64,000 bases of DNA from IMG/VR virus record IMGVR_UViG_3300001687_000010; one strand, given 5' to 3'. Of this stretch, positions 1 to 64,000 are shown one piece after another. How positions within the stretch are numbered: position 1 is the first letter of the stretch; each line of letters starts with the position of its first letter. A program made the translations under genes and the position numbers. The stretch comes from a virus. Its lineage: Duplodnaviria > Heunggongvirae > Uroviricota > Caudoviricetes. The notes under the pieces are model-generated. The model made no database searches and had not been told where the DNA came from. It was given only the letters and a program-made list of their open reading frames with translations.

Positions 1-226
1 GGTCTTTCATTTCTTTTTGTAATGATTTTACATACTTTAATACTTGTTGCTTGGTCATCGGCTTGCGTTTTTTTGACTTAGAAAACTGGTCGTACCCCGC
101 CAGACCGTGCTGAGTTTTTTCTGTGGTTACTATATACTTGCCGGGTTTATCCTCTCGTGCCGTAACCCTCACTCCGCTAATATATATATCTCCATACTGT
201 TCAGTTAGGTATCTTTTTAGTCTCAT
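1..226 (-). CDS. Putative internal head protein (partial, runs off the window start)
   Basis: Not in the ORF track. Manual translation from the ATG at 226 gives MRLKRYLTEQYGDIYISG..., open to position 1. The N-terminus is identical to that of ORF 1594-2136. Confidence 0.7.
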   Translation of the reverse strand, partial: MRLKRYLTEQYGDIYISGVRVTAREDKPGKYIVTTEKTQHGLAGYDQFSKSKKRKPMTKQQVLKYVKSLQKEMKD

Positions 227-241
227 TTATTTTCTCTTACC

Positions 242-1117
242 TCATTTAAAAAACTCCGATGCGTTTTCAAAGTCACCGTTTTTATCTAATTTTAATTCTA
301 CGTTGACGTTTATATCCGGTTCACTTATTCCCAAGCCGGGGAGATATAAACGTCCGCCGGTTTTTTTATCAGCCAGAAAGAATCCCTTACCTTGCCGTTT
401 AATTTCGTTAGCAGTAGTCTCGTCTGTCCAACTCCATGAGAGACCGCTATTAAGCGACCTCTTTGGCCCTTGGGATGCTATAATAGGATGTTTTATTTTG
501 TAACATTCAACTCTCCATACTCTGGGTGAATGGGTTACATGGTATGTTAATTGTTTTGCGAATAATAAATATTTACTTTTTACAAATTTATCTGACCATA
601 CGGTTGCGCCTATCTTTCCATCGGTTGAATATATTATCATTACTAAACCATCTTTGGCTTGTAGCTTCGGGGACTTTCTAAAATCAGATTCTTTAAACGG
701 CACGTTTAGGCCGGACTCCAGTCTAAGGTTTTTTATATATCCAACAAACTCTGATGTATCATGGTGCCTGCCTAATTTTTTCTTAGTATATAATAATATA
801 TGAACCATCTCATGAAGCATTACAGCTTTTATATCATCTAATTGTAAATCGAAGGTTGTGGACATTGTTATTTTGAGGGAATCCATTTTTATTTCAGCGG
901 CGGCATGAACGGGTATTTCTTCTAAGTATTTTTGCATTAATGAACGGTCTGCTTTACCTCCAGTATATCTTACCGTAGCCAGACCTATTGCACCTTTTAA
1001 TCTCCCACTCCAAGCCAATTTAATATTGGGCAATGCTCCGCCAAAATAATTCCGATTTAATTCGGCATAAAGAGGTTTTAATTTTATATCACCTTCTGCC
1101 CCTTCCCGTATATACAT
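242..1117 (-). CDS. SprT-like zinc metalloprotease
   Basis: LYAELNRNYFGGALP N-terminal pattern, HEMVH (HExxH) and a downstream HH, typical of the SprT family. SD GAGGT. Confidence 0.75.
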   Translation of the reverse strand: MYIREGAEGDIKLKPLYAELNRNYFGGALPNIKLAWSGRLKGAIGLATVRYTGGKADRSLMQKYLEEIPVHAAAEIKMDSLKITMSTTFDLQLDDIKAVMLHEMVHILLYTKKKLGRHHDTSEFVGYIKNLRLESGLNVPFKESDFRKSPKLQAKDGLVMIIYSTDGKIGATVWSDKFVKSKYLLFAKQLTYHVTHSPRVWRVECYKIKHPIIASQGPKRSLNSGLSWSWTDETTANEIKRQGKGFFLADKKTGGRLYLPGLGISEPDINVNVELKLDKNGDFENASEFFK

Positions 1118-1131
1118 TTATACCTCTTCTA

Positions 1132-1386
1132 TTATTTAACCTTTTTTCCATTTTTGAATTTTGCTATTATGTCATTTTCTTTATAATTACCTGTACCAGC
1201 TTCAACAGTATGCACATCACCGCCGAATTTTCCAGTTCCAGAGTCAACAAATACAACTAAAGTTTCTTTGTCAACAAATACAACTAAAGTTTCTTTTACT
1301 CTTTTACTTGTCGCTTTAGCAAATTCCAATTCCTGTTCGATTTGTTCTTTGGTGCTTTTTTCATTTATATATTCACTAAATTTCAT
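1132..1386 (-). CDS. Putative internal head protein with an in-frame 9-aa duplication
   Basis: N-terminus MKFSEYINE; KETLVVFVD occurs twice. Confidence 0.65.
   Translation of the reverse strand: MKFSEYINEKSTKEQIEQELEFAKATSKRVKETLVVFVDKETLVVFVDSGTGKFGGDVHTVEAGTGNYKENDIIAKFKNGKKVK
1243..1296. repeat. Perfect 27-bp tandem duplication
   Basis: gtcaacaaatacaactaaagtttcttt x2 (1243-1269, 1270-1296). Confidence 0.95.
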
Positions 1387-1396
1387 TTTCTATCCC

Positions 1397-1597
1397 CTAT
1401 ACCTCTTCTAAATTATGAACGTGACCGGCAGCGGGTTGAACAAGCCACTGGAATATATTATGAACGTGGTCGTCTGCGCCTTTAGTTCCAATGGTTTTTC
1501 CGTCCCCGTCTTCATTGACCATAGCGGTATGTATATGGCCGGTCTCGTCTGATTTTGTTGTTAGTCCTATTTTGCTTTCGATTAGATATTGTCTCAT
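1397..1597 (-). CDS. Small His-rich putative head protein
   Basis: MRQYLIE N-terminus; GHIH, DHVH and GHVH repeats suggest metal binding. Confidence 0.6.
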   Translation of the reverse strand: MRQYLIESKIGLTTKSDETGHIHTAMVNEDGDGKTIGTKGADDHVHNIFQWLVQPAAGHVHNLEEV

Positions 1598-2136
1598 AAC
1601 TTTTTAAATTTTGCGGCTGATATCGGTTTGCCGTCCACTCGTATTCTGGCAGGGAACTGATTAAACAGAGTCCGCCTTGCTGATACATTAATAATCATTT
1701 GCTGTTCTATATAAACATCATGGCCATCTTTTTTGCCGGATATTCTGAAACTGGTGCCGGTTAGATTATGAATTTCCACGTTATCAAGTAAACCGACCTT
1801 CTCATCAATTTTATCCGCCCATGCTTTTAGGGTATCTTCGGCATAGACTTCTGCGCCTTTATCTATTTTGTTTTTATCAAGTTGTCTGGCCTCACCACTC
1901 CACATTATATTTGATTTAGTCGGTGCCAGATATGGTTTAATCATTTTATCAAAAACATTTACCCATTTGCGGTTATTATAAACGTGTTTCAATTCGGGCC
2001 CTATATCGGCAACCATATCTCTAAATACTCTATCGATATTATCTTTAAAGCGTTTAATTAGTTCCGGTTTATAAGGCTTGAGCATATTAATAATATCTCG
2101 CTCGCTCATTTCTGTTAGGTATCGTTTTAATCGCAT
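1594..2136 (-). CDS. Putative internal head protein
   Basis: MRLKRYLTE N-terminus; AATAAATA late-promoter variant just upstream. Confidence 0.7.
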   Translation of the reverse strand: MRLKRYLTEMSERDIINMLKPYKPELIKRFKDNIDRVFRDMVADIGPELKHVYNNRKWVNVFDKMIKPYLAPTKSNIMWSGEARQLDKNKIDKGAEVYAEDTLKAWADKIDEKVGLLDNVEIHNLTGTSFRISGKKDGHDVYIEQQMIINVSARRTLFNQFPARIRVDGKPISAAKFKKL

Positions 2137-2147
2137 ATCATTAATAT

Positions 2148-2630
2148 TTATTTAATCTTATTATATAATCGAAAATCAGCCTCAAACCTTTTAGCCACTA
2201 TCTTACGCAGGCCATCTGTCCATGTTACGGGATATGATGTGCTTTGATTTTTACGACCTATATTGCCATCCATTATATATCCCCAATCAAACTCAAGACG
2301 CTCGACCAATCCTATGAAATTTATGGGTATATCAAGAGGTCGGGTAAATGGGATAAGGCTATTATACATATTAGAGGTTATCCAGTTTTCAAAAGGCATA
2401 TAGACGTGGTTCTGGCGCATACGATAGCGGTATAAAGATTCAACTCTATCCCACGGATTACGGATGAATGTTAATATTTCGTGCTTGGGATATTTCCTGC
2501 GGTACGCAGAAGCCATAAGCGGCTGTATCGGATTAAGAGGTGCATCCTTCGGGAGCATTGCGATAATACTCGTGGATGCACATTTGTCGTGAACTATAAA
2601 AACTTTTTGGTTATGTAAATAGAATTTCAT
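2148..2630 (-). CDS. Sulfotransferase family 2 protein
   Basis: VHDKCASTSI (5'-PSB-like), TFIRNPWDRVESLY (3'-PB RxP..R..S.Y) and FIGLVERLEFDW motifs. Confidence 0.75.
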   Translation of the reverse strand: MKFYLHNQKVFIVHDKCASTSIIAMLPKDAPLNPIQPLMASAYRRKYPKHEILTFIRNPWDRVESLYRYRMRQNHVYMPFENWITSNMYNSLIPFTRPLDIPINFIGLVERLEFDWGYIMDGNIGRKNQSTSYPVTWTDGLRKIVAKRFEADFRLYNKIK

Positions 2631-2651
2631 ACAATTATTTATTTTTTTATG

Positions 2652-2680
2652 TTTACATACCTATTAAAATATGTTATTAT
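2652..2680 (+). promoter_or_regulatory. sigma70-like early promoter
   Basis: TTTACA-N17-TATTAT upstream of ORF 2724. Confidence 0.7.
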
Positions 2681-2723
2681 ATATTATAAAAAGCCCAAAA
2701 CCCCTTAAAAAAGGAGGATTTTT

Positions 2724-3365
2724 ATGACTATCGATACAAAAAGATGTATACACGGATGCAGTGAGTATTATTCAAATGGAAAGTTTCTTTATTGTGATTG
2801 TGCCATTTGTAGAGGCGAGGTCGGTTTGGTAGGTAATAAAGAATTCCATAGCACTAAAACCGGAGCACATTGGCCTTATGAAGATTATACTCACCCGCAA
2901 GGTATTGATTATTATAGACGTTTGGGGGAGTTAGTCTTTTTAGACCTGACCATCAAATGTACAATGCCCAATACCGAAACCATTACATCTCGATGGGAAG
3001 AGCAAATGGAAGAGGTATATCCCGAATGGCGTGAAAAAGCAGTATCCCCATATTTCAAATATACTCCTCACGGGGGTCAGCATTCTTGGCATTTAGATTA
3101 TATGGCTGAACTTACGCCAGAAGAAATTCTTATCTGGACAGGCCCAATGCAAGAATGGAAAACCGGACACAGACCTACCAATAAAAGTAACTGGATTTTT
3201 TCCCTGTTTACGTTAGGCTTTACTTTCGGTCCGAACCAAGAAAACTTCAGCCGTATAAAAGAACGGATTGCTCGACTGGGGAATGAGTATGCTTCTGAAT
3301 TTGAGGCCGGATATCGGGAAAAAGAAAGCAAAGCCGATGCCCCGATAAACGAAGTGTTTGGTTGA
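2724..3365 (+). CDS. Hypothetical protein
   Basis: 213-aa ORF with strong SD AGGAGG. Confidence 0.75.
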   Translation: MTIDTKRCIHGCSEYYSNGKFLYCDCAICRGEVGLVGNKEFHSTKTGAHWPYEDYTHPQGIDYYRRLGELVFLDLTIKCTMPNTETITSRWEEQMEEVYPEWREKAVSPYFKYTPHGGQHSWHLDYMAELTPEEILIWTGPMQEWKTGHRPTNKSNWIFSLFTLGFTFGPNQENFSRIKERIARLGNEYASEFEAGYREKESKADAPINEVFG

Positions 3366-3369
3366 TTTA

Positions 3370-3398
3370 TTTACAATATATTTTTTGTATAGTATAAT
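3370..3398 (+). promoter_or_regulatory. sigma70-like early promoter
   Basis: TTTACA-N17-TATAAT. Confidence 0.75.
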
Positions 3399-3406
3399 AA
3401 GATATT

Positions 3407-3685
3407 ATGGGCAAAACAGAATTTGGTGAATATAAAAAGTACCTTAGAAATAAAGGTGTCGGAGGTACATTTCGTACCAGAGATTATCGTGGTCTATCCC
3501 GTTGGTCTCGCCAAAGCGTAGACCGATACAGGTCTATGTTTACAAAGGCCGGTTTTTTAAAAATGATAAAACCCGGTGTTTATAAAATAGAAAAAACGAT
3601 TCCACCCGATATTACCACTACTCAACTTCTAAATGAAACTTATGTACCCAAACAGCACTTACCGGATTCTTGGTTTGAGATATAG
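3407..3685 (+). CDS. Hypothetical protein, possible winged-helix DNA-binding protein
   Basis: Basic 92-aa ORF downstream of a promoter; the GFLKMIKPGVYK segment resembles a wing. Confidence 0.6.
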   Translation: MGKTEFGEYKKYLRNKGVGGTFRTRDYRGLSRWSRQSVDRYRSMFTKAGFLKMIKPGVYKIEKTIPPDITTTQLLNETYVPKQHLPDSWFEI

Positions 3686-3694
3686 GAGTGGATT

Positions 3695-3937
3695 ATGTTT
3701 GACGATATATTACCGAAGCCTGTTAAACAATACAATTATACATTTGGTAAGGGAACGGTTGATATTGATTTTATAGAGAAAACCGTCAGAGTAAAATGCC
3801 ATAAAAGTTCAGACCATAATTGGGAAACCATGAAAGGAATGTTTGAGATTATTAATGAAGCCCTTCATGATGATTCCCCGTTTTACGATTTATCTGATGT
3901 AAAAGCATTATTAAAAGACGGATGGAGATTTTCATGA
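3695..3937 (+). CDS. Hypothetical protein
   Basis: ORF with SD GGAG, tightly packed in an operon. Confidence 0.6.
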   Translation: MFDDILPKPVKQYNYTFGKGTVDIDFIEKTVRVKCHKSSDHNWETMKGMFEIINEALHDDSPFYDLSDVKALLKDGWRFS

Positions 3938-4218
3938 ATAAACCAAATCCAGAAATAGTAATAAGACGTAGTGGCTCAAGCCTAAAATTTACCAGTTGGC
4001 TCACCTTAATATTTGTTGTAGCAAAAATAATGGGTTACATAGATTGGTCATGGTGGTGGGTATTTGCACCTACATGGATTCCATTTGCCATAGGCATCGG
4101 TATTATGGTCGTGGGACTGTTTATATTTGGGCTTGTGCTTGCGGGCGCACTTATACTGGATACAATAGATAAAACAAGAGGGAAGCGTGGCAAGAAGAGT
4201 AATAGTCGAATTCGATAA
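3934..4218 (+). CDS. Small two-TM phage membrane protein
   Basis: LTLIFVVAKIMGYIDWSWWWVFAPTWIP, a pattern common in phage membrane proteins. Start chosen at MNKPN. Confidence 0.7.
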   Translation: MNKPNPEIVIRRSGSSLKFTSWLTLIFVVAKIMGYIDWSWWWVFAPTWIPFAIGIGIMVVGLFIFGLVLAGALILDTIDKTRGKRGKKSNSRIR

Positions 4219-4465
4219 TGATACCGCTTTAGGTGTATCCTATCAAGGACATATAAATTTATTTAAACATTTAGCGGAGAATTTTAAAAAGTTTGAAGAG
4301 AATGACCCGCATGAGGGAAGAACTGCAAAGCATATGATGTACTGGATAGAAGACCACGAAGAAAAAGAGGGAGAAGAAGTATGGTACGCAATCATAGCCT
4401 CTAAAGTCCCTCTTCAGTTTAAACGTATAATGGAAGATGTTGTAGGTGATATAGAATTAGACTAA
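4187..4465 (+). CDS. Hypothetical protein
   Basis: ORF with SD GAGG, converging on the tail region. Confidence 0.55.
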   Translation: MARRVIVEFDNDTALGVSYQGHINLFKHLAENFKKFEENDPHEGRTAKHMMYWIEDHEEKEGEEVWYAIIASKVPLQFKRIMEDVVGDIELD

Positions 4466-5275
4466 AGCGAGCAACTTCTCCAGTTGTTCTGCGGTTACTC
4501 TTACTCCCTTATATTCTATAAAATCATCGGTTACAACAAATAGCGGTTTATTATCTCCCATGACTTTTGTTACTTCACCCGGAGTAAACCCTTCATATCC
4601 GACTGCGAGGCCTACAGGATAGCCTTCATATTTTTCGGCTTCAAGTAAACGCCATCCATTATCCAGTCCAATATCAGCACCGTTTACAAGATTAGCCCAT
4701 AGGTTTTTCCATTTATTATCAGTCTTACCTAAATCATATGCACCAGATACAGCAGGAAGGATATCCGCATCTGCATAAACATCACCACCGGCCGATAGCC
4801 ATATATCATTAGTAGTGGCTAATATAAGGTCATTATCAACTGCTCCATCGTACCCTTCAAATAATTCAGGGCCGGTAGATGAGTTGCCAAGTCTAATACC
4901 ACGTCTTCGGGTAACAAAGGCATAATGGCTTGAATCTGGATATGTAGCGGGGTCCCAAACCTGAACTGGCCCATCTGGGAACATAGATATAAAACCAACT
5001 CCAGTGGCATCCGCTTTTACGCCACCAAGTTGTAAATTGCCTCCCACTCGTCTGCAATTAATTAGACCAGCACCTTCATAATCTTTAATTTCAATATAAT
5101 TAGTTGCATCGGCACCAATTTTTACTCCACCTTGGCTTGTGGTACTCATAAGCATACCATTGCCTGATACATGAATATCATTAGTGCTTGATATAACAAG
5201 GTCGTTTAGATTATTGGCTTCTTTGCCGACAAACATATTAGCCGTTGTCGCCCCATTATTTAATTGTCGCCCCAT
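4457..5275 (-). CDS. Tail fibre-associated protein, C-terminal part of a split gene
   Basis: Two NDLV..STNDI..S repeats and DILPAVSGAYDLGKTDNKWKNLW, a motif typical of tail fibres. Becomes in frame with 5256-5852 when one 19-bp copy is removed. Confidence 0.7.
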   Translation of the reverse strand: MGRQLNNGATTANMFVGKEANNLNDLVISSTNDIHVSGNGMLMSTTSQGGVKIGADATNYIEIKDYEGAGLINCRRVGGNLQLGGVKADATGVGFISMFPDGPVQVWDPATYPDSSHYAFVTRRRGIRLGNSSTGPELFEGYDGAVDNDLILATTNDIWLSAGGDVYADADILPAVSGAYDLGKTDNKWKNLWANLVNGADIGLDNGWRLLEAEKYEGYPVGLAVGYEGFTPGEVTKVMGDNKPLFVVTDDFIEYKGVRVTAEQLEKLLALV

Positions 5276-5282
5276 TATTTAA
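5245..5282. repeat. Perfect 19-bp tandem duplication causing a frameshift
   Basis: ttgtcgccccattatttaa x2 (5245-5263, 5264-5282). Confidence 0.95.
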
Positions 5283-5852
5283 TATAAGTTTAGGTACTGT
5301 AACACCACCATCTGGTTGCCTTGCTTGAAGCATGACAGTATCATTATGTATTAATTGTATAGATTCTACAGTATAGCCGCCGGTGCCAATAGCGTCATTT
5401 ATTCTAATTTGACCATTTATACCATTACCGTCTGTAGCTATTACTTTAAAATATCCACCACCTTCTTCAGTATTATTAGAAAAATATATATAATTGTTTG
5501 TATCTACTATTTGGGCATAAAAGATTCCCTCAGTTCCGCTTTGCGTATTTACTCTTAAATAAGTAGTTAAACCATCGAAATCACCGATATACTGGTTTAC
5601 ATCTTCAAATTGTCCACGATTTAATTTATTAGTGTTTATATAGGCAATTGAACCAGCCGATAGATGAATATCATTAGTGCTTGCTACAACAAGGTCATTT
5701 AAGGTTGCTCCATCTTTACTAATAAATATATTATAAAGCCCACCTCCGCCTAAACTCACATTTCCATTATCCAAATAAAGAGCATCTTGTCCACCTATAA
5801 GAATTTTCTCATTTGCTCTAAGTTCTAAATTGCTATTTTTAAATTTTGCCAT
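5256..5852 (-). CDS. Tail fibre-associated protein, N-terminal part of a split gene
   Basis: Contains the ISKDGATLNDLVVASTNDIHLSAG repeat; ends LNNGATIK* inside the duplication. Confidence 0.7.
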   Translation of the reverse strand: MAKFKNSNLELRANEKILIGGQDALYLDNGNVSLGGGGLYNIFISKDGATLNDLVVASTNDIHLSAGSIAYINTNKLNRGQFEDVNQYIGDFDGLTTYLRVNTQSGTEGIFYAQIVDTNNYIYFSNNTEEGGGYFKVIATDGNGINGQIRINDAIGTGGYTVESIQLIHNDTVMLQARQPDGGVTVPKLILNNGATIK

Positions 5853-5892
5853 AGTTTCTCCGTCCTAAGACCGTCTGTTTCCAGACCGAGTA

Positions 5893-8800
5893 TTATCTTA
5901 ATAATTGCCAATCTAATTCAAAGTTAGTTGAATCCAATACACCATTAAATAGGATTTTAAATCCGGCAGTTGTTTTTTCGTATATAACGTGACTATAAAC
6001 TGACGGCGGATTATCAACCGTGTTTACAAGTTGCGTTACGATTTTATATGTTGTATCTGCTTGTGCTACACCGAATGCGATAGATGCGCTTATAGCACCG
6101 GATGTTAATGTTGCTGTTCCAGTTATATTATCCGGTAGGTCAATACCTCCGCTAACGCTTAATGAACCTTCAACAATTACTCTACCTTCAAATACGTTAG
6201 TGCTATTTGCACCGGCTGAGTATAGGTTATATTTGTTAACCCAACTATTAGCGGTTGATTGGTCTTGGATATATAAACCGTATAAATTTTGTAATACACC
6301 AGTTGATGCACCATTTCCCGGTGTTTCTATTAAAATACCATATCCATTTGTAACAGATATTTCACCAGTACCATATTCAAATAATCTAAAATTACCAGCC
6401 ATATAATTAGTTGCTTGATAATCTACCATACCAAATCCGGTATTGGCCCAACCCTGCAATCCAATTACATCTGTTATTTGACCATAATCAGCAGTTGGAG
6501 CACCAGTTGCCCTAACACCTAATACTAAATTACCAGATGCATTTTCTGATGACATATTAGCAGTAATATTTGCGCCTTGAATTTCATCAAATTGAGTGCC
6601 ACCGACATCAGAAGCAAAAAGTAATCCAGTTGATTGGATAGTAGGACCGCTACTTGTATTAGTAACACCACCATATACTCCCCATATGCCAGTTGAATAA
6701 GAACCCGATTCAAAAGCAGTTAATAAAATACCATATGCTGGGGCTGCGCCAAAATCAACAGTTTGAGAACCTATTGATACATGACCGGGGATATATACGC
6801 CTTGATTTGTATTTGCGGTATGTAAATATATATCACCAGAATTGGCCGATACGTGAATATCGTTTGTTGTGCTTGCTACAACAAGGTCATTTAAAATTGC
6901 GCCATCATTGCTAATGAATATATTATCTTCCCATCTCAATTCACCCGGAGAAGATATAATAATGTTTTGTTCTGTAGTTATATCTTTGCCGAAAATCCAT
7001 CTTCTATAATCTGAGTTTACATCATAAACAAGAGCATTAATATCATTATTTGGACCAAGAGTAAAATATGGAAATAAACCAGCATAACCAGCACCAATTT
7101 CAAAATATTCACTATCGGAATCAAAATCAGCGGGCATATATATTCTTAATGAACCACCTGATTGCGAATTGCCACCATAAAGAGCAAGAATACCTCTATT
7201 TTCATCATCTCCGCCGACATTTATAGTGGTACTGCCGCCTGCTGCTGAAACATTTAACGAACTATTGATATATGAGGTTCCTTGTGGGTCAAAAATTGCA
7301 ATATTTCTATCATAAACACTATCGTTACCTATTAATTGAACAAGACCGCCGGAGCGATTGTTTTCAATTATAAAATTATCACCAGACCTATAAATTTGCA
7401 TATAAGATGAACTTATAAAATTTAAAGTTCCACCTTGTATATTGGCATTATGACTTATAGTAAATAGTTGATTGTCTATATCACAAGATAATAGATTTGT
7501 AATACCTTCTCCGTCGAAATAACCAATATCAAAAGCCCCATTAGCTCGGATTACATAATAATCATATGTGTCAAGGTCAGCTCCGTTATAAAGATAGATA
7601 ATACCACCAGTTTCGGCTGCATCTCCATATACATTAATAATTCCCTGTGTTGTGTCATCTTGACCAACTGATAATCCATCAGGTATATGGACTTCGCCAG
7701 CAGATAAGTGAATATCATTTGTGCTTGCTACAACAAGGTCATTTAAATTAGCACCATCTTGGCCAATAAACAAATTAGCAGGATTGGTTCCACCAATATT
7801 TAATTCTAATTTTCCTTTCCATAATTGCCATGTTTGTTCACCGTTATCAAAAAATAAATTATTTTCACCATTCCATCCTATATTAAAATCATCAGTATAA
7901 CTGCTTAATCTATAATTATTTACCACCTGCTGATTAGTATAAATGTTTATCTGCCCACCATTTTTGGCACCGTCTCCATAAACATTAAATATTCCTCTAA
8001 CACCACCATTGGACTTTCCTAAGTTTAATGTGGTGCTTGCATTGTTGGTAATGTTTACAACAGAAGCCGATACATGAATATCGTTTGCTGTATTTTCTAT
8101 AACAAGGTCATTTAAGTTTGCTCCATCTTTACCGATAAATATACTTGCGGGAGATAGGTCTAAACCACCTGTACCTCCGAAATATATTGTATTACCGGCT
8201 GATAGCCATATATTATTTGTATTGGCTACAACAAGGTCATTTGCGTTTGCCGGTTCTTTTCCGACAAAAACGTTTCCTTCAACGGCATTGCTGTTTTGAA
8301 CAATCAAACCACCTTGTCTTGTTCGTGTTACTATGCTATTACCGGAATATTGCTGTACGCCACGTTCCGGTCCTAATTTCATTAGTTTATCATACCTACC
8401 ACTTTCGGCATAGGTGATTCTGATTTGTGCTTTGTTTACACGAACATCACCAGCGGAAATGGACTGAACAATAAACATTAAATAAAGATTTTGAACATCT
8501 GTCCAAGTCCAGTTGCCTGTACCCGGAGCATTTGTATCATCTGTAATATCTATCCAATCCATCCAAGTTGGATACTCATTATAACCGCTTGATAGGTTGA
8601 GAGCAGTTCCATCGTTTGCACCCGGGCCGAATCTTGGTTGTAAATTCATAACTGAGAAGCCAACACAAGTCATCAAGCCTCTCATTTCAACTTTGGTAAT
8701 AGTTCCCAAATTAGTTCCATCACAAGGAGTGCCGTTTAGAATTAAATAACTGCCCGGACTGGTTGAGTTTGCGTATGTGGCTTCATCTGCATCGGTTGCG

Positions 8801-11800
8801 TTATCATGGTTATTCCAACCTTCTCCATCCGTCCATGAGGTGTAACTATATGTAATTGATTGTTCTGGGCCTAATTCATTCGGATTCCAACCGTATGCGG
8901 TAATTGAATTACCACCATATTCATAAAGGTTAACTCCGGGTGCGCCTGCGGATATTACAAGGTTGCCACCGGCATTAACTAAAAACGATTGACCGGCTGA
9001 AATCCATATATCGTTAGTTGTATTTGATATTACAAGGTCATCAATAACGGATGCTTCTTGGCCGATAAATAAATCAGCTCTGGCTCCTGCTAAATCATCA
9101 GATATGGAAACCTTTCTTTCTAAAAATCTCCATGTATGAGATGTTGCCTCATAACGCAATGAATCTGTTTTGATATCAGGGCCTAATGTTAAATCTGCAC
9201 GAGGTGACACTAACGCCGTACCAATATGATAATAGTCAACTATACTATCTTCAGTTGATGAATTATAAACAAGCAACCTACTACCAGTTTTACTTGCGCC
9301 GCCATATAAATATATTTGAGATGAAGAAACACCATCCTGTCCCAAAGATAACTGTAAACCAGTGTTGCCGGGTGCTTTTAAATTAACAAGTCCACTACTG
9401 GCTGATACCCATATAGAATTGTTATTAGTGCTTCCTAATACAAGGTCACCGCCTATTGCGGTTTCATGGCCAATGTATATATAACCTTGTGCTTGATTAT
9501 CAGTATCATAAAACTCTAAACCTTTATTACCATAATCCCAATATGTACCGGCCATTTTTTGAGTTGCGCCATGATTTTCCCATAATACAACTTGATTTGT
9601 TACCGGACTGGTTTCTACATAAGAATTTCCAGTGGAACCAAAATGTATATCATTATTAGATGGGTCAATTTTAATCCATTGGTCTGTACCTGATTGTACA
9701 TAAAATTGCGGCCCGGAACCAACATCCCATCGTGCATATGTTCCGGTTTGATTTCCGATAATTAAAGAACTGGTATTACCATCAATAATTTGAGTAAAGC
9801 CAGTATCTGCATTATACCACGATACGTCAAATATGCCATTATCCATATTGATTGTGGTTTGTTGACCTGCTACTCCAGTTCCGGCTGATAGCCATAAACC
9901 ATTTGTGCTTATTAATACAAGGTCATTTGCAACAGCAGGTTCTTTACCATAAATCATACCATCATCTTGGTTTGTAATTGTAAAACCACGTCTTGTTGAA
10001 AGACGAGCCGTCCCACTATTGTATATCCATCCAATGCCAGAATTTATACCATCATGTTGAAGTTGAAAATTATTATTAGATGTTCGAAGTTGATAATAGG
10101 TTAAATTATTATCATAATGAGGCCAGAACCATATTGACGGCCCTGTACTATTACCAAGAGCTGAACCATATATGTTAATTTGACTTGAACTTTGTGGTCT
10201 TGCTGTTGGTATACCTATATTAAGTATACCTTGTCCATAATCGTTATCTACAGTAGGATGAAATACAGTTAAAGCTGTATCAGAAGAATTGGCAGCTGAA
10301 AGAGCCACAGAACCAACTTGACCAAATGGGTTAGAATGTAAATTATTAAATTCTAAATAACCAGCAGATACCAATATTCTATTATTAATATTAGTACCTA
10401 ATACAATATCATTATCAGATTTTAAAACGGTCGATTTGCCTATATTTTCATGTACAAATAAATGGCCTTTATTTCCTTTGGTATTTAATACAGATAGACC
10501 GCCCACTCTTGATTGTGATACTTTATTGTTTAAATGATATGATTCATTACCGGCGGAATTAAACCTTTTTAATGTATATAAATCAGCCGGTGTAGTTTCG
10601 TTATATGTAACTAATACTTCTGTTTCATATAAATATAAAGGTGCACCGCCGCCATTATAATGAAAGAAGTGCAATTGAAGATTGGCAACATCTGCCCAAG
10701 TCCAGTTTCCTGTTCCCGGCGCATTTGTATCATCTGTAATATCGTGATAATTTCCCCAAGTTGGCGGACCACCCCAATCGGGGTCAAGAGTTGTATCGAT
10801 AGCGGTTCCGGCATCAACACCATTAAAGTAAGGTGTACATGTGCTTGTTTGTCCACCTGTAAAATCGTTCTTCATAAATCTAATTTGAACTGAAACGATT
10901 TCACCAGACCCTGAACTATTATTTGTAGTTAATCTTAATTGTGTATTACTGCCACCCATGCTTGCATATGTAGATGTATTGTTATCAACAGCATTGCCCG
11001 GATTTGTAACACTACCCACAACAGTACCATAATCAGTCCATCTGAATGTATCTTGCATTTGGACTGTGTTTTCTTCGCCCAACCCATATATATTAATACC
11101 CGGTATACCGGCACTAACTATTAAATTTCCACCGGCACTGACTGTAAACGAATTATCAGAACTTCTGACCAATGCCCTATTGTTATTAGTGCCATCAGTT
11201 ATTCTATCATCATCAAATTCGGTTGTTATATTATCTATACGAGCATTTATAACTGCGTCATTATAATCTGAAGTAGCACTAAGAGAAGTTATTTGAGTAT
11301 TAGTATAAGACCTTAATTGATTATCTGCTTCAACTGAGGCTGCCGATACTGTTGATGCCTCAACTAAAAATGAATGGTAAGAATCAAGAGTAACATTATC
11401 ATTAAATTGACCACTTATTAACATAATTCTTCCATCAAAAACAACGGCTGAATTTGCCCCGGCATTAAACATTCCGGTTGGTAAACTATTACTATGCTGT
11501 GACCATGTTTTACCATCATCTGTATAATATACAGTGGTTTGACCTGTTGAGCCGTTAGTAGTTCCACCTATTACATAAAGCCTACCATTATAAACAATAC
11601 AATATGGATATTGTCGATTGGCTGGTAAGGTGCTTATTAGTGTCCATGTTCCGCCTTCATCATCAGAAACATATACTCTATCCGTAGCATCATTATTTCC
11701 GTCTGTGCCACCAATTAGCCATAATCTGTTTTTCCAATCAACAAGTCCTCCGCCATTCAATCCCGGTGTCGGATAAACAGGTAAATCACCTTCTGTCCAT

Positions 11801-12744
11801 GTTACGCCATCTTTGGTTTTTAAGAATTTAGTTGCATCTATGCCGCCTGCTTGTCCACCAGCTACAAATATTTTATTTCTATGAACGCAGTATGAGAAAA
11901 ACCTTCCGCCCGGAAAATTATTTGAAACAAGATTCCAATCTCTACCGTTTTCTGAATTATATACTCCAGTCGGAAATGAAAAATTAGTTAGCTGTCCACC
12001 AAATGTCCATAATTTATTATCAAAAGATAATAATGCGTTTTGTCTAATTTCACCTTGAGGTGCTTGAGCACCAGAAGCTTCTAATGTCCATGTTATACCA
12101 TCTTTAGATGAATATATATCACCAGATGTTGCGCCATCTACAAAAAAGGCATCCCATCCACCATAATTCCATATGCGATTATTAAATACTGTTACGGGGA
12201 ATTCAGCAGCTTCAGAAGGAAGTGATGCAATAGGCAATACATTGGTATGTTTAACCCATCGTCCAGTAAACTTACCTATAACCGATTCTGTATATGAATT
12301 ATCTTGAGGAGTATGTATACCAGCACATATTAAATGAGCATTTAAAGTTGAATTTAATTCTAAATCTGCATTTGAGCTTGCGGCACTTACAGAGGCAATT
12401 TGAGTATTTACCTGTAATATATCATTAGCATGAGCCGCACTTACAGAATTAATAGTAGAGTATATTTGTAAAACATCATTATCGTGAGCTGCGCTTACCG
12501 AAGCAATATCAGTATTATGGGCATCGGTTAATGCGGTTATATCGGCATCATGCGCCCCGCTTATCCATGCTATATTTAAAGTATTACCATCGACTTGTGC
12601 GCCGATAACACTTCCTGTATCTATATATGTGGCAATTTCCTGTACTGTGGTACGTCTGGTTACTCCCTTTTGTACCATTTCTATCAATTCCGCACCGGAT
12701 ATTGCTTGTCCTGCGGTCATTCCTGAAATTTTTAAATTAGCCAT
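5893..12744 (-). CDS. Giant tail fibre / receptor-binding protein (2283 aa) with Kelch propeller and duplicated modules
   Basis: MANLKISGMTAG tail-fibre-type N-terminus, coiled-coil, Kelch repeats (xxGG..Y/W spacing), two copies of a DITDDTNAPGTGNWTW domain, seven NDLV repeats, G/N/S/T-rich composition. Confidence 0.8.
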   Translation of the reverse strand: MANLKISGMTAGQAISGAELIEMVQKGVTRRTTVQEIATYIDTGSVIGAQVDGNTLNIAWISGAHDADITALTDAHNTDIASVSAAHDNDVLQIYSTINSVSAAHANDILQVNTQIASVSAASSNADLELNSTLNAHLICAGIHTPQDNSYTESVIGKFTGRWVKHTNVLPIASLPSEAAEFPVTVFNNRIWNYGGWDAFFVDGATSGDIYSSKDGITWTLEASGAQAPQGEIRQNALLSFDNKLWTFGGQLTNFSFPTGVYNSENGRDWNLVSNNFPGGRFFSYCVHRNKIFVAGGQAGGIDATKFLKTKDGVTWTEGDLPVYPTPGLNGGGLVDWKNRLWLIGGTDGNNDATDRVYVSDDEGGTWTLISTLPANRQYPYCIVYNGRLYVIGGTTNGSTGQTTVYYTDDGKTWSQHSNSLPTGMFNAGANSAVVFDGRIMLISGQFNDNVTLDSYHSFLVEASTVSAASVEADNQLRSYTNTQITSLSATSDYNDAVINARIDNITTEFDDDRITDGTNNNRALVRSSDNSFTVSAGGNLIVSAGIPGINIYGLGEENTVQMQDTFRWTDYGTVVGSVTNPGNAVDNNTSTYASMGGSNTQLRLTTNNSSGSGEIVSVQIRFMKNDFTGGQTSTCTPYFNGVDAGTAIDTTLDPDWGGPPTWGNYHDITDDTNAPGTGNWTWADVANLQLHFFHYNGGGAPLYLYETEVLVTYNETTPADLYTLKRFNSAGNESYHLNNKVSQSRVGGLSVLNTKGNKGHLFVHENIGKSTVLKSDNDIVLGTNINNRILVSAGYLEFNNLHSNPFGQVGSVALSAANSSDTALTVFHPTVDNDYGQGILNIGIPTARPQSSSQINIYGSALGNSTGPSIWFWPHYDNNLTYYQLRTSNNNFQLQHDGINSGIGWIYNSGTARLSTRRGFTITNQDDGMIYGKEPAVANDLVLISTNGLWLSAGTGVAGQQTTINMDNGIFDVSWYNADTGFTQIIDGNTSSLIIGNQTGTYARWDVGSGPQFYVQSGTDQWIKIDPSNNDIHFGSTGNSYVETSPVTNQVVLWENHGATQKMAGTYWDYGNKGLEFYDTDNQAQGYIYIGHETAIGGDLVLGSTNNNSIWVSASSGLVNLKAPGNTGLQLSLGQDGVSSSQIYLYGGASKTGSRLLVYNSSTEDSIVDYYHIGTALVSPRADLTLGPDIKTDSLRYEATSHTWRFLERKVSISDDLAGARADLFIGQEASVIDDLVISNTTNDIWISAGQSFLVNAGGNLVISAGAPGVNLYEYGGNSITAYGWNPNELGPEQSITYSYTSWTDGEGWNNHDNATDADEATYANSTSPGSYLILNGTPCDGTNLGTITKVEMRGLMTCVGFSVMNLQPRFGPGANDGTALNLSSGYNEYPTWMDWIDITDDTNAPGTGNWTWTDVQNLYLMFIVQSISAGDVRVNKAQIRITYAESGRYDKLMKLGPERGVQQYSGNSIVTRTRQGGLIVQNSNAVEGNVFVGKEPANANDLVVANTNNIWLSAGNTIYFGGTGGLDLSPASIFIGKDGANLNDLVIENTANDIHVSASVVNITNNASTTLNLGKSNGGVRGIFNVYGDGAKNGGQINIYTNQQVVNNYRLSSYTDDFNIGWNGENNLFFDNGEQTWQLWKGKLELNIGGTNPANLFIGQDGANLNDLVVASTNDIHLSAGEVHIPDGLSVGQDDTTQGIINVYGDAAETGGIIYLYNGADLDTYDYYVIRANGAFDIGYFDGEGITNLLSCDIDNQLFTISHNANIQGGTLNFISSSYMQIYRSGDNFIIENNRSGGLVQLIGNDSVYDRNIAIFDPQGTSYINSSLNVSAAGGSTTINVGGDDENRGILALYGGNSQSGGSLRIYMPADFDSDSEYFEIGAGYAGLFPYFTLGPNNDINALVYDVNSDYRRWIFGKDITTEQNIIISSPGELRWEDNIFISNDGAILNDLVVASTTNDIHVSANSGDIYLHTANTNQGVYIPGHVSIGSQTVDFGAAPAYGILLTAFESGSYSTGIWGVYGGVTNTSSGPTIQSTGLLFASDVGGTQFDEIQGANITANMSSENASGNLVLGVRATGAPTADYGQITDVIGLQGWANTGFGMVDYQATNYMAGNFRLFEYGTGEISVTNGYGILIETPGNGASTGVLQNLYGLYIQDQSTANSWVNKYNLYSAGANSTNVFEGRVIVEGSLSVSGGIDLPDNITGTATLTSGAISASIAFGVAQADTTYKIVTQLVNTVDNPPSVYSHVIYEKTTAGFKILFNGVLDSTNFELDWQLLR

Positions 12745-13218
12745 TTAATCTCCTACTGTGAAAAAGTCCCATTGGGTATTGGTAACTCTTATTTTCCCAT
12801 CCTCTGTTATTCTTGTTGCGTTCCCTTCGGTAATTCTTATATATCCACCCTCGGTTAATAACTCCCTAAACAATACATACATATACCATAGGGCTTTATA
12901 TTGGGAATTTTGATTTATGAATTCATGTTGGTCATGTCCGGTACTGTTTCGTTTACCTAAATATGAATCACCCGGTCCTTCTATACGGAACCATCCTTCT
13001 CGTACTTCTTGTTCTATACCGTCTTGTAAAAAAACCAAATCATCATAAAGGTCGTGGTCTATTACAAATTGTATCCAGTACCCGACTTCTGCGTTAGTTA
13101 ACCCTCTTACAAAGGTACTCCAATTTATAGTGGGGTCTGTCCATGAATCATCACGGGCTATACCGACTACACGGTCTCGTCCAATACCAGACCCGAATTT
13201 TGTACCTCTTATAGCCAC
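12745..13218 (-). CDS. Tail-associated structural protein (hypothetical)
   Basis: Abuts the fibre gene; C-terminal LLTEGGYIRITEGNATRITEDG motif is typical of proteins beside fibre genes. Confidence 0.6.
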   Translation of the reverse strand: MAIRGTKFGSGIGRDRVVGIARDDSWTDPTINWSTFVRGLTNAEVGYWIQFVIDHDLYDDLVFLQDGIEQEVREGWFRIEGPGDSYLGKRNSTGHDQHEFINQNSQYKALWYMYVLFRELLTEGGYIRITEGNATRITEDGKIRVTNTQWDFFTVGD

Positions 13219-13219
13219 T

Positions 13220-14353
13220 TTATACCTCTGCTAAAAAGCTTCTAATTTTTGTAAGATTATCTAATTGAACCGCACCGGCAATTTGCCCGCCCAATGAATA
13301 AATTTGATTATTAAATACAACAGGCTCAACTCCCACTCTATTTTGTGGATATGTTAAAGGAACTTCTTTCCATTTATTTCCTGTTGTATCCGATACATAA
13401 ATGGTATCTTTCATAACAGTTCCATTTCCAGTATATCCACCTAATGCCCATATCCTATTATTATAAACAACAGCTCCGAAAAAGCTTCTTGTTCCGGGCA
13501 TAGAATCATGTTGAGTCCATGTTATACCATCTGTACTGCTATAAACGGTTGATAATGGGTCATTGTTTTCATTACGTCCACCTATATACCATAGCTTATC
13601 TTGATAAACCAAAAGTTGCCCTAAATCTGTTCCCTTTCCATAAGTGGGGTCGTTTACCGGACCGGCATCTGTACCGACTTCAGTCCATACTCTACCATTG
13701 GTTGAAGTCCATACTTTTTTATAAGTGTTAACAGCATTTGAACCACCAACTATCCAGATTTTGCCTTGATATACAGTAGAGGTAAAATCATAATTATTAG
13801 TTACTCCGGTCATATCACCCAATAAAGTCCAATTTATACCATCTGTACTGCTATATGCTTTATTATTAAAAGCAGGGCCTGTGCCAATTCCGCCGAAAAC
13901 GTAAATAGTATCATTTAATACATGAGCACCGCCACCATATATACCACCTGATATTCCTGCGGAAGCCGTTTGTGTCCAATTTACTCCATCAGGGCTACTC
14001 CATACATCTGTTTTAGGAGTTGCGCCTTCTTTTCCACCTATGAGCCATATCTTACCGTTCCATACAAAAGCATGGCAATCATCTCTCGGAGTTGGTAATG
14101 CGCTATCAGTATCAGTTACGCTTGAGCATATCATAAACGTATCAAAACCGGCCTCAACGGTTTTATAATGTTGAGATTGTGATGCTAACGACATCATTCC
14201 GGTATCTATACGGAAAAACCCATCATTAACTTCGTTTTGTTGCCATGTTGGTAATTGTTTGTAACTATATTTCAAACCATGACTATTTTTATAAGTTCTC
14301 CATATAGCGAGTTGCTCAGAATTTAAGATATGTTTGCTGTTAATGTTACTCAT
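13220..14353 (-). CDS. Kelch-repeat beta-propeller protein
   Basis: About six Kelch blades (GKIWLIGG, IYVFGG, IWIVGG, LWYIGG, IWALGG, IYSLGG; VWSSPDGVNW). Confidence 0.85.
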   Translation of the reverse strand: MSNINSKHILNSEQLAIWRTYKNSHGLKYSYKQLPTWQQNEVNDGFFRIDTGMMSLASQSQHYKTVEAGFDTFMICSSVTDTDSALPTPRDDCHAFVWNGKIWLIGGKEGATPKTDVWSSPDGVNWTQTASAGISGGIYGGGAHVLNDTIYVFGGIGTGPAFNNKAYSSTDGINWTLLGDMTGVTNNYDFTSTVYQGKIWIVGGSNAVNTYKKVWTSTNGRVWTEVGTDAGPVNDPTYGKGTDLGQLLVYQDKLWYIGGRNENNDPLSTVYSSTDGITWTQHDSMPGTRSFFGAVVYNNRIWALGGYTGNGTVMKDTIYVSDTTGNKWKEVPLTYPQNRVGVEPVVFNNQIYSLGGQIAGAVQLDNLTKIRSFLAEV

Positions 14354-14389
14354 ATAACTTTCTCCTTTATTATTTTGAGTATCATTGTA

Positions 14390-14397
14390 TATTTATA
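14390..14397 (-). promoter_or_regulatory. T4-type late promoter TATAAATA
   Basis: Exact TATAAATA 37 nt upstream of the Kelch gene start. Confidence 0.75.
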
Positions 14398-14401
14398 TTT
14401 G

Positions 14402-14430
14402 TTTACAATTTATAATCATTATGTTATTAT
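14402..14430 (+). promoter_or_regulatory. sigma70-like early promoter, divergent from the late promoter
   Basis: TTTACA-N17-TATTAT. Confidence 0.65.
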
Positions 14431-14500
14431 GGGTATTATGTTTTTAGACACACGAGTAATACGAGCAAACTACCGAAATAAAATAGAACGGGAGGCTCGC

Positions 14501-14992
14501 ATGAGTCGAAATAATGAACCACGCCCATCGTGGAAATTGGAGATATTCTTAGTCGGTCAATTTCAATGGGATAGCTGTACTGATTTTTTTATTGCCGAAG
14601 AACATTTAATGTTATACCCGACTGTAAAGAACGAACTCAGTGTCGGCAGAATATGGTGGCAGCGGCTTCATTTAAAAAAACATATACAATTTAACCCGTT
14701 TTATGTTAAACCCGGAGTCGGGCATATGAAACGGGAAAATATTCGCAAGGATATAGAAGATAAACTTGCCGAACTTAATATAGACCCCGGAAAAGTTACG
14801 CCTTTTCAACAATGGGTACGTGATTTAAGGCAGTCATGGGAGATTGATATAAACGGCAAAAAAAGACCTATTCGCTTTACTGATGCGACCTTGGATAAAA
14901 TATATCGGAAGCTGACTATAAGCCCACAGGATGTAAGGGTATGGGTTGGTAAATGGAAGTTAGAGGGGTTAGAAATACCGTGGACCGCATAG
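14501..14992 (+). CDS. Hypothetical protein
   Basis: Part of track ORF 14330-14992; start moved to the ATG after SD GGAGG. Confidence 0.65.
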   Translation: MSRNNEPRPSWKLEIFLVGQFQWDSCTDFFIAEEHLMLYPTVKNELSVGRIWWQRLHLKKHIQFNPFYVKPGVGHMKRENIRKDIEDKLAELNIDPGKVTPFQQWVRDLRQSWEIDINGKKRPIRFTDATLDKIYRKLTISPQDVRVWVGKWKLEGLEIPWTA

Positions 14993-15139
14993 GAAGATTT
15001 ATACTTGTTTAATTAATGAAAAAATATTCACCAAGTCCATTAAGAAATAAAATCATAATTGCAAGCCATAGACGGTCTGGCAGTCATTTTTTTTTGGAGA
15101 TATTGCTGAAGGTCATCCCTGTACGAGTTATTAATCGGA

Positions 15140-15289
15140 TTACTTCGCTAAGTCTTTAATGGAACCATGACCGATATACTTTTTTTGCGCCTTTTTATCA
15201 GGGTCACCCCAGTATTGACGGTTTTTATCCTTATCCTTCTTTTTGGTTTTCTCGCCTAAAAGTTGTTCGATTCTTTCAACGATATCCAT
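15140..15289 (-). CDS. 49-aa basic putative internal head protein
   Basis: Not in the track. MDIVERIEQLLGEKTKKKDK..., SD GGGAG, TATAAATA at 15321-15328. Confidence 0.65.
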   Translation of the reverse strand: MDIVERIEQLLGEKTKKKDKDKNRQYWGDPDKKAQKKYIGHGSIKDLAK

Positions 15290-15320
15290 ATGTTTCTCCC
15301 CGATTAATATTCTCATATTA

Positions 15321-15362
15321 TATTTATATTTTAATTACATTTTTACTCAATTATGGTATAAT
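15321..15362. promoter_or_regulatory. Back-to-back late (minus, TATAAATA) and early (plus, ATTACA-N17-TATAAT) promoters
   Basis: tatttata at 15321-15328; ATTACA 15334-15339; TATAAT 15357-15362. Confidence 0.65.
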
Positions 15363-15390
15363 CATAAAATGAGATCGATAATGGGGAATA

Positions 15391-15915
15391 ATGATTGAAA
15401 AGTTTTCGCCTGAATTAAGCCTGCTGCAAACGATTTATATAAAGACGAGGTATGATAACATGGATGATGTATATGATAATATACACAGATTTATAAACAT
15501 GGATGATGTATTTGTTTACAGGAATGATGAATATTATAAAGATTCCGGTATGGCCAATGATACAAGGGTAAAAAAAATATATGGGGTTAATGACCTGTAT
15601 ACTGATTTTAGAATCGGGGATAAAGTCCGCATACTCAAAACTGGTGGTTTTTATAGCAGTTATTCTGCTATGGCAGGTGCGATGGGTTTGGTACATTGGA
15701 ATAAAGGTGACTGGTCGCTTGATTATCAAGAACTTATAAACTGCATTGGAAAAATAGAAAGTTTAAAAATTCATGAATCAAGAAATAGTATCGTTGCCGG
15801 AGTAACTCTTATAATGGCCCCGTTTAAAATTGGGTCACAGATTTTAATAGATGATAATTGTTTGGAGTTTGTAGAGCATAATGATTTTATTACAGATGAG
15901 GATATAGAAATATAA
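15391..15915 (+). CDS. Hypothetical protein, possible SH3/KOW-like domain
   Basis: FRIGDKVRIL motif. Confidence 0.6.
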   Translation: MIEKFSPELSLLQTIYIKTRYDNMDDVYDNIHRFINMDDVFVYRNDEYYKDSGMANDTRVKKIYGVNDLYTDFRIGDKVRILKTGGFYSSYSAMAGAMGLVHWNKGDWSLDYQELINCIGKIESLKIHESRNSIVAGVTLIMAPFKIGSQILIDDNCLEFVEHNDFITDEDIEI

Positions 15916-15926
15916 ATATATATGTT

Positions 15927-16112
15927 ATGGATAAATTGACGACACCGATGCGCCACTTCATTTTTTCAATCCAAAAGAAAGGTGCGTACTGGCATTATTT
16001 TATTGAGGACTTGGATGGGAATGTTTTAGGCATATCTGAAAAAAAATGGAAGACAAAAAAACCTGCTGAGAACGCAATTGAAAAAATTTATAAGCAAATG
16101 GTAAACTCTTAA
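15927..16112 (+). CDS. Hypothetical protein (YegP-like fold possible)
   Basis: YWHYFIEDLDGNVLGISEKKWKTKKPAENAI pattern. Confidence 0.5.
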   Translation: MDKLTTPMRHFIFSIQKKGAYWHYFIEDLDGNVLGISEKKWKTKKPAENAIEKIYKQMVNS

Positions 16113-16388
16113 TTGACGGGGCTTCACGGCGGATTATATCTACTCTCTAATGATTAGAATTACTTTTTAAAGAATGAATGATATTCGGTGAAAACTGACC
16201 CCGAAATTGGCGTTTTTGGAGGATCCCAGTGAATAACCGTAAGTACCCGAAATTATTACACCCGAGTCCCTATATAAGAGTATTACCCTGCCTTAGAAAG
16301 ACGATTGTGTGGCCTCTGACGGGGTCGGGTTTTTTCTGTAATAAAATAATATATTTACAACGCCGAATGGCGTTCAGTAAGTGAGGCT

Positions 16389-16595
16389 ATGAAATTTAGA
16401 CAATACATACTCGGCCCCGGTTTGGACGAGGCTTCTTATCGGGGCAATATTGGGTTTGAGGAGATGACCCAATTCTACAAAAAAGCCAACCCTAAACAAA
16501 TCAAGCAAATGGAGAAAATTCTGGATGCTTCAGATTGGGACGCATTCGTCCAGCTCATCCAGCAAGTGCTTGGTACACGCCTAAAAAAATCTTAA
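16389..16595 (+). CDS. Putative internal head protein
   Basis: MKFRQYIL...LDE N-terminus; SD GAGG. Confidence 0.6.
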   Translation: MKFRQYILGPGLDEASYRGNIGFEEMTQFYKKANPKQIKQMEKILDASDWDAFVQLIQQVLGTRLKKS

Positions 16596-16602
16596 TACCC
16601 TG

Positions 16603-16631
16603 TTTACATTTTTTAATCCATAGTATATAAT
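16603..16631 (+). promoter_or_regulatory. sigma70-like early promoter
   Basis: TTTACA-N17-TATAAT. Confidence 0.7.
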
Positions 16632-16962
16632 GGTGGCTATGTTTAATGGTACTGTAATATATCAACGTGGGAAACGTCTATTTAATTTAGGAGACCTTTA
16701 CCTTGACCTCGGCAAGGGTAAAAAGGATACGTTGTTTATAACACATATGAATTGGACGTTACGGTATAATATTAAACAACGTAAACAATTAGAAGGCAAT
16801 GGCCCTTTTGACCTAAATTATAGACCGCAAGATTTTATAACCATACAACAACTTGCTGAAGTATATGGCAAGAAATTCCGCAAAAGTTCATTAAAGAGGC
16901 TTTATGATTTTCTCGGCACTAAAAAAGTTTGGGTCCATATTAAAGAGCACAACTTCAAATAA
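16630..16962 (+). CDS. Hypothetical protein
   Basis: ORF track; the start is uncertain because it overlaps the -10 box. Confidence 0.5.
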   Translation: MVAMFNGTVIYQRGKRLFNLGDLYLDLGKGKKDTLFITHMNWTLRYNIKQRKQLEGNGPFDLNYRPQDFITIQQLAEVYGKKFRKSSLKRLYDFLGTKKVWVHIKEHNFK

Positions 16963-16972
16963 GGAGACTAAA

Positions 16973-17362
16973 ATGTATTTATGGGTCATTATTAGAAATG
17001 ATGACGATACCTTTACCGTGACTGAAATCGAAAATGGTACGGTTGTCTATGACGATGATGATGTTAACCTAATTACCGAAATTAAAGTCGGTAAATGGTG
17101 CGATATTTGTTTTGAAGAGGATGAGCCAGAAGGAGCGGCACCGGGTACAATAAAACGCCACCGTCTCCAGAATCGGGAAGAAGTAGAGCAAGTGCTTTCT
17201 GATTTTAATATGAAAATCGAAGATTTTGATACTGTATCTGATTTTGCCATAAGGTGCGGATTTAGTATTACACAATCTGCCGAAGACGATTTGACGCTAT
17301 GGGCGGCCGGTAAACAAGTATGGATTCATTATTATAAAAGCGATTTTGATACTGATGATTAA
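16973..17362 (+). CDS. Acidic hypothetical protein
   Basis: Start at MYLWV after SD AAGGAG. Confidence 0.65.
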   Translation: MYLWVIIRNDDDTFTVTEIENGTVVYDDDDVNLITEIKVGKWCDICFEEDEPEGAAPGTIKRHRLQNREEVEQVLSDFNMKIEDFDTVSDFAIRCGFSITQSAEDDLTLWAAGKQVWIHYYKSDFDTDD

Positions 17363-17672
17363 GGTATATATTACAAATAAGTCCACGGGCCGTCCATTAA
17401 AAAATGTGATAGCCCATCCACATCCAAGTAAACCGTCTATATCGTTAGAATATGAAAAGACTGATATAAGGATACGGGGCGTATGGGAAATTCTTCCTGT
17501 TGGTTATCTTAGGAGTAAAATCCCAACGAACCCACCTATGTATTCAATTGTATATCATCCCCACCTTGATAAGAATGCGATAGGGGATTATTATCTTAGA
17601 AAGGATTTTCATATTGCAGACGGTGACCGTTCCAATTCTATCCTGCCTGACGATTTATTTGAAATTTTTTAA
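17346..17672 (+). CDS. Hypothetical protein
   Basis: ORF track; ends ILPDDLFEIF. Confidence 0.55.
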   Translation: MILMIKVYITNKSTGRPLKNVIAHPHPSKPSISLEYEKTDIRIRGVWEILPVGYLRSKIPTNPPMYSIVYHPHLDKNAIGDYYLRKDFHIADGDRSNSILPDDLFEIF

Positions 17673-17721
17673 AAAAAAGCTAAAGTTTTCTCTTGACTTG
17701 CCAATAATTAGTATATAAGAT
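17670..17721 (+). promoter_or_regulatory. Strong early promoter, extended class (copy 1)
   Basis: A-tract + aagttttctcTTGACT-N17-TAAGAT. Confidence 0.75.
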
Positions 17722-17756
17722 AAAGGTAAACTAAAACACTAACGAAGGGAGTTAGT

Positions 17757-18647
17757 ATGAGCGGTCAAGATAAAATTTTTGAGATGGTTACGGATACCAT
17801 CGTAAACAAACTGGAAGAGGGAACGATTCCGTGGCATAAGCCGTGGACGGGTACAATCGGTATGCCTCGCAATCTGGTTAGCAACAAAAACTATCGGGGC
17901 ATTAACATCCTTTTATTAGGGCTTCAGGGTTACGGCTCACCGTACTGGGTTTCTTTTAGGCAAGCGAGTAAACTCGGTGGCCATATTAGAAAGGGTGAGG
18001 CCGGTACGATTATCGTTTTCTGGAAATGGTTTGAAAAGGAAGAAGAAGTTGTAAACCCTGATACTGGGCTTACCGAAATTAAAAAGGTTAATATCCCGTT
18101 TTTACGTTATTACAGGGTATGGAACGTTGAGCAATGCGAAGGGCTAAAACATAAACGGTTAGAACCGCAGACCGATGGGCGAGAAGTTGAAGTTAATACC
18201 ACTGCGGAAACCATCTGGGACGGATGGGAGCATCCCGAAGTAAGAACAAACGGGGGACGGGCGTTTTACCATATAGGGGATGATTATATAGGTATGCCCG
18301 AACAAGCCACCTTCGATACCGATGACGATTATTACTCAACCCTGTTCCACGAAGGCATCCATAGTACAGGGCATCCTGACCGATTAAATAGACCGAGTAT
18401 CGTAAGGGATAAGGATTATGGCGTAGACGATTATAGCAAGGAAGAACTGGTAGCCGAAATAGGGGCTTGCTACCTTGCTACGATGGTCGGAATCGAGCGC
18501 ACGATTGATAACTCGGTTGCTTATATTAATGGATGGCTTAACAAACTTAAAAGCGACAAGCGGATGGTGGTATATGCAGCTGCTCAAGCCGAAAAAGCGG
18601 CCGAATATATTTTAAACAACGGGAAGGGAGAAACCGATAATGAGTAA
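17757..18647 (+). CDS. ardC: ArdC-like antirestriction protein (N-terminal ssDNA-binding domain + zincin-like MPTase domain)
   Basis: IPWHKPW, NLVSNKNYRGIN, WVSFRQA, YYSTLFHEGIHSTGH and YSKEELVAEIGA motifs. Confidence 0.9.
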   Translation: MSGQDKIFEMVTDTIVNKLEEGTIPWHKPWTGTIGMPRNLVSNKNYRGINILLLGLQGYGSPYWVSFRQASKLGGHIRKGEAGTIIVFWKWFEKEEEVVNPDTGLTEIKKVNIPFLRYYRVWNVEQCEGLKHKRLEPQTDGREVEVNTTAETIWDGWEHPEVRTNGGRAFYHIGDDYIGMPEQATFDTDDDYYSTLFHEGIHSTGHPDRLNRPSIVRDKDYGVDDYSKEELVAEIGACYLATMVGIERTIDNSVAYINGWLNKLKSDKRMVVYAAAQAEKAAEYILNNGKGETDNE

Positions 18648-18912
18648 TATGCGACCTACCATAAAGGAGATGGAACAAGCGGTAATAGAGCATCAGGAGC
18701 ATATGGAAAAAATCCTTAACGAAGAACGTGCTCGAAAACTGGAAGAAGAACTGGACGCCATACCTTCCCTTGAAGAAGAACGTGACGAGATTCGGGAAGG
18801 CGCACATAAAATTATGAGGGTATGGGCTTCTAAAAAGGGACGGGAATTCTTTATCCCCAACCATCCTGACGTTATCGCAAAATACGAGAAAGAAGGATAC
18901 GAGATATGTTAG
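18640..18912 (+). CDS. Coiled-coil hypothetical protein
   Basis: Translationally coupled ORF with SD GGAG. Confidence 0.6.
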   Translation: MSNMRPTIKEMEQAVIEHQEHMEKILNEERARKLEEELDAIPSLEEERDEIREGAHKIMRVWASKKGREFFIPNHPDVIAKYEKEGYEIC

Positions 18913-19130
18913 AATTTAAAAACAAAATGGCATCCGCAACATTCGGTATAATGCTAACGGAAGCATGGGACAGGAAAATCTGCATTAAATGCCAGAACCC
19001 GATGTGGAAGATGCGTTTAACCCAGTTCGATATAAAGGAATGGAAAATTAGTGGACTCTGCCCGACCTGTTGGGGTGAGATTATGGGCGCAATCGAAACC
19101 ATAGACGCAAATGAAGATAATAACACTTAA
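18906..19130 (+). CDS. Small zinc-finger protein
   Basis: CIKC...CPTC. Confidence 0.65.
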   Translation: MLEFKNKMASATFGIMLTEAWDRKICIKCQNPMWKMRLTQFDIKEWKISGLCPTCWGEIMGAIETIDANEDNNT

Positions 19131-19277
19131 TCCACAATATAATATACCGGAGCTAAAGGAAAAAATCCGACAGGTCGTCCGTGAGCATACGGGTACTAAA
19201 GAAGATATATATATTAGCGTTATATATTATGAAGCGCATACGTTTAAAAAACCACCTAAAAAGAAAGGAAGAAAAAA

Positions 19278-19460
19278 ATGATTAAAAAGACTATCACGGT
19301 AACGGATTTAAGGAACGTAAACGGTGATTCGGATGCATCTTTTAAGGTTGCGAAGATTACAAATTCCGTGGATTATACAATCGATGAATATATGTCCGTG
19401 GATGAAGTTCAGGTTCTTTGCAACAAACCCGACTGGACGGTTAACATTGTTGGACGGTAA
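19278..19460 (+). CDS. Hypothetical protein
   Basis: ORF track; coupled to an upstream small ORF. Confidence 0.5.
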   Translation: MIKKTITVTDLRNVNGDSDASFKVAKITNSVDYTIDEYMSVDEVQVLCNKPDWTVNIVGR

Positions 19461-19598
19461 GGGGGGGGATTGTTATGCGGTTTACAAAAGCGGAAACCAA
19501 AATACTTAAAAAACTGGTCGCCGGATTATCGTGGGATGTTAGAAATCTATCCCAAGCCGAAAAAAGGATAATTAAAAAAATATTAGCAAAATAGTTTA

Positions 19599-19627
19599 TT
19601 TACAATTTCCTCATTATATAGTATAAT
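19599..19627 (+). promoter_or_regulatory. sigma70-like promoter for the Ro60-like locus
   Basis: TTTACA-N17-TATAAT; the predicted start at ~19634 lies just before hairpin R1. Confidence 0.8.
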
Positions 19628-19641
19628 GGTACTTTATTTCA

Positions 19642-19699
19642 AGGTTGGTTACAGCAATCAATAAAACATTACCTTTGAATAATGATGAATACCAACCTG
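19642..19699 (+). ncRNA. Y-RNA-like hairpin R1 (putative)
   Basis: AGGTTGG/CCAACCT 7-bp terminal stem, TTA-CAGCAA, inner stem CATTA/TAATG with loop CCTTTGAA. Confidence 0.6.
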
Positions 19700-19724
19700 T
19701 ACTCACTTCTTAGGGGGAAATATC

Positions 19725-21182
19725 ATGAAAACAAAAGAAGGTGCATTCGCACATAACCATTCTTACAACCACGCACTTGAATTTTTTAGCAAAGCCGGTT
19801 CTCTTTTTAATAAAAGGGGAAGCTTTTATGGCAAACAGGCTACGGCAGTCGAATTGTTTAAGCCTGCATGGGCTGAAGACCCAGAGGTAGCTTTAAAACT
19901 TGCCTTATGGCTTCGTGACTGCCGAGGTGGAGCAGGGAATCGTTCAGGCGGACGTGAATGCTTTCGTTATATAGCCCAAACTGACCCTGAATGGTTAGCG
20001 GTAAACCTAAAACAACTTCCCGATTTAGGTCGATGGGATGACCTACGAGCAGTATATGGTACGCAGTTAGAAGCTGATGCGGCTCAAATGTGGGCAGTTG
20101 CTATTAGGGATGAAAATGTTCTGGCTGCAAAATGGGCGGATAGAAACAAGGACAATCCAGTCCGTCAATTTATGGGTCTATCTAAAGCCGATTTTAGACG
20201 CTTACTCGCAAGGGTGCGTCAAAGCCATATCGTTGAGACCAAAATGTGCCGTAAGGAATATAACGCTATTAATTATGAGACCGTTCCGTCTGTGGCGATG
20301 TCCAGATATACTAACGCCTTTAAGAAAAACGACCCTGAACGATTTGAAGAATTTAAGAGTAAAATCGAAAAGGGTGAGGCTAAAGTACACGCCGATGTTC
20401 TGTTTCCGCACGACTGCGTTAGAACCGCAAGACACGGTGATAGAAAAATGGCCGATGCTCAATTCGATGCGTTGCCGAATTATTTAGACGGTACGGACGA
20501 AAAGATTATCGTTATATCCGATACATCTGGCTCGATGGGAACAGTGGTGGCTGGTTCTGTATGTGCAATGGACGTATCGCAAGGTATGGCTTTATATTGC
20601 TCAAGCAGATTGCCAGAGGATAGTCCGTTCTATAAACGCTTTATCGGATTTTGCTCTGAAGGTACGTTTAAGGAATGGCGTGGGATGACCTTCTCACAGG
20701 CTGTGCATAACCGTAAGGTATTTGATGGGGCTGTTGGCTCAACCCGTATTGACTTGGCCTTGGATTTAATTCTCGATATTGCCAAAAAACGTAATATTGA
20801 CCAGTCATTAATGCCGACAACTTTGCTTATCGTATCGGATATGCAGTTCCATCAAGGTGCTCGCCCTGCCAAATCAGCGTCCAGACATAATTACAATTAC
20901 TGGTATGATGAAGCAGATGCGAAAAGTGCCGGGGTTATAGATACCGAAGTTGAAATGTGTTTAACCCACTGGGACGAGGCCGGTTATATAAGACCTAAAA
21001 TTGTATACTGGAATACCGCAGGATATAGCGGACAACAGGCTACGGTTGAGGGCAGAAACGTGGGCTTAATATCAGGTTTTAGCCCAAGTGTATTAAAGGC
21101 GATATTCGGTGGTACGGATTTTTCACCTTTAGGTATTATGATGAGGGCTTTAGAAAAATACCAAGTAGAATCGCCTATATAA
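19725..21182 (+). CDS. TROVE + vWA domain protein (DUF2828 / Ro60-related RNA-binding protein)
   Basis: WLRDCRGGAGNR, GRWDDL, LAAKWADR, LFPHD, MIDAS-like DTSGSM, IVSDMQF, IVYWN and ISGFSP motifs. Confidence 0.85.
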   Translation: MKTKEGAFAHNHSYNHALEFFSKAGSLFNKRGSFYGKQATAVELFKPAWAEDPEVALKLALWLRDCRGGAGNRSGGRECFRYIAQTDPEWLAVNLKQLPDLGRWDDLRAVYGTQLEADAAQMWAVAIRDENVLAAKWADRNKDNPVRQFMGLSKADFRRLLARVRQSHIVETKMCRKEYNAINYETVPSVAMSRYTNAFKKNDPERFEEFKSKIEKGEAKVHADVLFPHDCVRTARHGDRKMADAQFDALPNYLDGTDEKIIVISDTSGSMGTVVAGSVCAMDVSQGMALYCSSRLPEDSPFYKRFIGFCSEGTFKEWRGMTFSQAVHNRKVFDGAVGSTRIDLALDLILDIAKKRNIDQSLMPTTLLIVSDMQFHQGARPAKSASRHNYNYWYDEADAKSAGVIDTEVEMCLTHWDEAGYIRPKIVYWNTAGYSGQQATVEGRNVGLISGFSPSVLKAIFGGTDFSPLGIMMRALEKYQVESPI

Positions 21183-21191
21183 ACGATTTGA

Positions 21192-21259
21192 AGGATGGAT
21201 TCAGCAAACCATACAACATAGAAGACTAATAATCTTTAATTGTTACCACCACCATCCTG
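21192..21259 (+). ncRNA. Y-RNA-like hairpin R2 (putative)
   Basis: AGGATGG/CCATCCT 7-bp stem, ATT-CAGCAA, inner stem GAAGA/TCTTT with 7-nt loop CTAATAA. Confidence 0.6.
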
Positions 21260-21285
21260 AAAGTTACAACCCTTAGAGATATTTA

Positions 21286-21343
21286 AGACTGGGTTCAGCA
21301 AACCACTATGACGCATAGATAGGGAACTGTCGGAACCAGTCTG
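21286..21343 (+). ncRNA. Y-RNA-like hairpin R3 (putative)
   Basis: AGACTGG/CCAGTCT 7-bp stem, GTT-CAGCAA, inner hairpins CTATG/CATAG and ATAG-GGAA-CTGT. Confidence 0.6.
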
Positions 21344-21382
21344 AGTAATACCAGATGGTTCCCTATCACTCAACTCCTTTCT

Positions 21383-21409
21383 GGGGATGGTTTCGGCCAT
21401 CCCCTTTTT
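21383..21409 (+). terminator. Intrinsic terminator closing the Ro60-like/hairpin transcript
   Basis: GGGGATGG-TTTCGG-CCATCCCC followed by TTTTT. Confidence 0.85.
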
Positions 21410-21450
21410 GTTTCTATTTACAACTCCTAAAAAATATGTTACAATATATA

Positions 21451-21511
21451 GAAAAAAAGTGAAAAAAGACTCAAGTTTTCTCTTGACTGGCCGATATTCC
21501 TGTTGTAACAT
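21451..21511 (+). promoter_or_regulatory. Strong early promoter, extended class (copy 2)
   Basis: gaaaaaaagtgaaaaaagactcaagttttctcTTGACT-N17-TAACAT. Confidence 0.75.
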
Positions 21512-21541
21512 ACAGGTATAACCTAAAAAAAGGAGATAAAA

Positions 21542-21871
21542 ATGAGCCATTTAGTTGATAACGATTTAGATTATTTTTTATGCGATGACTGCGGAGCGGC
21601 TTTTTCCGTATTTAACGAGATTTTTAGCACGGGTTACGTTAAAAGAACCATTAGCCCGACTAATATGCTGTTTAGGGGAGTATGCACGGCTTGCGGTTCT
21701 CCACGTATTTTTGCTGACCCTGCCGCTGATTACGAAGATGAAGACCCGGCCGATAGCATTGCGCCTAACGAGAATGAAGAAGATGACATGAGTTACGAAG
21801 AAATGTTTGAACGGTCGGCGGCCTTTAACGATATTAATGATATGATAGCGGAGATGAGAAATGACCTATAA
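21542..21871 (+). CDS. Zinc-ribbon protein with acidic C-terminus
   Basis: CDDC...CTAC; SD AGGAG. Confidence 0.7.
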   Translation: MSHLVDNDLDYFLCDDCGAAFSVFNEIFSTGYVKRTISPTNMLFRGVCTACGSPRIFADPAADYEDEDPADSIAPNENEEDDMSYEEMFERSAAFNDINDMIAEMRNDL

Positions 21872-22184
21872 CCTTTATAAAATTAGGGTACATGATACGC
21901 TTTACCTTTGTGACGATACGACCCTTGCCGATGTTAGGGCTATCGCAATTAAAGCCTTAAAACAGGGACGGGAAGTTAAATGGTTTGACGGCAGAACCCA
22001 ATGGTTAAGTTGGGATGTTGTTTTAGACCTTGACAAACACGCTTCCGATATATATACTTGGGATAAATCGTATGACAGGGTTTTGCATGAGGTGATTTTG
22101 CATACCAAAGCAAAGGATAAAAACGCACCACTCGATGGCGAAATAACCCATCGTAAAATCGGGGAAGTTTACCGTAAATTTTAA
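21861..22184 (+). CDS. Hypothetical protein
   Basis: Coupled ORF. Confidence 0.6.
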   Translation: MTYNLYKIRVHDTLYLCDDTTLADVRAIAIKALKQGREVKWFDGRTQWLSWDVVLDLDKHASDIYTWDKSYDRVLHEVILHTKAKDKNAPLDGEITHRKIGEVYRKF

Positions 22185-22195
22185 GGGAGATAAAA

Positions 22196-22576
22196 ATGAA
22201 TACATTCGCTAAAATGACAAAAGCCAAAAAAGGCGAACTGGAAGTTGCCCTTGCGGAATATCTGCATAGGTTAACCGGACTCGATGATGTTAGGGTATCG
22301 GTTGAAGTTGACCGCACGGATAATAAGGGTGAATATTTATCCGTTGAATCCAATGAACTGGCGAGCTACCAATATCCGAAAATGTTTAAAAGCCTAAAGG
22401 TCGGTTCCTTTGGTGGGGGATGGGTTCCTGATTTTAAAAGAAATGAAGATGTATACTGGGTTCCGCTTCGATATCGCTACGAGCATTTTAGTGGTGGACG
22501 TAACGGCTCAGAAATCGCCACCTTCTGGATTGCTAAAGATGGCACCATCGTTAACTATAAAAACGAACTGGAGTAA
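22196..22576 (+). CDS. Hypothetical phage protein
   Basis: SD GGGAG; GSFGG and YRYEHFSGGRNG motifs. Confidence 0.7.
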   Translation: MNTFAKMTKAKKGELEVALAEYLHRLTGLDDVRVSVEVDRTDNKGEYLSVESNELASYQYPKMFKSLKVGSFGGGWVPDFKRNEDVYWVPLRYRYEHFSGGRNGSEIATFWIAKDGTIVNYKNELE

Positions 22577-22578
22577 AA

Positions 22579-22761
22579 ATGGCTAAAAGAAACGGCACAT
22601 GGATTCCTGAGATTAAGGTTTATTGTAAAGAATGTGGTGACTGGGTAAAAGAGTCCGATACCGAATTTGTAGATATCGCAGAGGATATTCAAGGTGCGGA
22701 CATTTTGACCTTCGTTTGCCCGTTTTGTAATACCGTACAAAAATCAAGGAGATACGGATAA
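22579..22761 (+). CDS. Small zinc-ribbon protein
   Basis: CKEC...CPFC. Confidence 0.65.
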   Translation: MAKRNGTWIPEIKVYCKECGDWVKESDTEFVDIAEDIQGADILTFVCPFCNTVQKSRRYG

Positions 22762-23126
22762 TGAATAACGAAGGATTTACCCTTATAGAGCTAATAGCCG
22801 TTATGATAGTTTTAGCGGTTATGGCTACCATAGCCATTGTTAAGTTTATTGACTTTGACGATACGGCTGAACAACAAGCTCTTAATACGGCTATCCGAAT
22901 CCTTAACACTAACGAAAAAATGGTCTGGTCGGATATAAAGATTAGTACGGGATGGGTTGGTGATGAGGAGACGGCTTCAGCCGTGGAATATGATTTAGGG
23001 GATAAATTCAAGTGGCTTAATGGCCCGAATCTGGATGGCGGAATTTTGGGAATGACTTCCGCAAAAGTTAACCTAAAACGGAGTCCGTCCACTAACGCAA
23101 ATCCTGCTATATGGGAAAGAATATGA
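22761..23126 (+). CDS. Type IV pilin-like protein (class III signal peptide)
   Basis: MNNEG|FTLIELIAVMIVLAVMATIAI, a canonical prepilin cleavage/N-methylation motif with E5. Confidence 0.85.
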   Translation: MNNEGFTLIELIAVMIVLAVMATIAIVKFIDFDDTAEQQALNTAIRILNTNEKMVWSDIKISTGWVGDEETASAVEYDLGDKFKWLNGPNLDGGILGMTSAKVNLKRSPSTNANPAIWERI

Positions 23127-23287
23127 AAACTTTAATCGCTTTAATGTTTGCTTTTTTAATCGGGTGTGCTCATAATCCCACTCCGGTTAGTCATGAGGTT
23201 GTTATTAAGTTTGAAAGCGAGATTCCGATTAATGTATCGGTATATAAAAGTTGTGAAGGTAATTGGAATTTTTGTAAATGGCAATAA
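23123..23287 (+). CDS. Small lipoprotein (54 aa)
   Basis: Not in the track. MKTLIALMFAFLIG-C lipobox; ATGA overlap with the pilin stop codon. Confidence 0.65.
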   Translation: MKTLIALMFAFLIGCAHNPTPVSHEVVIKFESEIPINVSVYKSCEGNWNFCKWQ

Positions 23288-23305
23288 AAGTTAAAGGAAT
23301 AAAAA

Positions 23306-23497
23306 ATGGATAAAATTATTAAAACCATCAAAGCATTTTTTTGGATTTTAACACTCAAACGAGATGATGCTTATAGCGGTGGTTCAGTTCATATTGCTTA
23401 TTTGCATACTGCTGTAAAAGGGCTGATATGGCTATGGGTATGTTTTTTTGGTGCAATGTTTTTACGGATTATTATAACCATAGTGGGGTTGTTTTAA
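23306..23497 (+). CDS. Small membrane protein
   Basis: Hydrophobic C-terminal helix; SD AAGGA. Confidence 0.55.
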   Translation: MDKIIKTIKAFFWILTLKRDDAYSGGSVHIAYLHTAVKGLIWLWVCFFGAMFLRIIITIVGLF

Positions 23498-23510
23498 GGA
23501 GAAAATAATC

Positions 23511-23571
23511 GAAAAAAAGTGAAAAAAAGACTCAAGTTTCCCTTGACTTTACCGATATTGTGTTATAGGAT
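23511..23571 (+). promoter_or_regulatory. Strong early promoter, extended class (copy 3)
   Basis: gaaaaaaagtgaaaaaaagactcaagtttcccTTGACT-N17-TAGGAT. Confidence 0.75.
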
Positions 23572-23601
23572 ATAGATATAACATACAAAAGGGAGATAAA
23601 A

Positions 23602-24873
23602 ATGCAACATACCGAAACAATATTAAAATGGAAGGTTGACAAACTTACGGCTAAAATCGACAAACTGAACCGTAAAGCGGTCAAACTCGGTTGCGAACCC
23701 ATCGACCTAAAAATCGATAACGAGCACATCCTTGAATACTGGGATACCTTAGATAACGGCAAAGAGGTTAAAAAGGTTAAGGTTCTGGTTGATGTTACGC
23801 TTACCTATAATATCCCGATAGTAGACGGATGGAAACTGGTTTGTAACTTCGATGCGGCTCCTAAAGAGGATACCGGAGAACTTGTTATTTTTACGAGCAA
23901 GGTTCCTGACGAAGAATTACCGGAAGCCTTCCTTAATAAAAATGAAATTCACTGCGACCACTGCGGTCATAACCGTTTTCGTAAAAAATCTTACCTGATG
24001 CGCAACATCGACTCCGGTGAATACAAAGAGGTGGGGAGCACTTGCGTAAAAGATTTTTTCGGCCATGACCCTAAAGGCTTTTTGCTATACGCCGCAATCG
24101 ATTTTGAAGGCGTTATAAACGATATAGAATATGACGACCATAGAGACCCTTGCGGTTACGGTTACGATGGTGGAATCCATTTACCGACTTATTTAGCAAC
24201 CGCTTCAGCCGTTATTAGAGAATACGGTTGGGTTAGCAAGGGCAAGGCTTGGAAGGTATGGCAAGAAGAAGAACGCCACATCGAATCTACCGCTTCTCAA
24301 ATTATAACGGAAATTTATCCGCCTCGCCCGATTCCCCGTAACTGGAAGTTTGTTGAGGTTACGGAAGCCGATATGGAATTAGCCGAAGCCTGTATCCTTT
24401 ATTTTAAGGATATTGACCCCAAAGATAACGATTACCTTGCTAACTGCCAGAAGGTAGCCGATATCGGATACGTTATCCGCAAGATGGAAGGCGTAGCGGC
24501 TTCGATGATACCGACTTATAAACGGACTCTGCTTACCGAAGAAGAATTAAAGCGGAAACAGGAGCGCAAGGTTAGCAATTATATCGGTGAAGTAGGCCAG
24601 CGCATAGAGAACGTAAAAGTTGAATGCGTATATACCTTAGAAGTTGCGAGCGACTTCGGTACGAGCGTCCTTTACATTTTAGTAGATGAGGACGGTAACG
24701 TATACAAAACCTTTTATAGCGGATACAAATGGAGCATGGTTAAAGGCGACAAAGGGACGCTTAAAGGTACGGTTAAAAAGCACGAAGAATATAAAAACGA
24801 AAAAAATACGATGCTTACTCGGGTACAGATTACCGATATTATTACGCCAGAAGGGGAGCACGTAGAATCATAG
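23602..24873 (+). CDS. Conserved phage protein with a Zn site (CDHC...VGSTC) and a probable C-terminal OB fold
   Basis: CDHCGHNRFRKKSY and VGSTCVKDF motifs; C-terminal GTVKKHEEYKNEKNTMLTR. Confidence 0.75.
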   Translation: MQHTETILKWKVDKLTAKIDKLNRKAVKLGCEPIDLKIDNEHILEYWDTLDNGKEVKKVKVLVDVTLTYNIPIVDGWKLVCNFDAAPKEDTGELVIFTSKVPDEELPEAFLNKNEIHCDHCGHNRFRKKSYLMRNIDSGEYKEVGSTCVKDFFGHDPKGFLLYAAIDFEGVINDIEYDDHRDPCGYGYDGGIHLPTYLATASAVIREYGWVSKGKAWKVWQEEERHIESTASQIITEIYPPRPIPRNWKFVEVTEADMELAEACILYFKDIDPKDNDYLANCQKVADIGYVIRKMEGVAASMIPTYKRTLLTEEELKRKQERKVSNYIGEVGQRIENVKVECVYTLEVASDFGTSVLYILVDEDGNVYKTFYSGYKWSMVKGDKGTLKGTVKKHEEYKNEKNTMLTRVQITDIITPEGEHVES

Positions 24874-24882
24874 GAGAACGGG

Positions 24883-25095
24883 ATGAGATTAAAAGACGTT
24901 AATATACCGGATACTGATTTAATCGAAAAAATGCGGAAAAAGGTAGCCGAGCGCAAAAACGTAAAAATAAAATATGTTGATTATATAGGCGCACAGGACT
25001 ATGACGATATGGGATGGGGTTTTTATTTTAACATCACAGATAAAAAACATCCCGAGTTTATGTCCACGCTTATGGAAAGGTACAGACCTTTATAA
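24883..25095 (+). CDS. Hypothetical protein
   Basis: SD GGAG. Confidence 0.55.
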   Translation: MRLKDVNIPDTDLIEKMRKKVAERKNVKIKYVDYIGAQDYDDMGWGFYFNITDKKHPEFMSTLMERYRPL

Positions 25096-25173
25096 AATAG
25101 CCTCACAAACGCCACGTGTGGCCGAATTTGGGGTTTAAAAACGACATACCTAAACCGATAAGGGGGATATTAA

Positions 25174-25398
25174 ATGTCCGAGAAACGCTTTAAAGGTTTT
25201 ATTTACCTGATGGTTATGTTTTTAATGATGATGCTTATGGGAACAGTGGTTACAAAAGGTACATATATTAAAAAAACGACCAGAGCAAATCGGCAAACTA
25301 CCGTTTTTGTCGGAAAGGATACGGGAGCATCGATTAAATTTAAAACTATTAAACCGATTCATAAAACCGAAACCCTAATAATGAAAAGGAGTTATTAA
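25174..25398 (+). CDS. Membrane-anchored protein, possible pilin-like leader
   Basis: MSEKRFKG|FIYLMVMFLMMMLMG: basic leader, G|F site, hydrophobic helix, no E5. Confidence 0.55.
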   Translation: MSEKRFKGFIYLMVMFLMMMLMGTVVTKGTYIKKTTRANRQTTVFVGKDTGASIKFKTIKPIHKTETLIMKRSY

Positions 25399-25399
25399 A

Positions 25400-26683
25400 A
25401 TGATAGTGGAATGGTTTAAAAGGTTTATTAATAGGCATATTATTTGCACTTGTGAGCATCCCGATGTTTGTTTCGATTGTAATAAGGGCAATGAATCTTG
25501 CTATGTTCCCGGCCAGTGTGATTTAATTAAATGCCATATTGAACCCGATGAAGGATGGCCACGACCTAACCAAAAAGGATACGTCCTTATATCCGTAATG
25601 CTCATCCTCTGCCTTTTAACTATTATTGGGATAGCGTCCACCAATATAAGCAATACCGAATTGGCCATATCGGTTAACGAATCCATTTATCAAATGAATA
25701 TTTATGGCGCAGAGGCCGGTTTAGAAGTTGCTCCCGATTATTTAAAAGCAAACCTTACCCGTGCGGACTGGGATAATCCAGATTGGGAAGGCGGAGATAG
25801 TGATACTTTAGGTAATAATGTAACCTATACATATGTTATAAACCATTGGAAAGACGCTGATGGTAATATAATCCGAATGGGTGACGTGGACGGGGATTAT
25901 TTATGGGAACGAAACACGACCATAGGTGTACCGTTTGAAGTGGTACAAAGTGAAGGAACCCATCCACGTGGTGGAAAAACTAAATTAGAACATATATGGG
26001 AACCCGTTCCGCCTTACGTTATGCCCGAAGCGGCCTTATGGGTTAATAATATGGTAAATGGTAACGGTGTATCTGGTGCGATTGTCGGGGAAGGACCGGG
26101 GGATTCTTCGTTGCTATCTAAAGATTATTACGATAGTGATTATAATTGCCCTGCCGTACCGGATATTAAATACGAGTTAATGCCACCTGATATTAAATTC
26201 TCCGGTAATACCGGAGAAACTGAAACCTATGAATTAGCAGGGGCTACATATCCATTTCCGCAAGTAAAAGAAGCTTTAACTCATAACAAATATTGGGAAG
26301 TTGCTTCTACATTGGGTAATAAACTTCCGGCCACAATCGATTTAGGAACGCTCGATGACCCTGTTATTATTATTATCGATACCGGAAGTGATGTTAGCCT
26401 AAATCAAAACATCGTAGGCGCAGGAATTTTATACGTTGAAGGAGATTTAACCATATCTGGTAATTTTAGTTGGGAAGGATTGGTACTGGTAAACGGCAAT
26501 GTAACTTTTAATGGTGGTGGGGCAGCAAACTCCACTATGGTACGGGGTTCGGTGGTTGCGTCAGGAGACGCTGCAGCCATAAACGGTTCCGTGGATTTGA
26601 TATATGACTGCGAAGTTATGTCTAATTTACATGATAGTTTTTTAGCCTATAAGCGGACGCCAACTTGGAGATTTGTAAGATGA
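25400..26683 (+). CDS. PilX-like minor pilin / pilus assembly protein with a Cys-rich leader
   Basis: NQKG|YVLISVMLILCLLTIIGIASTNISNTE...YGAEAGLE matches the PilX N-terminus; C-terminal GAGILYVEGDLTISGNFSWEGLVLVNG beta-rich repeats. Confidence 0.8.
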   Translation: MIVEWFKRFINRHIICTCEHPDVCFDCNKGNESCYVPGQCDLIKCHIEPDEGWPRPNQKGYVLISVMLILCLLTIIGIASTNISNTELAISVNESIYQMNIYGAEAGLEVAPDYLKANLTRADWDNPDWEGGDSDTLGNNVTYTYVINHWKDADGNIIRMGDVDGDYLWERNTTIGVPFEVVQSEGTHPRGGKTKLEHIWEPVPPYVMPEAALWVNNMVNGNGVSGAIVGEGPGDSSLLSKDYYDSDYNCPAVPDIKYELMPPDIKFSGNTGETETYELAGATYPFPQVKEALTHNKYWEVASTLGNKLPATIDLGTLDDPVIIIIDTGSDVSLNQNIVGAGILYVEGDLTISGNFSWEGLVLVNGNVTFNGGGAANSTMVRGSVVASGDAAAINGSVDLIYDCEVMSNLHDSFLAYKRTPTWRFVR

Positions 26684-26871
26684 AAAAACGCTATTTTATC
26701 GAACTTGTAAAAGTCCGTGATGAGCGAGTTGTTTATAAAGGCTTGGTATGGACGACCAGTATGCCCAGACTCGTTGAAGAACTCGCATATAAGGGTTATA
26801 TGGTAACAACATATTACGAATGGGCTATCGGTTGTCAGCCCAAAATAATCCAGTTAGGGGAGATAAAATGA
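26680..26871 (+). CDS. Hypothetical protein
   Basis: Coupled ORF (MKKRYFIEL). Confidence 0.5.
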   Translation: MKKRYFIELVKVRDERVVYKGLVWTTSMPRLVEELAYKGYMVTTYYEWAIGCQPKIIQLGEIK

Positions 26872-26985
26872 AAAAAATGAAAAAATGTTGTCGGGAGAAT
26901 AAACCAAACGGCTATAATCCTCACCATATCTATATGTGCCCAGATTGTCAGACGGTACATCCGCCCGAAAAAAAGGAGAATTAAA

Positions 26986-27237
26986 ATGAAACTCGATTTT
27001 TCAGAATTAATTACAAAGTTAAAATCTCTTGAAACGGCTTTTAATAAAGCAGAAGACCCTGTAACACGTTTCGCTATTCTTGAAACCATCAATCATATCG
27101 GGGAAAAGGAAATTCCGATACGTGATTTTTGGTATAATCAGTATCGCAGGGCTACACTTAAAACATTCGGTGCGAACCCTGATGCAGACCCAAGTTCAGC
27201 AGAAGTATATGCATTGCGGCCTAACCGCACGGCCTGA
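26986..27237 (+). CDS. Hypothetical protein
   Basis: SD AGGAG. Confidence 0.6.
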   Translation: MKLDFSELITKLKSLETAFNKAEDPVTRFAILETINHIGEKEIPIRDFWYNQYRRATLKTFGANPDADPSSAEVYALRPNRTA

Positions 27238-27321
27238 AGTACCCGGAATTAAACCGTATTGCTGAATATTAATAGCAAACCATCCATCAGCTTCTTTGGC
27301 AGGTATGAAATAAAATAATTG

Positions 27322-27350
27322 TTTACAATTCCGCCTTATTATAGTATAAT
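27322..27350 (+). promoter_or_regulatory. sigma70-like early promoter
   Basis: TTTACA-N17-TATAAT. Confidence 0.75.
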
Positions 27351-27356
27351 GTATCC

Positions 27357-27596
27357 ATGATTACGCCTTCACCACCTACCGAAGACGAAAAAATCGCTAT
27401 GGTTGTTTGTAACGATAGGGTTTTATTTGAGATATCGGAGCAGAAAAACCGCAAGTGGACTTTTCTTATTAAAGGGGAAGGGCGTAAAATCAAAATGAAA
27501 GACTTACCCTTAAATAAAGCGCATAAATTGTTAATGCGAGCTATAAACATTAGAGCTGAATGGGAGAAAGAAAATGACTTGGGCAAATCAAAATGA
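27357..27596 (+). CDS. Hypothetical protein
   Basis: ORF track; start uncertain. Confidence 0.5.
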   Translation: MITPSPPTEDEKIAMVVCNDRVLFEISEQKNRKWTFLIKGEGRKIKMKDLPLNKAHKLLMRAINIRAEWEKENDLGKSK

Positions 27597-27966
27597 CCCG
27601 ACTTTTGAAAAGCAGATAGTTTTTGAACTAAACGAAGAAGCCTTAAAACGGATTCTCCAGTCATATATACGGGAAGTTAAAAAAGAACCCGTACCGGAAA
27701 TAGATGACCTTAAACTGCTTTTTCATGTTGGGGATGAGCGCACTGAAGACGGGACGGTATATTTTAGCTTTACCCAAAAGGATTTAGACGAATATTTAGA
27801 CCCTAAAGACGATTTTAATAGCGACCCGGATGATGAGAATAGCGAGAATAGCATTGATACTTGGAATTCTGTTAGCGTACTGCCGTGCGGAAAAGATTCA
27901 TGCCCAGTTGCAGAGGACAAGGTTCCACTTGAGGATGATAATTGGGAACTTGATAATACAGAATGA
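27574..27966 (+). CDS. Acidic hypothetical protein
   Basis: SD GGGAG. Confidence 0.6.
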   Translation: MTWANQNDPTFEKQIVFELNEEALKRILQSYIREVKKEPVPEIDDLKLLFHVGDERTEDGTVYFSFTQKDLDEYLDPKDDFNSDPDDENSENSIDTWNSVSVLPCGKDSCPVAEDKVPLEDDNWELDNTE

Positions 27967-28544
27967 AATTAATTGATATAGCTTTTGACCTTGACGGGTG
28001 TTTGGTTGATATAATGCCCGTTGTTAAAAAACTACTTAAAGAAAAACATGGGGCAGAAATGCTCCCCATAAAAAAATGGCGGATTTATACCGAGCCATTC
28101 CTACCGGATAATCTAATATGGGAGTGCATCCACGAATCTTACGAACAAATGGATGATATTGTTATTCTCCCCGGCGCACACGAGTTACTCTATAAACTTT
28201 TTTGCCTGTCGGACGGGGATGACCCTGTTAAAATCATTACGGCTCGGCCACCTAAACGAGCGGCCAATGCTACCTACCAATTTTTAAGTGAATATTTATG
28301 CGACTTTCCTTATGAACTGGTTATCACTTCAAACCATAGTAAATTACCGTACCTTAACCGATATAAGTATTACGTGGACGATAAACGGATTAACGCCATT
28401 GAGTTAGCCAGTGAGGGCATACACGTCTTTATGCCTAAATGGGAGTATAATACATTAGGAGTTAGAGAATATCCTAATATAACGCTAATAGACGGGGTTA
28501 AAGACCTAATTCCACGAGCAGAGGAGTTTATTAAGACCATATGA
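27963..28544 (+). CDS. HAD-family 5'(3')-deoxyribonucleotidase-like protein
   Basis: DLDGCLVD motif I, IITAR motif II, YYVDD motif IV. Confidence 0.8.
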   Translation: MKLIDIAFDLDGCLVDIMPVVKKLLKEKHGAEMLPIKKWRIYTEPFLPDNLIWECIHESYEQMDDIVILPGAHELLYKLFCLSDGDDPVKIITARPPKRAANATYQFLSEYLCDFPYELVITSNHSKLPYLNRYKYYVDDKRINAIELASEGIHVFMPKWEYNTLGVREYPNITLIDGVKDLIPRAEEFIKTI

Positions 28545-28786
28545 ATACTTTGGATGTGCAGGTTGGTGGAGACCATTATAAAACGATGGGCTTACAACCT
28601 TGGGAAATTATAGAAGCGAATAAATTGGATTTTTGGGAAGGAAATGCATTAAAATATTTATTAAGATGGCGTACTGATAAAGGCAGACCCGAGGAAGACC
28701 TCGACAAGGTTATTCATTATATAGAGCATATAAAGAATTTATATAAAAAAGGATATTATGCGACTTCTCCAGAATCGCTTACTTAA
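28541..28786 (+). CDS. DUF3310 family protein
   Basis: QVGGDHYK..QPWE..FWEGNALKYLLR..K..EDLDK. Confidence 0.85.
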   Translation: MNTLDVQVGGDHYKTMGLQPWEIIEANKLDFWEGNALKYLLRWRTDKGRPEEDLDKVIHYIEHIKNLYKKGYYATSPESLT

Positions 28787-29027
28787 TTTTGGTTGACCAT
28801 GTCTGGAAGCCTATTGCCGCACCGATAATAGAAGTAAATGCAAAATATATCCAAGCCGATGCTTCGGCTATAATTTGCAATCTGGATTCAGGTACAAAAA
28901 ACCATAAAGCAATGGTAAATCCTATTAATGCTCCCATAGATACCCAAGCCAAACCTACTTTATTCTCAAATCTTTGCCTTTCTAATTTACCGTTAACCTT
29001 TTTTTCACCCAAACCAGTATCTTCCAT
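28779..29027 (-). CDS. Small two-TM membrane protein (holin-like)
   Basis: Two hydrophobic helices; located at the end of the late baseplate operon. Confidence 0.5.
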   Translation of the reverse strand: MEDTGLGEKKVNGKLERQRFENKVGLAWVSMGALIGFTIALWFFVPESRLQIIAEASAWIYFAFTSIIGAAIGFQTWSTKIK

Positions 29028-29036
29028 TTTTACTCC

Positions 29037-29981
29037 TTAGTTATTAAAGTTTTCATTAACTGTTTTATTAGTTCGTATAATATCTTGCTGTTTACCAATA
29101 ATTCTTTGGTCTGCTTGTGTTATTTCAGTTGTCGGGTTTTGTGAAGATGATGTTACATTTACGAGGCTTCCCTCTGTAATTGTGGTCTCAAATAACGGGG
29201 ACATATCCCTAAATTCTATGGTTAAATCACATACAGTCGGATAACCATCTATATATGGTGCTTTCCAAGTAGGCTGAACGCTTAAACAAGCGGCATAATC
29301 GCAATCCAATAGCCCCGGTGGGTCGGTTCTAATAGAGAATATATGCGGAAAATCGATAGCAATAGCCCCTAATGAGCGAGGAGCTGAGTATTTTTGTAAT
29401 AATTTAACTGCATTAACAACTGTATTTCCACCTTCTGAGTCCGCCAGAGTAATCTCAAATTGCCATTGTCGTCTTTGAGAACCCGTATATGATAGCGGAG
29501 TATCAACTTTAAATTTAGGAATACGATAACTTGCAAGACCGGCATTTGTTAACAATGATTTAATTCTTTGACCAGTTGGGAGTTTTTTGGTTGCGCTAAA
29601 AGCCCGTCCGACAGAACTAACGATACCGGCTACCTTTTCAACACCCGCTTCAACCGTTAAAACCTTTTCCAACAAACGAGATTGTATAGATTGATATTCC
29701 TGCCATTCGTGCATATGCTGTTCTAAAATTGATAGAGGCGCAAGAAACTTAAATAAGGTTTTTCTTTTACCAGTTCTAATTTGACCACGACCGGCAGTTA
29801 TGATAGATTCTACCTCCATAGCCTGAAAACATAACCATAATGCATTTTTAAAATTAGCATGGGGGAATCTCCGGCCCGGGATTTTTATAAACGGAACTTC
29901 TGTAAATTGATTTTTAACTTGTGCATTTCGGGCCGATATTTTTTCTTGTACCACTCTATCTTGATTTTTAAATACTGGCAT
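29037..29981 (-). CDS. Baseplate tail-tube cap, T4 gp48-like
   Basis: YTGSQRRQWQFEITL, FPHIFSI and DGYP..CDLTIEFRDM motifs; position next to the tape measure gene. Confidence 0.65.
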   Translation of the reverse strand: MPVFKNQDRVVQEKISARNAQVKNQFTEVPFIKIPGRRFPHANFKNALWLCFQAMEVESIITAGRGQIRTGKRKTLFKFLAPLSILEQHMHEWQEYQSIQSRLLEKVLTVEAGVEKVAGIVSSVGRAFSATKKLPTGQRIKSLLTNAGLASYRIPKFKVDTPLSYTGSQRRQWQFEITLADSEGGNTVVNAVKLLQKYSAPRSLGAIAIDFPHIFSIRTDPPGLLDCDYAACLSVQPTWKAPYIDGYPTVCDLTIEFRDMSPLFETTITEGSLVNVTSSSQNPTTEITQADQRIIGKQQDIIRTNKTVNENFNN

Positions 29982-29982
29982 T

Positions 29983-31611
29983 TTAATTTCCTTGTAAATC
30001 TAATATCGCTAAATTTTGCATTGTTGCGGGGTCATTAATACTCTCCGGTATTGATTGGCCTGCAACATCATTACGATTTAAGCCTATTGAAGCCATCGAT
30101 TCTGCCGCCGCTTTCATTGCTTGATTATATAACTCTTGCTGTTGTTTAGGTAAATCTTTTATTGACCAATCTAAATCCCTTAAAGTATCCCTTAATTCTT
30201 TACGTTCTTTTTCTGCTTCTGGTCCTCTTTTATCTGATAATTCTCTTAATTTAGCACCTAAATTAGCTCTATGTCGTACTATTTCTGTCGCTTGTTCGGC
30301 TGAAGTTATACCAGTGGTTTGTACCATTGCTGTTGCTTCCCGTACCTTTCTCAATCTCACATTTGTTGTTTCTAAACCTAATTTTTCCGCAATCCAATCT
30401 ATTTTATCCTGCCACCAATCTCTTAATTTATACCACCAACCAATTGTAGCATCTATTAAATTTTGAATAGCTTTATTAGTAACGCTTAATTGCTCTCGGA
30501 AAGCATCGTCTGATAAATATTTACTTGGTTTAAAATTTATACCAAGCCAACTAAGTAAGGCATCACCTATCCATCCTAAAAGTTTACGGGGCAAACTGGT
30601 TAATGCCACCGCACCCTCAATAGATGCTTCATCCAATCCGCCTCCACCTTTAATAACTCTTATCCACGCTTTAAGTGCGTTACCTATCATATAACCAAGT
30701 GCGCCTATAAGACCGAATCGCAAAAGCAAAGGACCGAGACCGCCCATAGAACGAAGAAGTGCGCTGACAAGCCCGCCGCCACCGGGTGCAAGCAAATCTC
30801 CAAGTTTTTCAAATATACCTTTCTTTCCTGCTTTTTTAGAAATTTTTGAAACCCTTTCTCCTTTAACAAGATACTCTATACCTTCACGCATTTTTGCAAT
30901 ATTTTTGGCCATGCGTTTTTCTCTATCTTCCTTTCTCCGCATTGTTATAGCATCCCAAACCGAAGATACTGCACCTTTTATAAAATTATAAGTAGTTTTA
31001 ACAGCATCCAATGCCCAGTCAATAACTTCAGCAACCGGACCAAGAACTTCTCTAACGTGTCTACCAATACCCTGTGCCACTCTTACCATACCGGCCATAA
31101 ACTTCTGTGTGGATTCCTTTTCCCAAAAGTTTTTGCCGATTTGATATAACTTAGAGCTATCCTTCCATCTCTGGATTCTTTCTTTAACTGATTGTTTAAT
31201 ACCTTCTTTCCATTCTCTAACTCTATCACCCCATTGAATCATTATAGATTCAAAACGGCTAAAACCTAATTCTCGTATAACCTCACGTTTTAAGTTAGCA
31301 CCACCTTGCTCTAAAAGGATATTAGCATTTTTTATATATTTTTGAGTAGATATAACCTGTTTTTCAAGCGCAGAACGACCTTTCTTTCCTTCGTCTGCTT
31401 TTTTCTCAGCAGTCTGGGCATATTTTTTAAGTTTTTCTAAATTCTTATCAATATTTTTTTGATTCTTTTCATCTTTTTCTGCTTGTTCTTGGGCTTTTTT
31501 GGTAAGAATATCAAGATTTTTCTTCTGGTCTTGATTGGACTTTACATTCTGCCCAATTTGAACAACCAAAGTTTTAATATTTTTATCTATTGATTGAAAA
31601 TAATCAGTCAT
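29983..31611 (-). CDS. Tape measure / baseplate hub protein (T4 gp29-like)
   Basis: 542-aa helical protein with a Gly-rich hydrophobic centre, located between gp26-like and gp48-like genes. Confidence 0.6.
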   Translation of the reverse strand: MTDYFQSIDKNIKTLVVQIGQNVKSNQDQKKNLDILTKKAQEQAEKDEKNQKNIDKNLEKLKKYAQTAEKKADEGKKGRSALEKQVISTQKYIKNANILLEQGGANLKREVIRELGFSRFESIMIQWGDRVREWKEGIKQSVKERIQRWKDSSKLYQIGKNFWEKESTQKFMAGMVRVAQGIGRHVREVLGPVAEVIDWALDAVKTTYNFIKGAVSSVWDAITMRRKEDREKRMAKNIAKMREGIEYLVKGERVSKISKKAGKKGIFEKLGDLLAPGGGGLVSALLRSMGGLGPLLLRFGLIGALGYMIGNALKAWIRVIKGGGGLDEASIEGAVALTSLPRKLLGWIGDALLSWLGINFKPSKYLSDDAFREQLSVTNKAIQNLIDATIGWWYKLRDWWQDKIDWIAEKLGLETTNVRLRKVREATAMVQTTGITSAEQATEIVRHRANLGAKLRELSDKRGPEAEKERKELRDTLRDLDWSIKDLPKQQQELYNQAMKAAAESMASIGLNRNDVAGQSIPESINDPATMQNLAILDLQGN

Positions 31612-31625
31612 AAAATCTCCAATAA

Positions 31626-31663
31626 AAAAAGTCTAAAAGTGTTTTGTACCCTTTAGACTTTTT
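31626..31663. terminator. Terminator-like hairpin upstream of the tape measure gene
   Basis: AAAAAGTCTAAA/TTTAGACTTTTT 12-bp inverted repeat with T tails on both strands. Confidence 0.65.
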
Positions 31664-31677
31664 AAATCCGTTAGCCA

Positions 31678-31851
31678 TTAAAGGCTAAGTGCGGCACCTG
31701 CTTGAATCATTTCTAATTTTTGTTTCTCTCTTTTTAATGCTAAATCCACTAAAGCGTATCGTTCAAAATCTGCTAAATGGTTTGATTCTGATATTGATAT
31801 TCCGTATTCCGCTAATAAGAATTGCTCCTCCATTAACGATTCTAAATTCAT
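31678..31851 (-). CDS. gp51-like 57-aa ORF, probably the -1 frameshift extension of gp26
   Basis: Not in the track. MNLESLMEEQFLLAEYGISISESNHLADFERYALV...; no clear SD; open in the -1 frame back to the slippery site. Confidence 0.65.
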   Translation of the reverse strand: MNLESLMEEQFLLAEYGISISESNHLADFERYALVDLALKREKQKLEMIQAGAALSL

Positions 31852-31865
31852 ACCAAATAAACTAA

Positions 31866-32738
31866 TTATAAAAAAAAATTATCTGGCGATGTATCTATTT
31901 CTTCAGTATGCTGGCAGGATTTACATTTAATTTCGATTTCCATATCTACGCCAAAGTCGTATATATCGTGCCATTCTAATATTTTTTCATACAAAAAAGT
32001 TGGGATGTTTTCGACAAAGTATTTTTTATTTATTAAGTCCGGTCTTTGTTTTCCATCTGGTGTTATAATTTGCTCTATACTCGCTGCCAGCATCCACATA
32101 GCCAGTTCTGATTCTGCAACTAAATCGCTTGTTTTATCATCTGCTGCGCCTAATATTTTAAATATCTCTTTTTCATCCGAAATTTTAAGATGGCGCATGG
32201 ACACAGAAATGTTCTCATCCAGTTTTACTATCGGGTTAACATCCTCTGGCATGGATGTAATTTTAACTTTATCTAAATCGATAGAAATAATGTTTTGTGA
32301 GTTACATTCTGTACAATTGTATTGAAATTGATAATTAGAACCTTTAGTTTGCTTTCTAATTTCTAAAGTTAAATATGCTCTATCTTTAATATACAGATTA
32401 TCTATATTATAATCAATTAAAAGGTCTTGTAATAGTCCATAAATAGCATCAGTCATATCCTCTATTTTAGTTGTATCTACTGTAACAAGCCTTTTAAAAT
32501 GGGCGGCGGTGATTGGTTTAAATTTTACGGTTTCTCCACTACCCGGAAGTGTACAGCTAAATTTATATACGTTTAGGTATTTCCTAAAATCGGTGACCTC
32601 TGCTTCGGGAGCTTCTTCGATTTCTTCTTCCTCGATAACAGGGTCACCGAGCGTCTCCTGTATTTTTTCAGGTTGTTTTACAGGTTTCTTTTCAACCCTC
32701 TGAATCGGGCCTTTCACCTTACGAGTTCTTTGTACCAT
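31866..32738 (-). CDS. Baseplate hub subunit / tail assembly chaperone, T4 gp26-like
   Basis: LPGSGETVKFKP, DRAYLTLEIRKQTKG, CTEC and CKSC motifs; TATAAATA at 32764-32771. Confidence 0.8.
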   Translation of the reverse strand: MVQRTRKVKGPIQRVEKKPVKQPEKIQETLGDPVIEEEEIEEAPEAEVTDFRKYLNVYKFSCTLPGSGETVKFKPITAAHFKRLVTVDTTKIEDMTDAIYGLLQDLLIDYNIDNLYIKDRAYLTLEIRKQTKGSNYQFQYNCTECNSQNIISIDLDKVKITSMPEDVNPIVKLDENISVSMRHLKISDEKEIFKILGAADDKTSDLVAESELAMWMLAASIEQIITPDGKQRPDLINKKYFVENIPTFLYEKILEWHDIYDFGVDMEIEIKCKSCQHTEEIDTSPDNFFL

Positions 32739-32766
32739 TTTACCTCACTGCTTATTTTACTTTTAT

Positions 32767-33138
32767 TTATAGGGCTATTGCGGCTATAATTACGATAGCC
32801 AAAACTACGCCACCGGCTAAAATATACCACTTATATTTCTTAAAAAAGCCTTCGGCATCGTCTGCGAATTCGCCAATATCCTCTTTGATATCATCAATTT
32901 TGCTTTCGACTTTATCCTTAATTTCGTTAAACTCCGCTTCCATTTTTTCCAAATTCTTTTTAATCTCATCTTGGAAATTTTCAGTAGCGTTTTCAAGAAG
33001 GTCTTTGTAGGTTTCAAGCAAATTTTGTAGGTCTTTAAGTTTACCCTGAAACTCTGCTTCGGCCTTTGCTTTTAACTCTTTAATTTTAGCCTCAAGCTCA
33101 TCAATTTTTTCTTTTAATTCATCAATAAAATCACTCAT
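32767..33138 (-). CDS. Coiled-coil protein with a C-terminal membrane anchor
   Basis: Apolipoprotein-like amphipathic repeats followed by WYILAGGVVLAIVIIAAIAL. Confidence 0.7.
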   Translation of the reverse strand: MSDFIDELKEKIDELEAKIKELKAKAEAEFQGKLKDLQNLLETYKDLLENATENFQDEIKKNLEKMEAEFNEIKDKVESKIDDIKEDIGEFADDAEGFFKKYKWYILAGGVVLAIVIIAAIAL

Positions 33139-33163
33139 TTAATATCTCCTTACAAAATATTTA

Positions 33164-33700
33164 TTAACTACCAGTTGGGTTTGTTATTTCATGATACTGG
33201 TATCTAAGTGTAACGTCAAATTGCGTAATTTCTGCCGTAGCGTAGTCCAAGTTAGCGGCGGCAATATCTTGCGGCCAAGCATCGTGTAACTTAAACTCCA
33301 AAATCGGGTCGCCATCATAACCGACAAGCTGTAATCTCTGGTCTACCATATACTCACTAATTAGCGCATATTCATTCGTTACAGGATTGTGGATTAAATT
33401 TGCCCATTTTTCAAAATTCTGACGGATATAGGCATTATAATCAGTATTAAAAGTAATTTGAATAGCGTTAAATGTATGCTTGCTCGCTATAAAAAAGTCA
33501 TAGCCTTGCCAATTTAGCGTCAATTCTTCAAGAGTTGTCTGAGGCATCTGGGCGGTCTTAACCAAATATACAGACCTTTCATTATTCATATCTCCGGTAA
33601 CTGCGTCCGCAGGAAATGCCGGGATGAAATAAAATAAATTAGACCTCTGGCCATCCCTAAAATTACTTTTAAATCCGTCAATTGTAAATCTGACTGGCAT
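33164..33700 (-). CDS. Tail tube protein, T4 gp19-like
   Basis: RSNLFYF, TAQMPQTTL, ITFNTD, DAWPQDI..LDY and FDVTLRYQY motifs; TATAAATA at 33723-33730. Confidence 0.9.
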   Translation of the reverse strand: MPVRFTIDGFKSNFRDGQRSNLFYFIPAFPADAVTGDMNNERSVYLVKTAQMPQTTLEELTLNWQGYDFFIASKHTFNAIQITFNTDYNAYIRQNFEKWANLIHNPVTNEYALISEYMVDQRLQLVGYDGDPILEFKLHDAWPQDIAAANLDYATAEITQFDVTLRYQYHEITNPTGS

Positions 33701-33725
33701 GTTTCATTCTCCTATTATTAACTAT

Positions 33726-35567
33726 TTATATTCCGCTTGTTGGGGTCTGACCGGCCGCTACTAATTCGGTAAATGATGCTCCCGTCTTAGTTGCTATAAA
33801 GTTAAGTACGATAAATTCTGCCGCTCTTGTCGGCTTAATATAAATATCGCACCATAATTCATTACGGTCAATCCTTTCTGCCGTATTATTTGTGCTATCA
33901 CATACGACTAAGAAGTCGTAAATACCACGTCTGCTTCTAACGTCTCTTAGGAACGGCTCAATCATATTGATAAGCTGTAACCTTGTAAACGTATCATTCG
34001 GTTCAAACAAGAAGTATTTAACCGCAGTGGCAATAGCCTTTTCCAGTACGATAAATAAACGTCTTACGTTAACACGGTTAAACGCAGAACTCTTATCGAG
34101 CATTGTTTTCTGGCCCCATATTACCTTACCTTGACCTGCGAATGATACTAACGGGTTAATACCGTTTTTATAAAGAATATCACGTTTAGCCAAGTTAGGA
34201 TTAAAGGCTAATTTACGAATGTTGGTAATGATTCCACGGTTTAAACCGGCCGGTGCAAACCAAGGGTCACTTACGTCATCGGTATTAGCATAAATACCGG
34301 CAACATGACCGGCCGCCGGAATCCAACGATAACGTCCGTTCCATTTATCGTAAATCTCAAGCCAGTTACCGTATAATGCGGCATAGCTTGTGTTTTCATT
34401 TAAGCCCGTTGATACAAAACTACCCTGTTGGAATCTCCAATCTCTACAATCGGTTGTTTCATTTCCACGGTTGTTTACGACCAAAGTTGAAGGTACGTCA
34501 AGAATTGCCATCGTATCCTTTCTGTCTTCGGCTATTTGAATAAGAGTTTGTTTAACCGTAGATGATTTATCACTATCAATAAGCAAATTGATATCAATTT
34601 CTTCAGGGTCTTCGTAAAGCTCATAAGCCGCTATAATATCTGCATCGGTTACGTTGGTTGAGGCAGTGTTTTGTCCGCCACCAAAACTTACATAATCCGT
34701 CATATACAATCCGCTCATATCCGTATTTGGTTTTAAACTGCTTACACTAATAGCCATTCTAACGTACTTAGAATTTTGTGCTAAGAACCTTTCGCAGAAA
34801 ATGTTAGTACCTTCATCGTCAATCTTTCTGTCGTTAACAGATACAAGCCACGCTTCCCTAATAAAATAAGTAGGACTGGCGTTTTCTATCTGGTCTTGGT
34901 CAGCCGTTTTAACGATTACTAAAAATTCGGTATTAGATGATGAATCAAATGAAACATCAATCGCTTCAATATCGTCATATAACTCTGTAGACATACCTGA
35001 TATTGAATTTCCCTTTCGTACATTATCGTATGTATCACTACCGATAAGCGCAACCTTAATAAAATTGCCCCATTTACCACGAGTTGCCGCTATTAAAGAC
35101 ATATTGCTACCATAATCACCTGAAGATGGGTCAAAAGGTGCACTTTCGTCACCAAATTCATCAGGGTCTTCAGAAGCAAAATCGCTTAAAATATAAGCAT
35201 TATTTGTTGTAAAAGCAGTTGCTGAAGAAGCACCACCTGAAACAGCAGGCGGATTGGAACCGGATGTTGCTATATTTAAATGATAACCGGCAAATGTTGC
35301 ACTCGGTGCCATAACTGCTGTACAGTATAGCTTATTGCCATATTTTAAGTATCCTGTTGCGGATAAGATATCTTTATATGAACCGGAAGTAGGTTCGCCA
35401 AAAATATCAATTAGCTCATCAATATTTGTAATAAGTTGCTTTTTTAATTCAGGGCCTTTATATGGGTCTCTAATTGCGAGTACACCAATAGAGGTTGCTA
35501 CCGCTGGTATTGTTGTGGAAAGGTCAATTTCATTAACGTCCACAAGAGGGCTAAGATATAAAGCCAT
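33726..35567 (-). CDS. Tail sheath protein, T4 gp18-like
   Basis: SPLVDVNEIDLS, PWFAPAGLNRG, WGQKTM, RVNVRRLF, FEPND and YIKPTRAAEFI motifs. Confidence 0.95.
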   Translation of the reverse strand: MALYLSPLVDVNEIDLSTTIPAVATSIGVLAIRDPYKGPELKKQLITNIDELIDIFGEPTSGSYKDILSATGYLKYGNKLYCTAVMAPSATFAGYHLNIATSGSNPPAVSGGASSATAFTTNNAYILSDFASEDPDEFGDESAPFDPSSGDYGSNMSLIAATRGKWGNFIKVALIGSDTYDNVRKGNSISGMSTELYDDIEAIDVSFDSSSNTEFLVIVKTADQDQIENASPTYFIREAWLVSVNDRKIDDEGTNIFCERFLAQNSKYVRMAISVSSLKPNTDMSGLYMTDYVSFGGGQNTASTNVTDADIIAAYELYEDPEEIDINLLIDSDKSSTVKQTLIQIAEDRKDTMAILDVPSTLVVNNRGNETTDCRDWRFQQGSFVSTGLNENTSYAALYGNWLEIYDKWNGRYRWIPAAGHVAGIYANTDDVSDPWFAPAGLNRGIITNIRKLAFNPNLAKRDILYKNGINPLVSFAGQGKVIWGQKTMLDKSSAFNRVNVRRLFIVLEKAIATAVKYFLFEPNDTFTRLQLINMIEPFLRDVRSRRGIYDFLVVCDSTNNTAERIDRNELWCDIYIKPTRAAEFIVLNFIATKTGASFTELVAAGQTPTSGI

Positions 35568-35627
35568 GTTCTCCTCCTAAATTTCTTATAAAAATCTTCA
35601 ATTATTATTTATATATTTTATTATTTT

Positions 35628-36131
35628 TTAGGGGTTCTCCTGAAGTTTAAAATAATCATATATAAAAGTAACGCCAGATTCGAGTAAAACTTCTGACTCT
35701 TTATGGGATAATGAAACCTCTTGAATGTTTTGAGGCCACATTCCCACAAATTGAACCCCTAATATATTGTTATTAAAGTTATCAATAATACGAAGTGAAG
35801 CATCCACTGCAAAATTCTCATACAGTTCTAACATTTTATCGCTATTATTGGATATATACGCCATCCATTTATATAACAATTTCCAGTTATTAAATTGAGC
35901 GTCCACTATAAACTGCGTATTTAAAAACGGGCCCTCTGCTATTTTACGTTTTGCGCCCTGCCACATCGACTCTATCGGGTTTAAATTGACGGCCGGTAAT
36001 ATAACGCTTGTAATGTTAAGTATAAGCGGCTCATTAGCCTGTAATGTTACCTGAGTCGGTAATAGCGGAAATGTTAACTCAAAATTAGCAGGGGTTGCTT
36101 TGTTTAGACCCAATCCTTCGCATATTGCCAT
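35628..36131 (-). CDS. Tail tube terminator, T4 gp3-like
   Basis: PANFELTFP, NITSVILPAVN and VTFIYDYF; tube-family fold located upstream of the sheath gene. Confidence 0.65.
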   Translation of the reverse strand: MAICEGLGLNKATPANFELTFPLLPTQVTLQANEPLILNITSVILPAVNLNPIESMWQGAKRKIAEGPFLNTQFIVDAQFNNWKLLYKWMAYISNNSDKMLELYENFAVDASLRIIDNFNNNILGVQFVGMWPQNIQEVSLSHKESEVLLESGVTFIYDYFKLQENP

Positions 36132-36373
36132 TACATTTCTCCAAAATCATGACTAATTTCATATTCTAAATCATCAAGTAAGGATAAAATCTTTTTTATA
36201 TCCCCAAGCCATTGAGTAAAATCTTGATTACGTTTCATAGTGCTTTCAAGTGTACCCACCATCCCTTGAGTTTTCATAATGCCATCCATAACTTTTTTAT
36301 AAACTTTCATATTTCGAGCAAGTAAAGGATGTGCCGCTTCTGTTTTGGGTAAATATTTTTCATATGTATTCAT
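36131..36373 (-). CDS. Putative internal head protein
   Basis: MNTYEKYL N-terminus. Confidence 0.55.
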   Translation of the reverse strand: MNTYEKYLPKTEAAHPLLARNMKVYKKVMDGIMKTQGMVGTLESTMKRNQDFTQWLGDIKKILSLLDDLEYEISHDFGEM

Positions 36374-37209
36374 TATCCATAAAACTCCTCTTTAGTCTCC
36401 ATATATGCGGCCGATACTCCTAACGCTTGTGTTCGGCCAATTCTATTACCAAATTGAAACAACTCGTATGTATAAAAGTGGTCTTCCGGCGTAGCCCCTG
36501 CGCTTATAGCTACAAAACGTTGAGTCTCTCCAGAAGCTCCGCTTGTAAAAGTGCTTGAATTATCCCTTGCGTTAAAAGTTGTCTCGTTTGTATAATAATT
36601 AAGGTAAATTTTACCGATGGTTCCGACTGTTTCAACGGGTCTGAATAAGTAAGTCTGCACCTGAAACTCCAAAGTCCATTTTAAAACTCTGAAATTATCG
36701 TCCGTCCACTCTAATTCAGTCTCCGGTGTTGCCGATGTAAAGATAACTTTAACGTCAAAAGTAGCATCCAACTCCTCAATATATAGGCGCATAAAGACAT
36801 ATGGCTGAAAATACGGCAGTATTTGCTCTAATATCTGGTCGATATCCGTCATATATAAGCCCCAAATACCCACTTGAAAACTAATATCATAGGGTACGGG
36901 GTTTAAAAAACGGGTTAAGTCCCCACCATCAGTCTGTGAAACGCATATAGAACGGTATTTGTTGGTTGCCCGTTCCAGTGAATACTCTATACTGGACATC
37001 GTTACGCTTATAATCGGCAACATTTCATCGTCTTTTCGCTCATTTAGCCAGTACCAAATCTTCTCTTTCATGCCAAATTTTAAAGGCACTTCGATATATT
37101 TATCAAATACACCTTTCTGCGTGTACCGTGCTATCTTTATATCGTTAAACATATCAAGGAATTGTGTAATAGTCTTCCTTAATGCTTTATAATAATAATA
37201 TTGTTTCAT
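36373..37209 (-). CDS. Tail sheath stabiliser / completion protein, T4 gp15-like
   Basis: YYKALRKTITQFLDMFNDI, IEVPLKFG, PVPYDISF and EQILPYFQP motifs. Confidence 0.9.
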   Translation of the reverse strand: MKQYYYYKALRKTITQFLDMFNDIKIARYTQKGVFDKYIEVPLKFGMKEKIWYWLNERKDDEMLPIISVTMSSIEYSLERATNKYRSICVSQTDGGDLTRFLNPVPYDISFQVGIWGLYMTDIDQILEQILPYFQPYVFMRLYIEELDATFDVKVIFTSATPETELEWTDDNFRVLKWTLEFQVQTYLFRPVETVGTIGKIYLNYYTNETTFNARDNSSTFTSGASGETQRFVAISAGATPEDHFYTYELFQFGNRIGRTQALGVSAAYMETKEEFYG

Positions 37210-37598
37210 TTGCTTACATTCATAAGAACCCTAATTAAAGTTGCTATATCTCCCTGAAGTCCTTTCCATGTTTTATCAATGTAATTTAATTTCGATGTAA
37301 AATTTTTATATCTTTTTTCAACTATATTTTTTGGCGTAGATGCATCTGGATATGAATATGCATTCTCAATTGCATTCTCAATAGAGTTTAAAAGATTGCC
37401 CATGCTCTTATTAACATCCCCTAAAAATCTATGAGTATGTTCTATTTGTTCTTCCAATACACCTCTGCTTGATTTTTTACATTTAGGACAAAAGCCTCTA
37501 TTTTTTTCCCATGCTTTTTTGGTTGAAACCTCATCGCATTCTAAACAGGCAATTTTTTCAACCTTTTTTTCATTTAGATATTCTTTAAATTTGCTCAT
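37206..37598 (-). CDS. Putative internal head protein with a Zn ribbon
   Basis: MSKFKEYLNE; CLEC..CPKC. Confidence 0.6.
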   Translation of the reverse strand: MSKFKEYLNEKKVEKIACLECDEVSTKKAWEKNRGFCPKCKKSSRGVLEEQIEHTHRFLGDVNKSMGNLLNSIENAIENAYSYPDASTPKNIVEKRYKNFTSKLNYIDKTWKGLQGDIATLIRVLMNVSK

Positions 37599-38269
37599 TA
37601 GTATCCGTATATGCTGGTATCTGTATCTGTTCCATAGTCGTAGATACCGTCACTTGCCTCCTCTATTTCATCATTTTCCCCGAAAGCGGATAACGCATTA
37701 GTTAAAGTGGTTGCGTCTATTTCCAGTGTCGGTTCACGTTTATATCGTGTTATTTCTTTAGCGGATTCGCTTTGTTCGCTAAAGCGGTATGGTCTAAGTA
37801 TAAAACCCCATCCCAATTTTTTAAGTTGAAATATACTCTCTTCCTCGTGAACATCCACTACCTCATAAGCTCTATCGTTCCATATTGTAACTAAAACATC
37901 TCCGGGTTTAGGATGATAGCCTGCGCTAACGTCACGGGAAAATGTATATTTAGGTGTACTGGCGTATTGAATTATATCCTCAGAATTAGTTCCATACGCA
38001 GTTGTTAAAGTCGGCTCTTCCGATACCTCATATAAAAGTTTAGTTCTTAAAGGGGTTCGGTAAACCGTATTTTGATAACGAGGTTCCCCATAAAGATTAT
38101 CGATTTGGATTCTCCCCTCGTCCCTCATATAATAATCAGTTTCTATACCGGCCACATCCGTGAACTCGACAATATATCCTTCCCATAAATCGTGTTCACG
38201 GTTCTGGCTACCTTGAGGAAGGTCGTATAGATTCCATTTAGGCTTAGTTGCCTTAGATACTGTGGTCAT
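37598..38269 (-). CDS. Neck protein, T4 gp14-like
   Basis: EHDLWEGYIVEF...G...YY...DNLYGE; PKPGDVL..WNDRAYEV. Confidence 0.8.
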   Translation of the reverse strand: MTTVSKATKPKWNLYDLPQGSQNREHDLWEGYIVEFTDVAGIETDYYMRDEGRIQIDNLYGEPRYQNTVYRTPLRTKLLYEVSEEPTLTTAYGTNSEDIIQYASTPKYTFSRDVSAGYHPKPGDVLVTIWNDRAYEVVDVHEEESIFQLKKLGWGFILRPYRFSEQSESAKEITRYKREPTLEIDATTLTNALSAFGENDEIEEASDGIYDYGTDTDTSIYGY

Positions 38270-38270
38270 A

Positions 38271-38567
38271 TTATCTCATTTGGCTTCTAATAGCAGAAAT
38301 TGATGCTTCCATATCCCTTGCAGTCATTGTAAACTGCCGAGCTTGGTTAACTAATTCAGCATAACCATCCTCTAACCTATACCAATCATCATTTTGAACT
38401 GTTCGAGTAAGGCTTTTTTGTACAAATCGAGAAAACAAAGCGGTATCTGATTCGTATTTTTTAACAGATTGACCATATTGTTTGGCCATATCTATAACCT
38501 TTTGTATATTTTTAAGCATTCCGTCTAAAGATTTTTCTTCTGTTAAATATTTTTCAAAAGTATTCAT
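38271..38567 (-). CDS. Putative internal head protein
   Basis: MNTFEKYLTE. Confidence 0.65.
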   Translation of the reverse strand: MNTFEKYLTEEKSLDGMLKNIQKVIDMAKQYGQSVKKYESDTALFSRFVQKSLTRTVQNDDWYRLEDGYAELVNQARQFTMTARDMEASISAIRSQMR

Positions 38568-38899
38568 TTCTTATTCTCCAATATTTGCATTTGCGCCTTC
38601 ATCATTTCAACGAGAAGGTCTTTAATATCGTTTAGGCTTTTTTCCATTTTAGCAAGCCTATCGCCACTCATGCCACCTTCGTTAAGCATACCCTGTTGCT
38701 TACGGCTTACACGCCTATCAACTTCGGCCATAAAAGCCTTTTCCTGCGCCGACAAGCCGTCATCTATCCCTGAATCGGGGTCAGGTATACCCATTTCGTC
38801 ATAAGGCGTAGGTTGCTTAATCTGCCCCGTTGTCGTTTTACGCTTATTGGGGTCTCTTAACATCTTTTCATACTTATCTGCTATTTCTAATAAACCCAT
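38564..38899 (-). CDS. Hypothetical protein
   Basis: SD AGGAG; contains MLNE. Confidence 0.6.
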   Translation of the reverse strand: MGLLEIADKYEKMLRDPNKRKTTTGQIKQPTPYDEMGIPDPDSGIDDGLSAQEKAFMAEVDRRVSRKQQGMLNEGGMSGDRLAKMEKSLNDIKDLLVEMMKAQMQILENKK

Positions 38900-38909
38900 T
38901 AATTACTCC

Positions 38910-39251
38910 TTATATATAATTTAACGCATCTTTAAGTGCCGTATGCAAACCCTTTACTCCCCATTTTTGTCCCATATCAATATACAAAAAATCCCGAGGG
39001 TTTTGTAACAAAGAACCTAAAGACCAGCCAGATGGTACAACACTATATTTATTAAAACCACCTTTATCAAAAGATTGTTCAATATACAAAAGCCATTTGC
39101 CTTTTTCTTGGACAATTACTGCTCTATAAGGTTGTTTTAAATCTTGGCCATTGGAAGTACCAACGATTTGCGCTTTCTTTAAAACAATCCCGTTAGGCAA
39201 AGCCGGTGTTCCTTCAGTTAAATAATTATCTATCCTATCTAAAGTTTTCAT
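38910..39251 (-). CDS. Putative internal head protein
   Basis: Start moved to MKTLDRIDNYLTE (SD AAGGAG). Confidence 0.6.
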   Translation of the reverse strand: MKTLDRIDNYLTEGTPALPNGIVLKKAQIVGTSNGQDLKQPYRAVIVQEKGKWLLYIEQSFDKGGFNKYSVVPSGWSLGSLLQNPRDFLYIDMGQKWGVKGLHTALKDALNYI

Positions 39252-39262
39252 ACTTGCTCTCC

Positions 39263-40087
39263 TTAAAATCCTATCTCTATGCCCCAACCTTCAAAGGTTT
39301 CTTCATCCTTTAGGCGTTCTTCGAGAGCATCCTTCTCCTCCTTGCCCTCGGATATAAGGTCTCCACCATCTAAAGCGACACCCTGATTACCAATCGAGGC
39401 AAAATTCTCAAATTTTCGTCTTATTAAGCCCAATTTTATTTTACATAACGCTACAGAGTATTCCAAAATCCAATCTAAACCGTAAAAATCTTCATCCGTA
39501 TCACCCGGAGACCAAAAATCCTGAAGTCCCATAGTATTATAAGTACTGCCCTCAATCATCATTGCCCGTATTAATATAAATCCCGGGGAATCCCAAGTGC
39601 CATCTGTTAACACTAAAGCATTACCACTTGGTGGCGCAGGGTGAATTTCTAATTCATTTGTAAAACGCCGATAATGATAATTATATTTATCCGGTGTATA
39701 TTTACGAACCGTTTCTAAAAAATCCCTTGCGATATGATAAGATACCAAAGTATAGCCAGCACCGCCGGTATCATAAAGCATTTCATACATACCTTGATTA
39801 TACAAATAGTTATCTACTGTAAATAAAGTATTAATAGCACCAGTTGAACCGGCCGCTTGATAGTCTATTACTTCGGTTACTCCTATCGGCAGGTCGTAAA
39901 AGTTTTGACCGGCTGATAACATTAAAGTAAACCATTGCTCCGTTACCGCTTGCCCGATTGCCCATTTAATAAATTTCTGGCGAGCTAAATCTATGGAGTC
40001 ATATATCTGGCTATCATCTAACTCCACTTTAACCATCGGGAATCCAAGCTCCCGTTTTATGCGTTCTGCGAGTTCTTTTTTAGTCAT
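39263..40087 (-). CDS. Neck protein, T4 gp13-like
   Basis: LAERIKRELGFPMVKVELDDSQI, WILEYSVALCK, LDGGDLISEG. Confidence 0.9.
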   Translation of the reverse strand: MTKKELAERIKRELGFPMVKVELDDSQIYDSIDLARQKFIKWAIGQAVTEQWFTLMLSAGQNFYDLPIGVTEVIDYQAAGSTGAINTLFTVDNYLYNQGMYEMLYDTGGAGYTLVSYHIARDFLETVRKYTPDKYNYHYRRFTNELEIHPAPPSGNALVLTDGTWDSPGFILIRAMMIEGSTYNTMGLQDFWSPGDTDEDFYGLDWILEYSVALCKIKLGLIRRKFENFASIGNQGVALDGGDLISEGKEEKDALEERLKDEETFEGWGIEIGF

Positions 40088-40863
40088 TATCTAATTTTCC
40101 TTAAATAATGCGTAATTATTTTATACGCTTCTTTATCAGGTATCATCTTTGATAAAAATTTAGTACGTTCTTTTTTAACTAACCTTGAAATATTAGCAAT
40201 TGAAATACCCGTTTGTTGTGCTATATGTAATACCAAATCAGCATCAGTGCTTGCCTCATCGTTATGTAAAAGCGAAGCAATAAATCTTACTTTATCCCCT
40301 GTAAATTTTGCCTCACCTAATATAACTTTAGCCTGTCCGACCTGTTTATCAAGTTCTTTAAGTTTATCCATTAATTTTTTATTCTTTTTAATCTCTTTGG
40401 ATATAGGGTCGTCCCCGAGTTTAACCTTTTCATCAATTTTATAAAAACTAATTGCGCCTACTTTTTCTGCGGTAAATCCGATTCCACGTGCTTTTAGATT
40501 TTTACGCAATTGCGCCATCATTTTTTTATCCCATCCAGATAAATTAATAGCCAATTTCTTTTTATCCCAATATGTATTAGCCGCTTCAGCTCCGGTTTCT
40601 GAGTATTGGCTTAATTTGCCTTTCGGTCCACCCCAGACATCGGCTATTGCGGCCTTTACATCTTTGGTAACTTGACTTTCATTCATTTTTTTTGCTGCTT
40701 TTTGAAGTAACCGTACCGCATTCGGTCCTCTAATTGATTGTAAAGTATCCAACGCTTTTTGATATTCTTGTTTAGATTTAGCGTTTAATACTGCCATATA
40801 TAAAGGGTCATTGCCAAATTCTTTACGCATTTGTTGTTCATTTAAGTATTTTTTAAATCTCAT
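40087..40863 (-). CDS. Putative internal head protein (several x-x-E sites)
   Basis: MRFKKYLNE; internal MNE, IDE and LGE sites suggest a processed polyprotein. Confidence 0.6.
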   Translation of the reverse strand: MRFKKYLNEQQMRKEFGNDPLYMAVLNAKSKQEYQKALDTLQSIRGPNAVRLLQKAAKKMNESQVTKDVKAAIADVWGGPKGKLSQYSETGAEAANTYWDKKKLAINLSGWDKKMMAQLRKNLKARGIGFTAEKVGAISFYKIDEKVKLGDDPISKEIKKNKKLMDKLKELDKQVGQAKVILGEAKFTGDKVRFIASLLHNDEASTDADLVLHIAQQTGISIANISRLVKKERTKFLSKMIPDKEAYKIITHYLRKIR

Positions 40864-41153
40864 TTCTTTCCCCATTCGGCAATATAACTTTTATCCATGC
40901 CTTGATTTAATCTAATTCCTGCCCATACAAGCTCATGTTCCGGTCCTAAATGGTCGTTTACTCCTCCGGGTTTAATTGAGTCATTATACATTTTAACCCA
41001 CTTGGCTAAGTTTTGCTCTGTGGGCTTTCCTGCTTGTTTACTTTCCCAAGCAGATGGAGTGCTTGACCATTTCGGGCTTTTTAATTTAACATCGACAACG
41101 TATTTAGGGGTCGTTGACCTACCCTCGTTTAGATATTTTTCAAAAGTCTTCAT
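40860..41153 (-). CDS. Putative internal head protein
   Basis: MKTFEKYLNE. Confidence 0.65.
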   Translation of the reverse strand: MKTFEKYLNEGRSTTPKYVVDVKLKSPKWSSTPSAWESKQAGKPTEQNLAKWVKMYNDSIKPGGVNDHLGPEHELVWAGIRLNQGMDKSYIAEWGKK

Positions 41154-41191
41154 ATATTGCTCCAATTTATAGTTATCATATCTATTTATTT

Positions 41192-42745
41192 TTAATCGGT
41201 AAAACTGTTTGACTGCTCAAGCCACGACCAATCTTCTATAAAATCTTCAATATCCGCCAGAATTCCCCAAACATCCTCTTCCCGGCGGTCTATAAACTTA
41301 TAATTTTCATCTAAAATATTCATTTCAAAGAGGTAACATCCCCACATAAGTGCCATAACAAGGTCATCATGGGTATCTTTACCGAAAAACTTGCCATCCT
41401 CTTCGATAAATGAGCCGAGTTCCATAAGGGTTCGCTCATCATATATGCGTAAACTGCCGTCCTCTATAATCTTTTTCATAAGCAGGGCGGCTTTTGTTTT
41501 AGTTCCCTTCTCTCCGCCTGTCGACCTGATGCCAATATTCTTTATTTTAGAACCAGAGTTAATAAGGTTTTCGTACTCATATTCCCACCATAAGCGGTTT
41601 ACAACCGGAGCACCCTCGCCATTATTCTCTACCATAATGAATGCGCTATTATAATATATGGCTAAACGATATATAACATCCGAAAAATCATATACATCCG
41701 TCATATTATCCTGAAATACGGCAATTTGCGTCATTTTAATCGGCACTACACTTTCGATTTTAAGCACATGAATACAAGAATGGTTTTCACCAGTACCTTT
41801 TGCCGGGTCAACGCCTAAAACATATACCGCATTATCTATTGGTTTCTCCCATACTCTAAGTCGATTCTGCAAGTCAAGCATAACAGGTGCTTTATCTTGG
41901 GTTAAAATTACCGATAAAACCTCCGGTTTAATAAGAGTATTGGTCGAACCGATAAACTCAACCGCAAATTCTTGGGCAAACTTCTGCGGTCCTAAGTTCA
42001 TTAATTGTTCTTCCGCCCATTCTTCATCACGGCCGGGAACCTCTTCCCACGAAACTCTCGTATGAGCAAACGTATTACGCTTACTTTCAGCGTCCACATA
42101 TAGCTTATGGAATATGTTAAATAGACCATTCGGGGTCGAGATAATAATAATCTTGGATTTTCGGGAGGCCGAAATGGTAGGATAGTTGGCAGCCCAGAAC
42201 TCTTCCGCTTGATTTTCCGGTACAAAGGCAAACTCATCGCATACCAGTAGGTTCATTGCTTCACCACGGAATGCGTCCGCAGAGGTTGCGCTAATAACGA
42301 TACGGGTTCCGTTATCAAAAACGATAGCGGTCTCCTGATATTTAACAACTCCGGGTTTTAACCAATTCGGGAGCTGTTCATACATACGTTTAATTCGGCT
42401 TAGTATCATTTTAGCCGATGATTCTTTATTTGATACTATACCAACGGTCTTATCCTTATGAAACATAGCAAACCACAACACGTATGCCCCGACAATGGTC
42501 GTTTTACCACTTTGACGGCTACATAGGGCTATATTAAATCTATGTTTCTGAAATTTTTTAAGGAGTGTCCACTGATAACCATACGGCTCAAACTGGACTT
42601 CACCCATATCTGGATTAACGATTTTTACATACTTAATAAAATACGTTACATCCTTTGAGCACTTCTGGAGTTCGGAAATTTGCTCTACATCATATTCTAA
42701 CTCATCGTGCGGTCTCTTTACCGCACCGTCATACTTAATTGGCAT
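41192..42745 (-). CDS. terL: Terminase large subunit, T4 gp17-like
   Basis: SRQSGKTT Walker A, LLVCDEFAF Walker B, IISTPNG, LGVDPAKG and HDDLVMAL nuclease motifs. Confidence 0.97.
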   Translation of the reverse strand: MPIKYDGAVKRPHDELEYDVEQISELQKCSKDVTYFIKYVKIVNPDMGEVQFEPYGYQWTLLKKFQKHRFNIALCSRQSGKTTIVGAYVLWFAMFHKDKTVGIVSNKESSAKMILSRIKRMYEQLPNWLKPGVVKYQETAIVFDNGTRIVISATSADAFRGEAMNLLVCDEFAFVPENQAEEFWAANYPTISASRKSKIIIISTPNGLFNIFHKLYVDAESKRNTFAHTRVSWEEVPGRDEEWAEEQLMNLGPQKFAQEFAVEFIGSTNTLIKPEVLSVILTQDKAPVMLDLQNRLRVWEKPIDNAVYVLGVDPAKGTGENHSCIHVLKIESVVPIKMTQIAVFQDNMTDVYDFSDVIYRLAIYYNSAFIMVENNGEGAPVVNRLWWEYEYENLINSGSKIKNIGIRSTGGEKGTKTKAALLMKKIIEDGSLRIYDERTLMELGSFIEEDGKFFGKDTHDDLVMALMWGCYLFEMNILDENYKFIDRREEDVWGILADIEDFIEDWSWLEQSNSFTD

Positions 42746-42789
42746 GAAAAAAATACCTCCGATATTTACAACTATCAGAGGTATTTATA
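42746..42789 (-). promoter_or_regulatory. Terminator / SD-sequestering hairpin overlapping a late promoter
   Basis: Minus strand: AAATACCTCTGATA-GTTGTAAA-TATCGGAGGTATTT-TTTT-C-ATG; TATAAATA at 42789-42782. Confidence 0.8.
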
Positions 42790-42810
42790 AATTAGATAAA
42801 GGTTTTTGGT

Positions 42811-44430
42811 TTATGGTGTAAAAATATTTGGATAAACTGCTTTAGCTATCAAAGGCGTTAAAGGATTGCCCGTATCAGCCGGAGCATCGGGAAGGTCTGC
42901 AGCCTCTTCAACTTCGTGTTTATTTTCTTTACGCTTAATTAATACAGGCTTTTTCTGAAATACAGTTTCAAGGATAATCTCCTTACCCCATAAATCGTAA
43001 ATATGGTTTAACGTCTTTTTGGTATATTCCAGTTGAAGCTCCGCACCGGCATATTGATGTTTAAGGTATAATTTGCCTGCGCCTTCATAATCCACGTTTA
43101 CTATTTCAACTTGAGGTATATGGCTATGGGCAAAACTGGCTACAATTAAATCCCGAATCTGCTTGTTATCGTGATTAGTTACGATAAGGTCATATGACAT
43201 CGGATTCTCCTTACCCACAAAAATATAAAGGTCAAGGTCATCAACCAATTCAACGGTTAAAAAGTTCTGCATAAAAAACCAATCTTGGTATGATTTAAGC
43301 ACTTTAAACATTTGATTGTGGCCGTCCATTGCTTTGGTATCCCAATTTTCTTTAACTTTTCGGTCTTGGCAATCTTCCCAATCCCGTCCATGTCGGCCTT
43401 TATCCCATCGGGTAACTATATCTTCCCATATTTTGCTTCCGATGAGATAAGGATTCATAGCGGTTCGGTGCTTGGCCTTAACGAGCGCATTGGCAAAATT
43501 ATATTCCGCATGAGCTGTTCTATCCAGAGTACCTTCGGTAAACAGGTCACGCATTAATTTTTCATGCCAATATGTTGCGAAACCTTCGTTCATATATTTG
43601 GTTTTAAGCTGTGGCCAAAAATACTGCCCTTCAGTCCGCAAAATCTCCAGTACATCTTTTTGCCAGTCTTCCAGTTTACGGGAATAATCTATAACATATC
43701 GGAGCAAATCACCGGCCGGTTCAATGGGCGTTTGGTTTTTAATCCTGCGCCATAGTTTTTGGTTATAAAGTTGAATATCCTGTTTAACTTTTTCTTCATC
43801 ATCATGGGAAGTGGTTAAATCAGCATAATCGCTTTTATTGATTTTGTGGTCTTTGCGCTTCTGCATTTCAAATACCCGTGCCTTTTTCTCATCTTCGGTT
43901 TGGGTATCAAATGGTGAAGAATGAAATTGCAAAGAATGTCCGGCATCTATGGTCATTTCCAGTTCATCAATCCCATAGGCTTTTTCATATTCGTTTAGCC
44001 GTTTACGAGCATTATCCATAATCTGGATAATATCCTTCCGGGTATTCTGGAAGTATTTATTCATAGTAAAAAACGCCACGTGACCTATCACGTGCGCCAT
44101 AACGAGGCATTGAACCCCGAAGGTATTGCTTTTCATAAGGTACGCACGTGAGGGGTCTGAATTAATTACAACCTCATACGGCAACCCATCGTACATATTT
44201 TCATTTATGGTACGAATTCGCTCATAATCCCGTCCGTATTTCCAGTTAGAAATGTTACCGGGAATGCGGTACGCCATAATCTCAAACATTTTCTGGTCTG
44301 GAATAACGTCCCATTCAATCTGGCAATAATTTAAACCGTAACCTTCGGCTAACTGGTTAAGGCGGTCTTCAATTTTAATCAGCCGTTGTAAATCATTGTT
44401 AGGAACTGGTTTATCCGGTTTATTATCCAT
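42811..44430 (-). CDS. spoVR: SpoVR / YcgB family protein
   Basis: YEVVINSDP, LVMAHVIGHVAFF, TKYMNEGFATYWH, NPYLIG motifs. Confidence 0.92.
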   Translation of the reverse strand: MDNKPDKPVPNNDLQRLIKIEDRLNQLAEGYGLNYCQIEWDVIPDQKMFEIMAYRIPGNISNWKYGRDYERIRTINENMYDGLPYEVVINSDPSRAYLMKSNTFGVQCLVMAHVIGHVAFFTMNKYFQNTRKDIIQIMDNARKRLNEYEKAYGIDELEMTIDAGHSLQFHSSPFDTQTEDEKKARVFEMQKRKDHKINKSDYADLTTSHDDEEKVKQDIQLYNQKLWRRIKNQTPIEPAGDLLRYVIDYSRKLEDWQKDVLEILRTEGQYFWPQLKTKYMNEGFATYWHEKLMRDLFTEGTLDRTAHAEYNFANALVKAKHRTAMNPYLIGSKIWEDIVTRWDKGRHGRDWEDCQDRKVKENWDTKAMDGHNQMFKVLKSYQDWFFMQNFLTVELVDDLDLYIFVGKENPMSYDLIVTNHDNKQIRDLIVASFAHSHIPQVEIVNVDYEGAGKLYLKHQYAGAELQLEYTKKTLNHIYDLWGKEIILETVFQKKPVLIKRKENKHEVEEAADLPDAPADTGNPLTPLIAKAVYPNIFTP

Positions 44431-44442
44431 TGGTTCACTCCT

Positions 44443-45756
44443 TTACTTTTTTTGCTTTTCAAAAAGCATATGTTTTAAAGCAGGGAATACGTGGTCTCTG
44501 CTTTGAATAATGGATAGCAAAAATCGTTTTTCGTCATTCTTAAAAAAGGATGTTCCGCTATCTTTGGTCTCGCTAAAATTCCACGTCTTTTGAATCTCGT
44601 CTAAAAGAACGTGCCAGTTACCGTACATCATATCCTCTAACCTGATTTCGACATAAGATAACATATTAATATCTTTAGCAAGCATCTCTCCCATACGTCC
44701 TACTGTCAATTTGGGGTCCCAGTCTTCACCGTCTGAAATATAAACGCAATATACGTTCCATTCTTCAACGGGAAATTCGGTATCTATAATATAGTTGCCC
44801 AATTCAAACGCACTGGCGCAAGAGGTTCCACCTGATTCGCCTTTATGGAAAAAGGTATCCTCATCAACCACTTGAGCGTCCGTTGTATGGGTAATAAATT
44901 TGATTTCCACGTTATCATAACACTTTTTAAGAAATTCAACAAGCCAAAATAACATTGAACGGGCGAGATATTTTTTATCTCGGGTCATTGAACCGGATAC
45001 GTCCATCATACAAATAACAACCGCTTGTGATTGGTATTCAACATCGGGTTCAATTTGCTTATAACGCAGGTCATCATCGTTAATATAAACACCGTCCTGA
45101 CGTTCCTTAACTTTATCAGCCGCAATTAATTCTAAGGCTTCGTTAATATCACCATGCGCTTGCCGTAATGCGTTATTAGCGGTATCTTCATCACAACCGG
45201 ATTCTTCCATTATCTCGTGGACAAATGCGGTCATACGTTTTACGGCTTCGAGCAGGGTGCGTTTTTTATGAAGTCGTGGTCTAATACCTTTTTTGGATAT
45301 GGTCTCAAATTTCCATCCTTTAGGCACGAGCTGTTTTGCCTTTGTTTTATCTTCAATCCACGGCAAACCTAAATCCTCAAACATAATCTGGATAAGATAA
45401 TCGATATCGACTTCAACATCCATATAATCAACACCGGGAATATTTCCGGGTTTATCGGGGTCACCGTCCCCGTCTCCGTCTTTGGGCTTACTATCAATTA
45501 CATCGCCCGGTCCGGAATCCCCTTGACCGACTCCACCGACTCCGCCGTCGTTTTGTCCGTGTACAAAACGATAATCTTTCAAACCCCTAACTGGAATCCT
45601 TACTTTTTTACCACGCTTTTTAGTAATAATGGATTCTTCGGCAATAACATCACGGACGTTTTTGCGAATGGCATCATCTATTTTTTCGTGGTGACGTTCG
45701 GCGTCTTTTTGTCCCTTTTCCGAAAAGTCCCACTCATCATGAACTACTATGCTCAT
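44443..45756 (-). CDS. yeaH: YeaH / YhbH (DUF444) vWA protein
   Basis: DAERHHEKI, DDLRYK, MMDVSGSM, FITHTTDA, ESGGT..ASA and SDGED motifs. Confidence 0.92.
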   Translation of the reverse strand: MSIVVHDEWDFSEKGQKDAERHHEKIDDAIRKNVRDVIAEESIITKKRGKKVRIPVRGLKDYRFVHGQNDGGVGGVGQGDSGPGDVIDSKPKDGDGDGDPDKPGNIPGVDYMDVEVDIDYLIQIMFEDLGLPWIEDKTKAKQLVPKGWKFETISKKGIRPRLHKKRTLLEAVKRMTAFVHEIMEESGCDEDTANNALRQAHGDINEALELIAADKVKERQDGVYINDDDLRYKQIEPDVEYQSQAVVICMMDVSGSMTRDKKYLARSMLFWLVEFLKKCYDNVEIKFITHTTDAQVVDEDTFFHKGESGGTSCASAFELGNYIIDTEFPVEEWNVYCVYISDGEDWDPKLTVGRMGEMLAKDINMLSYVEIRLEDMMYGNWHVLLDEIQKTWNFSETKDSGTSFFKNDEKRFLLSIIQSRDHVFPALKHMLFEKQKK

Positions 45757-45952
45757 CGGTATCTCCTTCCGTTTCTTTTTTATTTGTTGCCGTAAACCCT
45801 AAAGTTCGAGTTTGTTTTTCTTCATTAAAAACTTTTACCTTTTCAATCCAAGCCGGTATCTTATCAAAATCTAAAAATTTAGCGGAATGAGTTGAAGCTT
45901 CGGCATCGCAATCTTTATTGTCTATCGTTATTTTAACTGTTATCATTCTCAT
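45737..45952 (-). CDS. Hypothetical protein inside the prkA operon
   Basis: SD AGGAG. Confidence 0.5.
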   Translation of the reverse strand: MRMITVKITIDNKDCDAEASTHSAKFLDFDKIPAWIEKVKVFNEEKQTRTLGFTATNKKETEGDTDEHSSS

Positions 45953-45963
45953 CTCCTAAAAAG

Positions 45964-46000
45964 AAGCCCCGCCTGCGCTTGAACATCACAGGCAGGGCTT
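45964..46000. terminator. Hairpin downstream of prkA
   Basis: AAGCCC..GCCTG / CAGGCAGGGCTT interrupted stem flanked by A/T runs. Confidence 0.5.
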
Positions 46001-46028
46001 TTATGAGACCAGTTGGACTGGTAGGTAT

Positions 46029-48059
46029 TTAGGTCTTACGCAAAATCTCCCCGACAAAGGCCAGAAGCATATTAGCGCAATTTTCGCAGTAGCCCTTTTC
46101 CAGAAGCGTCTTAAACGCTCGGCTCCGATGGCTTTTTGCCTTCGGGTTTGTATTGGTCGGGGATGCAATACTCAAGTTAACGACATTCTTTAGGTCACCC
46201 ATAAGTTTTTTCTCAATGGCTTCCCGTAATGGCGCATAACTATCAAACTTGAATTCTTCACCGGATTCCAGTGCCGTTGATTTATGTACAAAGATACCAT
46301 TTCTAAAGGTATCTTTTGAAGCGGCCGGTACGCCGATAAGTTCTTCAAGGCTTCGCATTAAGGTATCATCGGGGTCGCTATATTCGCCGGTAACGGAGTC
46401 CATAACCTTTTCCTTTTTACAGAAGGCTTCGCAGTGCTCCATATAGCGGTTAAATAGCTCTTGCGCCTGTTCGTCATAGGCGTATAAGAAGCCCCGATTA
46501 ACTTCTTTTTTAGCCAGTTCTTTAAATTCCGAAACCACCGATTGTTTATCGGCCATAAGGGTATTAAGGTAATTTTTAATATCCTCATCCTTAATACCAA
46601 CGTGATGCTCGAAATTATGTTTTAAGGTACGGATAAGGTCTATCGGACTAACACAACCCTTCCAGACTCTCTTTTCCCCGTCCTTAAATTTGGCATCGGG
46701 ATTTTCATTTCGACCGAGGGCGATGTTTAAGGCGTTAATAATAAAACGTGGACTGATACCTTCCATACCTTCGCCCAGTTTTTTGCCTTCTTCACGAAGG
46801 GCTTTAACGTCTATATCGGTCTTTTTAAATTCGTCCGATACTTCGCCATCATAAAGCTTCATCTTCTGGATGGGGCTTGTGACTTTGGTCGATTTTTTAA
46901 GCCGTGATAATACGGCAAATTCGGCGGCAATCCGCAGGGTATGAGGAGCGATATGGATATCACGGAAGTCGGACTCCGCAATCATCTTTTCGTAAATTTT
47001 AATCTCCTCGCTAACCTTGAGATTCCACGGAACCTTTACAACGTACATTCTGTCGTGTAAAGCTTCGTTTTTCTTTTCGGAACGGAAGCTGTCATATTCC
47101 GTCTGGTTGGTATGGCTTAAAATGCTTGTATCAATATACATCTGCGGAAAACCGGGTGCTTTAATCAACTGCTCTTGGGCGGCTGAAATTAAAACGTAAT
47201 GGAATTTAATATCCGCTTTTAAAATTTCGATGTATTCGATAATTCCACCATTGGCAACCTGAAGTTCGCCGTCAAACTGATAACCACGTGGGTCGGTTTC
47301 ACCGAATCGGGCAATTTTAGCCATGTTAACACGTCCGATAAGCTCGGTAACGTCTTGGCTTTTTGGGTCGGATGGCTGAAACGTACCAATACAGGTTCGT
47401 TTCTGTTCCGATATATGAATCTGCTCTACCGGAATTTCTTCCCATTTTACAATGCCGTTTTCATCGGTGTATTTTTCTTCGATTTCCTGTTGACAATGTG
47501 GGCATAAGAAACCTTCAATTTTAACACCTAACTGCTCTTCCCAAAAAGGTCTATCCTCTTCGGGAATAAGGTGTAAGGGTTCTTCGTGAATCGGGCATCC
47601 TTTAATGGCGTATTTTTCGGTTTCATCACGCTCAAGCCCTTTTTTAATAAGGCCTGCGATTGTTGATTTACCTGATGATACAGGCCCCATCATAAGAAGG
47701 ATACGCTTGCCCGTTTCGGTTCTTCGTGCGGCCGCTTTCATAAAGCGGAGCAAATCATGCAGGGCTTCAAGGGGACGGTCACCGAAAATCTTGCCCTTGA
47801 AAAAATTATACTGGACAAGGTCTTCGTAACCTTGTGTTTTTAGCGCAGGGTCTACCGGACTCGTACCGTGTTTCATAATCATATTATAAATACGTCCGGG
47901 CGCAAAGTTAGCAATTTCGGGATTTTCCTGTACCTTTTCCAGATACGCAATAACTGGCCCTTCCCAGTTAGCCCGACCTTTACCTGTTTTTCTCTGTTCG
48001 AGAATAACCTTTCTAAAGTCGTCTGATTTCATCATTTTGTCCATTAGGTCTCCTTTCAT
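46029..48059 (-). CDS. prkA: PrkA / YeaG family AAA+ serine protein kinase
   Basis: LLMMGPVSSGKST, CPIHEEPLHLIP, DPKSQDVTELIG, ANGGIIEYIEILK, HTNQTEY, EALHDR and GISPRF motifs. Confidence 0.95.
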   Translation of the reverse strand: MKGDLMDKMMKSDDFRKVILEQRKTGKGRANWEGPVIAYLEKVQENPEIANFAPGRIYNMIMKHGTSPVDPALKTQGYEDLVQYNFFKGKIFGDRPLEALHDLLRFMKAAARRTETGKRILLMMGPVSSGKSTIAGLIKKGLERDETEKYAIKGCPIHEEPLHLIPEEDRPFWEEQLGVKIEGFLCPHCQQEIEEKYTDENGIVKWEEIPVEQIHISEQKRTCIGTFQPSDPKSQDVTELIGRVNMAKIARFGETDPRGYQFDGELQVANGGIIEYIEILKADIKFHYVLISAAQEQLIKAPGFPQMYIDTSILSHTNQTEYDSFRSEKKNEALHDRMYVVKVPWNLKVSEEIKIYEKMIAESDFRDIHIAPHTLRIAAEFAVLSRLKKSTKVTSPIQKMKLYDGEVSDEFKKTDIDVKALREEGKKLGEGMEGISPRFIINALNIALGRNENPDAKFKDGEKRVWKGCVSPIDLIRTLKHNFEHHVGIKDEDIKNYLNTLMADKQSVVSEFKELAKKEVNRGFLYAYDEQAQELFNRYMEHCEAFCKKEKVMDSVTGEYSDPDDTLMRSLEELIGVPAASKDTFRNGIFVHKSTALESGEEFKFDSYAPLREAIEKKLMGDLKNVVNLSIASPTNTNPKAKSHRSRAFKTLLEKGYCENCANMLLAFVGEILRKT

Positions 48060-48077
48060 TTTATTTGAGGTATACCG

Positions 48078-48106
48078 ATTATACCATTACCATAATAAAA
48101 TGTAAA
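48078..48106 (-). promoter_or_regulatory. sigma70-like early promoter for prkA-yeaH-spoVR
   Basis: TTTACA (48106-48101)-N17-TATAAT (48083-48078). Confidence 0.8.
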
Positions 48107-48123
48107 CGGCTAATTTTGTTTTA

Positions 48124-48606
48124 TTAATTATCAGTTGATTCTTTTTCTGAATCAGATTCATTGCCCCTACTTTCTAAGAGCTTGAGGACATCTTCACGGG
48201 ACGCTATGATTAAATTTTGATTTTTTGGGCGGTCAATTTTATATGATTTTATTTGGACTTCCTTTTCTTTTAACAAAGCCAGTTTTTTCCGTATATCCAA
48301 ATATTTGTTATAATTAGCATTATCAATTAATTTAGAACTGGCGGCAGTTATGGAGTTGATTATTTGACCGGCGACCTCCACCAATCGGGCGGAAAAGTTA
48401 CCGCTTTCCATCTCCTCTTTAACCATATCCAATATTTCATTTGCCCTTTCTATATTATTACGAAGGGCAGTTATATCAGAGGTTTCTTCTTCCCATTCTA
48501 ACTCAAACGGGTCAGGCCCCTCATCCACGATTTCCGGTTCAACCACTTCGGGTTCGGCCGGAATATCAAATTGTTCTTCTAAATTTTGCCTATTCAAAGT
48601 TGGCAC
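48124..48606 (-). CDS. terS: Terminase small subunit, T4 gp16-like
   Basis: SARLVEVAGQII and C-terminal NQNLIIASREDVLKLL patterns. Probable GTG start at 48606 after GAGGAGG; TATAAATA at 48676-48683. Confidence 0.7.
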   Translation of the reverse strand: MPTLNRQNLEEQFDIPAEPEVVEPEIVDEGPDPFELEWEEETSDITALRNNIERANEILDMVKEEMESGNFSARLVEVAGQIINSITAASSKLIDNANYNKYLDIRKKLALLKEKEVQIKSYKIDRPKNQNLIIASREDVLKLLESRGNESDSEKESTDN

Positions 48607-48715
48607 TACATCCTCCTCAACGCCCCACATCTATCTAAAAGTTCACACAAGGTTTAGAGTTCGGGGCTTCAAAGATATTTATAATTATACCACAAAATTT
48701 ATGGATTGTAAATGA

Positions 48716-48750
48716 AGAGAAAAGCCCCGTCCCTTGCGGAACGAGGCTTT
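48716..48750 (-). terminator. Intrinsic terminator after the major capsid gene
   Basis: AAAGCCTCGTTCC-GCAA-GGGACGGGGCTTTT. Confidence 0.8.
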
Positions 48751-48781
48751 AATTTTTTTTAACTAACTAAAAATCTGGTTT

Positions 48782-50005
48782 TTACGCAGGAAGGTTAGTT
48801 AGGCTTACTTTCTGGTAATAATTCTTGCTACCAAACAAGTGGTCGTGAATTCCGTAACGGCTCATCAATCCAAGTGCAGGATTAAAAGAATCCTCAAAGG
48901 TCGCACGAGAAGCAAGTAGCTGAATATACGGCAAATAAATAACGCCAGTATCATACTCACTTGGGCCTTTGTAACCAACGATAAATTGGTTGCTACTCTG
49001 GAAGGTATCACGGTATACGCTTAGTCTACCGTCAAGGGAACCGATTCGAGAAATTCCAACAGCAGAAGTATTAACATTTCCGGGTACCGGCGCAATTGTA
49101 AATGCCGCCATTGACTCAAATATCGCTACTGAGTACGGGTCACCTACAATCCAGTTACCTGAACCACGTCTTGTGTTAATAGCAATCTGTTGTGCTCTGC
49201 GGAGAATGTAGTGATATAGTTCTCTATATCTTTCCATTTCCCATCTACCACCGGGTACGCCTGTTCCTGAAGCGGCTTGGTAATTCCAAGTCAAGTCATA
49301 GTTAGCACCACCGGCTACGCAGACTGCGTCAATTTTCTCGATGAGTTCACGGTCAATTTCTGCCGTAATTTCATAAGCAAGAATATCCATCATTTCCTCT
49401 TCGAGGTTAAGACCGTGCATTGCTTTAAGGTCTTGGGCTACCTCAAGAGACCAACGGCTTCTTAACTTACGGGTTTTGGCTTCAATCTGTGCCTTCTCAA
49501 CGGTCATATTAATTTCATTAATATGTGTTCCGGCACCGACACCTAAACCAACGTCATTACCAACACCTGCGCCTGCTTTTGAACCCAACGCTTCACCGGC
49601 TGATGTTACATAAGAACCTGAGTAAGAGCTATCGATTGTATTGTAACCAAGTTCAGTGGTATTTGCGGTATAATTACCGGCAGTCGTACCAGCTCTAAAA
49701 CGAAGAGCAAATGCCAATCCAACAGGACCGGTCATCGGCTGAACACCTACTAAATCGTGAGCTACTAATTCAGGGAATGTACGTCTAACCATCGGTACTG
49801 CGATTTTGTGAAAAATACCTGAAGTCGGATAACCGGCTTTCGTACCGAATGAGTCATTAGGATAGGCATAGGTTGTGGCTTCTTGCAACCAGTTATGCTG
49901 ATTCTCAAGCATAATTGCGGTTGACTTGCGGACATTGGTATTACGGATTTCATTGCCCTCATTAAGAACCTCTTCCCACTTTTGCATTAGTTCTCTAATG
50001 TCCAT
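48782..50005 (-). CDS. Major capsid protein, T4 gp23-like
   Basis: VRRTFPELVAHDLVGVQPMTGPVGLAFALR, AKTRKLRSRWSLEVAQDLKAMHG, EIDRE and GYKGPSEYD motifs. Confidence 0.97.
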   Translation of the reverse strand: MDIRELMQKWEEVLNEGNEIRNTNVRKSTAIMLENQHNWLQEATTYAYPNDSFGTKAGYPTSGIFHKIAVPMVRRTFPELVAHDLVGVQPMTGPVGLAFALRFRAGTTAGNYTANTTELGYNTIDSSYSGSYVTSAGEALGSKAGAGVGNDVGLGVGAGTHINEINMTVEKAQIEAKTRKLRSRWSLEVAQDLKAMHGLNLEEEMMDILAYEITAEIDRELIEKIDAVCVAGGANYDLTWNYQAASGTGVPGGRWEMERYRELYHYILRRAQQIAINTRRGSGNWIVGDPYSVAIFESMAAFTIAPVPGNVNTSAVGISRIGSLDGRLSVYRDTFQSSNQFIVGYKGPSEYDTGVIYLPYIQLLASRATFEDSFNPALGLMSRYGIHDHLFGSKNYYQKVSLTNLPA

Positions 50006-50055
50006 TTACTTTTTTCCTCCTTTAAATATTTGAACAGCTTTTAATTAAACGCTTT

Positions 50056-50904
50056 TTATGAAATTTTGTTTTCTTTTAAAACTTGTAAGTACCGCTTTGT
50101 GTACTCAGCGAAGGGGCTTGTATCTTCTTTCATATCGCCCTTCTTCTTTTTGTCGCCGTCCTCATCTTCTTCATCTTCTTCATCGAGTTCGGCCTTTCCT
50201 TTCCCTTCTTCAACTTGGTCTTCGTTGTTTTTCGGGTCAGACTTTTTCTTTTGCTTTTCGATTACGTCCTCTCCTTCATCATCACCAACGTTTACGGGTT
50301 CAAACCGTTCACTATCGGCAATAACTTGGAATTTACGGTCAATCTCAGCTTTGTCAGTTACGCCACTTAGAATATCAAAAATTTGTGCTTTTTGACTTTC
50401 TGTTAGCCCCTGACATTTCTTGTGCAAATAAAGTTCTGCAGCCATTTCCTGTGCATCGCCTTTAAGCTCAAGGTTTTCTTGGATTGTCTTGTCCATCTGC
50501 TTGCGGAGACCTACGATTTCTTCTTTAGCCTCTTTAAGTAGACTCTTAACTTCTTCATCAAGCAATCCTTGGTCAACGCTCAAGCGCACTTTAAATTGCT
50601 CAATAAGGTCATGATATAGCTCGCCTTTTTTCGCATACTCCAAAACCTCTTCTGGAATCTTAAGCTCTTCTTCAAAAACTCCGTCTACGAAGTTAGAAAA
50701 TTTGCCGGTCATATCGTTTTTATACTCGTCAAATTTTAGCTCATATTCTTCCACGAGCTGTTCCTTCGCTTCTTCCAGTTTGGATTCGAGTAACTCTTTG
50801 GCCTTAACATCAATGACGGTATTGAGCTTCTCGGTTAAGTCAGCCTGTACTGCTTCATCAAGCTTGTCTGCACCAAGTAGTTCCAAGATTTTGGTCAAGT
50901 CCAT
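50056..50904 (-). CDS. Prohead scaffold / core protein, T4 gp22-like
   Basis: Acidic coiled-coil between gp21 and gp23; C-terminal YTKRYL; TATAAATA at 50944-50951. Confidence 0.85.
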   Translation of the reverse strand: MDLTKILELLGADKLDEAVQADLTEKLNTVIDVKAKELLESKLEEAKEQLVEEYELKFDEYKNDMTGKFSNFVDGVFEEELKIPEEVLEYAKKGELYHDLIEQFKVRLSVDQGLLDEEVKSLLKEAKEEIVGLRKQMDKTIQENLELKGDAQEMAAELYLHKKCQGLTESQKAQIFDILSGVTDKAEIDRKFQVIADSERFEPVNVGDDEGEDVIEKQKKKSDPKNNEDQVEEGKGKAELDEEDEEDEDGDKKKKGDMKEDTSPFAEYTKRYLQVLKENKIS

Positions 50905-50994
50905 TAAGCTAATACCTCCTTGTAAGATTTACTCAAATATATTTATTTATAGTACCATATTTGTTAAAATTGGTTGTAAGTTAGGGATATGATA

Positions 50995-51027
50995 GAGAAA
51001 ACCCGAATCCTAATGAATTCGGGTTTC
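50995..51027 (-). terminator. Intrinsic terminator
   Basis: AAACCCGAAT/ATTCGGGTTT stem followed by TTTTCTC on the minus strand. Confidence 0.75.
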
Positions 51028-51060
51028 GTGAGGGATAGGGGAACTGTCGGAATTTATATA

Positions 51061-51312
51061 TTATATATACTTTCCTAAAATCATATTGTTAAAAAATTGT
51101 AAGGATTTTTTAGCATTAACAAGGTCTTTAGAAAGCATCCCTGTTTCGCCATTAAATGAATTCATTTCTCTTACTAAATTTGATATATGGTCACCAACAC
51201 CATAATAAGCATCTCTTAATCTTGTAAAATCTCTACTATCCATATTTTTAAATGCTTCTCTTATATCTTTATCAGTCTCAGACGCCTCGGTTAAATATTT
51301 TTCAAAGTTCAT
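51061..51312 (-). CDS. Putative internal head protein
   Basis: MNFEKYLTE. Confidence 0.65.
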   Translation of the reverse strand: MNFEKYLTEASETDKDIREAFKNMDSRDFTRLRDAYYGVGDHISNLVREMNSFNGETGMLSKDLVNAKKSLQFFNNMILGKYI

Positions 51313-51320
51313 TTTATCTC

Positions 51321-51785
51321 CTATGCATAACTGCTTGAAAATTTAGGCTTACCGTCCCATTTAGAACACCATCCATGACCGGACGGGGAGTTAATATAAA
51401 CTGAACCAGAGCTAATGCCCCATCTTTTTGTAATAGCGGAACCTTTAAATTTCCCTTTTAGTGGAGTTGTCTGGCCACTCATAAATCCGGTTTCTTTATA
51501 TTTACCGTTTATGGGTCTAATTTTAACGGATTTACCACTACCCGTAATTTGTACGACCTGCCACCAGTCTATATTAGTCTGGTCATAACCCCAAGAATCG
51601 TAAAATATATCCCCGACAGCTATCGGTACTTCAGCAGGCTCTTGTTTTACTCCGGGCTTTTTTTGGTCTCCTTGTGTTCTGGTAGTTGTAAACCCTTTAA
51701 AGTCCTTACCGACTTTACCTCTACTTCTAAGAAGGTCTATATCGGATTGGCTTAGTTTTTCATCTATCCTTTCTAATATATCCAT
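51321..51785 (-). CDS. Putative internal head protein (conserved phage family)
   Basis: MDILERIDEKL; VGDIFYDSWGYDQTNIDWWQVV. Confidence 0.65.
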   Translation of the reverse strand: MDILERIDEKLSQSDIDLLRSRGKVGKDFKGFTTTRTQGDQKKPGVKQEPAEVPIAVGDIFYDSWGYDQTNIDWWQVVQITGSGKSVKIRPINGKYKETGFMSGQTTPLKGKFKGSAITKRWGISSGSVYINSPSGHGWCSKWDGKPKFSSSYA

Positions 51786-51786
51786 T

Positions 51787-52035
51787 TTAAGTATCCATAT
51801 CCATTATAATATACCCACGGGCCTGAGCATCATGCCTTACATCCCCGACCATATCAGTTCCGGCCGGAAATTCATGACTATTAGACCAGAGCACCTCACC
51901 GTCATTGTTTACATAAATCATCGGGCTTCGTTTATTCCAAAAATTCATCATTTCATATGACGTGCCTGCGCCACTGGACTCGTCTAATTTTTCTTTTTTA
52001 GGTGTTAGGTATTTTTCTATTAGGTCCGTTCTCAT
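51787..52035 (-). CDS. Putative internal head protein
   Basis: LIEKYLTP..LDE. Confidence 0.55.
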   Translation of the reverse strand: MRTDLIEKYLTPKKEKLDESSGAGTSYEMMNFWNKRSPMIYVNNDGEVLWSNSHEFPAGTDMVGDVRHDAQARGYIIMDMDT

Positions 52036-52057
52036 TAGGTAAAATTCTCAACCATTA

Positions 52058-52681
52058 TTAGTTTTTCTCCGTTAATTGTAACCATTTAACAATCGTACTG
52101 GTCGGTCTTTTTAGAATTCCCTGTAAACGGTCAAGAGTATCTGCCATCTCCTGCTCTTCCGGGGTCATGCCCATAGCCATATTAGGAAGTACCCAATCAC
52201 GTCCTTCATAAACACCGTTTACCCATGACGGATGGTTACTTGGGTCTGTTACCATATCCCAAGTAATAAGATTAAAGTCCTCATTTACCGTACCATCTTC
52301 GGCCACTGAGCCAAGTCCACGACTTGAGATTCCCATAGAACCTTCTTTAATAAGGGTTTTAGCAATCTCGCCATGAGGTGTATCGAGTACCTTAGATTTA
52401 CCGTATAGGTCATTGCCTCTCCATTCCAACATAGTAGTTAGAATAGCAATTCTCTCAGGGTTGACTTCCGGGTTCGGTGGATGACCAAGTTCACCCCATA
52501 GGGTTTTCTTTTCAATCTTTTCCTGAACCTTACCCACTTCCCTTTCAAGCACCGACTTTTTATATACACGGTTGTTATTGTTTTTGCGTTCCGCAGAACT
52601 GTAGATACCTACGATATGAACCCCTTTGCTTTTGGACTCAACGAGTTCAAAATCATAACTGGTTTCTGTTATAAGTTTCAT
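52058..52681 (-). CDS. Prohead core protease, T4 gp21-like
   Basis: MKLITE, NNNNRVY, GELGHP, GISSRGLGS and WDMVTDPS motifs. Confidence 0.95.
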   Translation of the reverse strand: MKLITETSYDFELVESKSKGVHIVGIYSSAERKNNNNRVYKKSVLEREVGKVQEKIEKKTLWGELGHPPNPEVNPERIAILTTMLEWRGNDLYGKSKVLDTPHGEIAKTLIKEGSMGISSRGLGSVAEDGTVNEDFNLITWDMVTDPSNHPSWVNGVYEGRDWVLPNMAMGMTPEEQEMADTLDRLQGILKRPTSTIVKWLQLTEKN

Positions 52682-52701
52682 TTGTTTCTCCCTCTTTCTC
52701 C

Positions 52702-53049
52702 TTACTTAAACATTGCTTTGGACGTATTATAAATCCATTTTGCTTGGTCGGGTGAAAAGCTACCATTTTTCTTAAAATAATCTCTTAACCCTCTGGCCAT
52801 TTTAAGAATTTCATTTTTTGGGTCGGGTTTATCACCAGATTCCAATGCGCCGAGAATAGCATCTAAACTCTTTTTAGCATCTTCAGTGGAACCCTCGTCT
52901 ACCTTTTTCTCTGCTAAATCGATTCCGGTCTTATCTTTAATCCAATCTACTTTAGCGTCCGTAATCTCCTTGCGTAAAATTTCTTGAGCATCGGTAAACT
53001 CATCGTTCTCAAAATGGTCTAATGCCTTTCTAATTCTTTCAGTATCCAT
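52702..53049 (-). CDS. Prohead core protein (gp67/gp68 position)
   Basis: Located between portal and protease; TATAAATA at 53082-53089. Confidence 0.55.
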   Translation of the reverse strand: MDTERIRKALDHFENDEFTDAQEILRKEITDAKVDWIKDKTGIDLAEKKVDEGSTEDAKKSLDAILGALESGDKPDPKNEILKMARGLRDYFKKNGSFSPDQAKWIYNTSKAMFK

Positions 53050-53073
53050 ACGTTTTACTCCTTATATGATAAT

Positions 53074-54705
53074 TCAATTATTATTTATATAAACTATATC
53101 TTCTTTTAATCTTCTATCAGACCAACTGCCGCCGCCACTATCGGCTTCTTCTTCGGCAAACCCAAGTTTTTTATCCTTTTTAAGCCCCTCCACGTTCTTC
53201 GTAATATCATCTTCCGTCCAGTGGAGCATTTCTTTCATCAGGTAATACTTGCTAATTTCAGGTCTGTCGGCTAATGCCTGATAGTTATTAAAACGGGATT
53301 CTAAGAAGTTTTGTTCCATTTGCTCCTTGTAATTTGAAGGCGGATTTAGCGTAACTTTTATTTTTTTAATATCTAAATCATACTGCTTCGCCAGTCCTTT
53401 AAACTCAAGGTGGATTAAGAACAGTCTTGTAAACTCCCGGCAGAATTTATTCTGCTGACGTTCTAAAAATTTAGCCCATTTGACCTCGTCCCGGCCAATC
53501 TCTCCGGTACTATTTCCGCCAAACATAATATCCGAAGAACTCTTATTCTGTTCAGCTTCAACTCGGCTCATTGGGTATTTTAGCGCACGGTACATCTTTC
53601 GGGCGAAATAATAAATATCATCTAATTCTGCGAATCCGGCCGGGTTACCTCCTACCGTTTCAATCTGGCTACCTCTGCCTTCCGATGATTGTGGAAGATA
53701 GAAGTTTTCAAGCATCGAGAAAATCTCCGGTTCGTGCGTTAATTGACCGCTTTTCGGGTCATATGTTTGTTTACGGGTTAGTTTATTTTTAATCTTTTCA
53801 ACGTATTTTAACGCCTTATCTCGTGGCATATTGCCCGTATCAATTCTAAATACGAGTCTTTCGGGGGCCCGAATAAGACGGTAAATAACGACTGAAGTTT
53901 CTAAAAGTTTTAATTGGTTATATGGAACCCTAACTTTTTCCAAATAACCGAATATTTCTTGTTTTGTCCGGCCATAAATGCCGTAATTTAAAAATCCTAT
54001 CTGTTCAGGGTTAAATAGCACTACATCATTGCGCTTTTCGGCCTCCTCAATTGACTTAGGTCGGCCGCTGTCCCTTTTTAAATACTGCATGAAAGCCAAA
54101 ATCTTGCCGGTTGTCGGGTCATATATATAATCCATAGACTCTGACGGCAGTTTCTTTATATTAACTATGCCTTTTTGTTTTTTCTTAGTATTGATTACAC
54201 GTTCGTAATAACATCTGCCGTCTATATAATAGGTACGGAACATATCCCACAAAATATCTAAAAAGTTATCGAGCTGTTTATAAAACAAGTCATTAAATTC
54301 TCGTGTTATATTGTTTACGATATTCTCGTTTTTAGCTAATTCGGGGTCAACTATTTCAAGATGGATATAGCGGTCATCGTGGTCAACCTGAGTGGATTCG
54401 TTAGTGGCGTCCTCAATTACATCGGCAATTTCTGTATAATCAGCCATCTGGCGATATTCCAAAATCTTATTAAACTCATTTTCGTACATTCTATTAATAT
54501 AACTATTATAGAACGTATTAAATGAGGCCAATGTAATATTCGCTACGCCCGGAATTGTGGCCAAATGCTCCCAGCCTTCACCTCTTTCAGCGTGTAGCAT
54601 ATCGTCTGTACGTTTGTCCCCGACTGCGGTAAAAGCAGGAATGGATTCGTGTACCATTTCTGTGCTTTCTTCTTCGGAGTTTTTAAACCAATCTAATACA
54701 CCCAT
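53074..54705 (-). CDS. Portal protein, T4 gp20-like
   Basis: YYIDGR, YNQLKLLETSVVIYRLIRAPERLVFRIDTGNMP, SMLENFYLP and GTEI-like GSQIETVGG motifs; TATAAATA at 54722-54729. Confidence 0.97.
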   Translation of the reverse strand: MGVLDWFKNSEEESTEMVHESIPAFTAVGDKRTDDMLHAERGEGWEHLATIPGVANITLASFNTFYNSYINRMYENEFNKILEYRQMADYTEIADVIEDATNESTQVDHDDRYIHLEIVDPELAKNENIVNNITREFNDLFYKQLDNFLDILWDMFRTYYIDGRCYYERVINTKKKQKGIVNIKKLPSESMDYIYDPTTGKILAFMQYLKRDSGRPKSIEEAEKRNDVVLFNPEQIGFLNYGIYGRTKQEIFGYLEKVRVPYNQLKLLETSVVIYRLIRAPERLVFRIDTGNMPRDKALKYVEKIKNKLTRKQTYDPKSGQLTHEPEIFSMLENFYLPQSSEGRGSQIETVGGNPAGFAELDDIYYFARKMYRALKYPMSRVEAEQNKSSSDIMFGGNSTGEIGRDEVKWAKFLERQQNKFCREFTRLFLIHLEFKGLAKQYDLDIKKIKVTLNPPSNYKEQMEQNFLESRFNNYQALADRPEISKYYLMKEMLHWTEDDITKNVEGLKKDKKLGFAEEEADSGGGSWSDRRLKEDIVYINNN

Positions 54706-54724
54706 ATTTTCTCCCTAAACTTAT

Positions 54725-54889
54725 TTATACAACTGATATCTCAAATGTTAAAAATTGAGTACTATTTAGTATATTTATATCGTTTGTTAGCTCAAGACTT
54801 AACGATGGCGCAGATATTTTAGGTTTTAGGTCATCATTAGTTAGCTCAAACGTGAGCAATGGCTCTTCGTTGTTATTAATCTCCATCAT
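54725..54889 (-). CDS. 54-aa ORF with three L(T/S)(F/L)E(L/I)(T/S) repeats
   Basis: Not in the track. ATGA overlap with the gp2 stop codon; fills the gp2-portal gap. Confidence 0.45.
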   Translation of the reverse strand: MMEINNNEEPLLTFELTNDDLKPKISAPSLSLELTNDINILNSTQFLTFEISVV

Positions 54890-55407
54890 CTATCCTTGCG
54901 TTTCGGGGCCTTTCCGGTTTTACGAATCCCTTTAGCCCGTTTAAAAACTCCCCTTAGTTTATTAATAATGGATGCTTTAACTTTCTTACTAAAATCTTTA
55001 GAATATGTGCTTACAACTGCTTTCTCAAAATCCTGAAATGGTATTTCAACGGGCTGTGATATATATGTTTTAGGACGGGTTAAATATCTGCGTACTGCGT
55101 GTTGTATATAAGGATATTTACGCTTTATTAATTCCCATCTAAATTTTGGATTATCTGTTTTGCTTAATATTTGAAGCCAATCTTTAGCGAATTTTTTACG
55201 GTGAGCACGTGGAATATAGGTAAAATTTATAGCTTGAAATAGACTCCAATTATGTTTAGAGACATCATGTACACCTTGTAAATGATACATTAATATAATA
55301 GTCGGTTTTGGGTCATTCTCCCATGCGGAATATTTGAACGAATACACGTGACCGCTTTTCCAGTTTACACCTTTAAATTTCTTTTTATAAACTCTGCGTA
55401 CTGCCAT
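54886..55407 (-). CDS. DNA end protector, T4 gp2-like
   Basis: GHVYSFKY..DPKP.II, AINFTYIP..R and HAVRRYL motifs; adjacent to gp4. Confidence 0.7.
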   Translation of the reverse strand: MAVRRVYKKKFKGVNWKSGHVYSFKYSAWENDPKPTIILMYHLQGVHDVSKHNWSLFQAINFTYIPRAHRKKFAKDWLQILSKTDNPKFRWELIKRKYPYIQHAVRRYLTRPKTYISQPVEIPFQDFEKAVVSTYSKDFSKKVKASIINKLRGVFKRAKGIRKTGKAPKRKDR

Positions 55408-55709
55408 TATCCATATCTTATATCAACTTTATTGACTCTGCCTATACTGTTATATTCAATTGTTGATTTTATTGTATCTTTAAGTTCCTTTTCACCTCGG
55501 ACGGCAAACCCACCAAATCTTACTTCCAATTCAAGTTCGATTTTGTTTTTACCTTCACGACCCATAGCGTTTAATCGTATTCCGTCTTTATGTGCAAATG
55601 CCTGTCCGATTTTACGGTCAATATCAGATGGAAGTTTCATTACAGGGCTAAAAGTTACCACTGCGAATATTAATTCTGTCCCCTCTTTTATATAATCCCT
55701 AAACTTCAT
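55407..55709 (-). CDS. Putative internal head protein
   Basis: MKFRDYIKE. Confidence 0.6.
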   Translation of the reverse strand: MKFRDYIKEGTELIFAVVTFSPVMKLPSDIDRKIGQAFAHKDGIRLNAMGREGKNKIELELEVRFGGFAVRGEKELKDTIKSTIEYNSIGRVNKVDIRYG

Positions 55710-56158
55710 TTATTAAACAACTCCTTCTCGGTTAAAACCTTAAATTCCATACCCATCTTTTTACAATAATCAGAAGCGGCTTTAAATTTAGCCGCATTCC
55801 GTGCGTACATTAACTGTCTTTCCATTAGGGTATTCTTAGATTTTTTACCTCTCCTCGGTGGTCTGGTTTCTCTATAAGGTTTAATTTCTATTAAGTATTT
55901 ACGTCCGCCAGTTTCCATATAAACATCAGGGTAATAACGCCTCAAAGCAGGCTTGCCTTTATGTAACGTGGTCGGGTCTTGATATTTAATCTCTACGCTT
56001 TCCGAAGACCATTTATCAATTGCCGGATTTACATCACACCATTGATAAAATAGGCGTTCCCACGAACTACGCACAAGTATAGGATATTTACCTATGTATT
56101 TCTGTGGATTTTTGGGAACAAATTCTTTAGTGTTCTTCGTATGACGTTTTATATACAT
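55706..56158 (-). CDS. Head completion nuclease, T4 gp4-like (TnsA fold)
   Basis: PKNPQKYIG, RSSWE, WSSE..I.Y, RRYYPD and LIEIKP motifs. Confidence 0.92.
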   Translation of the reverse strand: MYIKRHTKNTKEFVPKNPQKYIGKYPILVRSSWERLFYQWCDVNPAIDKWSSESVEIKYQDPTTLHKGKPALRRYYPDVYMETGGRKYLIEIKPYRETRPPRRGKKSKNTLMERQLMYARNAAKFKAASDYCKKMGMEFKVLTEKELFNK

Positions 56159-56165
56159 TATTCCC

Positions 56166-56756
56166 TTATACTTTAATTCCGAATTCTAATTGAAAATCAT
56201 GTTTAGACATAGTCCACCACGGTTGCCAACCTTTACCTTTTCCTTTTTCAAAAACGGTTACAGTATCAGAAAATGCATCTTTCCACTCTGGACTTTCTGC
56301 TTCTGGATTTCCGATAACATACGCCTGAGTTGCATTTATGAGTTTAGCCCCTTTCGGCAATTTTCTTTCAGAATAATTACCTTTTAAAGCCTTCCCACGC
56401 TTTAATGCTTCCATCATACCGTCACCTTCGGTATATTCAGCATCCTCATCTTCACCATCTCCTGTATCATAAGTTAAATCAACATTCTCTGGTGGTTCTG
56501 TTTGACCGGCACCTCTGGCGACCTGAAGCAACTTTTCTCCGGCCAATGCACTAACGACAGGGTCATCATCAAGTTCACGATATAAAATCTCTTGCCAAAG
56601 AACATCATCAGTCGGGTTACGTCTAAATTTAGCAAGCAGTTCTTCATCCGTATAGTCCTGTGCTATATATTCGCTAACTTGTTTAGTGGAATCCGCTAAG
56701 TATAAATTAATCTTTTTTATAACGCTCATTTCAGTCTCCTTAATATTATTGTCCAA
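56166..56756 (-). CDS. Putative internal head protein
   Basis: MSVIKKINLYLAD internal start is likely. Confidence 0.5.
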   Translation of the reverse strand: MDNNIKETEMSVIKKINLYLADSTKQVSEYIAQDYTDEELLAKFRRNPTDDVLWQEILYRELDDDPVVSALAGEKLLQVARGAGQTEPPENVDLTYDTGDGEDEDAEYTEGDGMMEALKRGKALKGNYSERKLPKGAKLINATQAYVIGNPEAESPEWKDAFSDTVTVFEKGKGKGWQPWWTMSKHDFQLEFGIKV

Positions 56757-56796
56757 GCCCTCTACCCGGAGGGGTCACGCATTTTTTTTGAACAGG

Positions 56797-57276
56797 TCAC
56801 CATTTTTGTCCGGGTGGACATTTTTGGTCTTCTTCTTCTATTCCGGCATCCTTTTCCATCTTTTTTAAACGGTCATAATAGTCCGGTATTTCATCAAGGT
56901 GGTCTAAAGCAATTTCAGCCGCTAATTTTTTATCATCAACGTGCTCCATTTCAACTTTAGTTCCCATTTCAATTTGTTTTTTAATTTTATCAACCGATAT
57001 GCCATGTTTTTTGGCTATATCCTCTGGTGTTTTATTATCGGCTTTTCCGCCTTTTATTTTATCCTCGGATAGGTTTTTATCAACCTTAACGTACTGCGTT
57101 AATATAGCATATATATGCTCCTCAAATTTATGAGGGTCTATACCCATATCTTCCGCAAAATCATGAACAGCATCATCTGAAGGATTAGGGTTTTTCTTAA
57201 AAAACTCTTTAATTTTAGCTTTGATATCGCCGTCTTTTTTTGCTTCTTCTTCTCTTAAAAAATTTCTTAGTTTCAT
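56797..57276 (-). CDS. DUF5661-like protein with a head-targeting leader
   Basis: MKLRNFLREEE; MGTKVEMEH..LAAEIALDHLDEIPDYYDRL. Confidence 0.7.
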   Translation of the reverse strand: MKLRNFLREEEAKKDGDIKAKIKEFFKKNPNPSDDAVHDFAEDMGIDPHKFEEHIYAILTQYVKVDKNLSEDKIKGGKADNKTPEDIAKKHGISVDKIKKQIEMGTKVEMEHVDDKKLAAEIALDHLDEIPDYYDRLKKMEKDAGIEEEDQKCPPGQKW

Positions 57277-57503
57277 GTGTTATACTCCACTTTATGACGG
57301 CCAGTCGGGGTCTTACGTTGTTTAGCCATAATAGGTTCCATTCTATCTCGCACTTTACCATCGGCAGACCGTTCTAAATCTTTTTTCTTTTTCTTGACCT
57401 TTACCGGGTTTTGACGGTAATACTGGTCGGCATATATCTTTTTAGTTTTAGCCGTTTTTTTGGCTTTTATTTCCTCGTCTATTAACCAGTCTCTAAACTT
57501 CAT
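57273..57503 (-). CDS. Basic putative internal head protein
   Basis: MKFRDWLIDEE. Confidence 0.6.
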   Translation of the reverse strand: MKFRDWLIDEEIKAKKTAKTKKIYADQYYRQNPVKVKKKKKDLERSADGKVRDRMEPIMAKQRKTPTGRHKVEYNT

Positions 57504-58039
57504 TATTTACCTTTTCTTAAATCCATCCATTGCATTTTTCCAGCAAGATTCTCAGTTGTTCCATATTTTCTAAAATCAAAAAGGTCTTCAAGCTCTTTAT
57601 TCAATTTTTTAAAATTTACTTTTGAATTAAGTAAATTTAATACATCTTTTTCAGAACCATTTGCTAAACCCTCTCTATATTTAGGTGTAGTTTTTATAAA
57701 AACTTTCGGTAATGGACTTCTCATTTGCATATTGCTTATGGCCAATGGAGTTCTACTTTTATCTCTAAAACCGCCGCCCGCAAAGTCCCAGCGACCTTCA
57801 ATAACTTGAGTATTAGGATTAAAATCAAAAAATAATTCTAAAGAATGATTATTCCCATACCCATCTTTAGTCGGCCAGCCCACTTTAAAGAAATAATTAT
57901 CTTTATTTTGTAAAATTATCTGATTAAGTTTATCTGCCGCTCCTTCATCATCCATCATAAAATCACGGCCGCAATGTGGACAAACAATTTTTTGTGATGC
58001 TTCGTTTAAATGTTCATCAATTCTATCTAATATACTCAA
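57503..58039 (-). CDS. Putative internal head protein with a Zn knuckle
   Basis: MSILDRIDEHLNE; CPHC. Confidence 0.6.
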   Translation of the reverse strand: MSILDRIDEHLNEASQKIVCPHCGRDFMMDDEGAADKLNQIILQNKDNYFFKVGWPTKDGYGNNHSLELFFDFNPNTQVIEGRWDFAGGGFRDKSRTPLAISNMQMRSPLPKVFIKTTPKYREGLANGSEKDVLNLLNSKVNFKKLNKELEDLFDFRKYGTTENLAGKMQWMDLRKGK

Positions 58040-58239
58040 AGCAAACCTCCCTCTCGTATTTCCTCTATTTTCTCTTTAACTTCTGGCATAAGACCGGATA
58101 TAATCTCCTCTATCTTATCTTTAGGTGATTCGGTGATAAGCTCTAACGCCTCATCTAAGGTTAAAATTCGGTATTTAAGTTTTTCTTTAAAATCGACCTC
58201 ATATAGGTATCGATTTAATCTGGTAAGAGTCGTTACCAT
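58036..58239 (-). CDS. Hypothetical protein
   Basis: LNRYLYE. Confidence 0.5.
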   Translation of the reverse strand: MVTTLTRLNRYLYEVDFKEKLKYRILTLDEALELITESPKDKIEEIISGLMPEVKEKIEEIREGGLL

Positions 58240-58523
58240 TCTTGTACCTCTAATTGTGTAATATGGTAATAGGTACTGCCGCTTTTTTTAATCTGCCATA
58301 TTACCTTATAGTCACCGGCAGTTCCGGTAACTGTTGTATCTATTTTTTTAGTAACCACGTTTTCTGATACGGCCGCCGATGCCGCCACTACCGTTGTGCC
58401 GTTTTCGTTTTTAATGTTCACTGCGGCGGCACTGGGCGCAAAAGCGTTACCATCTTGGTCGTGTATGGTTAACTGTAAGTCCCTAACCTCATTTATATAA
58501 AATGCTTGGTATGTTTCGGCCAT
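58233..58523 (-). CDS. Small Ig-like / beta-sandwich structural protein
   Basis: LQLTIHDQDG..PSAA.V.I...G..YKVIWQI pattern. Confidence 0.5.
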   Translation of the reverse strand: MAETYQAFYINEVRDLQLTIHDQDGNAFAPSAAAVNIKNENGTTVVAASAAVSENVVTKKIDTTVTGTAGDYKVIWQIKKSGSTYYHITQLEVQEW

Positions 58524-59119
58524 TATGCTGATTTAACTCCATCAATATTCAAACCCCAAGTTCCTTCAGGTACAAGTTTATTTAATGTCGAAACTGCTTT
58601 TTTTAGATTATCAATTTTTTTTCTATCACTCGCACTAAATCTTCTTTCTTGATTAGTCGGTTTTTGAATATAAGTAACAAAAAAATCGTGACCCTCGTTT
58701 GTTAATGAATATTCTATCATATCAGTTCTTTCATTTACGCCTTGTGTTTCTTCGGGCGGTCCGGGCGGTCCTTGCTCTGGTGGGTTATTTTGAAATGCAG
58801 CCCGATTTGCGAAATTAGCATGACCTTGACTGCGAGGAATTGTTTTGCCTCCGCCATCGATAGTGGCCGCTATCCGTTTCATAGCCATTAAAAATTCTGA
58901 ATGCTCTTTATTGGCGTCCGCTAACATCTGGTACAGTTTTTGCTGATAGGTCGGATTATCGTCTATTTTCTCAATTTTCTTTTCGACCTCATCAATAAAA
59001 TCATCAATTTTATCGTCAAGAATCTGTACACTGCGCCTTACGCCTTTAGAGCTTTCGTTAAGAATGTTGTCCTCATATTTACGTTGAATATCTTCATTTG
59101 CCCATTTAACTGCTCTCAT
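58523..59119 (-). CDS. Putative head protein
   Basis: ILNE and VNE sites; AATAAATA runs upstream. Confidence 0.55.
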   Translation of the reverse strand: MRAVKWANEDIQRKYEDNILNESSKGVRRSVQILDDKIDDFIDEVEKKIEKIDDNPTYQQKLYQMLADANKEHSEFLMAMKRIAATIDGGGKTIPRSQGHANFANRAAFQNNPPEQGPPGPPEETQGVNERTDMIEYSLTNEGHDFFVTYIQKPTNQERRFSASDRKKIDNLKKAVSTLNKLVPEGTWGLNIDGVKSA

Positions 59120-59193
59120 ACTAAAATTCTCCTAATTTAGTTCTGATATTATATCAGTCATTATTTATTTATTTATTATGTAATATAAAAAAA

Positions 59194-59201
59194 TATAAAT
59201 A
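59194..59201 (+). promoter_or_regulatory. T4-type late promoter
   Basis: TATAAATA upstream of the PAS gene. Confidence 0.7.
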
Positions 59202-59236
59202 TAAATTGATAAAATAGAGGTGTAGGAGTCTATCAA

Positions 59237-59686
59237 GTGAAACAAAATTGCGAAGAAATACTAAAAGAATCACCAAGCCCAATTATCGTTTATGATTCAA
59301 CCGACAAATTGGTATATGTAAACCCATCTTTTGAAATTCTAACTGGTTGGAATGAAGAAGAGGTTATAGGTCAAAAGTTACCATTTCCGTGGTGGCCCCA
59401 AGACCTTATACCAGATATTATGACTAAATTTCGAAATGCTGTTCATAAAGGATTGCGGAATAAAGAAATGCGTTATATATCAAAATGCGGGCATGATTTT
59501 TACGTGGATGAAAATATGTCCAGAATAAACGGCAATGGTCAATGTATTTCCACTTGGACTGATATAACAAATGATGTTTTGGGAAGAATTAAAATGGAAA
59601 CTATGCTTCGTAATGCTACCGCCCGAATGGAAAATTTAATAGCAGAGCAGAGAATAGTTAACGCTTCGATTATGGCACGAATGTAA
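59237..59686 (+). CDS. Stand-alone PAS/PAC domain protein
   Basis: SPSPIIVYDSTDKLVYVNPSFEILTGWNEEEVIGQ ... TWTDIT. Confidence 0.85.
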   Translation: MKQNCEEILKESPSPIIVYDSTDKLVYVNPSFEILTGWNEEEVIGQKLPFPWWPQDLIPDIMTKFRNAVHKGLRNKEMRYISKCGHDFYVDENMSRINGNGQCISTWTDITNDVLGRIKMETMLRNATARMENLIAEQRIVNASIMARM

Positions 59687-59689
59687 GGA

Positions 59690-60112
59690 GTGGAAATGGA
59701 CGAAAAATTATTGGATTTATTTGGGGGTTTTTTAAATAAGACCGTGGAGTTACATACTGAATCTAAAGTAGCACTTGGTCTTATCAATAAAGATTTGGGA
59801 GAAATAAAGGAAACTTTAGGTAAAAGCGATAGAACGATTATGAGTTTACTTCATGGATTAGAGAAAAAAGGCGACTCCGACCAAGTAAAAAACTTTATTG
59901 AAACTTATACAAAACGAAATTATACAGATAACGAAATACAGGATTTAGGGCATCACGTTGAGCAAGTTAACGATATGCACAAATTTTCTATGAAATTAAA
60001 AGGCCGACTGGCTATAACAGCCGCTTTAATTGCGGCAATTATTGGTATAGCCACGCTCGGTGAAAAAATAGTAGCCCTATGGGAATTTTTAGTTAGTTTA
60101 GGAGGAGTATAA
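59690..60112 (+). CDS. Coiled-coil protein with a C-terminal TM helix (holin-like)
   Basis: LAITAALIAAIIGIATLG. Confidence 0.5.
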   Translation: MEMDEKLLDLFGGFLNKTVELHTESKVALGLINKDLGEIKETLGKSDRTIMSLLHGLEKKGDSDQVKNFIETYTKRNYTDNEIQDLGHHVEQVNDMHKFSMKLKGRLAITAALIAAIIGIATLGEKIVALWEFLVSLGGV

Positions 60113-60403
60113 ATGAAGGTTTTAGAAGAATACGTTAAAAAAGCAATGAAAGAATGTGAGCCGGTAAATGAAGAAAATCTGGGTATGAATGCTTCCGAAG
60201 CTCAAATGTGGGTTTTTTTAGAAAGAATGCCTATAAAAGAATTAGATTTTATTATTAAAGCGGTTAATAATAGTAAGAAAATTATAAAAACTAAAAAAAA
60301 TGGTTGGGGAGGTTTCAATGAGGTTATTCAGGAATTAAGTGTTATACAAAAAACCGCCGCATCATTAGAAAAAGAATTAATGAATTATAGACGTAGGAGT
60401 TAA
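60113..60403 (+). CDS. Hypothetical, possibly head-targeted
   Basis: MKVLEEYV..VNEE. Confidence 0.5.
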   Translation: MKVLEEYVKKAMKECEPVNEENLGMNASEAQMWVFLERMPIKELDFIIKAVNNSKKIIKTKKNGWGGFNEVIQELSVIQKTAASLEKELMNYRRRS

Positions 60404-60405
60404 TT

Positions 60406-61104
60406 ATGCCAGCACCACCACGAGCCGGTGAGGAAAAAGACGATTTTTTAGGCCGGTGTATACCATTTTACGTTAAAGAGGGCAAACCTCAAGACCAAGC
60501 AGTCGCTATTTGTTATAGTATGTGGAGACGCAAGGACGAAGAACGTATTATTAAAAAAATAGATATGTTCTTAGGAGAAACCGAAGGAGGAGCAACCACC
60601 ACCGGGGACGTGGCCATAAATACATCCGGTAAGGGATACCCAATAACCAGACGAATAAAGAAAAAGAAAAAGAAAACCGATGAAACCATTGTAACAGGCG
60701 GTCCTTATTTAAGCGGAACTTCAACTGCGGCCGGTTCTGGTCAAACCAGAGTGGTCGGGGATAAGGATAATGAAATAGACGCATTAAAAACTAAACCTAA
60801 CGCACGGTTTAATAAACTATTAGGAGCATATATTAGTGAAGCAAAATATATCCCAAATATGAAATATTGGCCGGATGATGCAGATGATATTATAGATTAT
60901 AAAGCGGCCGGTCGAGAGTTTGCCGAAATAGCCAGAATAGCAAAAGATTTGCCAACACAAATGAGAGATGTTACGGCTTCTATTGGATGGGCTATGGAAA
61001 AAAATGATAAAAGAAAGGTCGCATTATTAGTAAAAAGATTTCCTAATGATATTATAGGTGGAACGGGTACTTTAAATCGAATAATAAAATGGATTAAAAG
61101 TTAA
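60406..61104 (+). CDS. Head-associated protein with a P..GE.K.DF..RC...QA.AIC N-terminal motif
   Basis: This motif is common in phage head morphogenesis proteins; internal LGE and ISE sites. Confidence 0.6.
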   Translation: MPAPPRAGEEKDDFLGRCIPFYVKEGKPQDQAVAICYSMWRRKDEERIIKKIDMFLGETEGGATTTGDVAINTSGKGYPITRRIKKKKKKTDETIVTGGPYLSGTSTAAGSGQTRVVGDKDNEIDALKTKPNARFNKLLGAYISEAKYIPNMKYWPDDADDIIDYKAAGREFAEIARIAKDLPTQMRDVTASIGWAMEKNDKRKVALLVKRFPNDIIGGTGTLNRIIKWIKS

Positions 61105-61115
61105 AGGATAAAATT

Positions 61116-61430
61116 ATGAGTGAAAAATTTAGACAATATTTAACAGAATCAAAAGTGGCGAGAACCATTTTAGACCAGATACGGGCTTTAGATAAGTATG
61201 CTCTACCGGCTTGGGGAGCAAAGGATTTTGTAAGTTTTGATAAGGGTATCCAATTTGACGTCCGAGGTTCTAAACATCGTGGTCGGGTTATCGTGGGTTT
61301 AGATAAAGGCGACCTTTATAGTATTGAGATAGGCAAAATAAACAGAGCTAACGATTGGGTATCGATTAAGAAAAATAAAGGTATACAAGCGGCAAATTTA
61401 GTTACCGCAATAGACGAATTGGTAGGATAA
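61116..61430 (+). CDS. Putative internal head protein
   Basis: MSEKFRQYLTE; VARTILDQI. Confidence 0.65.
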   Translation: MSEKFRQYLTESKVARTILDQIRALDKYALPAWGAKDFVSFDKGIQFDVRGSKHRGRVIVGLDKGDLYSIEIGKINRANDWVSIKKNKGIQAANLVTAIDELVG

Positions 61431-61476
61431 CCAATATAAATATAAGGGAATAACCTGTATAAGGAGACAGATAAAA

Positions 61477-61854
61477 ATGAGCGATTTAGAGGGTGCGACT
61501 CAACTGGAAACTTTTAAAAAACATTTGAATGCGCTAAAGGAAAAGGGTGTTGATATTAATCCCGAAAAAGTGGTTGACGAGGTTATGGCTCCTCCCACAG
61601 AAGCCCCTGAAAAGGATTCGTTTGATAGGAAACGATGGGCTATGCTTAAAACGCAGTTAAATAAACTGCTTGATGATTTTGAGCATTTTTATGGGGATAA
61701 AGGTAGAGGTATCGGAGTAACGGTGCATATTACTAAAGCCAATAATGCTGATAGGTTTACCGAAAAATTTGAATACGATAAAAATATGGTGTTATTACAT
61801 ATACAAGATATCGGTACTAAAGGTAAATATGAGCCGGTAGTGCCGGGAGAATAA
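61477..61854 (+). CDS. Hypothetical protein
   Basis: TATAAATA at 61435-61442; SD AAGGAG. Confidence 0.65.
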   Translation: MSDLEGATQLETFKKHLNALKEKGVDINPEKVVDEVMAPPTEAPEKDSFDRKRWAMLKTQLNKLLDDFEHFYGDKGRGIGVTVHITKANNADRFTEKFEYDKNMVLLHIQDIGTKGKYEPVVPGE

Positions 61855-61855
61855 A

Positions 61856-62296
61856 ATGGATTGTAATGGATGTACTTTGTGCTGTAAATTGTTATGGGTA
61901 AAACCGTTAAACAAAAAAGCAGGCGTAGAATGTGAGCATTGTGAAACGGGCAAAGGTTGTAAAATATATGAAGACCGCCCGGACGCTTGTAAAGAATATC
62001 AATGTGTTTATTATACAGCTAAAGAAGGGCCGATAGAATTAAGGCCGGATAATTGTGGGATTGTTTTTAACCAATTAACAAATAATGTTATATCAGGGGA
62101 CGTTGACCCCAAAATCGAAGAATTAAACGAATTTGTAAAAAACCAAATCCATAGTTTTTTAGATAAGGGGCTATCGGTTGTTTTATTTAATGTTAAATTC
62201 GATACGCCTTTTATTATTCCTGCCTTTGGTCGGCCATTAGATAGCGTATGGACTGAAGCCTATAATGCCATTAAGGGATGTAAAAATGGAATGTGA
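61856..62296 (+). CDS. CxxCxxCC (YkgJ-like) cysteine-cluster protein, paralog 1
   Basis: CNGCTLCCK...CEHC...CKIYEDRPDACKEYQC...LRPDNCG. Confidence 0.8.
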   Translation: MDCNGCTLCCKLLWVKPLNKKAGVECEHCETGKGCKIYEDRPDACKEYQCVYYTAKEGPIELRPDNCGIVFNQLTNNVISGDVDPKIEELNEFVKNQIHSFLDKGLSVVLFNVKFDTPFIIPAFGRPLDSVWTEAYNAIKGCKNGM

Positions 62297-62741
62297 TGGA
62301 TGTACTTTGTGCTGTAAGGTATTAGATATCCCGTGGATGAATTCACCTGCCGGGGAATATTGTAAAGAATGTGAACCCGGAGTCGGTTGTAAAATATGGG
62401 ATAGCGTACCGGAACATTGTAAAAAATATAATTGCGCCTATCGTTTAGTTGAAAAGGTTAACATAAATTTAAGGCCGGATAAAAGCGGAGTGGTTTTTGA
62501 AAAAGCAACCGATAAGATATTTTTCGGGACTATTACCGAAGGTGTTTATATGTTAAATGAAGAAACAATAGCACAAATAAATAAATTTTTAGAAAAAGGA
62601 TTCTCGGTAGTTTTACGGCATTTAGAAATACGAGAACATTGTGTTTTTAATACAGAAGATAGAACGTCAGATGACGTATGGAAGGAATATAAAGAAGCGG
62701 TAAATAAATGGCAGGAATTCCAGCATATAAAACAGACTTAA
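62286..62741 (+). CDS. CxxCxxCC (YkgJ-like) cysteine-cluster protein, paralog 2
   Basis: MECDGCTLCCK...CKEC...CKIWDSVPEHCKKYNC...LRPDKSG. Confidence 0.8.
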   Translation: MECDGCTLCCKVLDIPWMNSPAGEYCKECEPGVGCKIWDSVPEHCKKYNCAYRLVEKVNINLRPDKSGVVFEKATDKIFFGTITEGVYMLNEETIAQINKFLEKGFSVVLRHLEIREHCVFNTEDRTSDDVWKEYKEAVNKWQEFQHIKQT

Positions 62742-64000
62742 AAGATATTAGTTTAAATGATGCGGTAGGAACTTGGGTTGAAATGCAAAACCATAAAGGT
62801 GGTGGTTCTCCCGTACAGGAACAAGACTATTTTATTCAGGGAACTGCTTGTGTATCACAATCAACTGGTACTTCTACCGGAACAGCGGCAGGAATGGCTA
62901 TGGATTATACCACACCCATACCCTCATGGCGAAGTGGATATGTTATTCTTATGTGGCAAGTTCTTTTGGCCGGTAATGCCGTTTTTCCATATGCTCAAGG
63001 TGGTTTGCGGATAGCAATAGGTTCTTCTAACACTGCTTATAATTTATGGAGAGTCGGTGGTTCAGATTTAGGAAGAAATCCATATGGTGGATGGCAAAAT
63101 ATAGCAGTCGACCCAACTTTATCTCCTGATTATGTAGAGGGTACACCAGCGGCCGGTGTTTATCAATGGTTCGGGAGTTTACCAAATTTGGCCGCTCAGA
63201 TTTCTAAAGGAAATCCACATGGAGTTGATGCGTTACGTTGGGGCCGGGGTGCTCTTAATGTATCAGCCGGTGAACCAAACAACCCTGCGACATTTAGAGG
63301 CATGGTTGCGGCAAACGATGCACAAGCTAATAGATGGGGTTTATTTCAAGGACAACCCGGTGGTTATTTATGGAAAGGAAAGATGCAAATCGGCAGTTCC
63401 TTTTCAGCGGCGACATCCGCATATTTTGTGGATGCTAACGCTAATATTACAGTAGATAATACGCCTAAAACATATCGTGAATTTAATAAAATTGAATTCG
63501 GAAATACTGCTTCTTATATATACTGGACAGGTGTAAATGTTCAAGCCGCTTCAGCTACACAATTATCTCGTGGTATTTTTGAAATAGCAGAAGATTGTGA
63601 CGCAACTTTAGATACTTGTGTTTTTACAGATATGGATTATTTTACATTCTTATCTATTAATCAGAGTATTCTTAATACCACATTTAGACGTTGTAATAAT
63701 GTTTTACAAAGCGGTGCGGTATTTACATCTTGTGTTTTTGAAGAAAGTACCGCAGGGATTGCCTTATCAGCAAACTCTCTTAATTATATTACATACTGCG
63801 ATTTCACAAGAGCAACAAATAGAGGTGGGCAAAGTCACGCTATATCTTGCAATATATCCGGTTCTTATAATTTTTACGGTAATACATTTAATGATTATGG
63901 CGCAAGCGGAACCGTATCAGCAGCTTTTTATAACAACTCGGGTGGGCTTATAACACTAAATGTTTTTGATGGTGGTGATTCTCCGACAGTTTATAATGCC
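62708..64000 (+). CDS. Large virion structural protein (partial), probable beta-helix C-terminal part
   Basis: Not in the track. Manual translation MAGIPAYKTDL... stays open to the window end (431 codons); G/T/N/S-rich, with CxF repeats. Confidence 0.8.
   Translation, partial: MAGIPAYKTDLKDISLNDAVGTWVEMQNHKGGGSPVQEQDYFIQGTACVSQSTGTSTGTAAGMAMDYTTPIPSWRSGYVILMWQVLLAGNAVFPYAQGGLRIAIGSSNTAYNLWRVGGSDLGRNPYGGWQNIAVDPTLSPDYVEGTPAAGVYQWFGSLPNLAAQISKGNPHGVDALRWGRGALNVSAGEPNNPATFRGMVAANDAQANRWGLFQGQPGGYLWKGKMQIGSSFSAATSAYFVDANANITVDNTPKTYREFNKIEFGNTASYIYWTGVNVQAASATQLSRGIFEIAEDCDATLDTCVFTDMDYFTFLSINQSILNTTFRRCNNVLQSGAVFTSCVFEESTAGIALSANSLNYITYCDFTRATNRGGQSHAISCNISGSYNFYGNTFNDYGASGTVSAAFYNNSGGLITLNVFDGGDSPTVYNA

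What the first reader, a model, noticed from the sequence alone, without database searches (positions are those of the whole stretch)
1..61430. More than 20 small ORFs share a T4-like capsid-targeting propeptide, implying a very large injected-protein payload
Seen: two N-terminal classes. Class A is M(K/R/N)x(F/L)xx(Y/F/W)(L/I)x(E): ORFs ending at or starting from 226, 1386, 1597, 2136, 16389, 36373, 37598, 38567, 40863, 41153, 51312, 55709, 57276, 57503 and 61116. Class B is M(D/S/K)(I/T)(L/V)(E/D)RI(D/E)xxLxE: 15289, 39251, 51785 and 58039, with weaker cases at 1117, 52035, 56729, 58239, 59119 and 60113. They are interspersed among head/neck genes, often behind (T/A)ATAAATA. Established: T4 internal proteins carry a ~10-aa capsid targeting sequence (MKTYQEFIAE type) that gp21 cleaves after (L/I)-x-E, and IPI inhibits a host restriction enzyme. 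Inference: these are packaged, processed and ejected proteins, and so a rich pool of unknown anti-defence or host-takeover factors.
Basis: partly seen in the sequence, partly recalled or inferred. Interest (0 to 1): 0.75.

Follow-up and report, generated by a model that had tools for sequence, protein, structure and literature searches.

The report
T4-style capsid-targeting leaders, expanded set
An uncultured, distantly T4-like phage puts a short N-terminal tag, almost identical to the one phage T4 uses to load proteins into its head, on about 16-22 otherwise unrelated small proteins in this 64-kb window. They are therefore probably packed into the capsid and cut free by the head protease, though no virion has been tested.

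Summary
Twelve ORFs start with a complete class A leader: Met, 0-3 residues, F/L-x-x-Y/F/W-L/I-x-E. Three more carry partial class A forms. Four ORFs start with a complete class B leader (M-x-I/L-L-x-R/K-I-D/N-x-x-L-x-E) and three with partial forms.

The strict core occurs 12 times in 900 N-terminal positions and once in 19,255 internal positions. The same pattern picks out only IPII and IPIII in 54 kb of T4. In 80 related contigs it hits 56 ORFs on the capsid-gene strand and 1 on the other.

The phage has T4-type portal, S77 prohead protease, scaffold and gp23-like capsid genes. Its capsid protein carries a conserved (F/Y/W)-L-x-E site where T4 gp23 is cut at FLTE.

The tagged proteins are unrelated to one another and mostly basic. 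They lie between core late genes, in slots whose content varies among relatives. Leaderless homologues exist, and class A and B leaders swap on the same mature protein.

Best reading (about 0.65): T4-type capsid targeting and protease-cleaved propeptides on an enlarged cargo set. Packaging, cleavage, ejection and any anti-defence role remain untested.

This scan has already noted the same leader in a neighbouring window of this genome and in other uncultured phages.

The parts
2..226 (-). Class A leader ORF (MRLKRYLTE). Its C-terminus runs off the window; the complete form is 213 aa in L084.
1132..1386 (-). Class A leader ORF, 84 aa (MKFSEYINE). Contains a 9-aa tandem duplication that is absent from the L084 copy.
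1397..1597 (-). Partial class A ORF, 66 aa (MRQYLIE); acidic mature part.
1594..2136 (-). Class A leader ORF, 180 aa (MRLKRYLTE), with AATAAATA 16 nt upstream.
15140..15289 (-). Class B leader ORF, 49 aa (MDIVERIEQLLGE). Very basic, with TATAAATA 39 nt upstream.
16389..16595 (+). Partial class A ORF, 68 aa (MKFRQYI...GLDE), in the presumed early block. Possibly a longer IPI-like leader.
36131..36373 (-). Partial class A ORF, 80 aa (MNTYEKYLPK, no Glu), between the gp15-like gene and the tube paralogue.
37206..37598 (-). Class A leader ORF, 130 aa (MSKFKEYLNE), with a CxxC...CxxC motif.
38271..38567 (-). Class A leader ORF, 98 aa (MNTFEKYLTE).
38910..39251 (-). Class B leader ORF, 113 aa (MKTLDRIDNYLTE).
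40087..40863 (-). Class A leader ORF, 258 aa (MRFKKYLNE). Net charge +21; an orphan. Its start overlaps the upstream stop (ATGA).
40860..41153 (-). Class A leader ORF, 97 aa (MKTFEKYLNE), directly after terL, with AATAAATA 37 nt upstream.
51061..51312 (-). Class A leader ORF, 83 aa (MNFEKYLTE), in the protease-scaffold slot.
51321..51785 (-). Partial class B ORF, 154 aa (MDILERIDEKLSQ), in the protease-scaffold slot.
51787..52035 (-). Partial leader ORF, 82 aa (MRTDLIEKYLTP), in the protease-scaffold slot. Homologues in 9 related loci.
55407..55709 (-). Class A leader ORF, 100 aa (MKFRDYIKE), inserted between the gp4-like and gp2-like genes.
56166..56729 (-). Partial class B ORF, 187 aa (MSVIKKINLYLAD); acidic.
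56797..57276 (-). Class A leader ORF, 159 aa (MKLRNFLRE), with a DUF5661 domain. Most homologues elsewhere lack the leader.
57273..57503 (-). Class A leader ORF, 76 aa (MKFRDWLIDE); pI 10.3.
57503..58039 (-). Class B leader ORF, 178 aa, TTG start (SILDRIDEHLNE). Relatives carry class B, class A or another leader on the same mature protein.
58036..58239 (-). Class B-like leader ORF, 67 aa (MVTTLTRLNRYLYE).
61116..61430 (+). Class A leader ORF, 104 aa (MSEKFRQYLTE). The model shows residues 1-11 detached from a compact domain; one orthologue carries a class B leader.
52058..52681 (-). Prohead protease (Peptidase_S77, gp21 family). H67 and S119/S120 are invariant, and so is I4-T5-E6 of the N-terminal MKLITE.
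50056..50904 (-). T4-type scaffolding protein (gp22-like).
48782..50005 (-). Major capsid protein (Gp23 family). Conserved N-(F/Y/W)-L-x-E then A/T at residues 39-44, the predicted maturation site.
52702..53049 (-). Conserved 115-aa ORF between portal and protease, in the position of T4 gp67/gp68. Probable prohead core protein.
53074..54705 (-). Portal protein (gp20 family).

Best explanation
The window is part of an uncultured phage of the T4 superfamily, about 160 kb long. Roughly 16 robust and 6 partial small ORFs, unrelated in their main bodies, begin with a 9-13-residue leader. The leader comes in two interchangeable classes.

The leader most likely works as the T4 capsid targeting sequence does:
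1. The two hydrophobic/aromatic positions give the precursor affinity for the assembling scaffold core.
2. The protein is thereby enclosed in the prohead.
3. The gp21-family serine protease then cuts after the Glu of (Y/F/W)-(L/I)-x-E. This is the same kind of site at which it is predicted to trim the major capsid protein and its own N-terminus.
4. The mature, mostly basic protein stays with the packaged DNA and leaves with it at infection.

Shown here: the motif and its enrichment, its modularity, the presence and intactness of the protease/scaffold/capsid machinery, the matching capsid site, and the late-operon context.

Inferred: binding to the core, cleavage, retention in the head, ejection, and any function after ejection.
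For: (1) MKTFEKYLNE, MNTFEKYLTE and the other leaders closely resemble T4 IPII/IPIII MKTYQEFIAE and IPI MKTFKEF. T4 mutagenesis places targeting at residues 4 and 7 and processing at 8 and 10 (PMC9026906). Here those positions are aromatic, aromatic, L/I and E. Most copies are one residue shorter at the N-terminus.

(2) The pattern derived from this window finds only IPII and IPIII among 278 ORFs in 54 kb of T4. In 80 related contigs it finds 56 ORFs on the capsid-gene strand and 1 on the other. Class B gives 19 against 0.

(3) N-terminal enrichment: p = 7e-16.

(4) Gp23, T4_CASP scaffold, Peptidase_S77 and Portal_T4 are all present. The protease keeps invariant His and Ser, and an invariant N-terminal LITE like T4 gp21 LIE-9.

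(5) The capsid protein has a conserved (F/Y/W)-L-x-E in 59 relatives, at the position homologous to T4 gp23 FLTE|A.

(6) The mature parts show no mutual similarity. The 51 tagged proteins in relatives fall into 39 families.

(7) Modularity. Most DUF5661 homologues begin directly with the domain, while the nearest ones have the leader fused in front. Two families carry class A in some members and class B in others, with the junction right after L-T-E.

(8) The AF2 model of 61116-61430 has residues 1-11 below pLDDT 50 and residues 12-104 as a confident domain.

(9) Codons vary synonymously and the upstream DNA is unrelated, so selection acts on the peptide.

(10) The tagged genes sit between core late genes. 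The protease-scaffold slot holds 0-7 such ORFs in relatives, whose gap ranges from 65 to 3,644 bp.

(11) There are 0/33 complete leaders in the presumed early + block against 15/68 elsewhere, p = 0.002.

(12) 12 of 15 complete-leader proteins have mature pI of 9 or more, against a median of 5.5 for other small proteins. T-even internal proteins are likewise basic (PMC9026906).
Against: - There is no virion or proteome data; the phage is uncultured.
- Expression timing is inferred from strand, operon position and promoter-like hexamers only.
- Most leaders are one residue shorter than T4's.
- Several listed cases lack the Glu or the first hydrophobic residue, and these partial cases are mostly acidic.
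- One partial case lies in the presumed early block.
- A cultured distant relative with the same protease N-terminus (Pelagibacter phage HTVC008M) has no such tagged ORFs in its head module. The machinery therefore does not by itself imply the cargo.
- The mature parts give no functional hits, so an anti-defence role is a guess.
Confidence: 0.65

Rival explanations
1. The leader does direct proteins into the prohead and is cut. However, many tagged proteins are transient core or scaffold accessories, like T4 gp67, gp68 and gp22. They are degraded or expelled during maturation rather than kept and injected as effectors.
For: - Several tagged ORFs sit exactly where T4 keeps core genes, between portal/protease and scaffold.
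- Class B leaders resemble the N-termini of this phage's own capsid and scaffold proteins.
- The partial-motif members are acidic, like T4 gp67/gp68.
Against: - Most complete-leader proteins are basic and lack further aromatic-L-x-E sites in their mature part.
- They are highly variable between relatives, unlike essential core proteins.
- In T4, anything carrying the CTS is retained and delivered (PMC9026906).
Confidence: 0.15
2. The shared N-terminus has nothing to do with capsids. It might be a favoured translation-initiation region, a generic amphipathic helix, or a tag for another fate such as degradation, localisation or partner binding.
For: - The leader codons are A/T-rich, as is common at efficient starts.
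- No experimental link to virions exists.
- Tagged arrays also occur away from the head module, at 2-2136 and 61116, and beyond both window ends.
Against: - Synonymous codon variation combined with a strictly conserved aromatic-L-x-E points to peptide-level selection.
- The same site is conserved at the capsid protein's predicted maturation point.
- The pattern singles out the known CTS proteins in T4.
- The leader is almost absent from the presumed early block.
Confidence: 0.12
3. The ORFs are diverged paralogues or recombination cassettes, and their common 5' end is a DNA-level repeat used for gene shuffling. No function of the peptide is needed.
For: - Arrays of neighbouring ORFs share near-identical leaders, for example MRLKRYLTE six times in and just left of the window.
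- T-even internal-protein loci are known to be polymorphic.
Against: - No similarity beyond the leader.
- Codons differ between copies and the upstream DNA is unrelated.
- Leaderless homologues exist, and class A and B leaders swap within one family.
Confidence: 0.03

Closest known systems
Capsid targeting sequence (CTS) of phage T4 internal proteins IPII/IPIII (MKTYQEFIAE) and IPI (MKTFKEF...ITE), removed by prohead protease gp21 (Mullaney and Black 1996; reviewed in PMC9026906 and PMC3012670)
   Same: - N-terminal position and a length of 9-13 residues.
- Aromatic-x-x-aromatic-(L/I)-x-E pattern.
- Found on unrelated, polymorphic, mostly basic small proteins.
- The phage has gp20/21/22/23 homologues.
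- The site type matches the capsid protein's maturation site.
   Different: - At least 16 carriers in 64 kb, with more on both sides, against three IPs plus Alt in the whole T4 genome.
- Most leaders are one residue shorter.
- A second, interchangeable leader class exists.
- Carriers are inserted between core late genes, notably between protease and scaffold.
- No homology of the mature parts to T4 IPs.
- Nothing has been shown experimentally.
N-terminal propeptides of other gp21 substrates in T4: gp24 (MAKINELLRE), Alt (MELITELFDE), gp67, gp68 and the gp23 delta piece
   Same: - Class B leaders (M-x-I/L-L-x-R-I-D-x-x-L-x-E) have the same helical hydrophobic spacing, ending in L-x-E.
- They resemble this phage's own capsid and scaffold N-termini.
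   Different: Here the leader sits on variable orphan proteins rather than on conserved structural proteins.
Protease-processed ejection proteins of giant phages phiKZ, 201phi2-1 and SPN3US (PMC5694885, PMC7411985)
   Same: - Many head-internal proteins.
- Cut after Glu by a gp21-related protease.
- A large co-injected cargo.
   Different: - Those phages use (S/A/G)-x-E sites.
- Their propeptides are often more than 100 residues long.
- There is no common short decapeptide.

Membership tests
T4-type capsid targeting sequence / gp21-cleaved N-terminal propeptide | Short (10-19 aa) sequence at the extreme N-terminus | tested here: met
   The leader starts at Met 1 and ends at residue 9-13 in 16 ORFs. 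It is strongly enriched at N-termini.
T4-type capsid targeting sequence / gp21-cleaved N-terminal propeptide | Hydrophobic/aromatic residues at CTS positions 4 and 7 (targeting), and L/I at P3 with Glu at P1 (processing) | tested here: met
   12 class A ORFs have hydrophobic-x-x-Y/F/W-L/I-x-E/D. Two have the exact T4 register; the rest are shifted by one to two residues. The T4 determinants are taken from PMC9026906.
T4-type capsid targeting sequence / gp21-cleaved N-terminal propeptide | Phage encodes a gp21-family prohead protease and a gp22-type scaffolding core | tested here: met
   Peptidase_S77 at 1.3e-27 and T4_CASP at 1.9e-09. Catalytic His/Ser are invariant in 33 relatives.
T4-type capsid targeting sequence / gp21-cleaved N-terminal propeptide | Same site type at the major capsid protein's maturation cleavage | tested here: met
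   Conserved (F/Y/W)-L-x-E at residues 40-43 in 59 relatives, at the position that aligns with T4 gp23 FLTE|A. The cleavage itself is inferred.
T4-type capsid targeting sequence / gp21-cleaved N-terminal propeptide | Portable: carried by otherwise unrelated, polymorphic proteins | tested here: met
   No similarity among mature parts. 39 families in relatives. Leaderless homologues exist. Class A and B leaders swap within a family.
T4-type capsid targeting sequence / gp21-cleaved N-terminal propeptide | Carrier made while proheads assemble (late expression) | tested here: inconclusive
   The genes sit in operons headed by TATAAATA-preceded structural genes. Complete leaders are absent from the + block that carries TTTACA-N17-TATAAT sites. 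There are no transcript data.
T4-type capsid targeting sequence / gp21-cleaved N-terminal propeptide | Physical incorporation into proheads and cleavage after Glu | not testable with these tools
   Uncultured phage; no proteome.
T4-type capsid targeting sequence / gp21-cleaved N-terminal propeptide | Ejection into the host with the DNA | not testable with these tools
   Inferred only, by analogy with T4 CTS fusions (PMC9026906).
T4 internal proteins IPI/IPII/IPIII (homology of the mature protein) | Sequence similarity of the mature part to a T-even internal protein family | tested here: not met
   No PHROG or Pfam internal-protein family was hit by any of the 20 tagged ORFs scanned.

The most novel reading that the evidence does not exclude
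The decapeptide is an ancient, portable address label of the whole T4 superfamily. In this clade it loads dozens of different proteins per genome into the capsid. The two leader classes set different copy numbers or positions in the core. The label can then be used to mine metagenomes for first-response, co-injected anti-defence and takeover proteins that have no other recognisable feature.
Probability: 0.3. Interest if true: 0.75.

Novelty: new variant of a known kind. Interest (0 to 1): 0.55.

Why it matters
The T4 CTS is known from a few internal proteins of T-even phages. Here a phage whose capsid protein is only about 35% identical to cultured relatives keeps nearly the same tag. It uses the tag on many times more proteins, and relatives fill dedicated slots between core head genes with ever-different tagged ORFs.

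If the tag works as in T4, three things follow:
- It marks proteins that act in the first seconds of infection, where inhibitors of restriction and other innate defences are expected.
- It gives a simple sequence handle for finding such proteins in uncultured phages.
- It offers alternative leaders for T4-based protein delivery.

I found no paper that describes CTS-like leaders in uncultured phages. The scan itself has noted the pattern several times, including in this genome.

Tried and rejected
- Complex prediction of the protease (alignment A1) with residues 1-45 of ORF 40860-41153 returned 'no answer'. It says nothing either way.
- The AF2 model of the class B protein 57503-58039 with four sequences was poor (mean pLDDT 58) and was not used.
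- The Foldseek PDB search with the good model of 61116-61430 gave no match with E <= 0.001.
- ESM Atlas look-ups for 40087-40863 and 1594-2136 gave nothing usable.
- Pfam and PHROG scans of 20 tagged ORFs gave only DUF5661 and two PHROGs of unknown function.
- Megablast of the head region against cultured phages found nothing, and no whole genome is held for this window.
- The homologue search for 40087-40863 found only itself and one mosaic relative.
- I rejected 1117 (inside the SprT-like domain), 59119 and 60113 as leaders.
- I considered a DNA-level repeat and rejected it because codons vary and upstream sequences are unrelated.
- I looked for the tagged ORFs in the head module of Pelagibacter phage HTVC008M and found none.

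Full report
WHAT THE WINDOW IS

PHROG and Pfam scans identify a T4-type late module on the minus strand from about 29 to 59 kb. In transcription order it contains:
- gp4-like head closure protein (55706-56158)
- gp2-like DNA end protector (54886-55407)
- portal (53074-54705)
- a conserved 115-aa ORF in the place of T4 gp67/68 (52702-53049)
- Peptidase_S77 prohead protease (52058-52681)
- T4-type scaffold (50056-50904)
- Gp23-family capsid protein (48782-50005)
- small terminase (48124-48630)
- an inserted PrkA/DUF444/SpoVR operon (42811-48059)
- large terminase (41192-42745)
- head-tail adaptor (Ad2)-like protein, the T4 gp13/gp14 position (39263-40087)
- gp15-like sheath stabiliser (36373-37209)
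- a tube paralogue, then sheath, tube and baseplate hub

The capsid protein is only about 35% identical to cyanophage and Pelagibacter-phage gp23. Nothing similar exists at the DNA level among cultured phages. IMG/VR, however, holds at least 80 related contigs at 58-97% capsid identity.

The plus-strand block 14.3-29 kb carries accessory genes, including an ArdC-like and a Ro60-like gene. Its best sigma-70-like sites are all TTTACA-N17-TATAAT on the coding strand, so I treat it as the early block. That assignment is an inference.

THE OBSERVATION

- Twelve ORFs carry a complete class A leader.
- Three carry partial class A leaders.
- Four carry complete class B leaders.
- Three carry partial class B leaders.
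- Three 'weak' cases are not members.

Details are in the observation check. All tagged ORFs show coding codon bias in their own frame, and most have a ribosome-binding site. Gene calls on near-identical contigs from other samples give the same lengths.

The strict core F/L-[charged/polar]-[charged/polar]-Y/F/W-L/I-x-E/D is found 12 times in the first nine residues of 100 genes. It is found once in the remaining 19,255 positions (p = 7e-16).

The pattern was read off this window, so I tested it on independent DNA:
- In 54 kb of T4 (278 ORFs) it hits only IPII and IPIII.
- In the 80 related loci it hits 56 ORFs on the capsid-gene strand and one on the opposite strand.
- The class B pattern gives 19 against 0, and no hit in T4 or HTVC008M.

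WHAT THE LEADER IS

Sequences read from the T4 record give IPII/IPIII MKTYQEFIAE, IPI MKTFKEF...ITE, gp24 ...ELLRE, Alt ...ELFDE and gp23 ...SFLTE followed by AEIGG. The window's MKTFEKYLNE and MNTFEKYLTE share the T4 register. The other class A leaders lack one residue after Met, or have one or two extra residues before the core.

In T4, amber-suppression mutagenesis placed targeting at residues 4 and 7 and processing at residues 8 and 10 (PMC9026906). These are exactly the four conserved positions here.

The capsid proteins of 59 relatives all carry N-(F/Y/W)-L-x-E followed by A/T/G at residues about 39-44, in the segment that aligns with the T4 gp23 cleavage site. The protease of 33 relatives starts with an invariant L-I-T-E, like LIE-9 of T4 gp21, and keeps invariant His67 and Ser119/120.

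The leader therefore ends in the kind of site that this phage's own protease is expected to use. That expectation is an inference.

THE LEADER IS A PORTABLE PEPTIDE MODULE

- The mature parts have no detectable similarity to one another.
- The 51 distinct tagged proteins in relatives fall into 39 families.
- Codons for Tyr, Leu, Thr and Glu differ between copies and the upstream DNA is unrelated. Conservation therefore lies in the peptide, not in a DNA repeat.
- Of 120 homologues of the DUF5661 protein 56797-57276, most begin directly with the domain (MSKDKIKGGKADK...). The nearest ones have a class A leader fused in front, in two cases directly before the domain.
- In the family of 61116-61430, five members carry class A leaders and one carries a class B leader. 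All are followed by the same mature start.
- In the family of 57503-58039, members carry class B, class A or a third I-L-S-E leader.
- An AlphaFold model of 61116-61430 gives residues 1-11 pLDDT below 50 and residues 12-104 a confident compact domain. This places the junction right after the Glu.

CONTEXT

Tagged ORFs lie between core late genes:
- gp4 | tag | gp2
- protease | three tags | scaffold
- terL | two tags | head-tail adaptor gene
- several more down to the tube paralogue
- arrays at 56.2-58.2 kb and 0-2.1 kb

Core genes are found in 32-80 of the 80 related loci, while the tagged ORFs are found in 0-9. The protease-scaffold gap ranges from 65 to 3,644 bp in relatives. It holds 0-7 small ORFs, most of which start with class A, class B or other helical leaders. 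This behaviour resembles that of the polymorphic internal-protein loci of T-even phages (PMC3012670; PMC9026906).

TATAAATA sites precede portal, scaffold, terL, terS, sheath and tube by 24-53 nt. They directly precede only three tagged ORFs; the rest appear to be co-transcribed.

Complete leaders occur in 0 of 33 genes of the presumed early block and in 15 of 68 elsewhere (p = 0.002).

Twelve of 15 complete-leader proteins have a mature pI of at least 9. The median for other small proteins is 5.5, and the partial-motif ORFs are mostly acidic. This fits DNA-associated internal proteins and suggests that some partial cases are not true members.

The arrays continue outside the window:
- four more MRLKRY-type ORFs just to the left (L084);
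- five class A ORFs and one class B-like ORF within 8 kb to the right (L086).

MECHANISM AND LIMITS

The best reading is a T4-type capsid targeting and processing signal on an enlarged, fast-evolving cargo set. Binding to the core, cleavage, retention, ejection and function after ejection are all inferred.

The cargo proteins are orphans. Pfam, PHROGs, ESM Atlas and Foldseek gave nothing beyond DUF5661 and two zinc-ribbon-like motifs. The anti-defence idea therefore rests only on the T4 precedents IPI against GmrSD and IPIII in ECOR17.

A cultured far relative, HTVC008M, has the same protease N-terminus and an FLGE capsid site but no tagged ORFs in its head module. The expansion is therefore lineage-specific.

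COMPARISON AND NOVELTY

This is the known CTS mechanism, not a new one. Three things differ from T4:
- the scale: at least 16 in 64 kb and at least 25 counting the flanks, against three IPs plus Alt in T4;
- the two interchangeable leader classes;
- the use of slots between core head genes.

Full-text searches found no paper describing CTS-like leaders in uncultured phages.

Earlier notes of this scan report the same leader in a neighbouring window of this genome and similar tags in several uncultured jumbo phages. I treated these as leads only. My check of the right flank agrees with the neighbouring-window note.

Noticed in passing
window 42811-48059 (-): A complete PrkA (AAA+ kinase) / DUF444 (YeaH-like) / SpoVR operon sits between the small and large terminase genes. 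It is conserved in 43-57 of the 80 related contigs, so it is a stable feature of the clade and not a one-off insertion.
   Followed up: partly
window 22761-23126 (+): A 121-aa ORF starts with a prepilin-type N-terminus (G-F-T-L-I-E followed by a hydrophobic helix). This would be a phage-encoded type IV pilin or pseudopilin-like protein, in the accessory block.
   Followed up: no
window 17757-18647 (+) and 19725-21182 (+): An ArdC-like anti-restriction protein (phrog_7245, 5e-72) and a Ro60/TROVE-like RNA-binding protein (phrog_850, 1e-99) lie in the presumed early block.
   Followed up: no
window 5893-12744 (-): A 2,283-aa protein has no PHROG hit. Precomputed Pfam hits on the identical gene in L084 are Kelch/beta-propeller repeats. 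It is probably a tail fibre or baseplate protein.
   Followed up: no
window 242-1117 (-): A SprT-like metalloprotease (PF10263, 3e-10) without a leader sits in the middle of an array of MRLKRY-type leader ORFs.
   Followed up: partly
L085:4160-6200 (about 3-5 kb left of the window start): An EcoRI-like methylase gene is followed by a 369-aa gene with GmrSD_N and HNH domains, that is, a phage-borne type IV restriction-like enzyme. A further leader ORF (MRLLNYLNE) follows.
   Followed up: no
window 1132-1386 (-): This leader ORF has a 9-aa tandem duplication (KETLVVFVD twice). The duplication is missing from the otherwise identical copy in L084 (75 aa against 84 aa), showing micro-variation between samples.
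   Followed up: partly
window 58233-58523 (-): A 96-aa ORF starts MAETYQAFYINE, which echoes the T4 TYQEFIAE. It has a weak head-tail adaptor PHROG hit and homologues in 6 related loci.
   Followed up: no
window 35628-36131 (-) and 33164-33700 (-): There are two tail-tube family genes (both phrog_45), one on each side of the sheath gene.
   Followed up: no
window 59237-59686 (+): A 149-aa ORF has precomputed PAS-domain hits on the identical gene in L086. It is the first gene of a divergent plus-strand unit and lies behind a TATAAATA site.
   Followed up: no

What the first reader, a model, noticed from the sequence alone, without database searches (positions are those of the whole stretch)
19599..21409. 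Ro60-like (TROVE-vWA) gene flanked by three covarying Y-RNA-like hairpins: candidate phage ribonucleoprotein system
Seen: one sigma70-like promoter (19599-19627) and one terminator (21383-21409) bracket a unit R1-TROVE-R2-R3. R1 (19642-19699), R2 (21192-21259) and R3 (21286-21343) each have a 7-bp terminal stem with compensatory changes (AGGTTGG/CCAACCT, AGGATGG/CCATCCT, AGACTGG/CCAGTCT). Each also has a 3-nt linker, an invariant CAGCAA, a variable structured interior and a G right after the stem. R1 and R3 are both 58 nt. Established: Ro60/Rsr TROVE-vWA proteins bind Y RNAs through a 5'/3' terminal stem, vertebrate Y RNAs begin GGCUGG/AGUUGG and end ACUAGYC, and bacterial Rsr-Y RNA complexes act in RNA decay and repair. 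Inference: these hairpins are processed small RNAs that load onto the phage Ro60-like protein, forming a compact phage-encoded Ro/Y system, possibly with guide or decoy RNAs. I do not know of a described RNA family with this CAGCAA signature.
Basis: partly seen in the sequence, partly recalled or inferred. Interest (0 to 1): 0.93.

Follow-up and report, generated by a model that had tools for sequence, protein, structure and literature searches.

The report
Phage Ro60-like protein with partner RNAs
A phage gene for a ring-shaped, Ro60-like RNA-binding protein is flanked by three small hairpin RNAs of a widespread, apparently unnamed family that also matches the unexplained "Class I" RNAs of social amoebae, and at least two of those amoebae encode the same protein.

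Summary
R1 (19642-19699), R2 (21192-21259) and R3 (21286-21343) each have a 7-bp terminal stem, a 3-nt linker, CAGCAA and a G after the stem. They lie between a strong sigma70-like promoter and a terminator, around a 485-aa gene.

The protein is Pfam DUF2828+DUF7788, not TROVE. Its predicted fold matches Ro60 over its whole length (Z 19.8; the top ten solved structures are all Ro60).

The hairpins belong to a large family. A model built from them gave 111 hits in 78 homologous phage loci, all on the gene strand, down to about 30% protein identity. Hits often sit inside tRNA arrays. The family is also present in coliphage wV8, mycobacteriophage GuuelaD and Listeria phage CKA15. Some members carry a YrlA-like permuted tRNA domain, and about a third carry an anticodon-arm-like hairpin.

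No Rfam family reaches its threshold. The best sub-threshold matches are Dictyostelium Class I RNA and YrlA.

Most likely this is a Ro/Y-type ribonucleoprotein. Binding, processing and function are untested. This scan had already found the same system on at least 13 other genomes. I found no paper that defines the RNA family.

The parts
19599..19627 (+). sigma70-like promoter TTTACA-17 nt-TATAAT. The predicted transcript start lies about 7-8 nt before R1.
   Evidence: 11 of 12 matches, the best site in 19000-22000; sequence
19642..19699 (+). R1, 58 nt. It has a 7-8 bp terminal stem (AGGTTGG/CCAACCT), the linker TTA, CAGCAA, a variable interior and a trailing G. It lies in the 5' leader of the gene.
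   Evidence: model R1 45.7 bits; weak Rfam RF01414 match at 21.6 bits over the full model length
19713..19719 (+). Shine-Dalgarno-like AGGGGGA, 5 nt before the ATG
   Evidence: sequence
19725..21182 (+). Gene for a 485-aa DUF2828+DUF7788 protein. It has a Ro60-like fold (helical-repeat ring plus a vWA domain) with an intact MIDAS signature: D266-x-S268-x-S270, T340, D372.
   Evidence: Pfam; PHROG 850 'RNA-binding protein'; invariant residues; model pLDDT 83.5; Ro60 is the top match in PDB and Swiss-Prot; Z 19.8 over 409 residues
21192..21259 (+). R2, 68 nt. It has the stem AGGATGG/CCATCCT, the linker ATT and CAGCAA. Its interior holds a 5-bp hairpin with the 7-nt loop CUAAUAA, which resembles an anticodon arm. 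A G follows the stem.
   Evidence: 36.9 bits; stem kept when folded in context
21286..21343 (+). R3, 58 nt. It has the stem AGACTGG/CCAGTCT, the linker GTT, CAGCAA and an inner hairpin CUAUG-ACG-CAUAG. A G follows the stem.
   Evidence: z -2.9; 30.5 bits
21352..21369 (+). Segment complementary to the R3 interior (21317-21334). It forms an alternative 16-bp helix that would compete with the R3 terminal stem in the unprocessed transcript.
   Evidence: minimum-energy and centroid folds of 21183-21412
21383..21412 (+). Intrinsic terminator: a 9-bp GC-rich stem, a 4-nt loop and a T run
   Evidence: (-17.1 kcal/mol, z -4.7)

Best explanation
R1, R2 and R3 are genes for small non-coding RNAs that partner the protein encoded between them, forming a Ro60/Y-RNA-type ribonucleoprotein.

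All three share a "handle". It consists of a 7-bp helix joining the 5' and 3' ends, whose sequence is free but whose pairing is kept. The helix is followed on the 5' side by about 3 nt and a single-stranded CAGCAA, and on the 3' side by G plus U or A.

Inferred, by analogy with Ro60 and Y RNA: the handle is the docking site for the ring-shaped DUF2828+vWA protein. The fast-evolving interior is a second module that recruits or distracts another factor.

In relatives this interior is often a piece of tRNA, either an anticodon-arm-like hairpin or a YrlA-like T-arm/acceptor/D-arm domain. The genes often sit in phage tRNA arrays. The likeliest field of action is therefore tRNA or structured-RNA surveillance, repair or protection during infection.

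In this window one promoter would make one transcript, R1-gene-R2-R3, from which the RNAs would have to be cut out. That step is also inferred.
For: Shown here:
1. The three elements exist and are the only ones in the 64 kb.
2. In 74 homologous loci, 105 of 238 gene-strand CAGCAA sites outside the ORF have a perfect 7-bp partner at a fixed offset, followed by G. The rate is 4.4% after shuffling the downstream sequence and 1 of 57 on the opposite strand.
3. All 111 model hits in the 78 loci are on the gene strand. All 7 stem pairs show changes on both sides, but those sequences were selected for pairing.
4. The elements accompany the gene from 90% down to about 30% protein identity. They occur in three unrelated cultured phages: wV8, GuuelaD and CKA15.
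5. The protein has a Ro60 fold. The PDB top 13 are all Ro60, with Z 19.8 and rmsd 4.4 over 409 of 485 residues. The Swiss-Prot top 5 are Ro60, followed by telomerase p80.
6. Some members embed a permuted tRNA-like domain that the Rfam YrlA model recognises over its full length, at 37.7 bits and E 1e-4.
7. An anticodon-arm-like hairpin occurs in 35 of 109 elements, against 5.1 expected.

From the literature:
- In Listeria phage CKA15, abundant non-coding transcripts arise within 2 kb upstream of the homologous gene. The authors suggested they might be Y RNAs (PMC12282133). I found three handle elements between a sigmaA promoter and that gene.
- Dictyostelid Class I RNAs have the same design and are proven abundant discrete RNAs of about 60 nt (PMC7919456).
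Against: - No binding, processing or expression data exist for this window.
- The protein fails Pfam TROVE, and the RNAs lack the Ro-binding motif of Y RNAs.
- R1-R3 themselves have no tRNA-like T/D module.
- In the full 3' region, R3 is predicted to adopt an alternative helix instead of the handle.
- R1 lies in the mRNA leader, so it could act in cis.
- The CKA15 paper gives coordinates for only one abundant region (26,236-26,727). That region has no CAGCAA element. The overlap of the other two regions with the elements is therefore plausible but unverified.
Confidence: 0.7

Rival explanations
1. The hairpins are cis-acting parts of the gene's own mRNA. They would be leader and trailer structures that stabilise the transcript, or sites where the protein binds to regulate its own synthesis. 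They would not be separate small RNAs.
For: In this window all three lie inside one promoter-terminator unit. R1 sits in the 5' leader, 25 nt before the start codon. CKA15 has the same promoter-elements-gene order.
Against: In many relatives the elements are scattered among tRNA genes. They lie up to about 1 kb from the gene, separated from it by tRNAs, in up to seven copies. The amoebal look-alikes are free RNAs of about 60 nt. The interior changes completely between 73%-identical relatives while the handle stays.
Confidence: 0.12
2. The elements are degenerate tRNA-derived punctuation. They would be minihelix-like processing signals for RNase P, RNase Z or RNase E in phage tRNA arrays. Their link to the DUF2828 gene would come only from shared location.
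For: The terminal stem is 7 bp with one unpaired base after it, like an acceptor stem with a discriminator base. The elements are frequent inside tRNA arrays on the same strand. Some are fused to tRNA-like parts.
Against: This window has no tRNA gene at all, yet it keeps three elements tightly around the gene. GuuelaD likewise has gene-RNA-RNA-RNA-terminator with no tRNA gene annotated in the 4.3-kb stretch fetched. The invariant single-stranded CAGCAA has no counterpart in tRNA processing signals.
Confidence: 0.08
3. The variable interiors are antisense guides that direct the protein to complementary phage or host transcripts. This reading is compatible with a ribonucleoprotein but proposes a different mode of action.
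For: The R3 interior GGGAACTGTCGGAA recurs exactly at 51039-51052 on the same DNA strand, in a region whose ORFs are all on the minus strand. A transcript there would therefore be complementary to R3. No shuffle produced a match.
Against: This is a single case. By my own estimate, about 0.06 such 14-mers are expected between the three interiors and 128 kb. Interiors are not conserved even between close relatives. Many interiors are self-folded tRNA-like hairpins rather than open guide segments.
Confidence: 0.08
4. The similarity is chance, or the elements are DNA-level inverted repeats such as recombination or protein-binding sites.
For: The motif is short and the window is AT-rich.
Against: There is a tenfold excess over shuffled sequence and a strict strand bias. 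There is an asymmetric conserved motif and an asymmetric trailing G. Arms 45-200 nt apart are unlike operator sites.
Confidence: 0.02

Closest known systems
Ro60/Rsr with Y RNAs: bacterial YrlA/YrlB and Yrn1 (Rfam RF02553; Chen et al. 2014, PMC4201824) and Thermus phage phiLo Ro60 with Yrl1/Yrl2 (PMC12135203)
   Same: - The protein has the ring-plus-vWA fold (Z 19.8 to Ro60; phiLo Ro60 is among the top hits).
- The RNA genes lie next to the protein gene on the same strand.
- The RNA has a 5'/3' terminal stem with a single-stranded conserved motif just after its 5' arm, plus a second, variable module.
- Some members carry the T-arm, acceptor hairpin and D-arm in the same order as YrlA.
   Different: - There is no Pfam TROVE match and no sequence similarity to Ro60.
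- The motif is CAGCAA, not GGUCCGA, GNCGAA or CGAA.
- Most members are only 50-70 nt and lack the tRNA-like domain.
- There are up to seven or more copies per locus, often inside tRNA arrays.
- The Rfam YrlA threshold is not reached (best 37.7 bits against 69).
Dictyostelid Class I RNAs (Rfam RF01414; Aspegren 2004, Avesson 2011, Kjellin 2021 PMC7919456)
   Same: - Length is about 60 nt and GC content is about 30-40%.
- A 6-7 bp terminal stem has free sequence but covarying pairs.
- The conserved motif (CC)UUACAGCAA lies directly after the 5' arm.
- The interior is hypervariable.
- The RNA starts (A)AG and ends CUGU.
- RF01414 is the top non-tRNA Rfam match to several phage elements, over its full length (36.1, 32.5, 24.8, 22.9 and 21.6 bits).
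- Tieghemostelium lacteum and Polysphondylium violaceum, which have Class I RNAs, encode DUF2828+DUF7788 proteins.
   Different: - The Rfam threshold of 41.5 bits is not reached.
- The stem-to-motif spacing is 1 nt shorter.
- Class I RNAs are dispersed eukaryotic genes with their own upstream promoter element, and no Class I-like RNA lies within 10 kb of the amoebal protein gene.
- The only proven direct binder is the RRM protein Rnp1A/CIBP.
- Class I RNAs were reported to be absent outside Dictyostelia.
Annotations of the same protein family in cultured phages: 'Ro-like RNA binding protein' (cluster L mycobacteriophages), PHROG 850 'RNA-binding protein', and CKA15_055 (PMC12282133)
   Same: It is the same protein family, found in 704 phage records. 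The CKA15 authors noted an HHpred match to Rsr and guessed that nearby abundant RNAs might be Y RNAs.
   Different: None of these sources defines the RNA elements, their handle, their spread or the link to Class I RNAs.

Membership tests
Ro60/Rsr (TROVE + vWA proteins) | Match to the Pfam TROVE domain, or sequence similarity to Ro60 | tested here: not met
   Pfam gives only DUF2828 (9e-33) and DUF7788 (4e-24). A profile search of PDB sequences finds no Ro60. Some UniRef entries of eukaryotic homologues are nevertheless named 'TROVE domain-containing protein'.
Ro60/Rsr (TROVE + vWA proteins) | Helical-repeat ring capped by a vWA domain, matched over the whole length | tested here: met
   The Foldseek PDB top 13 are all Ro60, E 1e-6 to 1e-4. 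VIA-align gives Z 19.8, rmsd 4.4 and 409 aligned residues. The next class of hits is vWA-only at Z 9. The Swiss-Prot top 5 are Ro60. The model has pLDDT 83.5.
Ro60/Rsr (TROVE + vWA proteins) | MIDAS motif DxSxS...T...D in the vWA domain | tested here: met
   D266, S268, S270, T340 and D372 are invariant in 29 homologues. The assignment is by sequence pattern only.
Ro60/Rsr (TROVE + vWA proteins) | Binds Y RNA and misfolded RNA | not testable with these tools
   No RNA-protein prediction or experiment was available.
Y RNA / YrlA (Rfam RF00019, RF02553) | Score at or above the Rfam gathering threshold | tested here: not met
   There is no hit in the window. Relatives reach at most 37.7, 32.0 and 21.6 bits against 69.
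Y RNA / YrlA (Rfam RF00019, RF02553) | Conserved Ro-binding motif (GGUCCGA / GNCGAA) by the terminal stem | tested here: not met
   CAGCAA occupies that position in all three elements. The motif definition comes from PMC4201824.
Y RNA / YrlA (Rfam RF00019, RF02553) | Terminal 5'/3' stem, and the gene next to the Ro60-like gene on the same strand | tested here: met
Y RNA / YrlA (Rfam RF00019, RF02553) | tRNA-like domain (T arm, acceptor hairpin, D arm) | tested here: not met
   It is absent from R1-R3. It is present in relatives: L001 2957-3072, L036 about 1100-1230, L081 2989-3122 and L009 3351-3462.
Dictyostelium Class I RNA (Rfam RF01414) | Score at or above the gathering threshold (41.5 bits) | tested here: not met
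   R1 scores 21.6 bits. Independent phage elements score 36.1, 32.5, 24.8 and 22.9 bits, all over the full model length.
Dictyostelium Class I RNA (Rfam RF01414) | 42-65 nt, short terminal stem with covariation, 11-nt motif CCUUACAGCAA after the 5' arm, end CUGU | tested here: met
   - R1 has GGUUACAGCAA (9 of 11, including all five near-invariant positions) and ends CCUGU.
- R2 and R3 have 4 of the 5 near-invariant positions and end CUGA.
- R2 is 68 nt.
-; published sequences.
Dictyostelium Class I RNA (Rfam RF01414) | Upstream DUSE promoter element; occurrence restricted to Dictyostelia | tested here: not met
   The setting here is a phage with a bacterial-type promoter.

The most novel reading that the evidence does not exclude
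The CAGCAA-handle RNAs and the DUF2828 Ro-like protein form one ancient ribonucleoprotein shared by phages and eukaryotes. On this reading, the Class I RNAs of social amoebae are its eukaryotic RNA subunits. Those RNAs were thought to be unique to Dictyostelia, tied to multicellular development and without a known Ro-type partner. The amoebal DUF2828 protein would be their missing partner. In phages the exchangeable tRNA-part interiors would serve as decoys or adaptors in the conflict over tRNA cleavage and repair.
Probability: 0.35. Interest if true: 0.92.

Novelty: new variant of a known kind. Interest (0 to 1): 0.82.

Why it matters
Ro60 and Y RNAs are a classic but still poorly understood RNA-surveillance system, known in animals, about 5% of bacteria and a few phages. 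This finding points to a second, much larger branch. The protein family occurs in 704 cultured phage records and in thousands of metagenomic proteins. It has its own RNA signature, and it is present in well-studied phages (Felix O1 relatives, Listeria P100 relatives, cluster L mycobacteriophages) where it can be tested at once.

It also gives a concrete, testable candidate partner for the Dictyostelium Class I RNAs, whose mechanism has been open since 2004. In addition, it suggests why phage tRNA arrays hold many unannotated spacers.

Tried and rejected
- **DNA search of GenBank phages** with the 2-kb unit: no match.
- **Single-protein locus search in IMG/VR:** nothing. The alignment-based search worked.
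- **Whole-genome search and sequencing-run tools:** not available for this window. I therefore have no expression data and no copies elsewhere in the genome.
- **Swiss-Prot fold search:** it found no Dictyostelium entry.
- **Identity of DDB_G0281243**, the unnamed Class I RNA pull-down protein:
  - Only one preprint names it.
  - Avesson 2011 is not held.
  - The supplements do not mention it.
  - No D. discoideum orthologue appeared among the named hits. This is not proof of absence.
- **Searching the T. lacteum record** with the phage RNA model: the record is not held.
- **Class I-like RNAs within 10 kb of eukaryotic DUF2828 genes:** none. The one weak hit (L085 12045-12094) lies in a conserved Rab GTPase exon and was rejected.
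- **The most abundant CKA15 transcript region** (L087 1944-2435): it has no CAGCAA element and no Rfam match. It is not this family.
- **Resemblance of the stems AGGYUGG to human Y RNA 5' ends:** judged coincidental, because the stem sequence varies freely across the family.
Full report
**1. The observation**

- A TTTACA-17-TATAAT promoter lies at 19599-19627.
- R1 lies at 19642-19699.
- A Shine-Dalgarno sequence is followed by a 485-codon ORF at 19725-21182.
- R2 lies at 21192-21259 and R3 at 21286-21343.
- A strong terminator hairpin lies at 21383-21404.

Each R element has a 7-bp terminal stem whose sequence differs while pairing is kept. The stem is followed by 3 nt, CAGCAA and a variable interior, with a G directly after the 3' arm.

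A pattern scan of all 64 kb finds only these three on the + strand. A covariance model finds the same three. There are no tRNA genes in the window.

**2. The protein**

Pfam assigns DUF2828 and DUF7788, not TROVE. PHROGs calls the family 'RNA-binding protein'. No solved structure is similar in sequence.

An AlphaFold model from 29 homologues (pLDDT 83.5, pTM 0.82) matches Ro60.
- The 13 best PDB chains are all Ro60, including the Thermus phage phiLo protein. After them the scores drop sharply.
- VIA-align gives Z 19.8 and rmsd 4.4 Å over 409 residues spanning 1-466. The ten best entries are all Ro60. The next class is vWA-only at Z 9.
- In Swiss-Prot the five best are Ro60 from bacteria to man, followed by the TROVE protein telomerase p80.
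- The MIDAS residues are invariant.

'Ro60-like' therefore holds for the fold. It does not hold for family membership by sequence.

**3. The RNAs are a family**

The protein family is very large: more than 2,900 hits in the first search and 704 cultured phage records.

I fetched 78 IMG/VR loci with homologues of 29-58% identity. Stem+CAGCAA hairpins abound in them on the gene strand.
- *Count not selected for pairing.* Outside the ORF, CAGCAA occurs 238 times on the gene strand and 57 times on the other strand. Of the gene-strand sites, 105 (44%) have a perfect 7-bp partner at a fixed offset, followed by G. The rate is 4.4% after shuffling the downstream sequence and 1 of 57 on the opposite strand.
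- *Covariance model.* A model built from 79 elements gave 111 hits at E ≤ 0.01, all on the gene strand.
- *Covariation.* All seven stem pairs change on both sides, with 3-6 pair types each. That alignment was selected for pairing, so only the diversity of pairs is informative, not the 100% pairing.
- *Close relative.* A 73%-identical syntenic relative keeps the R1 handle but has an unrelated interior. Its downstream element reads CUGCAA.

**4. Cultured phages**

- *Coliphage wV8 (Felix O1 group).* Three clear elements (28-34 bits) and one weak match (14 bits, E 0.14) lie between tRNA genes, just downstream of the gene.
- *Mycobacteriophage GuuelaD.* Its gene is annotated 'Ro-like RNA binding protein' but is a DUF2828 member. 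The order is gene, element, a longer element with a tRNA-like insert, element, terminator. This matches the window's layout.
- *Listeria phage CKA15.* A sigmaA-type promoter is followed by three elements and then the gene.

The CKA15 authors reported three extremely abundant, apparently non-coding transcript regions within 2 kb upstream of this gene. They noted an HHpred match to Rsr and suggested Y RNAs. They also found the protein in purified virions (PMC12282133). They give coordinates only for the most abundant region. That region has no element and no Rfam match. The overlap of the other two regions with the elements is therefore plausible but unverified. An RtcB-type ligase gene lies 1.3 kb downstream.

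The LeBron homologue is moderately toxic when over-produced. That phage also encodes an RNA ligase and a polynucleotide kinase (PMC13148394).

**5. What the interiors look like**

Several longer members contain, between CAGCAA and the 3' arm, a T arm (GGTTCGAATCC), a closed acceptor-like hairpin and a D arm. This is the permuted order that defines bacterial YrlA.

The Rfam YrlA model matches one of them over its full length at 37.7 bits (E 1e-4 across all of Rfam) and others at 32.0 and 21.6 bits. All are below the threshold of 69.

Of 109 distinct elements, 35 carry a hairpin with a 7-nt loop of the anticodon-loop pattern Y-U-NNN-R, mostly on a 5-bp stem. Shuffles predict 5.1. R2 has one, with the loop CUAAUAA.

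In many loci the gene lies inside the phage tRNA array. Some 'tRNA' matches of about 115 nt carry a CAGCAA module where the anticodon arm should be.

**6. The amoeba connection**

The only Rfam match to the window was R1 against Dictyostelium Class I RNA, at 21.6 bits. On independent phage elements the same model scores 36.1, 32.5, 24.8 and 22.9 bits, always over its full length. It is the best non-tRNA family together with YrlA, but stays below its threshold of 41.5.

The published description matches point by point (PMC7919456; sequences):
- about 60 nt and GC 32-41%;
- a 6-bp covarying stem joining the ends;
- CCUUACAGCAA directly after the 5' arm;
- a hypervariable interior;
- a start at (A)AG and an end at CUGU.

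The authors found no such RNA outside Dictyostelia.

- They are Tieghemostelium lacteum DLAC_02580 and Polysphondylium violaceum CYY_003295.
- Both are encoded by intronless genes in ordinary nuclear contigs.
- The T. lacteum protein is 28% identical to the window protein (E 1e-54).
- Both species are reported to have Class I RNAs.
- Compact homologues also occur in Vannella, oomycetes, a chytrid, a red alga and giant-virus metagenomes.

Points that weaken the link:
- No Class I-like RNA lies within 10 kb of the amoebal genes.
- I could not find a D. discoideum orthologue.
- I could not learn what DDB_G0281243 is. It is the unnamed protein pulled down with Class I RNA DdR-21.

**7. Mechanism**

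Shown: an RNA family with a conserved handle is coupled in the genome to a Ro60-fold protein, and its interiors are modular and often tRNA-like.

Inferred: the handle binds the protein, as the stem plus motif of Y RNAs binds Ro60. The interior recruits or distracts a second factor. The system acts on tRNA or other structured RNA during infection. In this window the RNAs are cut from a single transcript.

For R3, an alternative 16-bp helix with 21352-21369 is predicted to win in the unprocessed transcript. It could mask R3 until processing.

**8. Rivals**

I considered four rivals, detailed in the Rival explanations section:
- cis-acting mRNA elements;
- tRNA-array punctuation unrelated to the protein;
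- antisense guides;
- chance.

The first two fail mainly on the distribution across loci. The guide idea rests on one 14-nt match.

**9. Novelty**

- Annotations already call the protein Ro-like.
- One paper guessed at Y RNAs.
- The only five papers that mention DUF2828 do not deal with this.
- No Rfam family reaches its threshold.
- I found no paper that defines the RNA family or links it to Class I RNAs.
- Earlier agents of this scan reached the same reading on at least 13 other genomes. Their notes agree with this report but are not independent evidence.

Noticed in passing
window 21322-21335 and 51039-51052: An exact 14-nt repeat, GGGAACTGTCGGAA, links the R3 interior to an intergenic site beside a terminator. 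All ORFs in that region are on the minus strand, so a transcript there would be complementary to R3. With flanks the match extends to about 19 of 20 nt.
   Followed up: partly
window 21317-21334 with 21352-21369: A 16-bp helix between the R3 interior and the sequence just before the terminator dominates the predicted fold of the 3' region. It would break the R3 terminal stem.
   Followed up: partly
L060 3020-3132 and 3192-3313; also L075 3036-3147, L058 801-913, L064 3144-3259: These are Rfam 'tRNA' matches of about 115 nt. They have normal acceptor, D and T arms, but an insert containing CAGCAA sits where the anticodon arm should be. They look like hybrids of a tRNA and a handle element.
   Followed up: partly
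L087 1944-2435 (Listeria phage CKA15 record 26,236-26,727): The paper reports this region as the most abundant transcript of the infected cell. It has no CAGCAA element and no Rfam match. It is an unexplained RNA of about 490 nt, about 1 kb upstream of the Ro-like gene.
   Followed up: partly
L086 7769-13575 (Aphanomyces euteiches contig): Three DUF2828+DUF7788 genes of about 508-510 aa lie side by side in an oomycete genome.
   Followed up: no
window 17757-18647: An ArdC-type anti-restriction gene (PHROG 7245; Pfam ArdcN plus metallopeptidase in relatives) lies about 1 kb upstream on the same strand. It is syntenic in the 90%- and 73%-identical relatives. The Ro-like unit therefore sits in an early, host-takeover gene block.
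   Followed up: partly
L074 4082-4238: A match to permuted tmRNA (RF04321, 49.7 bits, above its threshold of 47) lies at the end of a phage tRNA array that also holds handle elements.
   Followed up: no
L087 6307-7518; PMC12282133: In CKA15 an RtcB-type 'tRNA splicing ligase' gene lies 1.3 kb downstream of the Ro-like gene. The Ro-like protein was detected in purified virions (20 peptides, 57% coverage).
   Followed up: no

What the first reader, a model, noticed from the sequence alone, without database searches (positions are those of the whole stretch)
21318..21335. Hairpin R3 interior is antisense to a site in a late head-cluster mRNA 30 kb away
Seen: 21318-21335 GATAGGGAACTGTCGGAA recurs at 51034-51052 as GATAGGGGAACTGTCGGAA (14-nt exact core GGGAACTGTCGGAA plus GATA, with one extra G). 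The 51034 site is intergenic, between the stop of ORF 51061-51312 and the terminator at 50995-51027, in a region transcribed from the minus strand. The mRNA there reads UUCCGACAGUUCCCCUAUC and could form an 18-bp duplex with R3 containing one bulged C. Inference: R3 may be a trans-acting guide directing the Ro60-like protein to the 3' UTR just upstream of the scaffold/capsid operon. Bulged-C helices are a known Ro60 recognition feature.
Basis: partly seen in the sequence, partly recalled or inferred. Interest (0 to 1): 0.75.

Follow-up and report, generated by a model that had tools for sequence, protein, structure and literature searches.

The report
Phage Y-like RNA matching late mRNA
A small RNA module next to a Ro60-like protein gene in an uncultured T4-like phage carries 18 bases that are complementary to the tail of a late head-gene messenger RNA 30 kb away. 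A related phage keeps the match with a different sequence, so it is probably a real RNA-RNA pairing, which has not been described for this RNA class.

Summary
21318-21335 recurs at 51034-51052 with one extra G. The second site lies in the 3' UTR of minus-strand ORF 51061-51312, 8 nt upstream of a terminator hairpin.

Alone, the match is only moderately unusual. The window holds 70 exact direct repeats of 14 nt or more, and 3 of 300 shuffles of the R3 interior score as well.

One relative decides it: a 182,762-nt contig whose Ro60-like protein is 73% identical. Both partners have a different sequence there yet still match, at the same place in the RNA module and the same place in the UTR. Cross-phage pairs score at background. 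At the pre-specified homologous UTR, 0 of 20000 shuffles reach the score.

- The 18 nt are also held in a conserved 16-bp cis hairpin with a wobble-weakened downstream arm.
- The bulge is 1 nt in one phage and 3 nt in the other, so there is no conserved bulged C.
- Ten sister modules in two other phages show no such targets.

The neighbouring protein folds like Ro60.

Best reading: a lineage-specific trans antisense pairing between a Y-like RNA and a late mRNA 3' end. Involvement of the protein and the outcome are inferred. Earlier notes of this scan described the stem-plus-CAGCAA RNA family on other DNA, but not this pairing.

The parts
19599..19627 (+). Sigma-70-like promoter of the R1 / Ro60-like gene / R2 / R3 unit
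   Evidence: TTTACA-17-TATAAT, 11 of 12 matches.
19642..19699 (+). R1, a stem-plus-CAGCAA module upstream of the gene
   Evidence: Sequence. Sub-threshold Rfam hit to RF01414, 21.6 bits, E 0.045. Its interior has no match in the window above shuffles.
19725..21182 (+). Ro60-like (TROVE + vWA) protein gene, Pfam DUF2828 + DUF7788
   Evidence: Pfam hits. AlphaFold model with pLDDT 80.8. Top 13 PDB fold matches are all Ro60.
21192..21259 (+). R2, a stem-plus-CAGCAA module
   Evidence: Sequence. Its interior has no match in the window above shuffles.
21286..21342 (+). R3 module: 7-bp terminal stem 21286-21292 / 21336-21342, linker GTT, CAGCAA at 21296-21301, interior 21302-21335
   Evidence: Sequence. 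Folds as a closed module when taken alone, -19 kcal/mol. Its orthologue in L019 is at 11476-11530.
21318..21335 (+). Guide-like segment g: the last 18 nt of the R3 interior, directly abutting the 3' strand of the terminal stem
   Evidence: It co-varies with the UTR site in the relative.
21351..21367 (+). Cis arm a, which pairs with g (16 bp, 2 G.U pairs, 1 bulged A)
   Evidence: Folds. Conserved with a different sequence in L019 (16 bp, 3 G.U pairs).
21368..21382 (+). Conserved single-stranded tail ACTCAACTCCTTTCT, which looks anti-Shine-Dalgarno-like
   Evidence: Nearly identical in L019 and L199.
21383..21414 (+). Intrinsic terminator of the unit
   Evidence: 9-bp GC-rich stem plus T run.
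51061..51312 (-). 83-aa late ORF whose 3' UTR carries the target
   Evidence: ORF list. Its homologues in L001 and L020 sit in the same position.
51034..51052 (-). Target segment s in the mRNA (UUCCGACAGUUCCCCUAUC), starting 8 nt after the stop codon
   Evidence: Predicted single-stranded in the UTR fold. Identical in L001.
51027..51034 (-). Conserved linker CCCTCACG between s and the terminator
   Evidence: Present in the window, L001 and L020.
50998..51027 (-). Terminator hairpin ending the portal-protease-small-ORF late transcript
   Evidence: 13-bp hairpin followed by UUUUCUCU. Compensatory stem changes in L001.
50944..50951 (-). T4-type late promoter TATAAATA of the scaffold / major capsid genes
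   Evidence: The scaffold gene 50056-50904 and capsid gene 48782-50005 were identified.

Best explanation
R3 is the last of three Y-RNA-like modules (terminal stem plus CAGCAA 'handle' plus variable interior) transcribed early, together with a Ro60-like protein gene. The last 18 nt of its interior (g, 21318-21335) are an antisense element against s, a segment 8 nt after the stop codon of late ORF 51061-51312 and 8 nt before the terminator that ends the portal-protease late transcript.

In the free RNA, g is held in a metastable cis hairpin with a downstream arm (a, 21351-21367). That arm reads like the target but with transitions that turn Watson-Crick pairs into G.U pairs. When late transcripts appear, the fully Watson-Crick target can displace the cis arm. 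The result is an 18-bp bulged duplex that stacks directly on the handle stem.

I infer that this tethers the Ro60-like particle to the 3' end of that mRNA and changes its 3'-to-5' decay or processing. The most likely route is to help a host exonuclease through the terminator hairpin, as Ro60-Y RNA-PNPase complexes do. The reverse direction is equally allowed by the data: the mRNA tail would switch the conformation of R3.

Shown: the complementarity, its covariation in one relative, the competing cis hairpin and its covariation, the strand and position relative to genes and terminators, and the Ro60 fold of the neighbouring protein.

Inferred: that R3 is a discrete RNA, that the protein binds its handle, that the duplex forms in vivo, and what it does.
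For: 1. The match sits at the stated coordinates and strands.
2. Covariation. In contig Ga0452209_000374 the R3 orthologue ends in GAATGGGTGTTGCTAA (L019). The orthologous UTR reads, as reverse complement, GAATGGGGGCTGTTGCTAA (L020).
   - Cognate pairs score 32 and 24, and 0 of 20000 shuffles reach either.
   - Cross-phage pairs score 10 and 8, which is background.
   - Among about 20000 natural decoy windows, the 23 that reach the L score are about the number expected from windows overlapping the true module and the site itself. I estimated this; I did not separate them out.
3. The match occupies the same place in both phages: the last 16-18 nt of the interior, abutting the handle's 3' strand. 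In the mRNA it lies just after the stop codon and just before the conserved CCCTCACG and the terminator. The bulge follows the C run in both.
4. The cis hairpin g:a is conserved with a different sequence. It contains 2 G.U pairs here and 3 in L019. These pair only in the plus-strand RNA, which argues for an RNA-level structure.
5. Energetics. The trans duplex is -29.7 kcal/mol here and -21.9 in the relative, against about -22 to -24.6 for the cis hairpins. s is predicted to be unpaired in the UTR.
6. In L001 (87% nt identity) a 29-nt block containing s is invariant. The adjacent terminator carries compensatory changes and the ORF has diverged.
7. The neighbouring protein has a Ro60 fold. Phage Ro60 homologues bind adjacent Y-like RNAs and host PNPase in vitro (PMC12135203).
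Against: - Only one independent relative lineage holds both loci. L199 is identical to L019, and L021/L022 are identical to the window.
- In a blind search of the 30 kb available for the relative, the site is the best hit but 223 of 500 shuffles reach its score. With the whole intergenic region and both strands as target, p is 0.004 by shuffles and 0.03 by natural decoys. The strong p-value therefore depends on fixing the site in advance by homology.
- All trans pairs are Watson-Crick, so DNA-level identity explains the trans match as well as RNA pairing does.
- g is sequestered in a strong cis hairpin. In the relative the cis form is predicted to win.
- Interiors of R1, R2 and of 10 modules in two other phages have no own-genome match above shuffles.
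- Nothing links the protein to the duplex.
Confidence: 0.55

Rival explanations
1. Plain antisense sRNA, with no role for the Ro60-like protein. R3, or a 3' fragment made of hairpin, tail and terminator, pairs with the UTR. The roughly 18-bp duplex is cut by a double-strand RNase or blocks or alters 3' end formation. The adjacency to the Ro60-like gene would be incidental co-transcription. This is a sub-variant of the pairing model, so its probability overlaps the best explanation.
For: It rests on the same complementarity and covariation. The hairpin, single-stranded tail and terminator at 21318-21414 have the layout of an ordinary bacterial sRNA.
Against: The guide ends exactly at the handle stem in both phages. 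It is part of a module type that accompanies Ro60-like genes in many phages, which suggests the handle matters.
Confidence: 0.2
2. A DNA-level motif. The 18 bp would be a recognition site for a sequence-specific DNA-binding or recombination protein that co-evolves with its sites. It would be present as an inverted pair at the R3 locus and as a single copy near the scaffold promoter.
For: The trans match is purely Watson-Crick in both phages. The R3 locus carries the motif as an inverted repeat. Site 2 lies about 85 bp upstream of a late promoter.
Against: The inverted copy differs from the motif by transitions that give G.U pairs only in the plus-strand RNA. The arms are 17-18 nt apart, which is unlike an operator. 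No further copy exists in 64 kb even with 2 mismatches allowed. It needs three-way co-evolution of a protein and two sites across at least 5 substitutions and 2 indels.
Confidence: 0.1
3. A non-functional paralogy. Site 2 plus its terminator and the cis arm plus its terminator would be copies of one terminator-proximal element. Occasional copying or gene conversion would keep them alike, and complementarity to g would follow automatically.
For: The arm a and the target s are alike, and both are followed by a short ...CUCA... linker and a terminator.
Against: s is closer to the reverse complement of g (18 of 19 and 16 of 19 positions) than to a. The flanks share no homology that could support conversion of an 18-nt tract 30 kb away. 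The boundaries are sharp and identical in two lineages that differ at many orthologous positions.
Confidence: 0.1
4. Chance. An 18-of-19 match in an AT-rich 64-kb window was picked out after the fact, and the relative's weaker match is also a coincidence.
For: The window holds 70 exact direct repeats of 14 nt or more. The relative's match is not significant in a blind 30-kb search. All 17 metagenome hits to the motif were unrelated DNA.
Against: The window-wide shuffle test gives 3 of 300. Both matches fall at homologous positions in both partners. Cognate scores exceed 20000 shuffles while cross pairs are at background.
Confidence: 0.05

Closest known systems
Bacterial and phage Y RNAs with Ro60 (YrlA, Rfam RF02553; Yrl1/Yrl2 of Thermus phage phiLo; the Rsr-Y RNA-PNPase 'RYPER' complex)
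   Same: Small structured RNAs encoded next to a Ro60-fold protein gene, closed by a terminal stem, with a variable distal module. Phage versions are known (PMC4201824; PMC12135203). The protein here has the Ro60 fold.
   Different: No Rfam Y RNA or YrlA hit, even at E <= 10. The handle motif is CAGCAA rather than the known Ro-binding helix. R3 has no tRNA-like domain. In the papers I read (PMC12135203, PMC7824862), no Y RNA is described as pairing with a specific mRNA.
Trans-encoded base-pairing sRNAs of bacteria and phages
   Same: A short contiguous antisense stretch against an mRNA, conserved through covariation. The RNA ends in a hairpin, a single-stranded tail and an intrinsic terminator.
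   Different: The target lies in the 3' UTR next to the terminator rather than at the ribosome-binding site. The antisense stretch is embedded in a Y-like handle and pre-paired with a decoy arm. Chaperone dependence is unknown.
Dictyostelium Class I RNAs (Rfam RF01414)
   Same: A short terminal stem followed by ...UUACAGCAA... and a variable region. R1 aligns end to end with the model.
   Different: The score is sub-threshold (21.6 bits against a gathering score of 41.5). R2 and R3 give no hit. The organisms differ. From my own knowledge, no antisense target is known for Class I RNAs.
Riboregulators with a self-sequestered seed (toehold or strand-displacement logic)
   Same: The antisense element is masked by a weaker intramolecular partner that a perfect target can displace.
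   Different: This is an analogy of design only. No natural Ro60-linked example is known to me.

Membership tests
Y RNA / YrlA (Ro60 partner RNAs) | Encoded next to a gene for a Ro60 (TROVE + vWA ring) protein | tested here: met
   R3 lies 104 nt downstream of gene 19725-21182. The model of that protein matches Ro60 structures over its full length: top 13 hits, probability 1.00, TM about 0.5. At sequence level it hits only DUF2828/DUF7788, and the profile search gave no PDB hit.
Y RNA / YrlA (Ro60 partner RNAs) | Matches the curated covariance models (RF00019, RF02553) | tested here: not met
   No hit at gathering score in the window, nor at E <= 10 around R1-R3.
Y RNA / YrlA (Ro60 partner RNAs) | tRNA-like distal domain (YrlA) | tested here: not met
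   ARAGORN finds nothing in the window, and the R3 interior has no T-arm. Sister modules in another phage (L025) do contain a T-arm-like GTGAGTTCGAATCTCAC.
Y RNA / YrlA (Ro60 partner RNAs) | Physical binding to the Ro60 protein | not testable with these tools
   Needs co-purification or a gel-shift assay.
Trans-acting base-pairing sRNA | Contiguous complementarity to a target transcript on the correct strand | tested here: met
   18 bp with one bulge, -29.7 kcal/mol. R3 is on the + strand and the target mRNA on the - strand.
Trans-acting base-pairing sRNA | Pairing maintained by compensatory change in relatives | tested here: met
   One relative lineage. Cognate pairs score 32 and 24 against cross pairs 10 and 8, with 0 of 20000 shuffles. 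Weaker under broader targets.
Trans-acting base-pairing sRNA | Expressed as RNA, with a measurable effect on the target | not testable with these tools
Dictyostelium Class I RNA (RF01414) | Reaches the Rfam gathering score | tested here: not met
   R1 scores 21.6 bits against 41.5. R2 and R3 give no hit.

The most novel reading that the evidence does not exclude
The stem-plus-CAGCAA handle recruits the Ro60-like ring, and the interior acts as an exchangeable guide. The particle would then be an RNA-guided Ro60 machine aimed at the 3' end of one chosen phage mRNA, with a built-in decoy arm acting as a safety catch. This would be a sequence-programmable form of the RNA quality-control and decay system, used for temporal control of head-gene expression.
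Probability: 0.25. Interest if true: 0.85.

Novelty: new variant of a known kind. Interest (0 to 1): 0.68.

Why it matters
From my own knowledge, Y RNAs are thought to act as tethers and gates for Ro60, not as sequence-specific guides. What phage Ro60 homologues do during infection is unknown; PMC12135203 says an infection model is still needed.

A Y-like RNA whose variable part co-evolves with a defined mRNA 3' end would provide:
- a concrete, testable substrate for a Ro60-type particle;
- a possible route by which a phage tunes the stability of its portal-protease transcript;
- a natural example of a self-masked antisense element.

The target, guide and decoy are short and defined, so compensatory-mutation tests in vitro or in a surrogate host are straightforward.

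Tried and rejected
1. An exact-pattern scan of metagenome contigs for the motif gave 17 hits. All were unrelated DNA with no common flanks, so they are chance.
2. DNA-level search of cultured phages found no relative. The protein-level search found 704 records, all at 36% identity or less. The T4-like KVP40 homologue has no flanking modules.
3. Attempts to find a third lineage with both loci all failed:
   - No Ro60-like gene was detected in any of the ten scaffold-bearing IMG/VR records searched.
   - No major-capsid (gp23-like) match was detected in the five IMG/VR records with the Ro60-like gene that I searched.
   - DNA of the contigs encoding P0001 and P0038 could not be delivered.
   - P0242 is not on record, and the contig encoding P0243 ends at the gene.
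   - A pattern for the conserved R3 tail found nothing in IMG/VR.
   - The scan of genome contigs gave only distant homologues.
4. I predicted a partner for a conserved UTR element shared by L105 and L107. The single hit lies inside an ORF of an unrelated 608-kb contig, so it is chance.
5. Generality test. The interiors of 10 modules in two other phages (G001, G003) and of R1 and R2 here show no own-genome match above shuffles. The cis-paired module of L025 has no target in G001 or G011. I therefore rejected 'all module interiors are guides'.
6. I considered site 2 as a decayed fourth module and rejected it. Neither phage has a CAGCAA or a closing stem there.
7. I considered extension of the duplex into the terminator stem (anti-termination) and rejected it, because there is no complementarity beyond the 18 nt.
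8. The Rfam gathering and E-value scans gave nothing relevant for R2 and R3.
9. Run look-up and read mapping were not available for this window.

Full report
**1. What is at the coordinates**

The window comes from an uncultured T4-like phage. It encodes a gp23-type major capsid protein, a T4-type scaffold, a portal and a prohead protease. Its scaffold protein occurs on a 161,607-nt contig.

The 14-nt core occurs nowhere else in the window, even with two mismatches allowed.

The first site lies in R3 (21286-21342), the last of three modules that flank gene 19725-21182. Each module has a 7-bp terminal stem, a 3-nt linker, CAGCAA and a variable interior. The unit has a strong sigma-70-like promoter at 19599-19627 and a terminator at 21383-21404.

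The second site is on the sense strand of late genes. In mRNA sense it reads UUCCGACAGUUCCCCUAUC. It starts 8 nt after the stop codon of ORF 51061-51312. It is followed by CCUCACG and a 13-bp terminator hairpin (50998-51027). After that come a T4-type late promoter (TATAAATA, 50944-50951) and the scaffold and capsid genes.

**2. Is it more than chance?**

Taken alone, only moderately.
- The window contains 70 maximal direct exact repeats of 14 nt or more.
- The 34-nt R3 interior aligned to the whole window, with the R loci masked, scores 32. Shuffles give 23.8 +/- 2.3, and 3 of 300 reach 32.
- The R1 and R2 interiors score at or below the shuffle mean.
- All 17 exact hits to the motif in metagenome contigs are unrelated sequences.

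**3. Relatives**

- L001 is an IMG/VR fragment, 87% identical over the structural genes. It keeps a 29-nt block containing the UTR site unchanged. The adjacent terminator shows compensatory stem changes and the upstream ORF has diverged. Its R3 locus could not be obtained.
- The informative relative is contig Ga0452209_000374 (182,762 nt). Its Ro60-like protein is 73% identical and its scaffold 72% identical. Both loci were retrieved as L019 and L020. They lie about 27 kb apart in the same relative orientation as here.
- The R3 orthologue in L019 keeps the handle, a conserved TATGACGCA and the same 3' tail and terminator. Its interior, however, ends in GAATGGGTGTTGCTAA.
- The orthologous UTR in L020 keeps the conserved CCCTCACG and a terminator. 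The segment before them reads UUAGCAACAGCCCCCAUUC, whose reverse complement is GAATGGGGGCTGTTGCTAA.

So both partners differ from this phage's by at least five substitutions and two indels, yet they match each other at 16 of 16 positions with a 3-nt bulge.

| Test | Result |
|---|---|
| Cognate pairs at the 36-40-nt homologous UTR | 32 and 24; 0 of 20000 shuffles each |
| Cross-phage pairs | 10 and 8 (background) |
| Natural decoy windows, about 20000 | 23 reach the relative's score; by my estimate about the number overlapping the true module and the site itself |
| Whole intergenic region, both strands (relative) | 71 of 20000 shuffles; 112 of 4259 natural decoys |
| Blind search of 30 kb (relative) | the site is the best hit, but 223 of 500 shuffles reach it |

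The case therefore rests on the site being fixed in advance by homology, and on the match falling at the same position in both RNAs in both phages. I judge a non-chance relation very likely, but it rests on a single independent lineage. L199 is identical to L019, and L021 and L022 are identical to the window.

**4.

- The 18 nt are not a free loop. They pair with 21351-21367, downstream of the module, in a 16-bp hairpin with two G.U pairs and one bulge.
- The same hairpin exists in L019 with a different sequence and three G.U pairs. This is covariation at the RNA level on the plus strand.
- In both phages the cis arm reads like the mRNA target, except that transitions convert Watson-Crick pairs into wobble pairs. 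The target is thus the better partner in this phage: -29.7 kcal/mol against about -22, and cofolding predicts strand exchange. In the relative the two are about equal: -21.9 against -24.6.
- The handle stem and the cis hairpin are not nested. They are either alternatives or form a pseudoknot. Each is worth about -19 to -24 kcal/mol.
- The guide ends exactly where the handle's 3' strand begins. A guide-target helix would therefore stack on the handle.
- The bulge is a single C here and GCC in the relative, so a 'bulged C' is not a conserved feature.

**5. The neighbouring protein**

Pfam gives only DUF2828 and DUF7788, and a profile search finds no solved relative by sequence. The AlphaFold model (pLDDT 80.8, pTM 0.82) matches Ro60 structures as its top 13 PDB hits. 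These are Thermus phage phiLo, Xenopus, Deinococcus and human Ro60, aligned over the full length with probability 1.00. 'Ro60-like' is therefore justified at fold level.

Homologues at 36% identity or less occur in 704 cultured phage records. In metagenomic phages the gene is often followed by arrays of the same stem-plus-CAGCAA modules, some with tRNA-like inserts. This agrees with earlier notes of this scan.

For phage phiLo, Ro60 binds adjacent Y-like RNAs and forms complexes with host PNPase in vitro (PMC12135203). The papers I read describe no Y RNA that pairs with an mRNA.

**6. How general is it?**

It is not general. The interiors of ten modules in a complete 144-kb phage (G003) and a 132-kb fragment (G001) have no own-genome match above shuffles. 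Neither do R1 and R2 here, although only 64 of about 162 kb of this genome were available. One module of L025 has the same 'interior pairs with downstream arm' design, but no target was found. The guide-target pair appears to be a lineage-specific elaboration.

**7. Mechanism**

I commit to a trans RNA-RNA pairing between R3 and the 3' end of the portal-protease-small-ORF late transcript, gated by the decoy arm (confidence 0.55).

The most likely consequence is altered 3'-to-5' decay or processing of that transcript by a Ro60-like particle. This is by analogy with Ro60-Y RNA-PNPase complexes, and it is an inference. Two variants fit the data equally well: a plain antisense mechanism without the protein, and the reverse direction, in which the mRNA tail remodels R3.

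The rivals are less parsimonious but not excluded, mainly because every trans pair is Watson-Crick:
- a DNA-level recognition site;
- non-functional paralogy of terminator-proximal elements;
- chance.

**8. Verdict**

- Observation: confirmed.
- Interpretation: partly supported. The pairing and the Ro60-like fold are supported. Guiding of the protein and the bulged-C argument are not.
- Novelty: a new variant of known kinds, namely Y-like RNA and antisense sRNA.
- Interest: 0.68.

Noticed in passing
window 21368-21382; L019 about 11557-11572: The single-stranded tail between the cis hairpin and the terminator (ACTCAACTCCTTTCT) is almost invariant between the two phages. It contains CUCCUUUC, which is complementary to the phage's AAAGGAG ribosome-binding sites and, from memory, resembles the 3' end of 16S rRNA. 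It could be a second, anti-Shine-Dalgarno-type seed.
   Followed up: no
window 19643-19699: R1 aligns end to end with the Rfam model of Dictyostelium Class I RNA (RF01414): terminal stem plus UUACAGCAA. The score is 21.6 bits, E 0.045, below the gathering score of 41.5.
   Followed up: partly
window 17683-17698, 21451-21488, 23511-23539: A promoter-proximal block (GAAAAAAAGTGAAAAAAGACTCAAGTTTTCTCTTGACT, or parts of it) recurs upstream of three early plus-strand gene groups. It is probably a shared early or middle promoter with an upstream element.
   Followed up: no
L025 (G001 minus strand 4028-4127 and 1916-2032): In a 132-kb IMG/VR phage the same CAGCAA handle encloses tRNA-like inserts with a T-arm (GTGAGTTCGAATCTCAC). 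Another module there (3923-4001) pairs its interior GGAAGTAGGAAGTTAC with a downstream arm, as R3 does.
   Followed up: partly
window 5171-8240: Several 15-29-nt exact repeats (for example GTGCTTGCTACAACAAGGTCATTTAA at 5677, 6869 and 7721) point to internally repeated or paralogous genes in this stretch.
   Followed up: no
L020 6341-8915: The 73% relative also carries SpoVR and DUF444 (YeaH-like) genes right after the major capsid gene, so the PrkA/YeaH/SpoVR insertion noted for this window is shared by the clade.
   Followed up: no
L105 and L107 (IMG/VR), UTR upstream of the scaffold gene: Two more distant relatives (scaffold 64-65% identical) share a conserved GGACCGTT(T)ATAGTTA element in the equivalent 3' UTR. 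It may be their version of the target site, but no partner RNA was found.
   Followed up: partly
window 50983-50998 and 51031-51040: AGGGATA occurs on both sides of the terminator hairpin (TAGGGATATGATAGAG and AGGGATAGGGG). The significance is unknown.
   Followed up: no
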